64,000 bases of DNA, from NCBI GenBank assembly GCA_036172245.1, contig JAYWIR010000051.1:558001-622000 (forward strand). The letters are read 5' to 3'. This document shows positions 1 to 64,000 of this stretch, piece by piece (positions within the stretch are counted from its first letter, which is position 1; each line of letters opens with the position of its first letter). The notes beneath the pieces were generated by a model that made no database searches, was not told the origin of the DNA, and saw nothing but the letters and a program-made list of their open reading frames with translations. A program made the translations under genes and the position numbers. This DNA is from Raillietiella orientalis (taxonomy: Eukaryota).

Positions 1-3000
1 CGTCCCTTTACAGTCCCTTCTGCTGCGGCCTACAGCAGTGTTTCTGTTTGTCCCCGGTGAAAGCAGTTATGAAACGACAAACCACTTGAAAAGTGTTTCA
101 GCGTCGGACGGTGTTTCCCTTCTTCACCTACGAAGAAAGTTTTCTTTCAGCAGAACTCTGGGAACTGAATCCAGAGCCGCTCTCTCGTTAGACGCTGTTC
201 TAATCGTTCGACAGCTCTTTGCGAAAATCCTGCTGAATCACCCGAGTAATGTGGCAGAATTTTCTGGAAGGCTGCTGAAGGCTCAAGCTTAATTTAACTT
301 TCTATTTTTGAGACTTTCTTTGATGCGTTTATTTTCGTAACGCATTGATGTTCTACAGTAGACTGACTGTGCTGGCTTGTACATTGGGCCTGGGCAAAGT
401 TTTCAACTGGTAGCAACTCTGGACTCGGCGGAACCTCGACTGCGCCGCACAGCCAAAGAAATAGAGAGTTCGACGATTTCGACAGATGACGAGTTGAGTT
501 CTTGGGTGGTGCGGAGGTCGAAAATGGCCGCCGTTTCCAGCTTCCCCTCTGATGCCCTCTTTCCAGTTAGGTCCTGAGTTCTGTGCCTCTTCTGACACTT
601 CTAGCGAGAGGATCACGTCTACCCTCACTCTTTTCGGTTATATGCTGCCCGACCAATGTGTTCTTTTGTTTGGGCTGCCGCCAGTCGCTGTTAGCAACTG
701 TCCCGAAATGTTTGAGAAAGAACGGAGTTGCGGCCACCCTCGTTGGTACGACCGTCCCAGGGAAGCCTTCCCCGCAGTGTACACTGAGCTATTTGACATC
801 CTAAGAAGTGGAATCAGCCAAGCCGATAGAGCTGATGCTAACTGAAACGCATTCTGCGGCTTCACTCGGTTCTCATCTCAGTGTCCGTGCGTTTCCATGG
901 GATCGGTTCTTGCTGCTCGCTCATCCGTTCCCTTTAAAACTTGTTGTCAGTCTCATATTCTGGACCGCAATGTTTGGAGCACTTCCAAAGACTCAACAAG
1001 AGCGGAAAAAATTTCAAGCTGAACACCTTCGTCTAGGGATTTTTCTTTTCCGTTTCCTCGATTCCTCGTTCCCAATAAATACCGGCCACCTCCACTCTTT
1101 ACATTGAACGGCCGGATGGCCCAGCAATGGTACTCACATAATTCACATGTGGAGTGTTCAGCTGCGTCATCGCAGTGTTTTTCCGGTATCTGTGGGTTTT
1201 GAAAACGGTTGCTTTGCTTTCCATCGACTGGCTGATTCATTTTTGTTAAGGTTTGAGTGGTGGCCGATGTTGGTTGATTCAATTTTCCTGATTCTCCTCT
1301 TCCTGAAAGGATCCTTTCGTAGGAGACGACTTGGCTTCGCTTCTTAAGCTTCCTTTTCGATATGTAACCCGGGATTGTGATTCCGATAATTGCTATTAAA
1401 ACGAGTGGAAACCCATCTCTTAAAAAAAAAAAAAAAACATATTTTCCCCTTTTCTTGACATGACAGTATAATAGTTAACACTATTAACAGTACTTAACAA
1501 AAGTAGTCCACCTTCTTCCTCAATTAAGTGCACATAATCATGAGCTTTTTTGAATAATAAACAGGAGAGCAGTGATTTCAAAACCAATGACTGATTACTT
1601 TTGTGAAAATTAGGACTTTCGGGAATTTCGTGACGAACTGCGTTTAAAGTTGCGGTACCAGAATGTTTATTTACGAGGGTAGTGAAGAATGTAATGTAAC
1701 ACGTCGTTGCCTAATGCATACCCACACTTGTTCTTCAGTCAGCGAATTCTCTATGTGATGACGTTTCCTGTGACCTTTTTCCTTTCCCAACTGCTCTTCC
1801 GGCAACAGTTTTGATGCTGAGCGTCGTTCCGAGGGTTCGAATCCTTTTCGTGCTACCACGTGACTCGGCCAACCAGTGCAACCCTTCCCTCGTCGAATTT
1901 GCTGCTGCCGTGTACATGCCCCCCCCCCTTCCCTCCCCCAAGGGTTGGTCTCCAACGCCTCGAGGACCTCTCTCGGCAGCAGAAGGCACTCATAAAGGTT
2001 GTGTGCTTCGTATTTCTGTCACTCATCCATTCATTTTATTGCAAAGACTTCCTGCGAGGGATTTATACATTCCCAATTATTTCCGAGTGTGACGTACACG
2101 CTGACCACAACACCACATCGTAAATTTGTCACCTTGCGGCAGAATGCTCGTTGCATTCAGCGTGGAAACTTTCCGCGTGTAATTTCTGACATTTAACAAA
2201 AAAAAAAAAAAAACTGCTGAATCGCTTCCTTTTGAGAAAGGTATATCTGTCTGCTACTCTAAAGAGAAGAAGTAAAAGAAGACATCGAAGCAGTTTCAAG
2301 TATTTTCAGCACGAAACAGTGATCGTACACACTTGAAGATGAAGAGGTTCGTCACGATTCTGCAATGTAAGCTCGAAATCAGAATGAGCCACTTCCTCCG
2401 GTTAATTACCACTGACACCAGCACGGAGCGAACCGATGGAAGGCTTTGGATGTACTCTGATTGACACGCATCTCGAGATGAACGAAATGGAGTGAGAGGA
2501 GATGGAGCGAGAATTACAGAAATCAGCTCGCATCGGGACACCAGAAAAATAAGGGGTAAACTCTCTCTCTCTTTTTTTTTTTTTTTGCAACCTCATTTGG
2601 TGCGACATCTTGCTCAGCCAGAATGAGCACGTGAAACACGGTGTCAACACCGAGTTGTCCGGAATGGCACGAACCTTTCGGAAAAGAAGAACGTTCCCAT
2701 TCATTGCTCTCTATTCGTGTTCGTGGTCGCACGTTTGCGTCAGTACCGAGTTAAACGCGGAGGTGCTACGTGCAGCCTTAGATGTTCAGCCCAGCATCAG
2801 GTAATCAGGTCCGATGAGGGAAGGTTGCTATCTTGCCAAGAGACACAAGGTGGGAAAAAAATGAACTGACCAAATTTAGAAAAGGAATTTATGGGAAGCT
2901 GCGCTCAGTGTACCTCTTGCGTATGCAGTATCAGACTGCGGAGGCTCTCAGGGGAAATGACTACAGACCTCTCTCCTCCCGTTTGCAACCGTTCGTGTTC

Positions 3001-3279
3001 GCTTCCGGTATTTGCGTTTTCGGATGCTCTGAACTCTCCTATGAAGGTTTATTTTTTTCCTTTTCAAGACCTTCACGGTGCAGTCTGTTTCCAAGAAAAG
3101 TTTCCTCTTCACCTGTATGTCGAAGGAAACACCCTGTCCGACCCGCACGAAGTGGTTTTCCAGCGGCATGGCCTCGAGATGTGCGCCAAATTAGGTCATG
3201 CATCCGCGTTTTGCAGAAATCTGCAAGAGTACTCGTGTCGTTCAAGCTGCTCCGTGTACAAAAACACAGAGGTGTACTT

Positions 3280-3560
3280 GGCCTGAATAATAAGACTCGC
3301 TTTCGTTTCCTTCTTTGAAACGGTTTGATGATGATGCACTTGAAACATTCTTGGTTGTCCGTCGAGTACGAACAAACTGTCCATTTCAGAAAAGTCGATC
3401 ATCGAGCGAAGGAAATTTCCCCGTTCGATGGTCTCCATCTGCCGCTGTTGTGAATTCGTTTCTTGATGACTTCCCTGCCTAAGGGTTCACCGAGTTCCGG
3501 CCACGGTTAGATAACAGCGTTGTTCAATGATCCGAATCTACCAACTTGGGAACAGCAGTA
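3280..3560 (-). mobile_element. Possible decayed LINE ORF1 (zinc-knuckle) remnant
   Basis: Minus strand reads LFVLDGQPR and, after a frameshift, ECFKC, resembling the (Y)xGQPxxCxxC knuckle lead-in of L1/Tx1 ORF1 proteins. Heavily degenerate. Confidence 0.3.
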
Positions 3561-5639
3561 TTAAATGTTAAGGCTGCATTCTGCATCCCCATAGTCACCA
3601 TGTTTTCGGTTGTTAGGCAAACAACAAGGGGCAGAACACCTTTTAGCGACTCCCCAACGACCGCTTCCCCCCCTTCCCCCCCGTAAGGCTGCTGCTAATG
3701 GGAGCACACAAGGAAATCGTGATTTTCGAGGATCTCGAGACGGGGACGATCGGGAACACCCCAAAGAAATTCGGCAAAGACACGGGACTCCGAGCTGAAC
3801 TGGAAATTTTTAGCGATATTCTAAAAAAAATTTCCAGTTCGTATTGACGGAAGCAAAGGCTTTTGATTAGTGAGTGCACTTATCAATCAGTTAAAGGACT
3901 CACTTTCTTATCGAAGTTCACACGGCGCTTTTCGGACGCTGTTCCGACACTCGCACGGACCACTTTCACCAGATCCTCTCCGATCCGTGTGGCAAACCGA
4001 AATTCCCCTCTTATCCAATCCTATGATCACCAGATCTCAGAGTTTGTCGGTTCCAGTCAGTCGCATCCAGGCAGCGCGGAGCAGCTGGTCCATCACTTTT
4101 CCTGTTCCGCAGAAAAAACACCGCGGCTCCCGGAATTGGCTTCTCCCAGCGAGCACATCCGCGTGTCGCGAAGTTTGTGCAAAGGTCGCGCGCGGGTAAA
4201 GAAGACACGCAAACATGCGGAAGGATCGGGAAGTTTATTTCGGGAAGCTGGATGGTGGCCAGGGCTCGAAAAAGAGAGATTCGAAAATATTTTTTTCCAT
4301 TATTCCCGAAAAGTTCTTCCCGCGATCGTATAGACCACCAGTCTTCACCTCCTGTCCACGGAAAGCTGCATCAAGTAAAAGTTGTTCTCTTTTTTTCCAG
4401 TTTATGAGGAGAGCTTTTTTCTTTTCCCCTCAAGTTATGTATTCTGATACGTGCATGTTTATGGTTCCTGTGAAATATCAAAGAGAACCCACCAAAGATC
4501 GAAATTTGGTTGGGAAGGCAATAAACATCTTCAATTACTTGTCCAAGTTCAATGAAAGGCGTTTATGGCCACCATTGACCACGCGCTCGAAAAGCGAGGT
4601 TTATTTATTCACGCTTTCGTTTGTCTGTACAGAGATATTAAAAAAATATCATAGTGAAGACACATATTATATACATATGTATGTATGTGTGTTCCGCTTG
4701 GGAATCCTACTGTTGCCGTCGTTACCATTTTCCCTTTTGCTTCCATATCCGACACAAACTACGTGAGTTTCCTCAGGATTTCTTCTTTACGAGGATGCCG
4801 GGTCCACTTCACACCCTTCAGAAAGACCAAAATGAAAGCGAAATAAAACACTCGGAACATTACCAATATGGCATAAGAGTGTTCTCGATCCTCTGAAACA
4901 GCCCGCTATGAGTTATAGGTTCAGAGTCTCTGGACTTCCATATTTCACTATGGTTCTTTCTACTGTCTGCCAGGAGACGAGGAAAGGGTCTCTCGTAAAG
5001 ATAATTTATCTACTTGCCCTTTTATCAGCTTTCGAGGAGGCTTTGAAACTAAACAAGGCACTAAGAAAAACTTTCTGCTACGTCCTCAGTAGTGTGTATT
5101 GCGGACAATGTCGGACAAAGTGTCGAATTCTTCCGTTGCTCCATTGGATAAAACAATTCAGCAGCTACCCCTTCACTGTGTGAATCCTTGGTAAATTATC
5201 TGTGCTCTGGTCATGAACCACGTATTTCTTCTTTGGGACCTTGAAGAATTTCAAGTACACTGATTCAGGTATTGCAAAATTTCGAGAATGCTGCCGTTCT
5301 TTACGTGCAGCCCATGTTTTAAAAAAAAACATATACACGTATTGAAACGTACGTCATGTACTGTTTCAGATCGAGGTCATGTGCCATGAGTGGTATTCTT
5401 AGTACATGATCTTTGTGTTTCGGATGAACTGATATGAGCCACTACTCGGCAAGTGGATGGACGTCTGTATCATGTTTTAAAAAATTCGACGAAATCACAG
5501 AAGATAAAATCGAGTTTGGGAGGTTTTTCATGTGATGTCAGAAAGCAAAGGATATTTTGGTAAATTATTTGGTTACTCAGAGAACTTCGGAGTATTCGGA
5601 AATGGAGGAAAGGAAAAAAAAAAAAACTTTCGACCTACA

Positions 5640-6680
5640 GGTTCACTTAATTCATTTCCATTGAACATACTTTTCAATCTCTCCAAATTGATTGAATGTG
5701 GAGACTGTGCATTACCTTAGAAATTTGGTTACGAGATCAAAGGTACATCATGAAATTATGCAACCCTTGATTTTGTCTATGAAATCAATACGAAACTCGT
5801 ATTCTTGGGAACGTATCGTAGCTAAGGTGCTAGATAAATTGAAGGAAGAAGAAGAAACGAAAAAAAAAACAAAAAAACTCCAGCGTATCTGAATATGGAT
5901 GCAAGTGTTTCTCCTCTTTCCGAGAATTGAAGTTCTTCTTCATTGTAGGTTAAATGCTTCTTAATGAGAAAACTTTTGCTTTTCCTTTTCTTGGTCTGTA
6001 GACATACGCAAACTCTTCCTGTAATAACGAGTAATATTATGGAACGAATTTTCACTTAAATTTCATGAACCTGAAGGATACAGCTAAGTCAATCATTCTG
6101 TAGCGATTCTGCTTTACTCGAAAGTTCAAATTGCGGTATCCGGAAGAAAATACAGCCTTTCGCACGTATCATGTACTAACAGGTGTCGAAATGAATACGA
6201 TAAGGAGAATTTATTGCAAATGATCTTTCATCAGGACTTCCATTAGCTGTCTTCCGTAGCAGCTTCCGCCATAGGTGTTCCGGCGGCCAGACAGGTGAGG
6301 TGTAGCACAGAGACAGACTCTGCACGCATCCGTAAGTCACCAGGCAGTCGGAGCTGCTCCAGTGGATTTGCACTTGTGGAAAGAAATAATTTCTCTGAAG
6401 CCTAAGCTCAAGCAGCTCAAGTCGTGGTTCATTTTCGAGTCAAAACTGGAGGAAGAACCACCGCCCAATGCGTGGAGGCGTTTTCTTACACTCTGGCTTG
6501 ATACTGGCTTCTCCATCTTTGCGAGCACGTCTTCAACACTGCTAGGCGTTTGAGAATAGGGATGTTTTTGCACGATATGTAGGTCCTCTTCGTACTCGGG
6601 TGAAGATAGCTCCGCAGTTCCAAGGGCGGTTTGTGGGCACAGAATCGCAAAAGTCCGTGTATTTGTTTTCTGATTCACAT
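5640..6680 (-). mobile_element. Decayed Tc1/mariner-like transposase
   Basis: ORF 6337-6678 contains EEDLHIVQKHP...VSSQSVRKRLHALG, like the Tc1/Tc3 second HTH (VSxxTVRRRLxxxG). Further downstream on the minus strand AQSPH (~5695-5710) resembles WPxxSPDL. Many stops and frameshifts; no TIRs identified. Confidence 0.5.
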
Positions 6681-8181
6681 GGCAGCCCTACTGTGTGTGT
6701 GACCTTAAGCTGTCTGGAAAGCACCAGATCTCTCATTTTTCTGGAGGGGGGAGGGGGGGACAATTTTGTCGACAGAAAGCAACTACATGTCCTGTGTGAT
6801 GTGAATAACCGACGATCCCAAGTAATTTCAACAAATATTACAAACATGAAAAAGGATGATTTCTTCTTCCCACCTTCACTGCCTTTCCGAGATTTCCCAA
6901 GTGGAAGCAGGAAGCAAGAACAGCTGCAGGATTGCAAAATCCAGACACTACGGGCGTTTTAATGGTTGATTGGGGTATAAAACGGTGCATTGCGTCTTTT
7001 TTTCCTTCTTTCTTCCGTGGTAACCAACAGCTTCCAATAGTTCCCTATCCCAAGAAAGAAGGCACGTCTAACACTGTCCCCTTTGCCTCTTCTCGGAATG
7101 GGAAGGTGGGTTTCTTTTGCCAAGTGGATAATTGTAAGATTCTTAAACCCCCCCCTCCCCCCCGAGAATTACGAAGCTAGGAGTAGGGCACCAAGGCGTA
7201 GCCGATCTGGAGATTCGGTCAAAATGGAAGGTCCCCAAGTTGTTAGTAGAACGGGATCGTTCGAGGGCATGCAAGGGAGTCTTGAAATTTCGAATGGGGA
7301 AGGTTACCTACGGCATTTCATCCTTCTTCTTCCTGCTGCATCACACTGTTCCTCCGTCGAGCTGAAGCAGCTAAGTCGACCTCCTCTTTTTCTGTGGCCT
7401 TTTCAGAAGTGATGCGATGCCATGGCATCTCAGCCGTTGGGAATCCTTAGTAGTTTATTGATTGCACGATATTTTAAGCCCTGAAAACGGACTCTCGTCC
7501 GAGATCAATAAAAGTTGTTTTATTAGTATGCAATCTGTTGATAGTAATTGAGAGTTTCCTTGGGAGCCGTACCACCCCGACTTTTCCGGCTCCAGTAGAT
7601 GCCTGATGAGCTTTTATTAGCATATAACCCTAATCCACTTAATCAAGTTTTAATGCAGAATTACATATTGAATTATTAGTTCTAGGTTTTAGATTGCTAT
7701 CTATAGTCCTGCTGCACTCGATAGCACCGCTGAGATTCATGTGATTTATCATGATCTTTTGATTTACTGCCTATTAAATCAGAGTTCCTGCATTTGTCAG
7801 TAGCATTCATCCTATCCGTTTGGGGTAAAGTTTGTGCAAGAGTTTGTTCGACGTCGAGACAAGATAGCTAATTTTGCCTTTTTCATGTCTAGGGCTAGAG
7901 CATGTCAGATTGCGTTTTTGTAAGTTTGCAATTGGGAATAAAAGTCATCTTTATCGCAGGTCTCAGCAAGTTAATTGTTACTATTCACTTTTTTGTATAC
8001 TTTGAACATCAACTCTTCTGCATCCATTAAATGTGTTAAATTATGATTTTCATCTGGTTATCATCAAAGTGTTTATTGTTTGTGGCCCTGTAACTGATGT
8101 GCATTCATTGTGAGAAGATTCCACCAAAGTTGAAGGGAATACTTCAAAATCCAAGTTAACCCAAGTCGCATAAACAAAGGA

Positions 8182-10901
8182 ATGGGCTTGCACTTGAAGT
8201 TCTCAACTCATTTTAAGGAAAAACTCGTACCTAATTTGGTAACCATCGGAAGGTACGATGGAAAAACATCTTATATTACTGTGGTCACTTCAGCCAACAA
8301 GGTGAGCCATTTTTTGACATGTGGATGTGTGCACCATAGCAACAGTCCGTTTTACCTGATTGATTAATTTCATTAGGTTGCTATATATGATCCTCTGAAA
8401 ACTATTAAAGGTAGAAAATCTGCAAGCCTGCAAAGGCTCCACAAGGAGCATTCCAGCTGCATTCATTATTTACATGTTGATCAAACAATAAAAGCAATAA
8501 AAGCAAGTCCACTTAATCCACATGAAAAGAGAGATATTCTGTTTGTGGGAACCACTTATAATCTCCTGGCTTATGATGTTATAAATGAATGTGATCTTTT
8601 CTTTCGAGAAGTAATTACTAATATGTGCTAACATGCAATCTCAAATGGGATAATTCAGATACATGAAGGAGTGAATTGTCTTGATGTGGGATTCATTGAG
8701 CCATATGCAGACCCTTTAGTTGTTATAGGAGGCAAATGTTGCATGATTGGATTTGATCACAGAGGAGAAGATCCTTTTTGGTCAGTAACAGGAGATAACA
8801 TCACAGCTTTGTGTTTTCTTGATTTTCATGGTGATGGAAGAATGCAAGTATGTATGCATGGCATGAGTTCTGACATTATTGCCCATGTGGTAGTTGGCAA
8901 CAGGTTGTGAGGATTTTAGCATCCAGGTTTTTCAGAATGAAAGAATAATCACAGAAATACATGAAACTGGTGTGATTCACCAACTTTGTGCTGTAAGTCC
9001 TGGCACTTTTGGTTATATTTTACAGAATGGTACTGTTGGATTATATCATAATGGTCATCGTTGCTGGCAGATCAAAGTTTGTTTTTTGTTTTTCAAAGGG
9101 CAGTAATACTGATTACTACTATTAATACAATAGTCCAAGAATCAGCCAGTTTCTATTTTGGGATTTGATGTTACTGGTGATGGCACTAAAGAACTGGTTG
9201 TTGGTTGGAGTAATGGACAGGTGGAAGTGAGGCAGCTTTCTTCTGGAGAGGTTATTTTTACCGACAGTTTTCCATGCTCTGTAGCAGGTATCGCAATTGG
9301 AGATAGCTTGCAAGACAGCACTTCATTACTGATATGTTGCTCAGTTGACGGAGAAGGTTAGTTGCCAATATACAGTAAAGTATAACTTTAGCAGTTCGTG
9401 GTTATGCGCCATATAACCAGTTGCTTGCACCAGATGTAAAAAAAGAAAATAAAATACTGAGTGATCTTCATAAGAAGCGGCAAGATTTGTCCAGGGAACT
9501 ACAAAGCTATATTTCATGTCAGAAGAGCTGCACAATTGCCAACACAATTAGCTTACCTGTTAGTGAGCAAGTATTAATTTTGGCATTTTGTAATATTGCA
9601 CCGCACTACATTGCACGGCATGGTTTTATTTTGAAATCACCATTGAAATCTGTTGACAGGCTGATGCACAGCTTTTGTCCGAGTGTGTTGTTGAGCAGTC
9701 TCCTAGAAGTGCATCACCTTTTCTGGTAGTGAATACATTTACATTCACAATTATGATTTTCTTGATAGCTTAAGCTAACTAGCAGTACAGGTGGAAACAT
9801 CCGATTTGCAATGCTATTTGCTGAAGGAATTTTCGAAGATGGATGTTTTGTATTATATCCACCCAAAGCACAGAAATGTTTACTAATTCCTCTTCAAGTA
9901 CCACAAAATGTACCCATCAGCATTCATATCAAAGTAAGCCATGGCTCTCAGAACAGTAACTCATACTTATTTTAGGCTCTAGTGGAACTTTCAGTCAGCA
10001 ATTGTTATCACATATTGGAAAAAGAGCAGTACCTTCCTCGTTTTGCTATGTACAAAGTTTTGTTGGGAAGTACTAAGAAACTCCCTCATGGATATGTTAA
10101 GTGCCAGTTGCTGGAGAGGGCCCAGAGAGTAAGAAAACAGTGTGGGCAAATTTTTTTTTTTTACTATGTTGGCATCAGCTAATATTATGGATGCATACCA
10201 ACTTTTTGCTGCCCAAAGAAAATTTTGTAGATGCAAAAGAGTTGCATGTCACCCTTTCGAGTTTGAAAGATGGTCACTTATTAGTAATCCATTTTGTTAA
10301 TGGTAGCTTGCAAATCTGTACAGATAACATGAAGGAAGCTGGTGATGTAATCCAGTCATTGTGTGAATTTCTCAGCCTAAAAGATTTGCAAACCGAGGCT
10401 GATTTTCCTAAAGAGTTGCAGGAAACAGGAACAATGATGCAACAAGTACACCAACTTCAACAAGGACAGCATCACTTGGCTAGTCAAGTGGCTAAACAGT
10501 GTGATGTAGCTAGTGGCCTACTCCTTTATGCTGAGCAGGCTGAAATTTCAGGCGACTTGTAAGCAACATAATGTGAACTAATATCACTTTATTTGCTTGC
10601 TATAGGAGGCTGATACGAAAGTTGTATGAGGAACTGCAGCAAGTGAATGTTGAGCTGCACAACATATTGGAACAACAGGCTTACCATTACAAACAGCTTT
10701 CTGACCATTTGTCCAGTTTGTTTATGATGATTCATCATGCTTCACGTCTGAGAGGTAATCAAAATTATTTAGTTCATTTCGTGTTAATCTGAAGCAGTGG
10801 GCAAATCAGCACAGCAGGTAATAGTTCAGTGCCGCACAGCATTACAGAACAGCAACACAGAGACATTGCTTACGATCATTCAGCATGGAACTTTAGAATA
10901 G
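8182..10901 (+). CDS. BBS2: Bardet-Biedl syndrome 2 protein homolog (BBSome subunit), about 12 exons
   Basis: Exon peptides LVTIGRYDGK, VIGGKCCMIGFDHRGEDPFWSVTGDNITALC, FGYILQNGTVGLY, FDVTGDGTKELVVGWSNGQVEVR, LPRFAMY, EADFP match BBS2. Inferred GT-AG introns include 8611-8658, 8848-8893, 9077-9133, 9357-9404, 9726-9768, 9934-9975, 10129-10178, 10559-10605, 10755-10797. Stop TAG at 10899-10901. Confidence 0.93.
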
Positions 10902-10908
10902 TGTATTA

Positions 10909-12603
10909 TCACAGTAAGTTAAATGATTTCTGATAACAAGCCAACAAACTGAGAAGAACACCACCAACCAGGAGACCAATGTTCTGTATTACCAATATCA
11001 GTGCACCTGCTTGCCTACTTCCTTGGACAGCCTCTTGAAATGTACTTTTCAGCTCAGCCATCTTAATTACATGAGAGCAAAAAAGTAGGATAATAATTTG
11101 AATAATAGTATACCATGCTTCCAAGGGCAATGTACAAAAACATTCCTGCAGCAAATGCAAAAATGAAAGCATCAGCCTTATGAAATGACCCAACCAATAA
11201 GCCAATTATCAGCCCAGCATAGCATGTACATGCTGACAAAAAATTGTACAACAGTGCCTGCTGAAAAGTCATTCCTGCACTGAGAAGCACAGCAAAATCC
11301 CCTAAGCAACAAGGTGTTGATATTCTTGTACTCTACTCACCTAGTTCATGTGGGAACTCTTCACACATAACAGCAATACTAATGCTGATTCCAGTTAAGA
11401 TGCTAGTGGAAAACCCAGCACCCAAGGAAACACCATCAATAAAATTGTGAAATGCATCGCCAATTATTACCATCCAAGCAACAGAAGCAATGCGAGAATT
11501 CACTTTCTGCTCTGTACCGTTTATAGCATTTTTCTTGGGTAACTGGGCATTTTGTTCTGGTTGTGCATTTTGACCTAAAACACTGACATGATGGTAAATT
11601 GAAGGAATTTTCTGCTAAAAAAAAACATCAATCCCTAAAATGTATGCAGTCATAACTTACCACTGGGCTTACGGAGAAAAGGTAAGCAATGTGTTCTACG
11701 AGAAAAAATACATATACAGCAATCAAGACTACAATGCACAGAATGAGGTAATCTTCATGAACAGAACTCTCCATCAGATTAAACGTCTAAAATGTAAGTG
11801 AGAGAGAGAAAAAAAAAGCCAAGTTGTATTCTATTTGAAACTCTTCGGATTGTTAGAAATATAAGTTTACGTGGAAATTAACCTGTGGGATAAGATGCAC
11901 TACTGATGTACCAACCAGTGATGACACAGCTAATCCTGTTAGTCCAGTCAAAATTTTCTGATAGAAATCCTTTTTCATTAAAGGAAATAAGACTACTCCT
12001 GTTACAGATGACAAATTAATAAGTGTGACAAAAAGAAATCCATATCCCCAAGCTGTAAAAGACATTTCTCTTGGGCTTTAGACTAGGACTTAACTCACAT
12101 TCTGTTTTTGATGGCAAAACATGAATGGTTGCATTATGTGATGCAAACTGAGCATTATTGTTACATACGTTGATGTCCACGTGATATAGCAAAAGAGGGC
12201 ATAATTGTTCCAAATCTGAAGCACGTAATGCATTGCCACATGATGCACAAAAGACTGAGGAGAATGCTTCTTTCAGAGAACACTGAGAAAACATTAAAAC
12301 AAAAAATCACTTTTGTTCTAAACATACTTGGGTCCACTTGCAGAGAACATCGTAAATATCATTGTTACATATGTAGTCCACTAAATCATTTTGATTCAGC
12401 ATTAGTGATGTTGAGCTGACACCATTTCTAGGTGAAATTTTAAGATTTTCGAGAAATTCAAAAAACTGCAACTCATTCATGGTATCAGACCGTGAATACC
12501 GATAAATTAGTGTGGAATAAAAATGGGAGAAATCACTGAAGTTGTAGCTACGTGTTTCAGAAACAAATGTAGCGAAAATTAACAAACATATGCTTTTTTT
12601 CAT
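10909..12603 (-). CDS. LIV-1 family ZIP metal transporter, ZIP8/ZIP14 (SLC39A8/14)-like, 7 exons
   Basis: Signal-peptide-like N-terminus [20 protein letters not shown] motif; [13 protein letters not shown]...[41 protein letters not shown] spanning intron 11302-11340; AGMFLYIAL. Stop at 10909-10911. Confidence 0.92.
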
Positions 12604-15228
12604 GTTGATTACCCTAAAACTAACCAGGTCGGATTAAATATTTTTGCATGTAAATAACGGTTTCGGTTTTTCGCTCTGAATCACCAGTCGTGTATCACGA
12701 AAATTCTTGGGAAGAGCCCCGAACGCTCCAGCCACAGTAGTGCAGCTGTGTTGGCTCCGAAAGTAATAAATACGTGTACCACTATGACGATGACAACTAT
12801 CCGTGCACTTACTGCGTTGGATACAGGGAGAGGAAGAAAAAAAAAAAACGAAAACCAAACGGGGGGGAGGGGGAGAATCATATTAACTTTGCAATTTTAA
12901 AATGTTATCTCCGGAATTAAATGCATTTATGAGGATAATCCAATGCCACACTGCAGCAATTGGTTTGATGACAGCAACTGACTGCTTGAAATCTGATTTA
13001 TTTTGTCATCAATGCAGGCACTTAAGAATCAAAAAGAGTGAGGATACTTTGCCTACTTACAATATTTCGAAAAAAATCTTTTGATGGCAAACATCAAAAT
13101 CTTGAAAATGGAGTTTGAAGCAAGAAATTTGCACATCAAGCTATAACAAAAATAGCAGACGTTTAATATTTACGTTTGCATTTGTCGCTTGGCATATCAT
13201 CCCAGAGGAATTTCAAAAATTTAAAACCTCACGTTCAACAGTAATTAACTTTTGTATTTTTCTGACTTTTTTTTTTCTTTCATAAAATTGTTTCTTCTCA
13301 TGGAGTTTCACACCGTTGTGGAATCAGGTTTTTTAAACCTATTTATTTTTTTGGCATTCATCCATGAAAGGGAAACTCATTTCATTTCATGTGCTTTCTG
13401 TCAAAACTTGGTGCAATTTTTTAGAGATTTACTTATAAGTATGGTATCTGCATTCGTCATTACTATCATTTCATCTCTTCTCGAGAATTGGGTGATTTCG
13501 TTTTTCTTGGTTGAAAGTTCTTTGCGTGAATGGTGGAAGTCGTGACTGCTGATTTTGCTCCACTTTTGATTGCCGGGATAGAGTTGCTTTGAATCCAACT
13601 CTATCACTCGGCAGCCACGCTGCACATCCAAGAGCTCATTTCAAACCTTGATCCAATTCAACATCCCATTCTATTCCTTTTTTTTTTTTTTTTCCCGCCG
13701 AAGTTCCCATAGAGAAATGCTGTCTCGCTTTGTGCATTTTGAAATCCTTTTCATTTTTTCTTTCTCTCCTTCCCCCCTTTCCTGAACAGTTTCTTTATCT
13801 GCATCCTTTCATCGGATCAAAGTCCAATACCAATGCCCAAGTTGCCAACAATTCACTCCTGGAATTCTGCAATTTCTCTTGCGATGCAGTTTCCTTTGCA
13901 TACTTACGGGTTTTTTTAAAAAAGTCCTCTTTTCACACTCATCGATCGGCTCGTCAACTGCCGCCGCTTCTTCTGCTGCTGGGAACCCCCGAAGGACCAG
14001 TCGCTTCCGCCAAACTCCCTATGGAACACCGCCGGTCACGTTGGATGCCAACCCGAACGCAGGCACCTTCTTCCTTTTTTTTTTAAGCATGAAGTTCCGG
14101 AATCCCCGTGTCAACACCCACAGGGATTCCACACTGAAAATTCACTCCGATGCAAGCTGCATTTCATTTTTCAAGAAGAGATTCCATCCCGATTTTCGGG
14201 TGCAAAAATTCTGGGCGCAACACCTCATCACGCTTATCACTTGAAATCAATGTTGCCAACGTGCAAGAGTCGTTGCTTGCAAAACCTTACTGACATGCCT
14301 GGAATTGTCTTCGGAAATGCTTCTACCTTTCTTACATCCTCCTCGAGTGCAAAACGATTAGTGACACCATTAATCCCTGATAAAAAACTGCTACTTTATA
14401 TTTTCTCATATTTCTAAGGAAATATGAGGAAGCCAATATTCACAACGTTTACTTCAATACGTTTGTGTGAGTTCGAAGAATTTAAAATTTAATTTTTTGT
14501 AACGATTCCCTCGTTTTTTCCCCCTTTCTTTAAAAAAAAAAATCATTGATTCATACAAGTGCATATTGTGACAACTAAGGACCATTTCAGAATGTTCTTG
14601 AGAAAATGCAACTTATCAAAGACGTAAGTCCGTCATTAAGTATTCCGATTCCGAATTCTAAATATTTGATTGAAATCCCTCATCTAACTTTCTAACTGAA
14701 CTTCTTCATCCTGAAACATCATCTTGATATGTTTGTGCAAAGATTAGAATCCTATTACGGCAACTAAACAAGGAACTTCTTGCTATTCCTTCATCGAATC
14801 CGTTTCACAGAGTCGGAATGCATCACTGACACAAGCTCTATAAAGTTGTGTATTTGCAGTGACTTAAGGGGACAGATGCGAACTCCTCAAACTATTGTTT
14901 TGCAGCAGAATATAAAACTGAGGACAGGTTTATCCGATGTACCCAACGTTGTTGGAACCTGAGAACAGTCTCTACATTCTCCGATGTAAAATTAATACTC
15001 GTGAGCATTTTTAAATTGATCATGCACTTGTTCTCGAAATCTGGCTACGAATACGGGAAATCTGAATGCTTTCACTTGGAGAATGGTTTTCGAAGAATAA
15101 GCTACATCAGTACTTTCATAGGAAGCAGAGAAGGTATATTGATTCCTCAGAAGAGCACTACTGAGGTATCTTAATCGACTTAGGTAGCTTTCTACCTATG
15201 AGTACAATCATCGCCCGAGCTGCAAAAA

Positions 15229-15266
15229 GTCTCTGGGCGTTCCACGCAAGTGGAACGCCCAGAGAC
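15229..15266. repeat. Perfect 17-bp inverted repeat with GCAA tetraloop
   Basis: GTCTCTGGGCGTTCCAC-GCAA-GTGGAACGCCCAGAGAC, read directly. Confidence 0.95.
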
Positions 15267-15699
15267 CTTTAAATTCTTTAGGTGCTGTCCATTTTTTTTT
15301 AGCGGCATCTGCCTTCCCGAAGGTTTGAGAAATTTCTTGTCGAAGTTCTAGAAAATCTCATCCAATCCATACCCAGATTCCCTAGTTCATTAGTCTTTAG
15401 GGAACCATCCATTATTAAAATGCCAGCATTATTAGGGTTCGCTCCGGTGATTAGGGTTCAGTAACCCTTGACTTCCTCTCATCGCCCATTCTCCTATAAT
15501 TGGCTCTTCACTTTGATTAGTTGTAAAGAGAACCTTTTCCATTTGATGTACTATGAAAAGCTGTGCCATTAGGAGCATGTTGCAGTACTACAACTCTAGC
15601 TCCTCTTGTGATAGCCGGAGGGGCTTTCTCTGTGAAAATAGGAACCAGCACAATATCGAAAATCAACCTTTCGCGGTTATTTTTCTAGACGTAGCAGCA

Positions 15700-18200
15700 G
15701 TTGGTTTTGATCAACTGGTCTTGTTAAAGGGTTCGTCAAATAATTGATGTGCTTGTAGCCCGCACAAACTGGAAATTTTGGGTTTTGTCTTTCCATAAAA
15801 CTGGTGATACTTTAAGCGTTTCTGTGCAAAGTCGCTAACAGGTTTCTCTAGAAGAGGCAAAAATTCTCGAGTTGCCGTCAACATCCATTTATCACATTTG
15901 ACAACGTGACTAATAGAATGGAGAAGGGAGTCCGAAACTGACGAGAGTCTAAATGGCACGGAATCTAAAAGCTTCATAAATTTCATCCTCTGCATTCGGT
16001 TCGGTCTGCTCACCTCCGTGAAAGCTGATTTTCTCTTGACCTTGTCGAAGCATTTAATCACTGCCAGCATTTGTTCCAAGCTCTCGAAACACGGTTCTTA
16101 TCACCACAAAATTTTCGGGTTAGAACAGACCAACCCTGCCTATAGAGTATCGTTTTTGTTATCTGAGTATGCTGCCCAGGTCTTGTTTTTTAATTAGTTT
16201 CTGGTAGTGTCGATGAAACGCCTTCAATGCATCTACCGGTGCATTTAGCATCGTTCCACGGTGTTCGATTCGGAAGATGCCTGTTGCTGCGTTCTTCTCT
16301 CCCTCCCTACCCCTCCCCCCCAGTAAACCGGTGTCAGTCACCTTTATTGTTTCTATTTGTGGTTTTTTGCCTTATCGACCAATATTTGCTTCCTGTGTGA
16401 CCCTGGATCCCACTTATTTTTGGCTTTTCACTGAAGCCATTTTGATTTATACTGTGGACGGTTCCCTTCATGATATCCCAATTCACTGTGATCCGTGTTT
16501 CCCTTTTGGCTGAGTACTTCTATCATCTCATGATAAAACGGAAACTTATGGAACTGTTTCTATCACCATAAGTGCCGCTAACCTTTTCACGATCTTCCTG
16601 GGATTTGTAGTCCTGATATTGATCTGATGGGATGGTCTGATATCGGAGTTCATCGATCCACGCATCCCGATTTTCCATTCACTGTAATAATTCATGTGGT
16701 TATTTGTGTGTGCTGTGGAATTATTCCGCAACCTTTTGATGCCCACCAACAGCTCTTCCTTTGCTGTGCCTTCGTCCATTTCTATCCAAATTTCCAGTTG
16801 TTATTGTGAGGTCTAGATGTATTTCCTGAGGATTCGGGGATGTTCATGCTTCCTCGAATGCTTCTCATGAACACTGATTCAAAATGAATGGATGTTTCCT
16901 GAGCATGCCACTCTCATCCCAATCATTCTTCCTTCCCACGTTGTCAATGCCCTCAAGATTAAAGGAGCCAGCCTGTTGCTCAGCAATATTGCAGCTCCCT
17001 TGGTTCTCTTTTGCCACTGACTGGAGTATTCATCCCAATGTTTTGATGTATTTCCGTATTAATGAATTCTGTAATAATGTGCGTCTCTTGGAGTTATGCG
17101 ATGCCGCTGTTTCCTGTTGCTTTGACAACTGATCCTTTCTGATCCATTTGCATTTCATGATGTTTGCTTTACATTATGGATTCATACGAGATAGCTGGCC
17201 ATGCTTAAGGATCTTTGATCTGTTTTTCCCGATTCCCTTTACCCATCCGATTTCACGGATTCTGGTTGCCACTGCTTTCTTCCTCAGTGGGGTAACTGGA
17301 ATATTTGGATAATGTGCATTACGAAGATACTGGTACGACGGGTTTTCATTTTTCCGGAACCTTTGACATAACGACCTTTTTTTCTGTTCGGTCCATTTCG
17401 AGAGTGCCCTCATAGATTTGCATGCTCTCCCGCACGTTTCCTTTCCTTCCTGATTGTAGTGTGGCATCATCCACTGAGCTCTCTTCGTTCTCCGAGGTCA
17501 GTTCTCTTTCACTTTGCGTGCTGCGTTTCCGCTTTCAAAGAGACCTTCTGACTTCATAAGCACTGCTTCCTAAAGGCCACATTCCTGGATTTTTGCGACA
17601 TTTCCTTTTGGAATCTTTGGGGAAGCCTCTTCCAATTTTCGTAGTAATTGCCCTTCTCTCGCGTCCTCTACGTTGCCACGTCGCTCTCAGTACGAGGTGC
17701 ACTTGACCATTTGTTTTCTAGTTCCGAGTAGTCCTCCATCATGGTAGTCGGTTTTCGATGAATTACTGCTGGCGGCTTCCTCCCTCGCTTTCTGTAGTCC
17801 TTGTGTGTTTCTTCTTCATTTCCCTACTCTGCCTACTTCCATCTGGTCCTTTTCTTGTTCCGTTATTTCTTGTCATCTTGCAAGTTTCCTGCATTTCTTC
17901 TTCGTGCGCCCACCTCTCGGCAAAAGTTGCACTTTGGTGGACGCTCACGTGCGAGGCACGATCTTTTCTTGTCCGCACCTGGAGCAGAAATCGGAGGCCA
18001 TCATAGGTGCCAGAGCACGTGCAAGCTCTGCAGAAATCAGGCTGATTTTTTGATGAGTAACTTGAACATTTCTTTTCGCTCCGTGTCGATGTTCGCCGGG
18101 TTTGGAATGTCTCCATTTTGTTTAAAAGGATCACCTTCGCTTCAGGATGGCCAGAGATAACTTTTCCATAGAATTGTCGTTTGTAGTCGTTTCGCTTCCT
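15700..18200 (-). mobile_element. Decayed non-LTR retrotransposon (L1/Tx1-like): ORF1 knuckles, APE endonuclease, RT fragments
   Basis: Collinear minus-strand motifs: YDG..FCSRCGQEK and KCNFCREVG (~17900-18010); IA*LQETH (~17080-17100); KGAAILLSNRL and EGRMI (~16920-17010); ISDH (~16635); KCFDKV (ORF 15711-16079, RT KAFDxV motif). Broken by stops and frameshifts. Confidence 0.75.
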
Positions 18201-18299
18201 CACGTTTTGTAAGCAATTTCCAAGCTTGTTCCCTACTTGTTCTTGAGATCACGAAGATTTTCATTGGTACCTCTTAAAATTCTTCCTTCAAACAAAATT

Positions 18300-20060
18300 T
18301 CGTCAACTCAGCAACGATTGCTCCTTAGTCGACGGATGTAGAGAATTTGCCTCCCCAAACGATTCCATCGCTTTATTGAGCTGAGATTAATTTTCTTCTC
18401 ATGTAACGTGTGGTCTACTTTCTCCCACATTCTCATTACTGAATCAACGCACATGGAAGGTCGCTCTCTTTCTGCCTTCTCATCCATCATGAAAACAGGT
18501 TCTTCTTCATGAGGAATGTCCTTCAATAGATCAGGAGAATTCTTCTGGGTCGTTCCGTAGACGAGGCGTCTCCAGAAAAGAGGTTGAGCCATCCTCGCAT
18601 GGCGGTTCGGCTGCCCTGACCGAAGTGCCGCTTCTCACCGTCGACTCCTAAATACCTCGTGATTCTCAACAGTCAACACGGGCATCGCATCTCAGATTAT
18701 AGTGCCATCTGCAAGGCCTCACCGACTGCTGATTCAATTGCTGACCTTCCATCCCGAATCAGTGTGTGAATGCCGTTTCCTCTGTAGGAAATCATCGTGT
18801 TCTCGACGGTTTCCTTTCGGTATTCCAATTCTTTCCCAAGTTTATTACCACACCCCGTTGCTTGAACAGATGAAGAACGAGAGGTCTCTGTGACCAATGC
18901 ACTGATTTCTGTGCAGAAATAAGAAAGTTCCCTTGTTTTCCTCAAGCGTTTTCTTTCCTGTACGAGAGGGTACAGGAGAGAAAACGCATGCAGGGAGTCT
19001 TCGAATTTCTTTGCAGGAATCAGCTCAGTGCCCACGAGGACCCCTCGTTCTTCATCCCTTTCAGTTTCGAAAGCAGAACTCTTTCGATAGCACCTGACAC
19101 GCCTTCGTCCCTTTCATTACTCGATAAAGCCATCGATTTCAGCCCAGTCACATTGAACTAATGAACGTGACGAATAAATTCCAGTGTTGTCTCTCAGGGT
19201 TTCCGCATAAAGCCCAACGAATAAACATTGATTAGAGTACTTCAATTTGAGGTTATATTACTTCCATAATTCAGCCTCCATTTATGACCAACATACCGAA
19301 AATCCATCTCTATCTTAGAAGATACGAAGTTTGCTTAAACCTCCGAGCTTCTTGGGTGAATTCGGGGCATCCTTCGACTTAGGACTTTCTGTAATTCACT
19401 CTTTATTTTCTTGCTTTCTTTACGATGGTCTATTTCTCTCCATGACACGTGAGATACATCGTCACTGTTTTGCAAATGCAACACTAATGTTCACGGAATT
19501 GTGACTCCATGAACATTACTGTTAACCGACTAGTTCTCTCAACATCAGTATTCTGGCATGTATCTTCTTCAATGAAATGTATATATCTTTATGTATTTGC
19601 ATGCAAGGGTTTTTCCTGTGCTCTCACAAGCCCCGCTTCTAGTCGAAAGAAGCCATTTGCAGTGAATTACTTCGAGTCCGATTTGCTAGCCCTGAGGTGC
19701 ATGTTGAGTTTACAGAGCAGTTCATCTGCTTGCCTCGATATCCATTTTGAAAATTTCTCATCATCTTTAACATTGCCTCAGGTACGCAGATGAAACTTGG
19801 ATAATCAGCGGAACAGCATTGGATAGCTATCGGGCATTTCCAGAAGTACATCTACTTACGTTTGCATCCAGACAGGCATTGGGACTGCGATCTTGTTCCT
19901 CCATAGAATTCTGTTTACGATATGTGCATCGAGTTTTCCTTTAACGCTAGTAAATCGATCTTTCCACCATGAAAAGAGTAAACCATAAAGGCTTCGATAT
20001 TCTTTTCTTTTCTTTTTTAGAAAATCCTGCAGTGTAAGGTTATCTATAACACACACAAAG
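18300..20060 (-). mobile_element. Additional decayed LINE ORF2 fragments
   Basis: RITRYLGV (~18645-18670, RT YLG motif) and LLFSWWKDRF (ORF 19856-20056, like the C-terminal IWKxRN motif). Very degenerate. Confidence 0.4.
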
Positions 20061-21105
20061 ATTTCAAAACGGTACGTTTTTTGATCATTGTATATAAACG
20101 ATAAACATACATGGAATTATATAGATTTCAGAAGTATGAATTTCTTTCATTTCAAACAAACAGAACCATGTTTCTCTCTCTCTCTCTTTTTTTCTTCTCT
20201 GAAGGGAACCCGGAAGGGATCCGATCCTGTTTTGAATCTCTCTTTTTTTCTTTTCTACTCCTCATCACGCTCTTTCACGCTCTCACGAGGTAATGATTAC
20301 AAGGCCCTCAGAATCTGTGCCGAATGGACGAACCTCAGAACAAGCATCTCGCCTTATCTAAACGCTGATCTCTAGAGAAGATCTCTACAGCTCCGAGTAC
20401 CTTTCTCGTAAGCGTTGCACATCGCGATTTGCCGCAGGATTTCCTGAGATCGATTGATATGTCCTCCAGTTCTAAAGGATTCTTTCCCAGGTTTCTGCAA
20501 AAATAGATCAACCTATATTCTTGTTTTTGTTGTTTTGACACACACAAAAAAAAAAACTCTCTATTTTCTCCCCAGCTGACGGTGAATTTATGCACGGAAC
20601 ATTAAGGAGGTGGAAAACTATAAGCTTCACATGTTTCCTAGTGAATCATACAAAGGAAGAAGGTAGAGCATCAGAACATGCCGTTTCAAATAGAAGTATG
20701 GACACAGAATGACATAAAACATGACAGCATTTCGACATTCTTATGCTCTGTGTATCTACGTCCTCTAAAGTGTCCCGGCGCATCAGCACATGCGCATCTT
20801 CGCAAGAAACTCGAAAAACTACCTAAGTGGATGAAAAACTGTGAAAGTGGACTTCCATCCCTACAAAATGGCGGCATGCACACTGTCTCACGAAAGCAAG
20901 AGCGCGCATCTACTAAAACAGTTTTTCATCATCCGAGAAAAATGGCCCATGCAGTTTCATCTCTTATATTCATAAATACTAATGAATTTTTTTCTCATCC
21001 TTCCTATCCTTCCACCACCGATTATAAGGCCAGTTTGCACCTTCCTTATCCAAGAATGTAACTCCTCCTGGAGTTAAATTCTAGGATAGATTTAAATTCT
21101 AGATA

Positions 21106-21255
21106 GAACGAGTGGTCATCCTGGACCACTCGTTCGCTGTCTTTCAACGCGTTTGTATCACTCTCCACGAGCCATTCGCGGTCTTCAAGAGTTCACGTCA
21201 AAAAGAATCTTTTCGTGCAGAATCCCATTCTCATCAGTAAATTCCTGATGAGAAT
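21106..21255. repeat. Two perfect hairpins (12-bp and 11-bp stems)
   Basis: GAACGAGTGGTC-ATCCTG-GACCACTCGTTC (21106-21135) and ATTCTCATCAG-TAAATTC-CTGATGAGAAT (21227-21255). Confidence 0.9.
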
Positions 21256-24200
21256 TACAAAAAAGATGAATTACAAATGGCAAAACCATTCATTACACAC
21301 ACAAAAAAAAACGCCCCTTTGCAGTGAGAGTGTGATATTAGACGAATAATCTAATAATGTTTTACCACTAGTTAATTTGGAAGTGTTTATGTATCATAAG
21401 TCATGTTTTGGAAGGTCACTCGGAATGCCCAACTTATGCGGGCAGCATTGCTTGACACTTTCCATTTACTCCCAAACTGTTTTAAAACATGCTGATTCAA
21501 CAAGTGGATTTAGAAAAATCATCTTTGGCAGTACTTTCCTACATTTCTTTAGTTCTGCTGGGGTGTTTTTTTTAAAAACGGTTATACAGAATCCATGTAA
21601 GGGAATTAGACAGCGTGGTGATACATGGAAAGCCATGATGGTGCGTTTGTGGTTTCAGGTTTGAAATAAATATATGAGGGTTCAGTCGAACGAAACAAAG
21701 AAAACAGTGCGATCGCTTCTGTTCTGTGCTTTCTTCCGTATTTGTTGTTTCCAAAAATCTTTCAACTCTGACGGAAGAGTGCTTTCATAGCGTTGTCCAC
21801 GTCCAAGGACGGCGGATCGCTCCACGATCGCTACAAGAAGACCACAGTCCACACTCGCATGCTTTTCAGTTCTTTCTACAGGAGGTATGCTCACGTTTGA
21901 AATATCCACAAATGAAAAATGGAGTTCTTAGAACGAAGTCCTTTTGATTGTTGGATTGGAACAACTTCTCACATATGCCTTGTTGGCCCCTCTCGAAAAA
22001 ATGAAATATTCTCGAGTAATTTCATTAATGTGGCAAACCAATGAACGGTTATGGATACTCTCAACAGCTATGTGTATCAAGCTACAGGATGAGGATTTAT
22101 GGAGGAAATGATGTCCGCAAAGAGGCTAAACGAATGGAAAACTCATTTCTCACTTTACTCACAAATGCATTCTTACATTACATTTTTCTACTTGCCATTG
22201 CGCTTTAGACAAACTGGTTTTGCCATTATCAAGACACCTATATCGACTTCACTCAGTTTTCAAATTCCTAGAATTAGGCTATTTACGACATATATCATTT
22301 CTGAATTAGACGGAATTCGTATTGGAGACTTATTTGAGATTTACATTACATGTTATGGTGTCAACAAATTTCAATTAGGCAGCGGGAATACAATTTTAAG
22401 CAGCTTGTGATGAACCTATTAATCTACATTTCAGATAGTTCCACTTGAGTAGGTCCGTTTCAAAGTCATCATAGCAAGTCTGCATAGGCTTCAACTTAAT
22501 AGAGAATCTAATGCTGACTTTTCTCTTTGTGAAGAAATAACAGTAAACATTTGCATCAGTGAAAAGAAATAAAAAATTGAACAAGCATTCTGCATAAATA
22601 TCCTTTAGTTCCATGCAAAATTTTGTTGGATAAATTTTTGGGTAGCAGACAAATGATTCATGTATCAAAAAGAACACCTAATCAGATCTTTCAATAGGAA
22701 CCAATGCTTCTGGAGAAAAGAATATCGCTACAAGATAGAGCAGTTAAAAGTATTAATAAATACACACGTGTAAATACACTTAAAACGAATGTATTTCTAG
22801 TTCAATAAAAAAACAAATTTTTACATAATTGCGGAAGCAGCATAAATTTGCTTAAGTTTTAGATTTAGAAATGGAAAAATTGGGATCATTGCTAGCCGAT
22901 GCCCTATTTTATTCTTCGATGATGGTACACTCTCATCTTGAAACTTCGAATTGGGGAAACCAGAATTAAGGAATCTTTTTTGCTTTGAAACAGAAAAAAG
23001 AGTTATAGCAGTTAAGTGTTATAAGATCACAAAGCACCATTTGTTATGCAAACTGGAGAACTTCTCCTAATTTGGAAAGATCAAATAAATGCTGTATGAT
23101 TACGCCAATGACTGAATGATTCTAAAAGTAGAAAAGATGTTGCAGATGGAATTATAACTGCTTTTAATGGCAGTTTGAAAGAATGCATATTCAAATCAAT
23201 TCAGTGATCATAAAACTGGTTAGGCCTTCGAAAAGAAAACTGCATGGAAGCTCCGCGAGTTTGTTTAGGCGAAAGTCTACTTTAGCATAAGGAGCAAAGA
23301 AAAACTTTCCAGTAGGATTGAGATAGCAAAGAAATGAGAAAGATAAAATTCAACAAATGGAAAAAATATCATTTTTGGTGACCTGAAGAACTTTTGCGAA
23401 GGTAAATGATCGGTGGTTCGATGTAATAAATTTCTGTGCTCTACTGAACATTTCGAATTAGTGAAAATTACAAATCCTATACCACTCCTCAAGAGGGAAC
23501 ATGTTTAGGCTCTCAATAAAGAAATTGCTAACATAAAAATCAAATAAAACACATTTACGCATCAGTCTAAATTTGTTGTTTGGCTTGTTCATATTCTTGT
23601 AAACCTTGCTATTTTTATAAGACGCAGCTTACATTTATTTGCTGTTCCTCTAGCTCTGAAGTATGCTGAATTTTCGTTTTCTCCTTGCTAACAGAAGATG
23701 TGCACATAGAATTCGTTGCATTGTAGAGAGAATGTGTATTCATATGCGAATACTTTCTGATTAAGAATGTGGAATACACAGATAACTATTTTAAATGTAA
23801 ATACAGTGTTTGATATACTTGCCACATGATTATTGAGTGTCCTTAAACGATATAGAGATATTGTTTAATCTTTTCATACATCTGATTTGTCCGGAATTTT
23901 CTGTTTTGCTTGGGAGTTCTCTATTTTGTGCAAAAATGCTCAGATGTATTTCGTTATAATAAAAGGAAAAGTTTAAAAAGATGACCGAAAATTGAGCACT
24001 ATCAAATCTTGATTTTCCTTAAAATAAAGTTCCCTTCAATATTTTAGTTTCATAAATCAATTACATTGACTATGCTAGTAATTTACTTGGAATGCAAATA
24101 GGGATAGCTAACCAACCGTAAATAGTCAATGTGGCGGAGTGTGTAGTCTTGGTAATGCTGTGAACAAATGGAAGCTTTTTTGATGTTTTGTTACAAGATT

Positions 24201-26985
24201 ACAATGTTTCAGTAATAATGTTTTAACAGGCTAAGAATACGAATTGGAAGTGGTATGCGAAATAGAATTTCTTGATGAAAAATTATCAGTTTTCATATTC
24301 TTTTCTGTAGCAAGTAATTGGAAAGTTTTGTGTGTTCGTTTTATCCCTGTGACCTTATGATTACTAATTCTTTCATTAAAAATTGCACTTGATGTTCTAC
24401 TCCTTTGATCTGAATTTATTTTTGGATATCAATTCGTGGGCCTAATTTTATTTGGTATTGTTAAGTTTTGGCCTTTAAGTGTTTCCATGAAAGGTATGAT
24501 GTGCTTCCATTCTTGAGAACTAAAGTTGTATGTAATTATTCGAATAGTGTAAGCTGCACAATAAATGTTGGTTAAAAATTCTGATGCATAAGAAGTTTTA
24601 GTTATTTTTGGCATTATCTCAGTTCTTTCAAATATATTGTTTTGAAATGGTTTTTAGAAAATTCGTAATCAATTATTGTGTACATTTGTGGAGCTCCATA
24701 AAGAGATCAGGTTTTTTTCATCGTGGCCGTTAAATGTTGTATAATTTGCAAAAACAATTGTTGAAGGCTCTCATTTTTGTAAATCCGCATTATAATTGGT
24801 TAACGATGCCAAATTACTTCATGCATCGTTTATTTTCTGTTGAAGATTCCATATTCATTCGATATCTACTTCTAGCCCTTTTGCGTTTGGGTATATTATG
24901 ATTCGGCAGATTGCTTAATGAGCGTGCTTGCAGACGAAAGTATTAGTTCCACATAAATGGGGGTGCCTGTTAATTTGCTCATTAGTGTTGATCCAGTTAT
25001 GAAGTTCATGATTTAAGAATTTGAGTTTCTGTTCGGACCGAACGGCTGTTCAAGTAACAGCTGTGTTGATTTCCGATTCAAATTTTTTTGTGTTTTTTCA
25101 ACCGTATGTGGCGAAACTTTCCCAATGGAAGGAACAGCATTTATAATTGATTTGGTTGTCATTCACATCATAAGATGTAAAACATTGTGCAAAATTTAGA
25201 AGAAAGTATCATATTTCTTTTAAGATATTACTGTTCTCATCATTAAGACTTTTTTGAGAAACTTTGTGAACAGTTGTCAATACTTTGAAAAAATTCTCAA
25301 CAAATCTCAACCTGATTTCCATTTGTTCAAAATAGTCCGTTTTCAGTTAATTTGAATTTAGTTGTAGAGGTTGATCATTATCTGATGTGAAAAAGCATAG
25401 AAAGCCATCGGGTATTTTTTCAAGTAACACACTGGATTTCTTGCCCACTCAGTTTTACAACTAAGTTTGGATGTGCACTAAAGCATTGCATTGTCTTGTT
25501 TTGAGTTTACAATTTGCAGGAATTAATGTTGTGAAATTTTGATGGTTTCCAGTGTACTTTTTGGTAACATTATTCATTTAATTTGTACTCCTTGAAAACA
25601 TATGGTAAAGCCAATTTTAAGCATGCATCATAAGTTTTAATTAGTTCATCAGTTGTTGTTGAATTATTCATTTGTTGAATTATTTTGTTTGACACCCAAA
25701 GAAAGAGTTCAACTCATTTGCTGTTTTATTCATAATAAAGCATTTATGAAAGTCAAATTCAAATGGAAAGTCATCTTTCTGTGTCATGAATTAAGTTTGT
25801 GAATCCTATGAATTCAGCAAATTTTTGAAATTTGCACTATTAATGCACATCAATAAATGTGGATGCAATGTTTGAAAAAAATAATATCATTTCTGATCTG
25901 ATAGCCCATTCCATATTTGCTTCATCTGAGTAGATATTAAGCATGATTTGAGACATGTGAGTTTTTTGTTACCCAAATTTTCATGGAAGCTAATATATAT
26001 CTAGAGTCCTTGATGTGTTTATTAGATTGATGCATAAATGCAATCCAAAATGAGATAATTGTATTCTTGAATTCTATTATTTAAGCACTGTTTGTGGGAT
26101 TTTTATTTTTCTGTTGTTGTAGCATTACAAAATTGAATCATATCAGTTATGCATTTCAATTTTGTCTTGACTGACTTCATCTTTGGTTAAATTCAAATGA
26201 AAGTTCGAGTTAGTTAACATTTTGACGTGCATTTCTGCCAGTAATGGTTAACTTTAGTTTATTTTTTTTTGTTCACAAGATTGTCCAATGAACAATTTGT
26301 ATCACCTTGTTCCACAGATCCTCTTATTTTATACTGTAGTTAAGAGTTTAGTTTTGTTCATCAGATTTTGTTTATCCTGATTTAAATTCAATTCATATAT
26401 AATTACCCAGGTCACTTCAAGTCCTGATGAAGTGTTTATTTTCCATTAATTCAAAATTCCACATAGATCAGTATTCATATTCATTCATGAAATGCTCTGT
26501 AGTTTTTTAAAATTTGGAGATTCTTCACACCAGAAGCTCATGGAAAATTATGAAATCTAGTCTTAACAAAATATAAATAGCTTGCATTCTGTATTTGCCA
26601 GTTATTCCTAAGCTTAAGAATGTAAGTGAGATAACTTCAGAATAAAAATGTAGAATTCGTCAACTTTTTGTCCTTTTTTTTTGTTTCATCGGCAATGCAT
26701 ATTTTTGTGGGAACAGTATATATGTGTTTGTCTGGTAATCTCTTGAATTACATGATAAATAACATTTATTTATGTTGTGGCGAAATAATATACTGCTTAT
26801 TGTATTGATTTTGCTGTATATTATTGAGTAATGATTTGCGATACATTTGTTATATTCTAAAGATTATTACTTGCAGTGTTCTTAGTGCATTGTATTTGTT
26901 CTCGATATGTATGAAACCTTTATTATGGATGCCAACTTGCCTGTTGGAAACTAAAAAAATCCATGTTTGAAAATTCATATAAAAC

Positions 26986-29900
26986 ATGAAAATGGAAACT
27001 ATTATGAATGAAAAGAAATGTAAAAGTTGGAAGAAACAGAGAGTAGATCGATGTTTGAAATCTCAGACACAGCAAGATTGTGTGGAAAGTGACTCATGTG
27101 ACTGTCAGCAGGTTTCTGATAATCCTGCAGATCCAGTGAATGTGACAGACAAACCTGTCACTATGGATGACCAGCACAATAAAATGGAAGAAAAAACCTG
27201 TAATTCACGTGAGGAAGAATTGGTAAGCAATTTTGAAAGGTTTTCTATTTTATTATTCCGTTTAAATCACTTGGTATGCTTGGATGAAAATTGTGCTTGG
27301 AGAGGATTTGATTGATATGGTTTTTTGAGGAATTAAAGGCATGATTAATTGCATCATTAATTGACATGTTTTTGTAAACACTTCAGTAATGGCTGGTCAT
27401 ATGACTTGGAAATAAAATAAAAACTTGGAAATAAAATAAACAAAGATTTCTGATATTTGTGTTGGACTAAATGTTCATTTTGAACGATTGAACAAATTTG
27501 CGGAGTATTTGAAGAAATGGGATTTACTTGTTTGTGAATTTTTTGATCATGATAATGCAGATTACAGTATTTCAGGGTATTTTCACACTTAAGTTGCCAG
27601 AATTGTGTTTATTTTCAGTAAGACTGTTTAAAGTAATTGTACTTTCATAAAGGACCTTTAACTTTTTTTAAACATTACAGCTTATTTCCCTATGTGTGTT
27701 TGGGAATTGTTTTCAAATGCACACAAGGGATTTTGAAAATTTGATACCATTTTTTTCCTACTCTCTCAGTGGTATTGAGAAAAGGATTCTTCATATATTA
27801 TTTTCTGTATGCCACCTCTTGCTTTTCTTTGCTGTGATGGATTATATTTTCTTGATACATTTACAGTTTTTAAATTTTATTGGTCTTTAGTGATCAAATT
27901 TTCTTTAAATTTAGGATTATCAGTTTGGAAAAGTTGGGATAACAGTCACATTAGTGATTGTTTTTTTTTTATAATAGCATCTATTGGCACAAAGTTCATT
28001 GTCATTTTTTATCTTGAAAGTAGTTGAAAGCTTGCTGCTCCCGCCATGTTTATCTTTCCTTTTTTTATTATCCAGCTTTACTTTCCAACTTCGTGTATAA
28101 ATCTATGGTTTAGAGTTTAAATGAAATTTGGATGTTTGTTCAGAGTTCAGTTTGAAACTTACAATATTCTCTTTGTTTTTCCATGTTATTCTCTATATTC
28201 ATAATTCATTTCTGTTTGTGCATTTTTTTTCTACTTTTTTTGTTTTTTTGATGCTCTTCCAATTCTGTATCATTCATTGAGTAAGCATTTTTTACTTTAT
28301 GTGGGTTTTTTGAAGTGGTTGACTTTTGTGTTCTGAAAATAATGACAGTTGCTTTTCTCTTGTTTTCCCCAAAAGCTTTTTAGCTTCAGGACGTAATTGA
28401 TGTGTGTTGTGACCTCACTTTAAGCAGTATGGGATTTTATGTTATTGTCAAAATTGTTTCAAAGTATTTTTGTTTTTATATTAAAATCTTTGCTTTGAAC
28501 TGAAAAGTAATTATGCTCTATGAAGTTTCCTGTGAGTTTCCTTCAGTCAAAGAATGTAGCACAGCAGAAATTTTAGTCATATTAAAACAGCATTGAACTT
28601 TTACGTGGGCTTTTCGTTTATTTTTCTTTGTTTTCTTATTTCTCGGTAAATTTTTTTCTGAGGATTCTCATTGATGAAGCGGTTGCTGTGAATGTGTTAA
28701 CATTCAAATTTTCTGTCAGCATCTCTGGAAAACATGCCAACTTAAAATCATATATTGTTGTGTGGTCTTGAATAATTTTTCTTTGGTGCATCATTTTTGA
28801 TTAAGAGTCTTCAGGTCCTTTCTAATCAGGATACCAAGGAAGGTCAGTGATGTAAGTTAGGATGCATTCTAATATGTGGACAATTTGTAATGGCATTTGA
28901 AAGAATGGAAGGACATGTTCCAAATGTCTATAAGTTTGGAGTACTGTAAGTTCTATCACAATTAACCAAGGTTATGTTGTTGCACTACTGAATAAACTTA
29001 GCATTCCAAATGAAGACTTGAACAATCAGTAATCTAATGTATGGTGAAATTCCCTTTGCAGGCATGTGCAAAAATTTAATTACAGCAGGTTAAAGAATTT
29101 AATGCAGCTAGTACATTCAACATATATCAATCATATTGTTGGGTCTTGAATAATTTTTCTTTTTCTGTCATTTTTGGTTGAGAGTCTTCAGGTCAGGTGG
29201 AGATATGTAATGAAAGAGTTTATATGAAAAAAAATTGCATTCTGCAGTATTTGATGAAATATTTATAATGGTTAGATCAGTGTCTTCTGAAAGTAGTACT
29301 AGGCTTTTCGGATGTCAAACTGTTCTTGTACATTGAGCAAAAAGGAATTCATGCAGTTTTGTGGAATGGTTACCATGCTGATCTGACTGATTCAGGTAAC
29401 AAAAAGTTACCAATATTCAGATCAAAACAATCACCGAAATTTTCAAACACATTATGGTTTTAATTCTGAACCTTCAAGACATGATGTATTGATAACTGCT
29501 ATGGACTTTTAAGGAGTTAGTTTAGGAGTTCAAAAAGAATAACTAATCGGAAAACACTTGATTTTCTTAAAGATGTATTAAAGGAAAGGCAAAAGAATTT
29601 GAATGAAAAGAATGTCCATGAAGGATTTTTTTTATCAAAGTATATTTTAAATCAAGTGCAGCAAAGAAGAAATGTAAAACGAAGACTGTTTTTGCTAATT
29701 ACTGAATTTTTCGGGACTCGGATGCTTAAATAGTGATCATATTCAGATGATTTCTTTGATATTTGCATAGATAGCTGTTTTCAAAACAGCAACAGTAATT
29801 GAATGATGTTTTCTATGGATTAACAGTGAATGAGTAATTTAATTAAAAATCACACCATTAATTTAATGTTTTAAGTATATGTTTCCAATAGATGTATTTT

Positions 29901-32900
29901 GATACAGTGAGTTCTGGTATTGTTCATATGTCAGTTTCAGAAGTATTTCTATTTTATTACCGGTGTTGCAATAGTTTACAAACATGCAAGGGGGAATTGA
30001 GACTTAAGCTATATAACACCAATGCTTGTTGTGGTTGGTATGTGTGATGGTTATGGTTATAGTAAATCAGTATTAAGTGGTTAAAAAATGGTATATGGTT
30101 GTAATGGATGGCTTTGACATTTTTTTCCTTCTGATTAACAGTGTAAGCATTTAAAGTAATGCTTTAAATGAAAAAAGGAAAGGAGAAAGAAATGGAGAAA
30201 GTCATTGTCTTTTACAGATGTATTGCATTGATGGTAGTAGAAATTATCTTTTAAAAATGTTAATAAAAAATGGTGCTGATACTTTGTTAGATTTTTTGCA
30301 AGTTTACCAAAATGGCTTCAATCATTTTGATGTTAAATGCATTTCAGGAGTGTCTACTCAACTATATTCGCGAGACTGAAGCCCGGCTTACAGCAAGAAG
30401 AGAAATTCGTGCTATCAATCAGATTGCACCTCACAATCGTCCAGAGGAGGCGAATTATACGAAGTTGGATTCAAGTCTTAAAAAAAATACAGCATTTGTT
30501 CGAAGATTGGTAAAATAAGTTTCATAAAGCATTTTTTGTTATGAATGTAATTGTTTTTGTTTTAGCGCAATATGACAGATGCCCAGAAGGATTCAATTAT
30601 CAAAGACATGGACAGTCTGAATTTGAGCAAATATATCAGTGAAGTTGCGACTGCAATCATTGAATCCAAGCTGAAAATGTCAGATATTTCCACAGCAGTT
30701 CATATTTGTTCCTTACTTCATCAAAAGTATGCAGAATTTGCACAGCATCTTTTAGATGGGTGGCAGAAAGTTTTGAACTTACGAAAAGATGAAAAAGTAA
30801 GAAAGTTTTCATGAAACACTAAATCAGTCATCGAATTTGAAAGATCGTTAATCCGAGCAAACTGCGAGTTGATGTACGATTTTATGCAGAATTGATTGCA
30901 GCCGGTATTTTTAGCCACAAGGAAGGCTTACCAATTTTAGGCAATTTGCTAACCACTTTAGTTCATATGGATAAAGATGACCATAACAATTTAAGCATAG
31001 TATTGAGTTTTTGCAAGCACTGTGGAGAAGATTATGCAGGTACTTGTGACTGGGTGTTAGAAATAATGACCCAGCTTTAGCATGCTGGGTTCCTTGATAC
31101 AGGATTCATTGTGGATTGCTATAGGCCTTCTACCTAAACGAATGCAGATGCTATCTGCCAAATACCAAATGGAGATTCCACAGAGTGACTTGCTTTCACC
31201 AGAGAAGAAGAAAAACGTCCGTTTACTGCTGAAAGAGTACTATTCCACTTTGTTAAGACATCTTTTGAAAGTAATATTAGTGATTTAATCTATAATGTTC
31301 ATTATTATGTTAAAAGGATTACAAAGAATTAAAAAATTATGAAAGACAAAATCGTCGCATTTTACAAACCAAAGGAGAATTAACCCAAGAAAGACAAGAA
31401 AAGATTGAAGCACTGAATTCGACTTTCCAGAAATTGACCTGTAATGCACAGCAGTTTGCAGAGATCCTTGGTGAAGAGCTGCCACAGTTTCCTAAAGAAG
31501 GTCAGAGTTCACATATAAATATTAAATTCATGCTTTGTATATATGTAGAAACTTGTGACACTGCTGATGCAGGTGTAATTTTGAGAGTAGGTGAAGAATA
31601 CAATTTAAATGAGAAAGGTGACATCTTCTTGTTCTGGGAAGATGAAGATACCAGAACCTTTTATGAAAACCTTCCTGACTTGAAAGCCATCATCCCAAGC
31701 ATCCTGTACAGAGACAGTGCTCAAGCAGTCATCAATTCAGTTGAAGTAAGTATATTTTGCTCTATGCACTCATATGTCATCCAAAGTCAGGTTCAGTAGA
31801 AGAAGTTGAGGAAAATGACTTAGAAGAAGTTGAACTTCCAGAAAAAGAATTAAACGAGAAGAAACTAGCAGAAGAGGAGATTCTTCCCCCTGAACTGGAA
31901 GGTTCGATCGAAAATTTTTTCTAATATTTTTCCAATCGAATTTTCCAGATGAACCTGAGGAGTGTGAACAGTCAAGTAGTTCCGTGAATAAAATGCTATT
32001 GGATGCATTCCTCAATTCACTTCCGACCTGTGTAAACCGAGAAATGATTGATAATGCAGCTACCGAATTCTGCATGACCCTGAACACCAAAGCAAATCGG
32101 AGAAAATTAGTAAAGTAAATCTTAACCTTTTCCATTTATCGATGTAAATTAAGTGTATTTAATCCGGAAAATGTTAAAAATTTGTTTTAATTTCAAGGAC
32201 ATCGTAAATCACAAAAGTTTATAGTTAGAAAGCACTCTTTGTTTGTATGTAATACAGGTTTAAGAAGGAAGGTGCAAAAAAAAATTGAAGTTGCCATTTG
32301 TTTTTTTCATATTTTTTTAACAATTGAAGAATTTACACATTGTATGAAACAGCGTATAAGCTGTTTCTGCGTAAATGGTCATATTATTATTGTTATTCAT
32401 CAAGAGTTTAGATTAAAAGGAGTATTACACTATGTACTTATTTTGGGTTGCCTGTTACACCCATTAATGTTACGTTGATGTTTATATTATTTCACTGAGA
32501 TGATAAATATTTCCAAGAATATTATAGCGATAAGTGAATCAAAGAATTCAGATATGGATGTGGTGTTACGTGACTCAGTGTTGTGCAGATAGTTGTGGAT
32601 GAATTTGTTTGCAATTTATCAAAGGAAGAGGTACATAGAAATTGCAAAACCCAATTAAGTTGGTAGCATTTAGTGATTACTTGGGTTTGAGTGGAATTAG
32701 AATCGTGCATTCTGTTGAGTTTTGAATAATTAATTCCAATTCAGTATAATTATAGAATATGTGAGAGAAGGTCTGTAATAATGAACAATTACATAATAAT
32801 AATGTAAGAATCAAATAGAATTATAATGTATCAGACAATGAAGAAAACATTTTTATCAGCATCAAGTAACTTCTCCAAATGCTGTCAAGTAAACATTTGT

Positions 32901-35900
32901 TTGGTTTTTTAAAATCAGATGCACATGTGCCAAAAATAGGAGTTTGATGTACACTCAGTGCCTCCTTTGGTTTTACACGGATCATGGTTTTTGGAATTAA
33001 TTGTGTGTTGGTAAAATTTTTGGGAAGATAAAAAAAGACGGAAGTTAAGCTTCATGATGTTTCTAATGATTGGCATTCTAATCACATGTGATGTTGTTTG
33101 AAGCATGTTCTTTTGTTGAAAAATAACATGAGTTAGTTAATGATTAGCTGTGAAAAAATGTGGAAGTAAAAAATTGAAAAATGGATGCCCCATGTTTACT
33201 ACCAAACATGTATCCCTCGAATTTGCGAAATTATGCATTGCTTTAAATGCTGTAATTTAAATTTCTTTGAATGCTAAAATTTTAAAGTAATTATGCATTA
33301 CTTTAAATGGTTTGTTTATTGACTAGTTCGTTAAATTCACCATTTGCTATATCATAAAATAGGTATAGGTATAAAATAGATATAAGGGGTAGGGTATATA
33401 ATTATGACACATCACGTATGTTGTGGAACTTGCTACTGTGTAAAACTGAGAACCTTATTTCACTTCTGAAAGCTATCGAATCATGTTTTACGTGAATTTA
33501 TTGTTTTCTGCATTAACTAAACTTTGAATTAATTGAATTCTCTCCCTGCCATTTGTAAATATCTTTGCATAAATGATTTGTTTGTAAACATAAATCTTGT
33601 AGTTATGCATAATGAGTATTCGTCATCAGCTCATAACTAAATATTTCGCAGGGTGCTTTTCTTGGTTCCTCGTACCAGACTCGATTTATTGCCCTTCTAT
33701 GCTCGACTTGTAGCTACACTGTATCCATGCATGCCAGATGTGGCCAATGATTTATGTCTGATGTTAAAACAAGATTTCCGTTATCAAGTGTGGAAAAAGG
33801 TAAGTGTAAGTGTACATAGTGCAAGCAGTAAATAAATTATCATGTTCTAGGATCAAATTAACATTGAATCAAAGATCAAAGTGTGCCGTTTTATTGGCGA
33901 GATGGTCAAATTCCAAATGTTCTCCAAGGCTGATGCGCTTTCTTGTTTAAAACAGTTACTTTTTGATTTTAGCCACCATCACATTGAGATGGCCTGCAAT
34001 TTACTTGAAAGTTGTGGTCGGTTTTTATTTAGAAGTTTGGATTCTCATCAGAGGACAAAAATATATCTGGTATGTATTCTCTGTTCTATATTTATTATCG
34101 TGTATGTACGTGTATATTGGCATATGCATAACATTTTTAACCTTTTGCAGGAACAAATGATGCGAAAGAAGATGGCAACAGCCATGGACCTTAGATATTC
34201 AATGATGATCGAAAATGCATATTATTATTGCAATCCTCCAGATGTCCCATTGCAAGCAGCACGCAAAGAGCGTCCTCCAATGCATGAATATATTCGCAGA
34301 CTACTTTATAAAGAGCTTAATAAAAATACAACAGAGAAAGTTCTACGCCTAATTCGTAAAATGAAATGGGATGATGATGATATTGCATCTTATATTTCCA
34401 AATGTCTGATTGGTGTGTGGAATGTAAAATATTATAACATTCGGTGCTTAGCAAACTTGTTAGCAGGACTTGCTATTTATCAGGTAACCCATTAATTGTT
34501 ATTGGATAGCTTACAGATTTTTAGGAAACGGCCTGTTTGCAAGTTGTGGATGGCGTGTTGGAAAATATCAGGCTTGGAATGGAAATCAATCAACCTAAGT
34601 ATAATCAGCATCGTGTGAGTACAGTCAAATATTTGGGTGAGCTGTACAATTATAGAATGGTGGAAAGCTCAGTCATTTTCAAGGTATGTGTTGTGTCCTT
34701 TAAAATATTTTCATGTATTCTTTTTACATTAATTTCTGGCTTCTAACTTGAAACTTATTACATTGAATACTATCATTTGTTAATCATGCCAATGTAGTTT
34801 TTGTATCACTAGTAAAAAATTTCGTTGTTTTAAAACCTTTTGATCATTGGGTATTGATTATCTAATCAATATCATCATCAGTATTGATTAGCTTTTGTAA
34901 CAAATGTGTGTTCGAATTTATTAATTTTTTTAAACTTATTTCTTATTGTCAGTAGTAAATGTATTCAATAAATTGTTTTGCCAATGTTCTCAGTGCTTTA
35001 TTTTGTTGAAAATAGCTTTGAGGTAATACAGTTTACAGTGATTTGCTTTTTGAAAAAAATCCTAAACCTCCATTCATGTTGTTTTAAATTTAGGTTCTAT
35101 ATTCATTCGTTACTTTTGGTACCAGTTTCAACAATAATAATGATTTAATAGCTATGGAATTGGATCCTCCTGATAATTTGTTCCGGATCAAGCTAATTTG
35201 TGTACTACTTGATACTTGTGGCCAGTATTTCAATAGTGGCTCAAGCAAAAAAAAACTTGATTGTTTTTTTGTGTACTTTCAGGTATGTGTAAAGTATTGT
35301 TTCTCTGCTTTCTCTAGAGTATTTCTTGACTTCATTTGAACTTTTTCATACTGTTTCTCTTGTGGTGTGAAATACATCAATTTATGCTGCCATAGATTAT
35401 TTTCATGTACCAATTCTGATATTTTAATAAGATTGAATTTGCATTTATTCAAAATTCGTTTTCACATTATACTTTTGGTGCATCAAATGTGTAATTCGCA
35501 AATTACGAATCCCGACAGGTCTTTTACCTAGGGTTCTTGGCATTTAACACTTGAAATGAAACCTGACAGTAAAATGTAAAAATAAACATTGAAATGATTA
35601 AGCGTACTACACAATTCAAGGATTGAAACACATGACTTCCATACAGAGGCAATATACAGCTTGTCAATTATTTTGATTTTATTCTTTCTTGTTTCTCTGT
35701 TCATCTTGTCAATAGCCAGGAAGAACCTTTTAAAAGATTCTGCCGATAATCACTTACAGATAATGTCTCAGAAGTGCATGTCTCAGCATTCACATTTGTT
35801 GTTTTTAAAAAAACAATATTATGGTATGTTTCGCATGTTGTTTCAGGAGCATCTTTTACTAGTTTGCACTTTCAATGTTGCATGTTTGCATCATTGTAAG

Positions 35901-38433
35901 CATCTGCTAAAATTTGGAGCGTATCTCGTTAAAACAATTGCGAAGTGTGGAAGTCTTATATATTGTACATAAAATTTTCACACTTGTGAATTCTCAACTT
36001 CGTAAATCCCCAAGCAGAACATGGTATTAAGTATTCGTTTCCGTAAATTACTACATGATTTCATGCTCAAATAACCAAGCCTCAAAAGCACAACCCCCCA
36101 GGTTTTGTTTTCATATTGTCTAGGTGTTTTTCTGCACTTGATTCTTAAAGTGCTTTCTTGTATCATCTTTCTTGTGTCACTTCCTTGTAATTTGCAATGT
36201 TCTTTGTTTATTCAATTATTTAATCAGGTTCACCAACATGCATTCAAGGTTTTTTTGTTTTTTTAGGTAATCTTCTCGTTTGCATTACTTTTGTTTATAT
36301 GTTTTTAGGAGCATAACACGCAACCAGGTTGCCTTTTTTCCATTTCCAGAGGGTCAGTTGACTTGTCTGCATATATTTGATCCGTGTTGATTTTAAACCT
36401 TTAAATGGTGTTTCTTTGTTGCCTGGTCGTAGTTTGAGCACGAGATTCGCCCCAGGCAATTGCAATTCATCGCAACGTCATATGTAATGTGAATTCATAC
36501 TGGAGTCATTCTTATTGCTTTCAAATTTTCCATCCATTTTGAAAACCTTTCGTAATTTTTTATCGTTACTTATTATCAGCTTTTAATAAATTTTAACAAG
36601 AACTTGACGTTTGTTTTAATAACTCAGTTGTTTCGAGCTGGAGTGCAGAGCGTGTGGTTCTTTTTTATAGTCATACCTGTAAAACAAACCACTTTTATAT
36701 TCCATTTTATTGTTGAGTTCATTACTAAGTTTGTGGAGATTTTCACTGAAGAAGCTCAAGTTTCCTATCGTAGGGTTAAAATTAGGAATCTTCATTTCAA
36801 ATTATTGAAACTCTTTATCAGAGCATCCGTGTCATTTTTACCTTTGTATGCACATCAAACTTTTATTAATGATAAAGCACGTATCATTTTTATATTTGAG
36901 AGTATGTTTAAGATGATTGAGGAAAAAAAATGCATTTAATCAAAAGCAGTTTTTATCCTTGCCTGTGGAAGGTTGGGCAGTCCGTCATTTGATAGTTTTC
37001 AGTGACTGGCTTTGCAAGTTATTGATCCAATGAAAAAATCTTATCAGTGACAAACTTCAGGTTTTCATGTGTCTTGCTTTCACGTATTTGTTTAGAAGTT
37101 TGTAAACACATGAAACACGAGCACAAATTTTCAAATATAGAATAATATTAAATTATAGTTTACCAGTTGTAATTCTGTTGAACCCTTAGATTGCTTGTGA
37201 CTAATACTTGTGAATGGTTTTCTAGAAATATTATTGGATGAAAAAAAAACACTCGTATTTTGAAGAAAATCCATTTCCTGTCTCGGTAGATCATTCCGTG
37301 AGGGATATAATCGCATTACTGAGACCAAAAATGAAATTTGCTACCAGTTTGGAAGAAGCAAATAAAGCAGTCATGGAAATGGAGTTAGAATTAATCGTTA
37401 AAATAAAAGACATATTTCCTTCAATGAAACAGTCACTGAGCAATGGTGATGGACTAGCATCTATAAAAGAAACGGATGAAGGTGAAAAATTTGCTTAAGT
37501 CATCACGTCATCCATCCTGTTAGATGATGCTCTAGATTTGGTTAATAGCGACTTTGATGTAAATACTGAATTGGATGCAGAAGAAGATGGTAGCCAGACA
37601 TTAGAAACTACACTTTGGACTCATGAAGATAACTTATCACAGCAAAGCCCATCTAATGAGGTAAGAATTTTGTGCTGGATCTTTAAAAAGAAGTTGTTTC
37701 ATAGTGCGAGGATGACAATGAATCTCCTGATGACAGAAATGAAAAAGAATTGGAAGAAATGGATCATGATCAAGCTTGGTTATCAAAGCATCTGGAACGA
37801 ATAGCTTGCTCTGAAGATGAAGAGTTCACATCAGCGTTTGAGAAAATGGTCTCAGAGAGTATTCAGGATCGCAACAGAGAAGTGCTGAAACCTAGTCACG
37901 TTGACATATCTGTACCATTTTACATCCGTAGTAATATCAAAAGAAGTTATGGTATGCAAATGTAGGGAAAATGGTTATAACCATATTACTTTTTGTAGAA
38001 CATTTGAGTGAATCAGATGGGAAACATGTTGATAAAATGACATTTGTTCTGATGACCAGAAGAGGTAATAAACAACAGTATAAGAACGTTGCTGTTCCAA
38101 CAGATTCTGAATTGGCCCAAAATTTGCGGCATCGAGAGGAAGTATGTATTTCATATTAGATTAATAATTCCTGTTGGTAATTAAAAGGTGGAACGGCTGG
38201 AGAAACAACATATCAAGAAAGTAACACTTGACATAAACGAAAGACAAGAGGAAGAAGATTATCAGGAAATGCTGTCACAGGTAAGGTTCTCAGAGTTCAC
38301 AAAAAACCAACCAGCATCGTAGATTCAAAAGCCTGCCCTAATTAACGTAAATCGTGAAAGACGCCCAAAGTATCAACATCAGAAAGGTGTGCCAGATGCT
38401 GACTTAATTTTTGGCACCAGAAAAGTAAAATGA
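26986..38433 (+). CDS. UPF2: Regulator of nonsense transcripts 2 (NMD factor), about 20 exons
   Basis: KLDSSLKKNTAFVRRL, LNLSKYISEVA, SFCKHCGED, WEDEDTRTFYENLPDLK, LPTCVNREMID, VPRTRLDLLPFYARLVATL, HHHIEMACNLLESCGRFL, IENAYYYCNPP, YLGELYNYRMVES, LLDTCGQYF, LMTRRGNKQQ match the MIF4G domains and C-terminus of UPF2. The first exon 26986-27222 splices in frame to 30348 (less certain). Stop TGA at 38431-38433. Confidence 0.96.
28746..29194 (+). repeat. Diverged ~70-bp direct repeat in UPF2 intron 1
   Basis: AATCATA..TTGTTG..GGTCTTGAATAATTTTT...GAGTCTTCAGGTC occurs at ~28746-28818 and ~29129-29194. Confidence 0.8.
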
Positions 38434-38875
38434 ATTGACATTCGAGTCCGAATTGACTAATGAGGCAAAGCGAATTGCACCCTGTACGCTTTTGGCAGAG
38501 ATGAGAAGAGGTTGAAATTCTTCGTGATGAAGCATTCTAGCAGCCTAGCCATTCCGATGTCAAAAATAGAATTAAAAGTCTTTCTTTCTTTATTTTTTTT
38601 ATTGTATTTTTACTGCAGGGACTGGACTTTATTATTGTGTCCAGAGTTGGGAATGACAACCCCACAGACCCGAGTCATATCAAAGTTTGATTTCTATACA
38701 TTGATTTTGTGCATGACTGCCTAGGTAGATCATTGGATTTCTTAAAGCTTTTTGAAAAGTTTCTTTCTGAATTCGGATTTCTGATCATTTGGAACATCAA
38801 AGCTGTGCAGCAGAAGACTTGTCTAGTTTTTTTTTTTTTTTTTCTTTCCAAAATGCATACTAACTAAATGAAAAA

Positions 38876-40306
38876 ATGTCCGTCAGTAAGCGGAAAGAAA
38901 TTTATAAATATGAGGCAGCGTGGACTCTTTATAGCATGAACTGGTCAGTGCGTCCAGACAAACGCTTTCGGTAAAGACATTTAGCAAAATATAAGTGGTG
39001 AAAGGAATTTATGCATGCATGGTGCACAAAGATAAAGTTGTCAGATCTTCAGGTGCTCATGTATTAAATTTAACAGCATACACTTTCAGATTAGCTATTG
39101 GAAGTTTTGTCGAGGAGTATAACAACAAAGTGCAAATTATAACACTGGATGAGGAAATCTCCGAGTTTGTTGTCAAAAGTACATTTGACCACCCTTACCC
39201 CACAACAAAGATAATGTGGATTCCAGATAGTGTAAGAGTGCTCCTGAGTTTTCTCATTATGAATCGATTAGAAAGGAAAATATCCAGACTTGCTGGCTAC
39301 TAGTGGAGACTACCTGAGAGTATGGAGAGTTGGGGATCCAGATGCACGCCTGGAATGCCTGCTGAATAATGTAGGGTAACATAGTGGTGGATGTGGTAGC
39401 CTAGTTATTTGTTTAAGAATGCAAGTGATTTGTGAACTATCCAATGTTTGTTTGCATATCATCGAAAACCTAGTTGTGTTTCTTTTATCAGAATAAGAAT
39501 TCTGATTTCTGTGCTCCCCTAACATCTTTTGACTGGAATGAGGTAGAGCCCAATTTGTTGGGAACTTCAAGCATTGATACCACATGCACCATATGGGGTT
39601 TAGAGACAGGCCAGGTAAGCTAACCAGTAAATTGAAAGTAATAGGCTCAGTAGATTCTTGGAAGAGTTGGTGTATCAGGACATGTCAAGACTCAACTAAT
39701 TGCACATGATAAAGAAGTCTATGATATTGCCTTTAGTAGGGCAGGGGGAGGCAAGGATATGTTTGCTTCAGTAGGTCAGTCAGAAAGTAACTTGCACAAG
39801 ATAAACACTTGATGTAGGAGCTGATGGATCCGTGAGGATGTTTGATCTGCGTCACTTGGAGCACTCCACCATCATCTATGAAGACTCGAATCATACACCA
39901 TTATTAAGACTTGCTTGGAACAAACAAGACCCTAATTATTTGGCTACATTTGCTTTGGACGCATATGAGGTAGACCCCATTACCCTTGGTAGCATGTATA
40001 AGAAATTTGTAGGTGATCATTCTGGATGTTCGGGTACCTTGCACACCAGTAGCTCGATTAAATAATCATCGAGCATGTGTCAATGGAATAGCTTGGGCAC
40101 CTCACTCCTCCTGTCACATTTGTACTGCTGCTGATGATCACCAAGCTTTAATATGGGATATTCAGCAGATGCCAAGAGCGATTGAAGATCCTATATTAGC
40201 TTATACTGCTGCAGAAGGTGAAATCAACCAGATTCAGTGGGGAGCTACACAACCTGACTGGATTGCTATTTGTTATAACAACTGTCTGGAAATTCTCAGA
40301 GTGTGA
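38876..40306 (+). CDS. DCAF7: DDB1- and CUL4-associated factor 7 (WDR68), 7 exons
   Basis: [109 protein letters not shown]. Introns 38971-39089, 39232-39271, 39371-39491, 39615-39653, 39775-39817, 39970-40012. Confidence 0.97.
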
Positions 40307-40311
40307 GCAAT

Positions 40312-41911
40312 TTATTTGCCACTTTGTTTTAATTCCAAAAACACTGACAAGTGCAACTGATGACAAATATCTTGCAAAAACTGAAGAATGTACCCATCCT
40401 TATCAACTTGTTGATATGAATAAATGATAATTAAATATATGTTGCGTTCTACTCTCTTTAAAAAATACGTGCATTGCATGTAAGCATCATAAAAATGAAT
40501 CACCTGATCTAGATCTGACTCTCTGTTGCTTGTTAGCATTGATACAAGATTAGGCCAGTGTGTAGTTGGTTTCTGAAAGTATACCTACAATAAGACACAA
40601 ATTGCAATAATGCTTACTGATGGGTATGAAAAAATGGCAGGAAAGCAATCAATTCCTTTAAATATTTCCTTTACTCTTTCTGGGTGACGATATGCTGCAC
40701 CTTGATAGTCACTTAGACTCAGAGTATCCAAAATTAATGTGACAGATGTAGCATCAGTTTTTTTCTGAAATGTTTGTAATCTTCAAGGAAATCATAAAAT
40801 CCTTGTTTCTGACTTACTCTTTCACATAATCAGTTTGTAGCTTATTGCAGAACTTTGATAAGTCTTGGAAAGAGTCATTTGACTGTGACAATAAAATTTC
40901 ATAGAAATACACAGAGAATTTACTTATGAGTGAATTTTTCAGTTTACATATCCATACAAATAATGCTTGTGATGGAAGGCGATTGTGCATGATTTTTCTG
41001 AACTACAGATGCAATGAAATTATTATAAATGACATGTTTTATGAAACTAACTTCTCTTCCATACATGTGATTTTCCCAGCTGTTTAGTTTAAGCTGAGCT
41101 TCACTCAAACACAGAATAGAAGGGACAAATTTCCATTTTTGCATTTCCAGTAGTGCTTCGAATAGCTTATGCATTACTTCAGTTTCATAACTACACTGCA
41201 AACCATTATTTGAACTGGGAACAGCAGTCTTACTTGAAAGCTATTTTCAAAGAGCTAAGTAATGGATGATGGAAGCAATTGGCATATTCTGCAATTAGGC
41301 ACGCAACATCGTCCACAATCTTATCATATGCTATGGTCTTCAACACTGCCATGTAACTTATCTTTTCATAACTTATCCATTGAGAAAAATGCTTCACAAC
41401 ATAATTTCATGTCATAGGAAAGGATACAGGCACAGCAATTTGATGCGAGCATTAAGGAAATCCCTCAAATGCTTACTCAAATGTACTAACAAGTTTCCTG
41501 TCTCTTCAATAGAATTACCAAAAACTAGAAACTCATTTTGCAATTCTTCAAAACTGGTTTTTAACGACGCCTACAAAGGAAACACGCTTACAATAACTGC
41601 TATCAAATTCGCGTACATACATCTTTACGTAAAAAGCCTTTTGATACTAAATAGGTAAGGCCAAAGTATGATTTCTCCAGGGTAACAAACTGCAGCAACA
41701 GTGCAAAAAAGCGAGAACATCCAAATACTTGAAACTTATTTAGATCTTTTTCTTTTTCCTTATAAGTGGTCGGAAAGCATTAATCGCATTCACGTGAAAA
41801 TATATATCTTACCAGTACTTCTTTTGCTTTTGTTTGCATTCCTTGCCCGAGGGCAACGAAAAACACTTCCAAAATTTTCTCCAATTTCAAAATACCATTT
41901 CTGTTGTCCAT
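40312..41911 (-). CDS. KICS2: KICSTOR complex subunit 2 (C12orf66 homolog), 8 exons
   Basis: Spliced peptide MDNRNG..LEVFFVALG..KAKEVL/EKEKDLNK..LEKSYFGLTYL..RKD/..LVHLSKHL..ARIKLLCLYEKI..FHHPLLSSL..YETEV..WKFVPSIL..SKFSVYFYEIL..YQGAAYRHP..HWPNLVSM..VIHFYD..TYFL aligns collinearly with human C12orf66 as recalled. Introns 41759-41812, 41571-41620, 41372-41427, 41191-41233, ~41004-41051, 40781-40817, 40573(or 40585)-40617. Confidence 0.9.
41372..41427 (-). other. Putative U12-type GT-AG intron (56 nt) in KICS2
   Basis: 5' end GTATCCTTT is the U12 donor consensus; TTTTCTCAAT close to the 3' end resembles the U12 branch site TTCCTTAAC; no pyrimidine tract between it and AG. Removal restores the frame (LLCL-YEKI). 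Confidence 0.8.
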
Positions 41912-41914
41912 AAA

Positions 41915-42450
41915 TGAAGTGCCTTAAGAGAATGTAGGTTTCCACCTCTGGCACGTTGCAAACATCCATCAAAATCTGGCCAAACAACCGTCTCTCCTCC
42001 TCTCATCCATCCCTGCCCAGCATCCAACAGTTCCCGCGAAGAGGGCAAATCCGCTGGGAGACGCGCGCACGGCGGAGGCCCCAGGATAGCCAAGAGGTTC
42101 GAGGCACCACTACTTCAGTAATTGGGAAGTACCCCCGTTTTATGCCACTAACCAACCTTGGGAATAATCCGGAGGCCGGGAAATGTTCCCGGTAAGCTGC
42201 ACTGATAATCGCAGTTAGGGGGACCCACAGGAGCACCAGGGTCGGCTGCTCCGAACCCAGCGTAGGGCTTCGGTTCCGGAGAGACGGCTCTTCACCACGG
42301 TGGCAGGGAGAGCTGCAGAGGCAGAAATACTGAGAAATAAATTGGTGCTTCGTGGTGGCGCAATCAGTCACAAAGCATAGACGACGTCGCTTTAGCCACG
42401 TCGAAAGCCCACAAGCAATTGCAGAAACAGACGGTCGCTTGATGGTCTGC
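41915..42450 (-). mobile_element. Decayed LINE 3' region (RNase H plus C-terminal zinc-finger-like)
   Basis: ORF 42003-42452 has LCFVTDC and LVLLWVP (RNase H xTDS and LxWVP motifs), followed by CNVPEVETYILL (CxxC..ETxxHIL-like). Locally CpG-rich. Confidence 0.45.
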
Positions 42451-44429
42451 AATTGATGAAGCTCCAGCGGGCGTTATGATTAAGTGCTTCATTTTAAAAT
42501 GTTTGACGTTTCCTAAAGTCGGAAAGCTCCTAGCAATGATTAGGTTATTTTCGAGATGGGAAGGGCTGTATTCCAGATAAATGGATCGGTGACAACAGAG
42601 GTGTGGCAAAGGGACATCGGTTTCATGAGGATGCCTTCGTCCCGAGTCAACAAAGAATCACGTATTCACATTCCATTTCGTCCGAAGAAAAGCAGACGTA
42701 CCTTTGATGTTTTCATTGCTAAGATGAATTTGAAAGAAAGTCCAAAATTAAGGATGACATTTGAGTACTCTATAAAACCTGGAGTAAGAAACAATTTATC
42801 CAATGACCTTCTTTCCATTTATCCTTAAGCAGCCACCGAACGCTAGATTTTCTTCTTCAACATATTATTAGACAAGAAAGAATGGGAATATTTAGTACAG
42901 CCGATGAGAATATGCGAAAGACACCATTTGCATTTTCGAAGAAAGATTTGCACAATATTCTGCTCTTGAAGGTATTTGCATTGCTCATTCTATTGGAAAC
43001 ACGAGGATGAGGGTGTAAAATTCTTTTGCAGATTGAGGAATTCATCCTCGGGAACAATTTCCAGTTAGCAAAAAATGAGTATGCAAATGAGTCACGTCAA
43101 TTTGAGTCACGTCGATTTCAAGGAAAATGAAGATTCGTGAATGGCAGTTGGTTTAACAACAGTGGAAATTCATGATTTCATGAAAGTTCATAGTGCAAAA
43201 TTCTCGAACTGGCATGAATGTTCTGCCAGTTTTCATATTTGAAGAATGAAATTCAGAAAGGTGGAAATATTCGGTAGTCACAGATTCCAATGAGGATGTG
43301 TTACTTACTCATCTTCACCCAGCACACACATGTAAGAACTGCAACTCTTCTGTATGAGATCGAAAATACCTGCTGACTAGAAGCCTTAATGATAAATTGT
43401 GCGTTTCGAAAGTAGCAAGCTGTAAAGAATGGGCTGAATCTCAAGATGGCCATTTAAGAAAAAAAGTGCAAAGGCAAATTGCTGCTCAAATTTCATTCGA
43501 AATTCTCGGATTTCCAATGAAGCACAAGAAGTTCTTTTGGCAAACGGTTTTGAGGGGCAGAGCAGTCCAATGTCCTTGACGAAGGAATAAAAATAAAGGA
43601 ATAAAGAAGTTAAATAAAGGAATGAATAAAGGAATAAGGAAATGACCATTTCTGGGAGACGAACGCTGATCTTAAGTACGAGAAAATCATAAATACAGAG
43701 TAAATAAGACATCGAAGTGGGTTTTAGCAGGCTTCGAGGAAAATAACAAGGGTAGCAAATAAAATGCACGATAGGGATAATGGAAGGAAACTCCTGGAAA
43801 GCTCGAATCTAAGAAGTCGACTGCTACGAATCAGCCATGAAAAACGTGGGGACTTTTGCAAAGAGGAAGGCGATTTGCACAACGCGAAACGGTCCGACAG
43901 CGGCAGGAAAGAAATCAGTGAGGACTAACTGACCTTCCAAGCAAAACATATCTTACGCTCTGGACTAGGAAACTCGTTCCTGTTTGACAATCATGGAATC
44001 AGGACCTCTTCAGGAAGTTCAGTATAAGCAGTAATCCCTCTGTTCCTCTTTTGCGGTAATCATTCTTGCTTCCCATGCATACGATGATTGGGAAGTTCCT
44101 TCGGGGACCAAGTTGGGGTGAGAAGATGGACGACAGGCAGACAGATCCCTTGTGAACCACAAGAAGAGCGGCTCAGCTCATTTCCTTCAAGTGCTGCACT
44201 CCATTCAAGGTTGAGTCTTTTAGGATTACGAACCACACTTCATTTTTCAAGCTTCACCAAAGCTACTGGGAAATAAAGAATCTTCCTGGAACCCCCCACA
44301 ATTGCTGAAGAATCACATTCTTCGAGATACAGAGTACCTCGGGAGGGATCCGCCCTATGAATCCAGAAAGGGCTCGGAGTCCGTTCCTCTCACGCCTGGG
44401 GAGGGATCCCCGAAATGGAGATCACCTCC

Positions 44430-44562
44430 ACCCTATTGTTTCCAAAGGGAACCCCGAAGGGAATCTCCTTCTTTGTTCACTTCTGCTGCTCCATTTTTCT
44501 TCTCCGAAGGGAACCCGGAAAGGTTCCTCTAGTAGGAATTTCTTTCTCCGGAGGGAACCCCA
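44430..44562 (+). repeat. Dispersed repeat built on CCGAAGGGAACCC units
   Basis: Three units here; ~70-bp homolog at ~47068-47200; shorter copies at ~20190-20225 and ~13981-13996. Confidence 0.75.
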
Positions 44563-45189
44563 TGGTGCGTTCCGATGCGTCTCGTCTGCCGTGAGGCCGG
44601 GACGGGAGGACTCGCGTCTTTCCTCTCGTGTTCGCGCCCCAAGGTGCGAAGATGCGGTCTTCTCCTGGGTCGCATGGTCACCCTGGCGGAGGAGAACAGC
44701 TGTATGGTCTTCTGCCCTGCCAACTCTAGCAACTGACTAGAGGAAGCAGTTGACACATGAGCGAAGATCTATGAGACGGGAACCGAGGGGTGGAACTGCC
44801 TGCGTCTCGACAACCACGTCCATTGCTCGCTTCGGAAGATCCTGGAGTGTCCTGGCAGGAGCAAGTGTGCGGAGACAACCCGCCTAGCTGCAACGCTGCC
44901 CTGTTTGAGGAGGTCTCTAGGCAACAGCCAAAGGCCGCGGTCGGAAGTTTCCTGCGAGATTGCAGGCAAGAAGATGATGAGTGGTTGGACCACGAAAAGC
45001 TGGCGGACGCAGCGACCCCGGGTGTCCCTCCAGGAGGAATGCAGCGCTGAGGAGAGCTGCTTGGCATTCCATCAGAAGACCTGGAGTGACCCTCAGTACT
45101 GAAGCACATGAGTACCCTCCCCCTGAGGTGGCAGGAGTCGGCGCTTCTGCTGTTGCACTGGGATCCCTTTCTTGAAACCCACGCCGACA

Positions 45190-45680
45190 CCACTGGACGC
45201 TGGGGAGGATGAATCCAGACTGTCTCAGGTGCGAGGAACGGGAATCCCTCCCGCACCTGCTATTGGACTGTGTTGTCCTCCGGCCCCTATGGGGACGTTT
45301 TGCAACGGTCCTCCGGATGCTGACCGGTTGGCAGTCCCCCTCAGGGACTTTTTACGGCTGTCTTCGTGCGGGATGCCCTGCAGCCAGCCGCAGCCCTAGG
45401 AGCAGCATTTTGCTGCATCCGCAGGATCGTGGCGGCCTGGGGCGAAGCCTACTAAAGAAGAGGAAGCAACTAAAGTGATGCTATGCAGCTGGCAGTTCGC
45501 TTCTTGCGGTTAGCGGCCAGATGGCTCCACCAGGGGATTATTGGGACGAACCTTGCTGGCAACTTGGAACGGATGCACACTCCCTCCAGAGGGCAGTGAT
45601 CCCTTGCCGCCCCTCCCAAGTGTCTTTCTTCATTCTTTTTTTTTTTCATTTTTTGTTTTCTCTCATCCCCCCCTTCCATC
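45190..45680 (+). mobile_element. L1/Tx1-like LINE 3' end with CCHC zinc finger
   Basis: NPDCLRCEERESLPHLLLDCVVLRPLW (ORF 45209-45478) is a typical ORF2 C-terminal CxxC..E...H....C motif; followed by a T-rich tract at ~45625-45660. Confidence 0.75.
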
Positions 45681-45799
45681 TCCGCTGCCGAGGTGAGCCC
45701 GAAGGTCTGTGTACCGGCGACCCGGCAGGTCCGTTATTGAGTTGGCCGTAGTGGGACCTTGTACCACGAAAGTTGCGAGTTTATTTTAATCAGTAAACG

Positions 45800-46600
45800 T
45801 TCCGGCGCGACTGGGTGACAACTCCGGAGAGAATCCGCAAGGGAACCTCTCTCTGGTGGTGCTCGTCTGAAGAGAACCCCAAAGAGACGCTCCCGAGATT
45901 TCTCAGAAGGTCATCCCTTGAAGGGAGCGGCACGCTTCTTCCACTCTGGAGAGGCACAATCAATCCACCAGTTCCATAGTACGAAACAGAGGGTCCATTC
46001 ATGAAGGGGGAGGGACGTCTCTTTTGCGCTACCGGAGGGGGAACTCCCGACTCCTTGATTCCTGGATGGACTCGGAGGGTCGACCCCCATTGTCCCGGCC
46101 ACTCGTTGGGAGCATCCGTTTTAAACCGCTACCAGTGGCTCCGCACCCGAATGAATGGAGACCAACCGGCGCCATCTTGCGGGAGGAACTCGAACCCACG
46201 ACGCACTGCGTCAGTTTCTTTCGGAGTATTCGAACCCGCGACGCTTAAAAGTGCCACGCGCGGAGACCTCAGCAACCACATGGCCTCCGACGCGGGTGAA
46301 TTCCCACAATTTCTGAAGAGGTAAATGAGAAGGGTTGAGGAGGGCATTCGACAGAAAGGCCGGAAATTCTGGAAACAGCATCCTGGATCCACAGAAGGCC
46401 CTCTGCATTCTTGGACCGGAAAGGGGTGCAACATCCTTATACTGCGTTCTCCTGAGAAAAGCAACCGCCAAGCAGTTAGCCAGAAGGCAATGCCCGAGGC
46501 AATCTCCAATCACAAGGATGAGGCGAAAGTATAGGGCTGACATCCATATGAAGGAGGTTCCGAGCTGGACCAAAGTTCACCCCAGAACTTCAGCGTGACT
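45800..46600 (+). mobile_element. Decayed LINE APE endonuclease fragment
   Basis: DSEGR, DLSNH (SDH-like) and RKFWKQH (WKLN-like) occur in the expected order across frameshifts. Confidence 0.45.
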
Positions 46601-49539
46601 CATGTTCGGACGATGACCATAAAATGGATGTTCGTTGATCCGAGTTTTACAGGTGCTTCAGATCTGCACGGTATGAAAGGCGCTCGGCTCGTTGCTCCTA
46701 GACTAGCGCGCGCCACCCGAAGGTGCGTGTGACTCAAGTCGGAAGGTACTCCGTGGGGTGACCATCCTGCAAATCCGGGAAGGGCTCCGGAGGGATAAGT
46801 TTGTTCCTCCTTTACGCTTGGAATGGAACCCTGAAGGGAAAGAACTCCTCCCTGGACCAATGGAGAGTGGTAGGACCACCTGTCCTGCCGCGACCCCAAT
46901 GCGGCATGACCGGGTGGCAACACTGGGCTCCCGCATTGGGAGCTGGTATCTTCGAAGAGATATTCTGGAGCCGCCTCTGGCGATGGCAGGCGGCGCCTCT
47001 TTTCCCCCTAAGTGGCAGCGACCTCTTCCTCATTCTTCCCGGAGAGACTCCCCCGGAGGTGGTCGCTCCTCCTATTTTTGTTCTCCGAGGGAACCAGAAA
47101 GGATCCTCTCCCAGAATTCGTTCGCCGGAGGCAACCCGCCGCAAGGAAACCGCCCCTACTTTCCTCCACCTCCGAAGGGATCCCCGAAGGGACTCTTCCC
47201 GACTCCTCTGAAGGGACGCTCCCCTGAGGAGTACGGCGCCATTCCAAAGAAGCAAAAGTTCGTTTCTTTTGCGTTCCTGAGATCTCCAGGAAATTTCCAA
47301 GGCAAACTGCTTTTATCAACTGAATTACTCCGGAAGGGAGGAATAAAAGGAAAAATCGGGAGGATTCGCTCACGGTCGGGCTGAGTAGGTGGGTGGGATT
47401 GCTTTTCCTCCCGGTTGCGCCAAAGCTTTTTCGTTTATAAAAAGCGAACAGAGCAACGTCGTGTGGGGTGTCGCGTCCCACCGACGCGTGCACGCCTCTT
47501 GGTGTCCAGATCCTCACCTGCCGGCAGCTTCCCACTGTCCGTTGCCGCGGCGACGGTCAAGTGTGGGGGGAAGGCGGATGGACGGCGCCGGTTAGAGAAG
47601 GGTCGCCAGTTCCTGCGTGGGCGGTGGCGAAGGCCGACGTCGGCCGTAGCCCTTCCCGGCGACTCGCGACAGCTCGCCCGGTACACCGGGATCGACGGAA
47701 CGGGACGTCCGTCACGGCTGGCGCTGCAGCCAAGCAGCCGTCCATCCCGGCATGTGGGACTTGTCACGGGGATGGTCACTCCGGCTCGTCAGCACCTTCT
47801 GTCCTTTGGTCAGTTCGAGAGGGGGCTTACCATTCGCAGACCTGCCCAGGTCACGTGCGGCGGGCCCATGCGGTTCCCCTCACCCATCCTCCCGGGGTAT
47901 CCAGCTCCAGGCACCCCCGTCTTTCGCCGGCGGACATCCCGCATCGATCCCATGCGTTTCTGACGTCACGCGTGCGCCACCGCGGGCATCCCTTGCACCC
48001 GAGCTACGTGCGGAGCAGCTCGCGATCGGACAGCAGCCGTACGAGGAATGCGGAGGAGAGCAGGACAAGCGGGGGAGCTGGCGCTGGCCGGCATCGGAGG
48101 TCGCCTCGAGATCTCTCCCGAGGCCAGGGAGAGGGTCTCAAGAGTCAGCACACTGACGCTTCCTACGCCGGCGTAGGGCGCCTGGGGGAGGCCTCGGGAG
48201 CGCTGCCTCTCATGTAGGCTTCCAGGAGGGCTCGAGGAACGGCACGGTGTGACCGGAGGTCTGCGGCTCCCTGGCGTGTGCCCTGCGGGCGGGTAGCCCG
48301 CAGCGGAAGGGCGACGCGCGCCGACCGATACCACAGCCGGGTGGCACACTCGGCGCAGCTTCCGGGCCAGTGTATGGAACGGACAGTGCCCGAGGCGGCG
48401 ACCACGGACGCGGTGCCGCTCTTCCAGCTTGGTGACCGCTCGACGGCGGGAACCGTGGGGAATCCTGTCTTCCCCCTTCCTCCGCCCCCTCCATCTGACG
48501 CGCTGGAGACCTGCTTGGGACTGACGAATTCGTTTTTGGCGTGGTTCCGCTGCGTAGGGGTGGAAGATGGGTGCACGTGATCCCGTGACGGTGGAGGCGG
48601 GCTGAGTGCGGAGCCTCATCCCTTGACCGAGGAGGGGAGGGTGGTTGCTCGGGAAACCACCCTCCCGCGGTACAACCACCAGCCACCTGACCCACGGGCA
48701 TCTCTGTACCTAACCCGAAAGCACCCTCCCACGCCAGAACTTATCGTGTTGTGAGCGTTAAGACCTCCCTGTCTGCAAGATGCACGCACCCCCTTTACCT
48801 GTGGAGCACCACTTGGATCCCCGTTCCTGTTCCTGCTTCCCCCTCCCCTCCCGGAGCGCTCAGATAGTCTTCTCTTCGGTACGTCTTCCTCGTGGTGATC
48901 TTGGGCGCCTGGACCCCCCTGGGTGCGGGAATCTGATCGATGCATTGCAGGGGCGGAACGCCAGCTGGTGGCGAGCTCAGGACGAGGCAGGAAAGAGGGT
49001 TCCGCTTGGCGCCGCCGCGTAGGGTCCGCGGTTCTCCTTCGGGCTTCCCCGCCGAGGGCATTCGCTGCGCGCACGAGCCTGCCAGAGATGGAGTAGGGGC
49101 TTTGACCTCGTGGCTCAGATGGCGGCAAGTCGCTCCGAGCCAGGGAAGCAGACCCCACTGGCAGGAGTCACACCACCCGGAAGAAAAGAGGATGCGAAGA
49201 CCGGGATGGCCAAGCGATGGGGGGTCGTCGCGATCTTCGGGTGCCGAGCACCCTCTGTCGAGCGTCCCGGGCGAAAAACGCGCGCTGCTCCCGGAGGCGG
49301 GAGACCCTGCAGGCGGAGTGGTGAATCTGCAGTCCGATGGGACTTCCGGAGCTTCTGGCAGGCTCCGCCATTTCGTCGCGCCTCCTCTTGCCCACAAGGG
49401 AGAGGAAGTCCCCCAGGCTTTTTCCTGCAGTGTGGATCCGGGAGGCTTTCCCTGCGGGGCTGCGGTTGAGGGCGCCTCGGAGTGTAGTCATGGCGACGCG
49501 AGGGCGAGGAGAGAGATGACAGTGCCGATGGTAGATTCT

Positions 49540-50057
49540 CACCCGGGAGTGCCGGGGCGTTTGTTGATAAAAACAAACGTGCAAGTGTAGGACCCTACAA
49601 CGTCCGAGGTCCTTTAATCTGGGAACGTGATCCAGCCGATGCTCCTAGCCCACGCTCCAGGGGACGCTCACGAGCGCCGCCTCCTTCTCGAAGTGCTCCG
49701 TCCGCTTCCTGGCGCCTTCCGGCCCCCTCAGCACGCCCTCTTAGCGGATACCTGGCGCCCCTCTTCAAAAGGCGGAGCTCTCTTTTTCTCTCCCTTCAAA
49801 TGCCGCCAGTAGACGCCTCCAGGAGCGAACGACGACCCCCGAGGCTGCCTGCCCTTCGCCCTGGATCACGACGCTCGCCCCAACGCGGCTACTGACTCGA
49901 AACGTTTCGATGTCAGCAGCTCAGAGTAACGACCCGGCGCACCGGTCACCCTCATGTGGCAGCAATCGGCGCTGCTTTCACACCCGGGTGCGCCGGGGCG
50001 TTTATTTTTGTAAAAAAAACAAACAAACAAACATGTGCAGGGCCATTGCCCCTACAG
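49540..50057 (+). repeat. Diverged ~60-bp direct repeat
   Basis: CACCCGGG..GCCGGGGCGTTT..AAAAACAAAC..GTGCA..CCCTACA at ~49540-49600 and ~49981-50057. Confidence 0.7.
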
Positions 50058-50139
50058 CTTCCGATAAAAACTCTGAACTTGCCGAGTAGCCAGCGCGCAG
50101 GCTGGCGAGTTCGACTCGGCAGCGGAGGGGAAAAGGACA

Positions 50140-51530
50140 AATAAAAACAAAAAAAGAAAACACTATTGACAAAAGCAGGGAGGGGTCGTGGAAGGGATCA
50201 CGTTCCGCTGGGGTCGTCCTCTACATCCTTTCCAGGATACCGGCAAGTTCAGTCCGCTTACGTCCCAGATGGGACCATACGGCTGCCGTCCTCAGGAAGA
50301 GCAGGGCGGAGCAGATGATGTCCCTATCGTTCGGGTGGCGTTGCTGGTGTTGCATCGGGGAGTCCTACGCCTCCTTCATTGGACACGGGTGAGTATGGAT
50401 GCCAATTGAGAAAGTTGAGGAGACAAGGAGACCTTCCCGCACTTATTGGTAGACTGTATCAACCCTCCGATCCCTTTGGGATCGACTGGTCGATCCTAAA
50501 AATCCCGGTAAGCGACTCCAAGAACATTCTCCGGCGCCTCTTCATGCGTGACGCCCTGTCGCCAGCCGCATCTCCAGCAGTGCTCTGCTGTGTGCGCGGA
50601 ACCGTAGCAACCTGGAAGGCCAGAAGAAGGGACCAGGAATGCCACCCATTGGACGGGAATCTTCTCGAAAGCAGCTTCCCGATGGCCCCAAGTGCAACCA
50701 AAGAATGCAGAACTTGTCAGCATCCTAAGAGGATGCAGAGGGCGTCTCTCGGCATACCGTGATCCCTTCCCCGCCCTTCCCTCCTTTTTTGTCTTTTTCG
50801 TTTGTTTGTTTTTGTGGTTTTCCTTCTCCCTTCGCCGCTGGGGCGGACCTCGCCGGTCTGTATGCCGGTTTTTGGCAACTCCTTCGCTCGTGGTAGAACA
50901 ACCATGTGTTCTACCACGAACTTGTGAACGTCAGGACTATTATTATAATTTTTTTTCATAATGAATGTCCCGGAAAATTTGGGCGAAAAACTAAAAACAA
51001 AAAAAAACAGCGTCCGAAAGTGGTCGGAACCTGCTGAGTGACGGCACGCAGGCCGGCGACAGTCGCCTCGGCAGCGGAGGGGTAAACGAGAAATAAAAAT
51101 AAAAGTCAATAAATAAAAAGGAAAACTCTGAGGGGCAGGAGAAGGGATCTCTGCTCGCTGGAGGGTGCCCCCTGCATCCTTTCCAGGATACTGGCTGGGT
51201 CCGCACCTGCGTGCTGGCACCCAGGTGGGGCCATCTTGCTGTCGTCCGCAGGAAGCGTAGGGCGAAACAGATGGCGTCCCGATGGTGCCGCCCTCCCCTC
51301 GTGTAGCTCCAGGCCTCTGCAGCCCCGTGTAGGAAGCAGCAAAGAGCTGGCGGCGAAAGGGTATTGCGCACGAAGAGGCATCTCATCACGTCCCTGGGAT
51401 CGTCCGTCTCTGCACCAAAGGCCATTGCGTAACGCAACCACAGGGGCCGGAGGGGGCAACACAGTCTACGAGCAAATGCGAGAGCTGGGATTCCCGTTCG
51501 CAGCACCTGTAGTAGTTGGGGTCCACAGCC
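50140..51530. mobile_element. Three 5'-truncated copies of the same LINE 3' end in alternating orientation (-, +, -)
   Basis: Shared segment C(C/T)(C/T)(A/G)CATCCTTTCCAGGATAC at ~50219 and ~51170 has an inverted homolog GCATCCTAAGAGGATGCAGAGGGCG at ~50720. Zinc-finger remnants ETFPHLLVDC (+, ~50428) and RCCERESQLSHLLVDC (-, ~51460-51510) are related to the copy at 45209. Confidence 0.7.
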
Positions 51531-54006
51531 CTCCCCCCCCGGGTCCAGTGAGACCGGCGGGCGTTGCACGGGAGGCCCCAGCGACGCCATGGTGGTGGTG
51601 ATGGTGATGAAGATGATGAGGATGAAGAGAAGAATCTCATAGTGAGCTCATCCTGAAAATCTGCCAGAAAATTTTTCCATTCGGATGATGAAAAAAACGG
51701 AGCTGCAGGCCTCACCAGGGGACGCTGCTCACAGCAAGGAGGATCTCGGATCCAAGGATGCCACTGATGACGCGCTTAAGAAGAGAGTACTCATGGTGAT
51801 TTTTCGGCAGACTCACCTTAAAAAGATGAATGTGTGACTAGTGGTCTCGGAAAGATCGCCAGCCTGACACGGGAGTGACTCCGGATGTAAGAAATTCCTT
51901 TCCTACCGCTCAACCCGAACCACCAGAAAACAAGTACATCTCCTGCGTGGTCACTCAACCGCCGAGCCCTGGTGTTCTGGTCCTCTTGTTTCAATCACTG
52001 GTCGGGGTCCTCCACAAGGCGGAGGCGAAGGATCTCAACGTCCGCAAAACTTTCGGGAGATAGCGTCAACAGACAACGAGCGAGCCCCGCCATCTAGTAG
52101 TGTATTTTCGTAGCTACGCGAGAAGGTGGCGAGGTACGCAGTTACGCCGGAAGATGAGGCGACAGCTCCGTTTCCTCCCGAGAAACGGAGGTTTTCCGAG
52201 GAGCGGATCACCGCTTTGCATCAGATGAATAAAAAAGATATTGACGGACCGCCACGGTTCCCGGTGCCCTTTCCCAATCCTGCTGCCTTCCGACGAACTG
52301 TGAGATTTCTTCCCGGTCAAGGAAATTTTTTTTCCCCGGAATGCCGCGAACTCTCCGTCCATCAAATTCTTCCTAGTGCTGCTGTCATTCATTCACCCGG
52401 GGGAAGGGAAGATCCAAAATCGACGGTCCATCATCCTCAGATTCATCCTGACTCCTTTCAGGAAGCTTTCCGACCGAGATTTCGCCCCCCTTGCCCCCAC
52501 CCACGCCTTTTTGCGTCCCGCGGGAGCCAAGGACGCCGCGTCCTGGAAGAGCACCCAGTGTGCAGCTCCGCCGGTCGCTCCTTCTGGCCTTCGGGAGACG
52601 CGGATATCCCTCCGGTGGCCGAGAGGGACCGAACCGGGAAGGGGGACCCTTCCCGCGGAAGGAGACCAGGTGACCGATCCTCCCCCGAGGGATCATCCAA
52701 GGTGGCATTGCGGAGTTCTCGCACTCCTCCTCACCACCTGCCCCTGTCCTCTTGCGCTCGAGAGGAAGAATTACGCCGGGAAGGGGAAGAAATAGGCTGG
52801 GAAGGGGCTGAGCTCGAAGTCCGGCCCCTTGGCGTGCTCACGCGGGCTGCTGCCCTCAGTCCTGCTGCTGCTGCGGCAGCGGCGGCAGAGGGGGCAAGAG
52901 AGCCGCGGGTGGCGTCCTCGCGAGAGTCGTCCCGGGGCATCGGGTGAAGCGATGCCCCTTCGTCCTCTCCCTGGTCCTTCGAGGAGCAGAGGGAAGAAGA
53001 GAATGCCCCGCCCTCGCGGGCTTGGGGCGTCCTCTGCACTGGGCGTTGGGTGGCGCGAGGCCGTCCATTCGTCCGTCCCTCCTCCCCCTCAGGACGCTCG
53101 CTGGTATCCCGGGATGAACCTCTGTAAGTCTCTTCCGGATGACCTCTTCAATCTGCCGAAAAGGGAGCAGTGGGGGTCAGCGATGCCCGCAGCGCCTTCG
53201 CTCTGGAGTGGGGGGGACGTCGGCCCTGTTGGGCAGGGTGACGACGACGGCGAAGACGCTGCTTCGTCAGGAGAAGGCACTTGCGCTGCCATGAGACGTG
53301 GGTGATGACAGTCGAAACCTCCCCCTTTCCGCACCGTCTCCCACCCGAGTCGCCCGCGCTCCTCCCTCACGGGGATGCGGAGGGATCTGGGGGCCTTCCC
53401 GGGTCAGCTGGAACCTCTCCCCAACGATTATGGGCCCCCCGAATTGGCCGCGAGATTCTCTTCCCCCATTCCCCATCCAGAATTGAAGCACGTCGGCGCG
53501 GGTTGGGCTCAGCAGCACCTTTTCCATCGGGGGAGGGTCCCTGCTCGTTGAGGGAAGGTTCTAGCTGGCCCGGAGAGGCCCCCGAATCCTGCCACATCCC
53601 CGGACGCCTCCTGGGGGAGGGGAGCAAGAAAGACTGCGCCGGTCCGACTGTACGGGCGCAGCATCCTCGGCAGGGGAGATGGAAGGGTGAGAGAGGGAGG
53701 GGGAATGCTCCCCGCTCCTTCCCAAGAAGAGATAGAAGAAGAAGAAAAAAAATAAATCTGTATTTTTTTGCCCTCTCGCTCGAGCACCGCGCCAGGGGAC
53801 CTCCAGGCCGGAGGCCCCCATCACAATGCAACAGCAGCAGGAAACCCAGGAACACGGGGGGGGAGGGGCGGGTGGGTCGTCGTCGTATCACAGCTGAGTA
53901 TCGGAGGGCACCGCTGCCGCTCCCGGGCGTCCCGGAGAGTCGTGGAAGTAGCTGGCCGGGACGAGCTGCGGGCCGCCGAAGGGCGGCGGTGCCGGCGGCA
54001 CGGCCC

Positions 54007-57000
54007 TCAGTAGGGCCTGCACACGTCCTTGGCGCGCTTCAGCTGCACCTTCAGGCGTTTGGGGCCGATCTGGAATCCGTTCATGGCCTGGATGGCCTGC
54101 TGGGCGCTGGAAGGGCTGTCGAAGGAGACGAACCCTGAAGGGGAGAAAGGAAGGGGAGGGGTCCCGCCGGGGGGCCGCCGCGGACGACTCACCGAAGCAC
54201 TTGGACAGGTTGGTGTGCTTGTCTATGAAGACCTTGGCGGAGATCACGTTGCCGAAGGGCATGAACGTCTGCGCCAGATCGCTGTCTGCAAACTCCTGCG
54301 GCAGGTGGTAGATGAAGATGTTGGCGCCATCGGGGCCTTCCGCCTGCTTGGACACCGCCGCCCCCGACAGCGGGGGAGGTGCCTTGCCCAGGGAGAGCGC
54401 CGGCTGACCGAATGGGGAAGCGGCAGCGGCCGCGGCCGCGGCAGCCGCCGCCGCTGCCGCTGCCGCTGCGGCGATGCCTGCGAGAAAGCGGAGTCAGTCG
54501 GCGGCGCCCTCCCCCCCCTCTGCACCCACCCGCCCGCCCTAGCGCCGCCCACTCACCTGGAAAGGGTTGGCCTAGCGCGCTCTGGAACGCACCGCCGCCA
54601 CCGCCGCCGCTGCCGCTGCCGCCACCCCCACCGCCGCCGCCAATGGGATCCAGTCCGTTCCTGGCGCTCAGAGCGCCGTTCGCCAGGCCGAACCCCTTCA
54701 GGCTGCCGATGGCTCCGGGCACCGAGTTTAGGGCCAACGAAGGCAGGTTGACAGCGCCCGGAGGTCCCGTGCCGTTCGCTCCGGAAATGAGCGCACCTGG
54801 GGAAGAGGAGGGGCGCGTAGTCAGGGGCCGCTTCCAGGGATCGCCGCTGGGCGGCGCACGCGCTCGCGCTGCTGTAGCGGGCGAGGAGTCCTCCCGGGTG
54901 GCGACTGGGGAGACGCGCAGCAAGGGGGCGGCGCGTCTTTCGAAGCGCCCGAGACTTGGCTCCCGCAGGGCCAGGGAGGGTCCGCCCCCTCTGAAGTAGA
55001 GCCACCCCGGCCGGACTGGGGGTTCTCTCTGGACGCGCTGCCTGGACGGGAATCCGGGAAGGGGGAAGGACGACATCGCCCCAGGTGGATGGGGCGCGCG
55101 TTGCACGCCCTTGCGGGAGGGTCGCCGCTTCAGGTGAGAAACCGCGCTTGCGTCGTGGGGAAGGGACGACGAGGGCGCAGGGAAGGGACGGCGGGAGTTC
55201 CCGGTCTCCCGCCGGGAGGGACTCAGTTCTCAGGCGGGAAAAGGACCGGTGCCTTGCGCCTGCAACTCACCATGGCAGGACTGGAAGCCGTTACCTCCAC
55301 CGCCGCCAGTTGTCATGGCAGCCAGGGCGGCGAGGTTCTGCACGTTGATGGACGACAGCCCTGCAAAGAGGCGCCGGGTGAGTTCGCGCGTCCCACGAGC
55401 GTTGTGGGTTCCGTCCAGGGCGACCGAAGCGCTGCGGCGGGAGGTCCTCCTGCAGGGAAGGTGCGAGCCATCCCTACGCCATCCCCTGGGCGGGACGGCC
55501 GCCGCCGCGTCGGAGGCGCTCACAGTAGCGGGCGGGGCGCCCCAAATGCGGCTCCGCTTTCGGAGCCGCAGGGCGCGATCTCGCCGCTGTGCAGGGCTCC
55601 TGCCAGTGGTAGCAGCGCCAGCGGTCGTCCGCAGCTCCCCGCCGGCAACCCACTACCGCACTCACCTGAGTACGAGCCCATGGCCAGGCTGGCCAGTGCT
55701 GCCAGGTTCTGCAGGTTGGTCGAGGTGAAGTCCAGCCCGTTGGGATGCGTCTCCAGACGACCGCTGGACAGCGGGTTCAGGTTGAGGGCTGGAATGCCGC
55801 CGCCCACGTAGCGACTCTGCCAGGGGAAGTTCGCGGGGGAAACGGGAGGGATCGCGCGGCGCGAGAAGAGGGAGCGCCCGATCTGGGGTCACATCCCGCC
55901 CCGAACCCTCCCTTGGGCAGGTGGGCGCGCGACGGAAAGATGACCTCCGACTCTGGCTGGCCGGGCTCGGCCCTTCGGTGGGGCGGGGGCTGCGCGGTTC
56001 CGCAACGCCACGCCTAGGGGGCGCTGAACCAGAGTCAACTGCCCATTCGTCGTCCCCTTGACCCTCGTCCGTGGGTGACCCTCGCTTGCGCCCGAGGACG
56101 AGGCGCGACGGAGCCGCCGACGTGGGAGAGGGCGCGCGGCAGCTCTCGAGGGCGCTCTTCCCTCCCTCCTGCCCATCAAACGCTGATACCAGAGGGACTC
56201 CACCCTTTCTCGGAATCCCGGCTCACCCGCGCTCATCCTCCCACTTCCCGCGGGAGCGCCTCAGCCTCCGCTCCGGGAAGAGGGTCGTCCCTCCCCTCCC
56301 TCCAGAGTGGAATGGGCGCTCAGCGACCGCCGCCAACCCCCTCAGGAGCAGACGGAAGACCCGCGTCGCGACCCGAAGGAAGGCGGCGCTGAGTATTCCC
56401 CGAGGTCAGCCCGAATGAGCGCAGCCGCCCCTGCCCGTGGTATTCCAGCTTGCGGCTCGCTGCCCACCTGCGCGCGCGACCGCCGACCGGAACGCGCGCC
56501 TCGGAGGCCCCTGCGCCTTGCAGGAGGTCCACCCGCCCTCGGAGATCTCTGGATCTCCCCCTCACGGGTTTTGCGCAAGGGGCGTCAGCTCCACCTCCAC
56601 CGTAAGGAGGCGCAGAGGGGGAGCAGCAGTGGCGTGCAGTGACTCGACGTACCCCCCTCCCGTCGGTCGACGGCTGCGGGCACGCCAGCCCCTCTGCGGG
56701 AAAAAGGCGAATTCGGGAGAAAAGGGGCATGCCAGGGGCAACCTCTGAGCCCGAGGGCTCCCGCAGAGTTCGAAGGAGGGTCGAGGGGGTGCGCCACCTA
56801 CCTGAGGAGTTGCCAGCCAGGCCCTGGGGCGCTGCGAGCAACTGCTGCAGCTGCACGGCGTTGACGCTGTTCAGCTGGGAGAATCCTGCCAGGCCTCCAA
56901 GGTTCTGGGTCACGAGATTCTGGAAGCGGGGATCGGCGGGACGTTGAGCAGAGGTCGGGAGCCGCCAACGCCTGCGCTCGCGAGCGACCTCTGGGGGAAG

Positions 57001-60000
57001 CGCGCGGGAGAGAGGCGAATGCGCCGCGCCGGCCGGCCTCGGGCTGCGAGCAGAGGATGGGCGGCTCCCAGCCCTCCACGAGCAGCCCTTCTTCCTGGCA
57101 TCAGCGTCAGTGCGCCCGGGAAGCCCTTCCCGCCCCACGAGGATTGCAACACCGCCCTGGGTCTCCTCGGGAGTCCCCGGTCCTCGGGCCCGCCCGGGAG
57201 GAAGCGTCTCAGGGCCGCCCTTCTAGCGAGACCCTCCGCCCGAGACGGTACGTGGGACGGCGCCGCCTCGGGAACCGGAAGGGAGGAGACTGACGATCTC
57301 AGCGTCACGGGTGACCGAGCGGCGGACTGCACCGAGCGACCCGGCACCTCACCCTGCCGTCCCGGAGGGGCACCACTCCGGTTTCCGGGATCCCGGCCAC
57401 AGGCATGGCGGGAGGCCTCCCCTGCCTCTTCCCGGGGTCGGGGGCTCTATCGTGGGCCACCGTCCTAGGCGAGAAGCGCCGCGCACTCGGGGGAAAGGGA
57501 GTGCGGAGGCCCTCCCCAATAGGAAAGAAGAAAGTAATAGGGACGCGGCTCACCGTCAGCGCGTGCGGCGCCACTGCGCCCATGCTGGCACCGGTCGAGT
57601 TCCATATGGAGCTGCTCAGCTGCTGGATGCGTCTCTGGTCCTTGTCTTTCTGGGTGTCGGCGAACTTCACCACCAGCGGGGACGAGCAGCCCTGGAAGGA
57701 GGGTGAATGGTCAACACGCCCAATTCCACGGGTCGTCGCTGAGAGCGCCATTGCGCGCTGAGCATCCCGCTTGCGTCCTATCCCGACGCAAGCGGTGCCC
57801 TCCTAGCCTCGGGAGACTGGTCGGCCCAACCATCTCCATCGGCTGCGCCCCCCCCCCTCACCGAGGACTCGGGCCTGCGCACCCAGCAAGGATGGGTGGG
57901 TCGCGTGGGTCTTCGGCGAGCTACGAGGAAGCCACGCGCACCGCTCCCTTGCACCAGCGTCGCTCGACAGCCAGGAGTTTCTCCGAGAGGATCCAACGCA
58001 TCATTCCAGGTTCCCGGCCCCTTCCTCCCTCGCCCCCATGTGTGCTTGCGGGTCCGGCTGCCTCGCCGAGGATGGCAGACGCTGGGAAACCGGCAGGGGG
58101 ATGCGAAAGCTGGGGGTCTCCGGACCATGGGAGTGCCAAAGTTGAGATGCACAAGAGGAGCGTTCTATTCAGGGTTCTTCACGTTCTGCGCCCGACGGAT
58201 GAAGAAGGAGGAGAAAGGAGGATGAAGAGGAGGGAGAGGCAGAGTAAGGAAGGAGTAGAAGGAAGAAAAGGTGGAGGAAGAGGGGATTGGAGATTTCTTC
58301 CCAAGGTGCCAAGCGCTTTCATGCCATCGCCATGCTTTTTCTTTGCATGTCGAAGGCGGCAGTGTCGTCCAACGTCGTGCCGTCGTCATACTGACCGGAG
58401 GCGCTCTGTCGGCGCTAGCGGTGGAGGCAATGGCGAGATCTCATGTAATGCCCTGAACAAAAAGAACGGGGCCAAGACTTTTTTCTCGCCCCCTTTCCGC
58501 TTATGAGGGTTGCATGCCACTCCGGAGGACCCCCCAGTTGGGGGATGGCTGCAGGCGTGGAGCTGCTGCCGGTCCATCAGCTCTTGCTGGCGCCATCAGG
58601 TGGCAGAAGCAAGACCGATGCTTGTGTGGGATCTGAGAGCGAGAGGTGTCCACCTCTTGCTCCAGATGGTGTCTTCTCACGTTCCTCTTCGAACGAGAGC
58701 CCTGGGGCTCCTCAGATCGCCAGGCAAAGGGGAAAAACTGGATGAAGTGGGGTGCTTCCCCCCAGTCATGGGAGTGGTGGCTTTCCGGTTCCGGGAACGC
58801 AGCATTCCTTCTGAAGAGGCAGATGTGAACCACGGGAAGAAAGAGAGGGAGAGGGGGTGGGGGAAAGGAGCAGTGCGGACAGGCCGGGAGACGCGGCGGC
58901 AACGTGGTCGTCTGCTGCAGGTCACGCGGGGGAGGCAGCGGACCTGCGGTTTCCTCGGCCCTCGTGCATGCGCGCGGGGGCAGAGAGGTCCGTAGCCGAG
59001 GGTGCGGACCGGTGTTCCGCCAAAGGAAGAGAAGAGAGCACGGAGGGGCCGACGACTGTCCCCGGCCACTTGTGGGCGGTAGTCCCGACCTTGTCGTCCC
59101 TCTCCCTCGCTTTGTCCTGCACGGCTCTCGTGCATTGGGAAGGGGAGGAAAAGGAAGTGGGGACGGAGGGAGAAGGGATCATGTTCTCTGCAACGTGGTC
59201 CCTGTGGGAGGAGTCGCCCTGGTCCTTCCTTGCTTCCGCCGTCCCCGCGGGAGGGTCCTCTGGCGCGGCCTCGGGTGATCTGGCCGGCTGCACGATGGCG
59301 CGTCTCCCTCACCTGCATCGTCTGGGAGTGATGCTTCGCTTTGATGGCGCTGATGGCACTCTGCCGCGACGTGTATGTGACGAAGGCGCAACCTGGAACA
59401 CAAGAGAGAGGGAGGAACGGGAGGTTGACGGCCCTCGCGCGCGCGCGCTGGGGAGCCCCTCCGGGAAGGTCCTGCCCAGGAGCAGGGAAGTCAATGGGGG
59501 TGGGACGATGGCGGGACGGACACGGGGTGGCGCCACAGCAGCCGCGACGCAAGCCGGCGAGGAGGTCGGGGGGAATTTCCAGGATGCAATCCGGAAGAGG
59601 CAACGGGGTCACCGCCAAGTCATTCTGTTCTCCCCTCCCCCCTCCTCTGACTCAACAGGCACAGCAAGAAACCTCGAAGAAGCGGGGTCGCCCAGGAAGA
59701 CCACGATCCCCCATTCCTCCCTCCCTTTTTCCGCTCTCTGTCGGGGACCACACAGAGCCCTGGTCAGCGTCTTCTGAGCCTTCGCTGCTGCGTAGCTGCA
59801 TGAAGGGGGCGCGGGGAAGAAGAAACTGCTGACTTGTAGATTCCTCATGGAGAAGATGAGACGACCCCTCCTCCATGCCTCGCCCTACTCGGCCACCCGG
59901 CCTCTTCTGGTTCATCAGCGGACAGCCGTCAAAATGCAGGGAAGGTGTGTGTGTGAAGATAGCGGGTCGGGACCTCTCCCTCCCTCACCCCGAGGTGGTG

Positions 60001-60806
60001 TTGGTGCGGAAAGGACGAGGGGATGCTTCACTTCTCCTCCTCCCCCCGTGGCCAAGTCTTGATGATCGGCCCCCGACCTCGGCAGCTGGAGGAATCTTCC
60101 AGGAATTGCCGCAAAGGGGGCCGTCCGGGATCGTTTGTGGGTGAGGGAACGCAGGCAGGCAGAAAAGCCGCTCACTGAGCAGGGACAAGCATGCGACGGG
60201 CGCAGCAGCCGGAGAGCGGATGCTCTCGCTTCCCCCTCTCCTGGTGCCCGGAGACGGGCGACGGTGGTCACCCGCCATCCAAACTCGTTCTCGAAAGGGT
60301 GCCTTCCTTTTTGCTTTTTTGGCTCCTCGCTTTTTTTAATGGCACTTTGAGGCCCGTTGTGGATACATGGATGGTTGCTGCGGAAGGGCTAACGACCTAT
60401 TCTCTCGGCTCGGTTCCGCGAGCTGCCCCCGAGCGCTGAGAGAGGAGCGGCAATGCTCGCGAGCGTGACGTCATAGCCGTCGAGCCAACGAGCTCGCGGG
60501 AGAAAGGAAGGGGGAGGAGAAGCGAGCGGGCAGCGCGGACTCAGGGCGGGGTGGGTGGGGGAGGGAGTCCCGGTCTCCTGTCCTAGGAAGAGCGAAAGGA
60601 CAGTAGACGGCGAGAGCATCCACTCTCCTTCAAGATGCGAAACCCGCCCGAGGGGGCGCGCGCGGGTGCTTCCAGCTGACCTTTGCTTTGGGAGTTGGGG
60701 TCCCTGAGGATGGTGCACTCTTCGATGTTCCCAAAAGGGCTGAACATCATCCGGATGTCCGTCTCCGAGCATCTTTTGGACAGCATCCCCACGAACAGCT
60801 TCCTCT
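54007..60806 (-). CDS. CELF1/2 (bruno/CUGBP) RNA-binding protein, partial: RRM2, divergent linker, RRM3
   Basis: Exons 60681-60806 ([25 protein letters not shown]), 59313-59392 (CAFVTY..HHSQTMQ), 57554-57691 ([17 protein letters not shown]), 56802-56919, ~55666-55788, ~55271-55360, ~54557-54796, 54193-54477 ([33 protein letters not shown]), 54007-54134 ([17 protein letters not shown]). SAKVFIDK and TNLSKCFG are CELF1/2-type residues. Linker exon boundaries are less certain. Confidence 0.92.
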
Positions 60807-63800
60807 CTGGAACGGAAGAGATTCTGATGGTGACCCTCCGTGTCCAAGCCCCTCCTTCGCCCGGGAGCGGGCGAGCCACCGCTACCCCAGCAGCCCACCG
60901 CTCTCTCTCGTGGTGGATTCTTCCCTCACGTTTTCAGGGGTGCGGTTGCGCTGCCCCTGTGCCCTCCGAGTTGGCGCTCGAGGTCGCGTGGTGGTTCGGA
61001 GTGCCTCCGGGACTCAATAGCTCTCCGTTATGGGGTGAGGGGGACACGATACCCCTCCCCTATACCCTCAGAGCCCGGAGGCTTCATCGAGAAATGCCAC
61101 GAGCGCGTCCCTCGATCGTCCGCCGCGCCCCCGGCTTCACCTTGGGGGTGGGGGTGGGGTGGAGAGCGAAGGGGAGAAGGTCGAATTTGCAGGCAATCAA
61201 TGATTGGAGCATCCGGTGGCCGCGGATGATTCCAGGACGGCTTGGCATTCCCTCTGCTTGACTACCGGGTGCCGCTGGAGAAGGGACGGACACCCCCGCA
61301 TGCCAGTGTCACGTGCGTGCAAGAGCACGCAGTGGATTGAGAGGCAGAGATTCCCCTCTCCCTCGTTGCCAAGGAGGCGGACGCTTTCCGAGCGCAGAAG
61401 AGCGCGGCAGCGGTGTTCACCCGCCCGACCACGCGGGACGGGTTCCCGCTCCCCGTTCCTCCTTCGGCCCGGTTCGAGGAAGCGACAGCAGCACCGGGAA
61501 AAGGAGGGCGCAGCCTTGGGCGGGACCACGCCCTCCGCCGGTTTCAAGGACGCCCCTGCCTCCTGGAGCTAGCCCCCAGGTGGACCGAAGAGGCCAGCCG
61601 ATCCGCAGAAATCTCGTTTGTTCCCTGCGTGGCTGCAAGATGGAGCGCCGCCAGCTGCCGCTCCGCTCGCGCATCAATCGGAGTCGCACTGCGGCGGTGT
61701 CCCGCGCCCAGAAGAGGCGGATCGCCCGAGAAGACGAAGTGCCACCCTGCAGAGGGTGTAAGCCAGGTGAGCGGCGCCTTGCAAGAGCGCGCCAGTTCGA
61801 GAGGAGAAGGGAAGGGCGCCGACACCGCAGATAGCCCCCCCCTTTCCCGAAACCCGCCACCTCTCCTGCCCACCCGTAGTGGCGACGGCGGCCATCCACC
61901 TGCATCCAAGCCGCGTCGAGTGGCTCCGTCGGACCTTCGAGAAAGTTCGACGGGACGTCAAGACGTGGCGGCGGGGCATGCGGTGGCCGACGAGTCGGGG
62001 ATGATGGCCTCTCAAGGGCACGGGGGTGAGGGGTGGGGGCTCCGAAGAGCCACGAGCCGGAAGCCCGTTGAGACCTGGGAGACAAAGAGCTGGCGTAAAG
62101 GGCGGGAGCACGTGCGCCTGGCGGAGGCGCCGGCTGCGCCGCCGCGGTCATAACGGCGAGTCGGGGAGGTGGGCGCGGCGGAGATACTGCCCCACGCCTG
62201 CAGGGAGGCGCTCGCTTGCGCCAATCGGGAGGTACATGGGGACTGAGAAACCCGGGACGGGCGAAAACGCGAGCCTCCAAAAGCGAACCCGAGCCACTGC
62301 GGGATTCTAGGGAAGGAAGTCCTCGGGTTCCCGCCAACGAGAAGTCTGAAGAAAGGACGCCGGGAAGCGACGGAGAAGAGGGGCCAGAAGGGCATCGGAT
62401 GCTGCCTCCTCCCCATCCCTTCCCCTCCCGTGGATGAGGTCGACGGGAAAGGTCGGGAGCAAAAACGGTCACCACCCCCCGAGGAGGAAGGTGGCAGGGC
62501 ATCGGTGGGTAGTGGAGAGACCACGGACGGGTGGGGCTGCTCATGAGCGCGGGGATGCGGAAACGCGCCAAGCAGCCTCAGCAAAGGCGAAGGTGGAGGA
62601 GGGGGAAATTCGCAGTGGGGTCTTTTCGCGCGCGGGGTCGAATTCGGTTGTGAAGGCCGCTGGGTCCTTGGGAACTCGCCTCGTCCTCCTCGGAAGGAAG
62701 GAGGCGCCAGAGAAAGCCTCAGTCCCAGCCGGCCTTCGGAACGTCCGTCCCTGAGTCCCCCGGCGGTGTCTCTGCACACGCGAAAAGAGAGGGGCCGGAG
62801 GTTGCGATGCGTGCGCGCGCGGCCCGCCCTCGCCGCGGTTTCGGGACGCGTAGAAACGATGGACCGACGACTCCGCCCCTTGATTTCCGGTGGTGCCTCC
62901 CGCGACTCTGGGAAAGCCTCCGACCTCCCCTGTTTGTCCAGAGCGTTCTCTCTCCTCCCCCTTCCCCTTCCTCCATTTTCCTACCCGTGGCTGCGGACAC
63001 CGGAAAACCTCCGAGCGCGCGTCGACCTCCCGGTCGGCGGCGGTGCGTCTCCATCCGCTGCCGCCGTGGGGACGCCGGGCGCCGAGGCCGGGCAGCCGCT
63101 CTGGACCAGGGCCCGGGATGGTGGGCAAGCGACGCCTTCCCGTTCGGGACATACGCGTCCGCGGGAACCGACAGTACGGCTGAGAGCTGCGCGGCGGCCT
63201 CTCTCGTCCGAAAGCGGAAGCTCTCTCGCTCTTCCTCCCTGTTGCCAGATGGCGCACGCGCACGGACGCCCGTCCACACTCTCCAGGAGGCTCCCGGCCT
63301 CAGCATCCTCTCGCCGACAGCTTCCCGTTGGCATGGGAGCCTCTCTACTTGTTTTCCCGAGGGCACGCGCCTCCTCCGCAGCTGCGAGAGGCGTAGGGAG
63401 CGCAAAATCCAGGAGTCGCTGAAGGAAGGAACGAGGACAGAGTCCACGTCGGAGACAACAAAGGGAGGTTGGGGGGGGAAGACACCTTTCCTGAGGATCC
63501 CGGAAGCTTCCTGCAGAGGAGGAAGTGAAGATCCTCCTCAGGAGCTGTGCTGGTAATGGGGCATCTGGACCGCCAGGATTTTCTCAGGTCGGGATCGAAT
63601 GGGTTCGCAGAGGGTCTCGGTGCGCCGTTCCCTAGAGGAAGAAATCCCGAGGGCTCCCTCTTCCACAGTCGAGGTGATTCTGGTGCGTGGAAGTGGCATG
63701 CTGACGCGACCTCGCAAGAACCTGGCAGCGAACGTGGACATGTCGCTTCGGCAACGCGGCGGCCGATGGGTCACCCGCCCGACTGTGCCACGAGTGATTC

Positions 63801-64000
63801 CCAGAACAGAGTTCGCCTCCACGGGTGCGCTCGAAGTGACGGGTCCGGGAAGCGGACCCAATTCGATAGAGTGGGAAGGCCCTCTGTTGGAATGAGTTGG
63901 GTGTGGGCGCACTCGAACTTTTCTCCTGAACACCTCGTGGCTTCTGGCCATCTGTTCTTCGAGAGCCGCGGGGTCGCACCGACGCCGTTATGACACGACC

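Follow-up and report, generated by a model that had tools for sequence, protein, structure and literature searches.

Genes in the window and placement of their introns

The window, a stretch of 64,000 nucleotides of Raillietiella orientalis DNA (contig JAYWIR010000051.1, positions 558,001 to 622,000), contains the five animal genes treated here, whose identities were assigned from Pfam matches and homology.

8182..10790, + strand: BBS2 gene, 3' end not fixed (Pfam domains on successive ORFs; PDB bovine BBS2 chain 6vbu_2)
10915..12603, − strand: LIV-1-type ZIP zinc transporter gene, one intron placed (Pfam Zip PF02535 on three ORFs; ORF map)
27010..38433, + strand: UPF2 gene as far as aligned, with uncertain N-terminal exons (homologues and spliced alignments of 12 homologues)
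38876..40306, + strand: DCAF7 / WDR68 gene, 7 coding exons (homologues and spliced alignments of 12 homologues)
40315..41917, − strand: KICS2 (C12orf66-like, KICSTOR subunit) gene with 8 coding exons (six ORFs matching Pfam PF09404; 87 relatives; spliced alignments of 17 homologues)

The ORFs of BBS2 match in succession the Pfam BBS2_N, BBS2_Mid, BBS2_GAE, platform and hairpin domains, identity to the UPF2 homologues is 52-65%, and the last exon of DCAF7 reaches up to 96% identity to its homologues. A nearby CELF gene, which is GC-rich and has an RRM_1 match, served as comparator.

All intron boundaries are sequence-based predictions from homology, ORFs or domain coordinates. A protein-to-genome spliced aligner written for the analysis, which allowed GT/GC..AG introns from 25 nt upwards, supports 27 introns by alignment to homologous proteins. 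In UPF2 (12 homologues), 11 introns were placed by 12/12 and single ones by 11/12, 10/12 and 9/12; four more short introns are required, with exact ends varying among homologues, and the placement of three N-terminal introns is unreliable. DCAF7 (12 homologues) contains six introns, five placed by 12/12 and one by 11/12, and KICS2 (17 homologues) seven, placed by 17, 17, 16, 16, 15, 15 and 11 of 17. Nine introns of BBS2 and ZIP were added on the basis of ORF continuity combined with coordinates from Pfam or PDB. A search for BBS2 homologues returned no match, and its eight introns were placed by ORF continuity together with Pfam profile continuity (three) or alignment to 6vbu_2 (two); a further one is indicated by length agreement with this bovine chain. 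The compiled set comprises 36 introns plus seven uncertain ones, with BBS2 positions 9395-9770 and parts of ZIP left out. The placed introns are as follows, with the supporting evidence or homologue counts in brackets.

8302..8376, +: BBS2, 75 nt; AGs skipped at 38 and 44 nt (ORF continuity only)
8611..8658, +: BBS2, 48 nt (ORF continuity; in the 6vbu_2 alignment the next exon begins at BBS2 residue 116)
8848..8893, +: BBS2, 46 nt (ORF continuity; 6vbu_2 alignment)
9077..9133, +: BBS2, 57 nt (Pfam BBS2_Mid positions 75 and 76 on neighbouring ORFs)
9357..9394, +: BBS2, 38 nt or 35 nt, TAGCAG end, both in frame (ORF continuity only)
9934..9975, +: BBS2, 42 nt (ORF continuity; 6vbu_2 alignment reaching the junction)
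10129..10178, +: BBS2, 50 nt, T12 run (ORF continuity; Pfam platform domain begins at exon start)
10559..10605, +: BBS2, 47 nt (Pfam BBS2 hairpin positions 50 and 54 on neighbouring ORFs)
11302..11340, −: ZIP, 39 nt, interrupts the metal-binding motif HELG|DF (Pfam Zip profile continuity over two ORFs)
30510..30565, +: UPF2, 56 nt, acceptor T-rich (12/12)
30797..30843, +: UPF2, 47 nt, AAG acceptor, tract-less (12/12)
31040..31124, +: UPF2, 85 nt; decoy TTTAG inside, 41 nt from donor (12/12)
31271..31316, +: UPF2, 46 nt, AAG acceptor (12/12)
31501..31548, +: UPF2, 48 nt (9/12; acceptor 31596 instead in 2/12)
31902..31948, +: UPF2, 47 nt (12/12)
32115..33651, +: UPF2, 1537 nt (12/12)
33800..33850, +: UPF2, 51 nt (12/12)
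34070..34150, +: UPF2, 81 nt, stop-free and in frame (12/12; BLASTP gap of 27 residues to two homologues)
34484..34524, +: UPF2, 41 nt; AG inside 8 nt before acceptor, 3 nt past CTTAC (12/12)
34684..35093, +: UPF2, 410 nt (12/12)
35283..37225, +: UPF2, 1943 nt (12/12)
38142..38187, +: UPF2, 46 nt, AAG acceptor (11/12)
38281..38322, +: UPF2, 42 nt, A/C-rich; skipped CAGs end at 13 and 34 nt (10/12)
38971..39089, +: DCAF7, 119 nt; five skipped AGs inside, 61-106 nt (12/12)
39232..39271, +: DCAF7, 40 nt (11/12)
39371..39491, +: DCAF7, 121 nt, acceptor T-rich (12/12)
39615..39653, +: DCAF7, 39 nt, CAGTAG end (12/12)
39775..39817, +: DCAF7, 43 nt (12/12)
39970..40012, +: DCAF7, 43 nt, without TNAY motif (12/12)
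41759..41812, −: KICS2, 54 nt, AAG acceptor (15/17)
41571..41620, −: KICS2, 50 nt, acceptor pyrimidine-rich (17/17)
41372..41427, −: KICS2, 56 nt, AAG end, donor GTATCCTTT (U12-type consensus) (16/17)
41191..41233, −: KICS2, 43 nt; skipped TTTGCAG ends at 38 nt, 5 nt before acceptor (16/17)
41003..41051, −: KICS2, 49 nt (11/17; alternatives 4/17 and 2/17)
40781..40817, −: KICS2, 37 nt, shortest supported (17/17)
40573..40617, −: KICS2, 45 nt; TGTAG at 33 nt skipped (15/17; 33-nt alternatives 1/17 each)

The HELG|DF motif of the ZIP gene is one which we take to be characteristic of LIV-1 ZIPs. As placed, the introns fall into three length classes, 28 of 37-57 nt (median 46 nt, sd 5.4), five of 75-121 nt and three of 410-1943 nt, so the predominance of short introns anticipated in the original prediction is borne out, while its count of about 49 introns in five genes was not reached by the 36 placed and seven uncertain ones. 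All seven introns singled out there were recovered with the same ends, namely 40781-40817 (17/17), 39615-39653 (12/12), 39232-39271 (11/12), 34484-34524 (12/12), 38281-38322 (10/12), 41191-41233 (16/17) and 11302-11340 (Pfam). Every compiled intron (36/36) has GT..AG ends with a GTAAG-like donor profile, and the reading frames are open through every exon of these highly conserved proteins. The length is not a multiple of three in 18 of the 28 short introns, so read-through of these would disrupt the frame.

Donor and acceptor signals

The short introns have a strong GTAAG donor, with A at +3 in 21/28, A at +4 in 21/28 and G at +5 in 22/28, and an acceptor with little signal except that G is absent from −3 (T in 17, A in 6 and C in 5, corresponding to 17 TAG, 6 AAG and 5 CAG triplets). 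Many lack a pyrimidine tract, as had been claimed: the pyrimidine fraction Y at −18..−4 is 0.57 compared with 0.52 at +7..+21 of the same introns and does not exceed 0.53 in 11/28, and the longest pyrimidine run in −25..−3 is at most four nucleotides in 17/28. Sorted by length, Y is 0.52 at 37-43 nt (n=11), 0.59 at 44-49 nt (n=10) and 0.65 at 50-60 nt (n=7), a trend that does not reach significance (Spearman 0.34, p=0.08). The short introns of nematodes have a UUUUCAG acceptor and a modal length near 47 nt; those described here are alike in modal length and unlike in their acceptors, the nematode-type TTTYAG occurring in 4/28, and the expectation that a strong TTTCAG-type acceptor would be mostly absent was thus correct.

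The supposed contrast to tract-rich acceptors in CELF and in the kb-sized UPF2 introns applies to the former, where Y of the acceptors is 1.0, 0.87, 0.87 and 0.73, and is weak for the latter, in which Y is 0.58 (n=3) and 23/75, 5/11 and 46/87 of the skipped AGs have an equal or richer tract. One of the CELF introns falls close to the short length class:

54135..54192, −: CELF comparator, 58 nt, within RRM3, all-pyrimidine tract of 26 nt, Y(−18..−4)=1.0 (read from sequence; RRM_1 match)

The strong CELF tracts in the same window, including that of this 58-nt intron, indicate that tract-type acceptors exist in this genome.

AG distribution and distance from the donor

If the acceptor is taken to be the first AG at a donor distance of 37 nt or more, the threshold having been picked post hoc as the length of the shortest observed intron, the rule finds it in 27/28 short introns and in 19/20 of the homologue-supported ones. 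Accordingly few AGs lie at 37 nt or beyond ahead of the acceptor of short introns, with one seen and 9.06 expected from composition-preserving shuffles (as few in 3/5000 shuffles). Within the last 12 nt, AGs up to 36 nt from the donor occur at background (7 seen, 6.0 expected), whereas those at 37 nt or more are depleted (1 seen, 7.7 expected; Fisher p=0.004). No AG occurs in the 31 positions that combine a donor distance of 37 nt or more with an acceptor distance above 12 nt, a zone without statistical power because about 1.7 AGs would be expected at the background density of 0.055.

The sole exception among the short introns is KICS2 41191-41233, in which the AG at 38 nt is passed over; KICS2 carries both the 37-nt intron and this skipped 38-nt AG. 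The same rule breaks in 7/8 longer introns of these genes, where the skipped AGs at or beyond 37 nt number 12 in 4/5 mid-size introns and 173 across the three long ones, which means that 3' signals must be read. Moreover, the lengths of the short introns span 20 nt, too loose a measure for choosing among AGs 3-5 nt apart. Donor distance is informative as to acceptor choice; a ruler in place of 3' signals is not supported. The proposal that donor distance sets the acceptor therefore stands as far as the informative value for 27/28 short introns is concerned, and fails in 7/8 longer introns and in 41191-41233.

Branch-like motifs and skipped AGs

In 24/28 short introns there is a TNAY motif whose A lies 11-27 nt upstream of the acceptor, compared with 19.6 ± 2.3 after shuffling, a count of 24 being reached by 70/2000 shuffles. 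The motif is degenerate and weakly enriched, and 4/28 short introns have none at this distance. Its occurrences cluster, with 18 motifs at +26..+30 from the donor and 17 at −15..−11 from the acceptor. The skipped AGs described earlier are present: intron 38281-38322 has CAGs ending 13 and 34 nt from the donor, and 41191-41233 has a TTTGCAG whose end lies 5 nt upstream of the acceptor. Eleven skipped AGs lie in the last 15 nt of short introns, seven of them 3-10 nt past the nearest TNAY A, the two hardest cases among them. In DCAF7 39615-39653, the skipped CAG is 9 nt and the used TAG 12 nt past the A of GTAAT; in KICS2 41191-41233, the skipped AG is 10 nt and the used AG 15 nt past the A of ATAAT. 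Of the remaining skipped AGs, three are 15-20 nt past the nearest strict TNAY and one has no TNAY upstream, and these four would require a non-consensus branch site, for which CCAAC in UPF2 38281-38322 may be a candidate. The decoy TTTAG in UPF2 31040-31124, which has a TNAY 11-14 nt upstream and resembles the end of a good short intron, is unused according to homology (12/12).

Discussion

These introns are probably ordinary U2-type GT-AG minimal introns, whose signals are squeezed together and recognised across the intron. A strong GTAAG donor would mark the 5' end, the branch point would lie at a minimum of about 23-29 nt from it, and the acceptor would be the first AG past an unusable zone that extends about 11-12 nt downstream from the branch point. 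We infer the branch adenosines and both minimum distances from sequence. In introns of 37-45 nt, the two minimum spacings would fill nearly the whole length, leaving no space for a pyrimidine tract and confining the branch point to roughly −11 to −15. Those AGs less than about 37 nt from the donor would be unusable and hence tolerated, while those beyond would be used and hence selected against, so that the apparent length measuring may be a by-product of spliceosome geometry and not a separate mode. The unused decoy of UPF2 31040-31124 is explained neither by this geometry of two minima nor by a ruler.

The same crowding explanation has been published for Drosophila introns of 40-50 nt (Pai et al., 2017, PMC5762160, which cites Mount, 1992, and Kennedy and Berget, 1997). 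These ultra-short fly introns are likewise intron-defined, with weak 3' splice sites and an often missing tract, and their branch motif at −14 is matched by the clustering of TNAY at −11..−15 and by a tract that weakens as length drops. [quoted passage not shown] A protected zone of 12-18 nt past the branch point (PMC4358997) and the avoidance of AGs at the 3' end in short introns (PMC10946897) have also been described, and resemble the unused AGs less than about 12 nt past the putative branch point and the avoidance of AGs between this zone and the acceptor. Such a zone would explain why CAGs at 9-10 nt are skipped and AGs at 12-15 nt used, although the published evidence concerns 12-18 nt in humans and asymmetry patterns in Drosophila, whereas the zone here would be a short one by comparison, of about 11 nt, counted from predicted branch points.

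A donor-anchored mode, in which nothing closer than about 37 nt is read, the first AG beyond is ligated, and the branch A is set by how far it lies from the 5' splice site instead of by its sequence or a U2AF-bound tract, appears rather unlikely. It would account for the 27/28 short introns obeying the 37-nt rule, for AGs of the last 12 nt being at background up to 36 nt and nearly absent beyond, for the 31 AG-free positions and for the weak tract. It would also be in line with myxozoan and dicyemid introns of less than 30 nt, whose conserved As lie farther from the AG as length grows (PMC13644364). Those introns, with candidate branch As that move with intron length, a 3' motif reduced almost to the AG and a tract that is very short or absent, are the ones to which a likeness can be drawn, yet their medians are 22-27 nt and their donor is reduced to GTa, whereas the minimum here is 37 nt with a full GTAAG. 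However, the threshold is post hoc, the AG-free zone lacks power, the two minimum distances predict the identical AG pattern, and neither the AG skipped at 38 nt in a gene with a 37-nt intron nor the unused UPF2 decoy at 41 nt fits such a mode. As the rule breaks in 7/8 longer introns, some other signal must also decide which introns obey it.

That a UHM protein such as SPF45/RBM17 replaces U2AF on SF3B1, which would be compatible with either of the readings above, seems improbable. There is a human precedent for this class (PMC8363638), which the introns resemble in being short with truncated or absent pyrimidine tracts, but the human model intron of 56 nt is at the top of the range found here, and the likeness, drawn from sequence, is to a class that is defined by factor dependence and is a minority in humans. 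Wrong boundaries, or pseudogene frameshifts taken for introns, are scarcely credible as the source of the pattern: nine of the 36 introns come from ORF continuity and domain coordinates only and four UPF2 introns have ambiguous ends, but 27 are placed identically by 9-12/12 or 11-17/17 independent homologues, all 36 have GT..AG ends with GTAAG-like donors, the frames are open across exons, with the last DCAF7 exon up to 96% identical, and 18/28 lengths are not multiples of three.

Taken as minimal introns with crowded signals, the short introns fit the pattern known for the shortest fly introns and not a new splicing mode. In flies, introns of 40-50 nt form a slow tail next to the fastest-spliced class of 60-70 nt (PMC5762160), whereas in the five genes of R. 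orientalis such ultra-short introns are the main class, with a median of 46 nt and a minimum of 37 nt.

Gene models and intron set

The genes recognized in the window by Pfam profiles and homology are given in the following list, in which the CELF gene lies in a GC-rich part of the sequence.

Genes in the window (Pfam, homology)
about 8.2-10.8 kb, plus strand: BBS2
10.9-12.6 kb, minus strand: LIV-1-type ZIP transporter
27.0-38.4 kb, plus strand: UPF2
38876-40306, plus strand: DCAF7
40.3-41.9 kb, minus strand: KICS2/C12orf66-like
at least 54.0-60.8 kb, minus strand: CELF gene

Introns were compiled for the first five genes. For UPF2, DCAF7 and KICS2, homologous proteins were aligned to the genomic sequence with a purpose-written spliced aligner that admits GT/GC..AG introns of any phase with a minimum length of 25 nt; AT-AC introns are undetectable by design with this restriction. 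In UPF2, eleven introns were placed identically by all 12 homologues and three more by 11, 10 and 9 of them, respectively; four further short introns are required but have variable ends (one of them removes an in-frame stop), and three N-terminal introns are unreliable. The six introns of DCAF7 were supported by 12/12 (five introns) or 11/12 homologues, and the seven of KICS2 by 17, 17, 16, 16, 15, 15 and 11 of 17. The eight introns of BBS2 come from ORF continuity, backed by Pfam profile continuity or by alignment with bovine BBS2, since no BBS2 homologue was found at E<=0.001 among 339 candidates with 10101-10559 as query. PDB searches used stop-free ORFs as queries; for the coiled-coil ORF 9379-9726, the search returned a chance match at E=0.53 but no BBS2 protein, and 9395-9770 is left out of the BBS2 list. 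The ZIP intron 11302-11340 is based on continuity of the Pfam Zip domain.

All 36 introns begin with GT and end with AG, as expected for the U2 type. Within these five genes, 28 of them form a narrow length class of 37-57 nt (median 46, sd 5.4), reminiscent of the 40-50-nt class of Drosophila, while five measure 75-121 nt and three 410-1943 nt. As judged from the alignments and reading frames, the ultra-short introns reported by the original prediction thus appear to be genuine, and all seven that it had named were recovered. Lengths divisible by three occur at chance level among the short introns (10/28), with no sign of depletion.

Protein similarity suggests that the animal is arthropod-like. 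The closest relatives of its UPF2 in the homologue search are from centipedes (64-65% identity), and a FastTree tree of 109 UPF2 rows puts the sequence on a long branch (0.5) among arthropods, nearest to centipedes and a horseshoe crab, with no supported clade including it and hence no supported placement.

The base composition of the window is uneven, with about 30-39% GC at 22-42 kb versus 55-70% at 44-64 kb, the step occurring inside about 2 kb at a boundary around 42000-44000. An isochore-like boundary, a recombination effect and an assembly join are all candidate explanations. The CELF exons have GC contents of 0.56-0.63 and are accompanied by C-rich pyrimidine tracts, whereas those of DCAF7, UPF2 and KICS2, 12-25 kb away, range from 0.34 to 0.43. 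The roughly 14 kb between the ZIP and UPF2 genes (13000-26900) contain no conserved ORF in a six-frame listing, have a GC content of 40-45% and are strongly skewed in A versus T (-0.33 at 16-18 kb); repeat and RNA-family searches detected nothing there. Over the whole window, Rfam gave no matches and the tandem repeat search none, the single repeat being one of 42 nt in two copies. Immediately before the start codon of DCAF7 (38876), a run of about 18 T is followed by TACTAAC (38826-38875), a possible element of the promoter or the 5'UTR.

Splice signals of the short introns

The donors of the 28 short introns are strong and follow a GTAAG pattern (A+3 in 21, A+4 in 21 and G+5 in 22 of 28), conforming to the GTRAGT expected for U1/U6 recognition. 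Their acceptors are weak: position -3 is occupied by T in 17, A in 6 and C in 5 cases and never by G, yielding TAG, AAG and CAG triplets in these numbers. The six AAG ends and the 17:5 excess of TAG over CAG in the region 8300-41812 are unusual for an animal. TTT[CT]AG is present in four introns, so that the nematode-type acceptor UUUUCAG/R is mostly missing, as had been predicted. The pyrimidine fraction at positions -18 to -4 averages 0.57, compared with 0.52 at +7 to +21 in the same set and an overall value of about 0.49 for the short introns, and does not exceed 0.53 in 11 of the 28, which bears out the predicted weakness or absence of a U2-type pyrimidine tract. It rises from 0.52 (37-43 nt) over 0.59 (44-49 nt) to 0.65 (50-60 nt), a trend that does not reach significance (Spearman 0.34, p=0.08).

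The pyrimidine-rich acceptors claimed for the CELF introns were confirmed, with fractions of 1.0, 0.87, 0.87 and 0.73 at four acceptors, one of which ends a 58-nt intron with an all-pyrimidine tract of 26 nt. The parallel claim for the kb-sized UPF2 introns holds up poorly, as their fraction is 0.58 and many of the AGs skipped within the long UPF2 introns have an equal or richer tract (23/75, 5/11 and 46/87).

Donor distance and choice of the acceptor

The short introns are probably ordinary U2-type minimal introns governed by two minimum spacings. A donor-branch distance of about 25 nt and a branch-AG distance of 11-12 nt would sum to the 37-nt floor seen here, would leave no space for a tract and would render AGs within the first 36 nt unusable. 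With a threshold of 37 nt, fixed after the data were seen, taking the first AG at or beyond this distance from the donor identifies the acceptor correctly in 27 of the 28 short introns (19 of the 20 that are homologue-supported), and a single AG lies between 37 nt and the acceptor versus 9.06 in shuffles (3 of 5000 shuffles are as low). Comparing two zones of the last 12 nt, AGs up to 36 nt from the donor are at background (7 seen, 6.0 expected), whereas those further away are depleted (1 seen, 7.7 expected; Fisher p=0.004). Because the AG counts split at 37 nt and the first-AG rule fits so many introns, distance from the donor does matter, and to this extent the proposal of a length-measuring splicing mode is upheld.

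The same counts would suit a separate, donor-anchored gate, in which the branch adenosine is chosen roughly 25 nt from the 5' splice site, largely irrespective of sequence, and the first AG from about 37 nt onward is ligated without a U2AF-bound tract. As a mechanism, however, such a ruler is not supported. In the same genes, the first-AG rule is broken in seven of the eight longer introns, with 12 AGs skipped in four mid-size introns (75-121 nt) and 173 in the three long ones. Moreover, the KICS2 intron 41191-41233 bypasses an AG at 38 nt although the same gene also contains a 37-nt intron, the 85-nt UPF2 intron 31040-31124 leaves a TTTAG at 41 nt from the donor unused, and a length spread of 20 nt is too loose to separate AGs 3-5 nt apart. 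The one zone able to tell the two models apart, lying 37 nt or more from the donor but over 12 nt away from the acceptor, comprises 31 positions with no AG versus about 1.7 expected (background density 0.055). A separate donor-anchored mode is neither needed nor favoured and seems improbable. If it were true, this lineage would have a compact intron-definition mode that stands midway between the usual introns of animals and those below 30 nt in myxozoans and dicyemids.

The unused TTTAG in UPF2 31040-31124 is preceded by TNAY motifs (branch-like motifs, with A as candidate branch adenosine) 11-14 nt upstream and cannot be told apart from the acceptors of genuine short introns. Splicing to it would put this NMD-factor gene out of frame, which makes the TTTAG a candidate for an unproductive alternative 3' splice site.

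Branch-like motifs and skipped AGs

As a candidate for the U2-type branch-point motif (YTNAY), a TNAY whose A lies 11-27 nt upstream of the acceptor is found in 24 of the 28 short introns versus 19.6 +/- 2.3 in shuffles (70 of 2000 reach this value), the motif being degenerate. It is unfit as a simple branch-point predictor because it is too common in the AT-rich sequence analysed here. The counts cluster at +26 to +30 from the donor and -15 to -11 from the acceptor, with peaks at -15 (6) and -12 (5) that have to be read with n=28 and the degeneracy of the motif in mind, and neither donor nor acceptor anchoring of the counts distinguished one model from the other.

Eleven AGs are skipped within the last 15 nt, seven of which sit 3-10 nt past the nearest TNAY adenosine, three 15-20 nt past the nearest strict motif, and one has no motif upstream. 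These last four would need a non-consensus branch site, presumably CCAAC in the case of 38281-38322. In DCAF7 39615-39653, the proximal CAG is 9 nt and the used TAG 12 nt past the same A of GTAAT, and the A of ATAAT in KICS2 41191-41233 is followed by the skipped CAG at 10 nt and by the used AG at 15 nt.

Two tandem NAGNAG acceptors were noted. At DCAF7 39648-39653 (CAGTAG), splicing at the proximal CAG would place a TAG stop in frame at the beginning of the exon, while at BBS2 9389-9394 (TAGCAG) both choices are in frame and one residue apart.

A candidate U12-type intron in KICS2

41372-41427, minus strand: KICS2 intron of 56 nt, supported by 16/17 homologues

U12-type introns have the donor consensus RTATCCTTT and, some 10-15 nt ahead of the 3' end, the branch site TCCTTAAC. 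The donor of this intron, GTATCCTTT, matches the donor consensus exactly and is absent from the other 35 donors; the motif occurs three times in the window versus 1.18 expected by chance. No TCCTTAAC within one mismatch was found in the intron, and the best branch candidate is TTCTCAAT, an imperfect match whose A lies 9-10 nt from the 3' end. The intron ends in AAG without a pyrimidine tract. From these motifs it may belong to the minor class, for which it would be unusually short; no paper on a minor intron in C12orf66 turned up in a literature search.

Comparison with other short introns and implications

Several features of the short introns have been described elsewhere. In Drosophila (PMC5762160), introns of 40-50 nt have weak 3' sites, a tract is often missing and is dispensable in short introns, and the branch motif lies at -14; in a 45-nt intron the branch site is confined to -15 to -10 with no space for a tract, the minimum distances being about 35 nt from 5' splice site to branch and about 15 nt from branch to 3' splice site. 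The five genes studied here share with the fly the weak 3' site and the narrow short class, but in them this class dominates and its floor of 37 nt is lower. Other studies state that AGs are unusable in a 12-18-nt stretch past the branch point (PMC4358997), that short introns avoid AG in their 3' part (PMC10946897), and that human short introns with truncated tracts follow a U2AF-independent, SPF45-dependent route (PMC8363638). In myxozoan and dicyemid introns below 30 bp, candidate branch A residues lie further from the AG with increasing length (PMC13644364). That class is marked by a median length under 30 nt and a reduced donor motif; the introns compiled here are unlike these, with a minimum of 37 nt and a full GTAAG donor. 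They also differ from nematode short introns, with TTT[CT]AG in 4/28 and CAG in just 5/28. A literature search for arthropod intron-length peaks gave no usable result. On present evidence, the introns extend a described phenomenon and do not represent a new mechanism.

If the pattern holds genome-wide, 37-57 nt would be the standard short intron class of this animal, about 15-20 nt below the fastest-spliced class of Drosophila (60-70 nt), and a smaller minimum donor-to-branch distance than that quoted for flies would be implied. Such junctions will be misplaced by gene finders whose training relied on acceptors with a tract, which is of consequence for annotation, and the genome would, on the same condition, offer a natural test bed for acceptor choice in introns without space for a pyrimidine tract.
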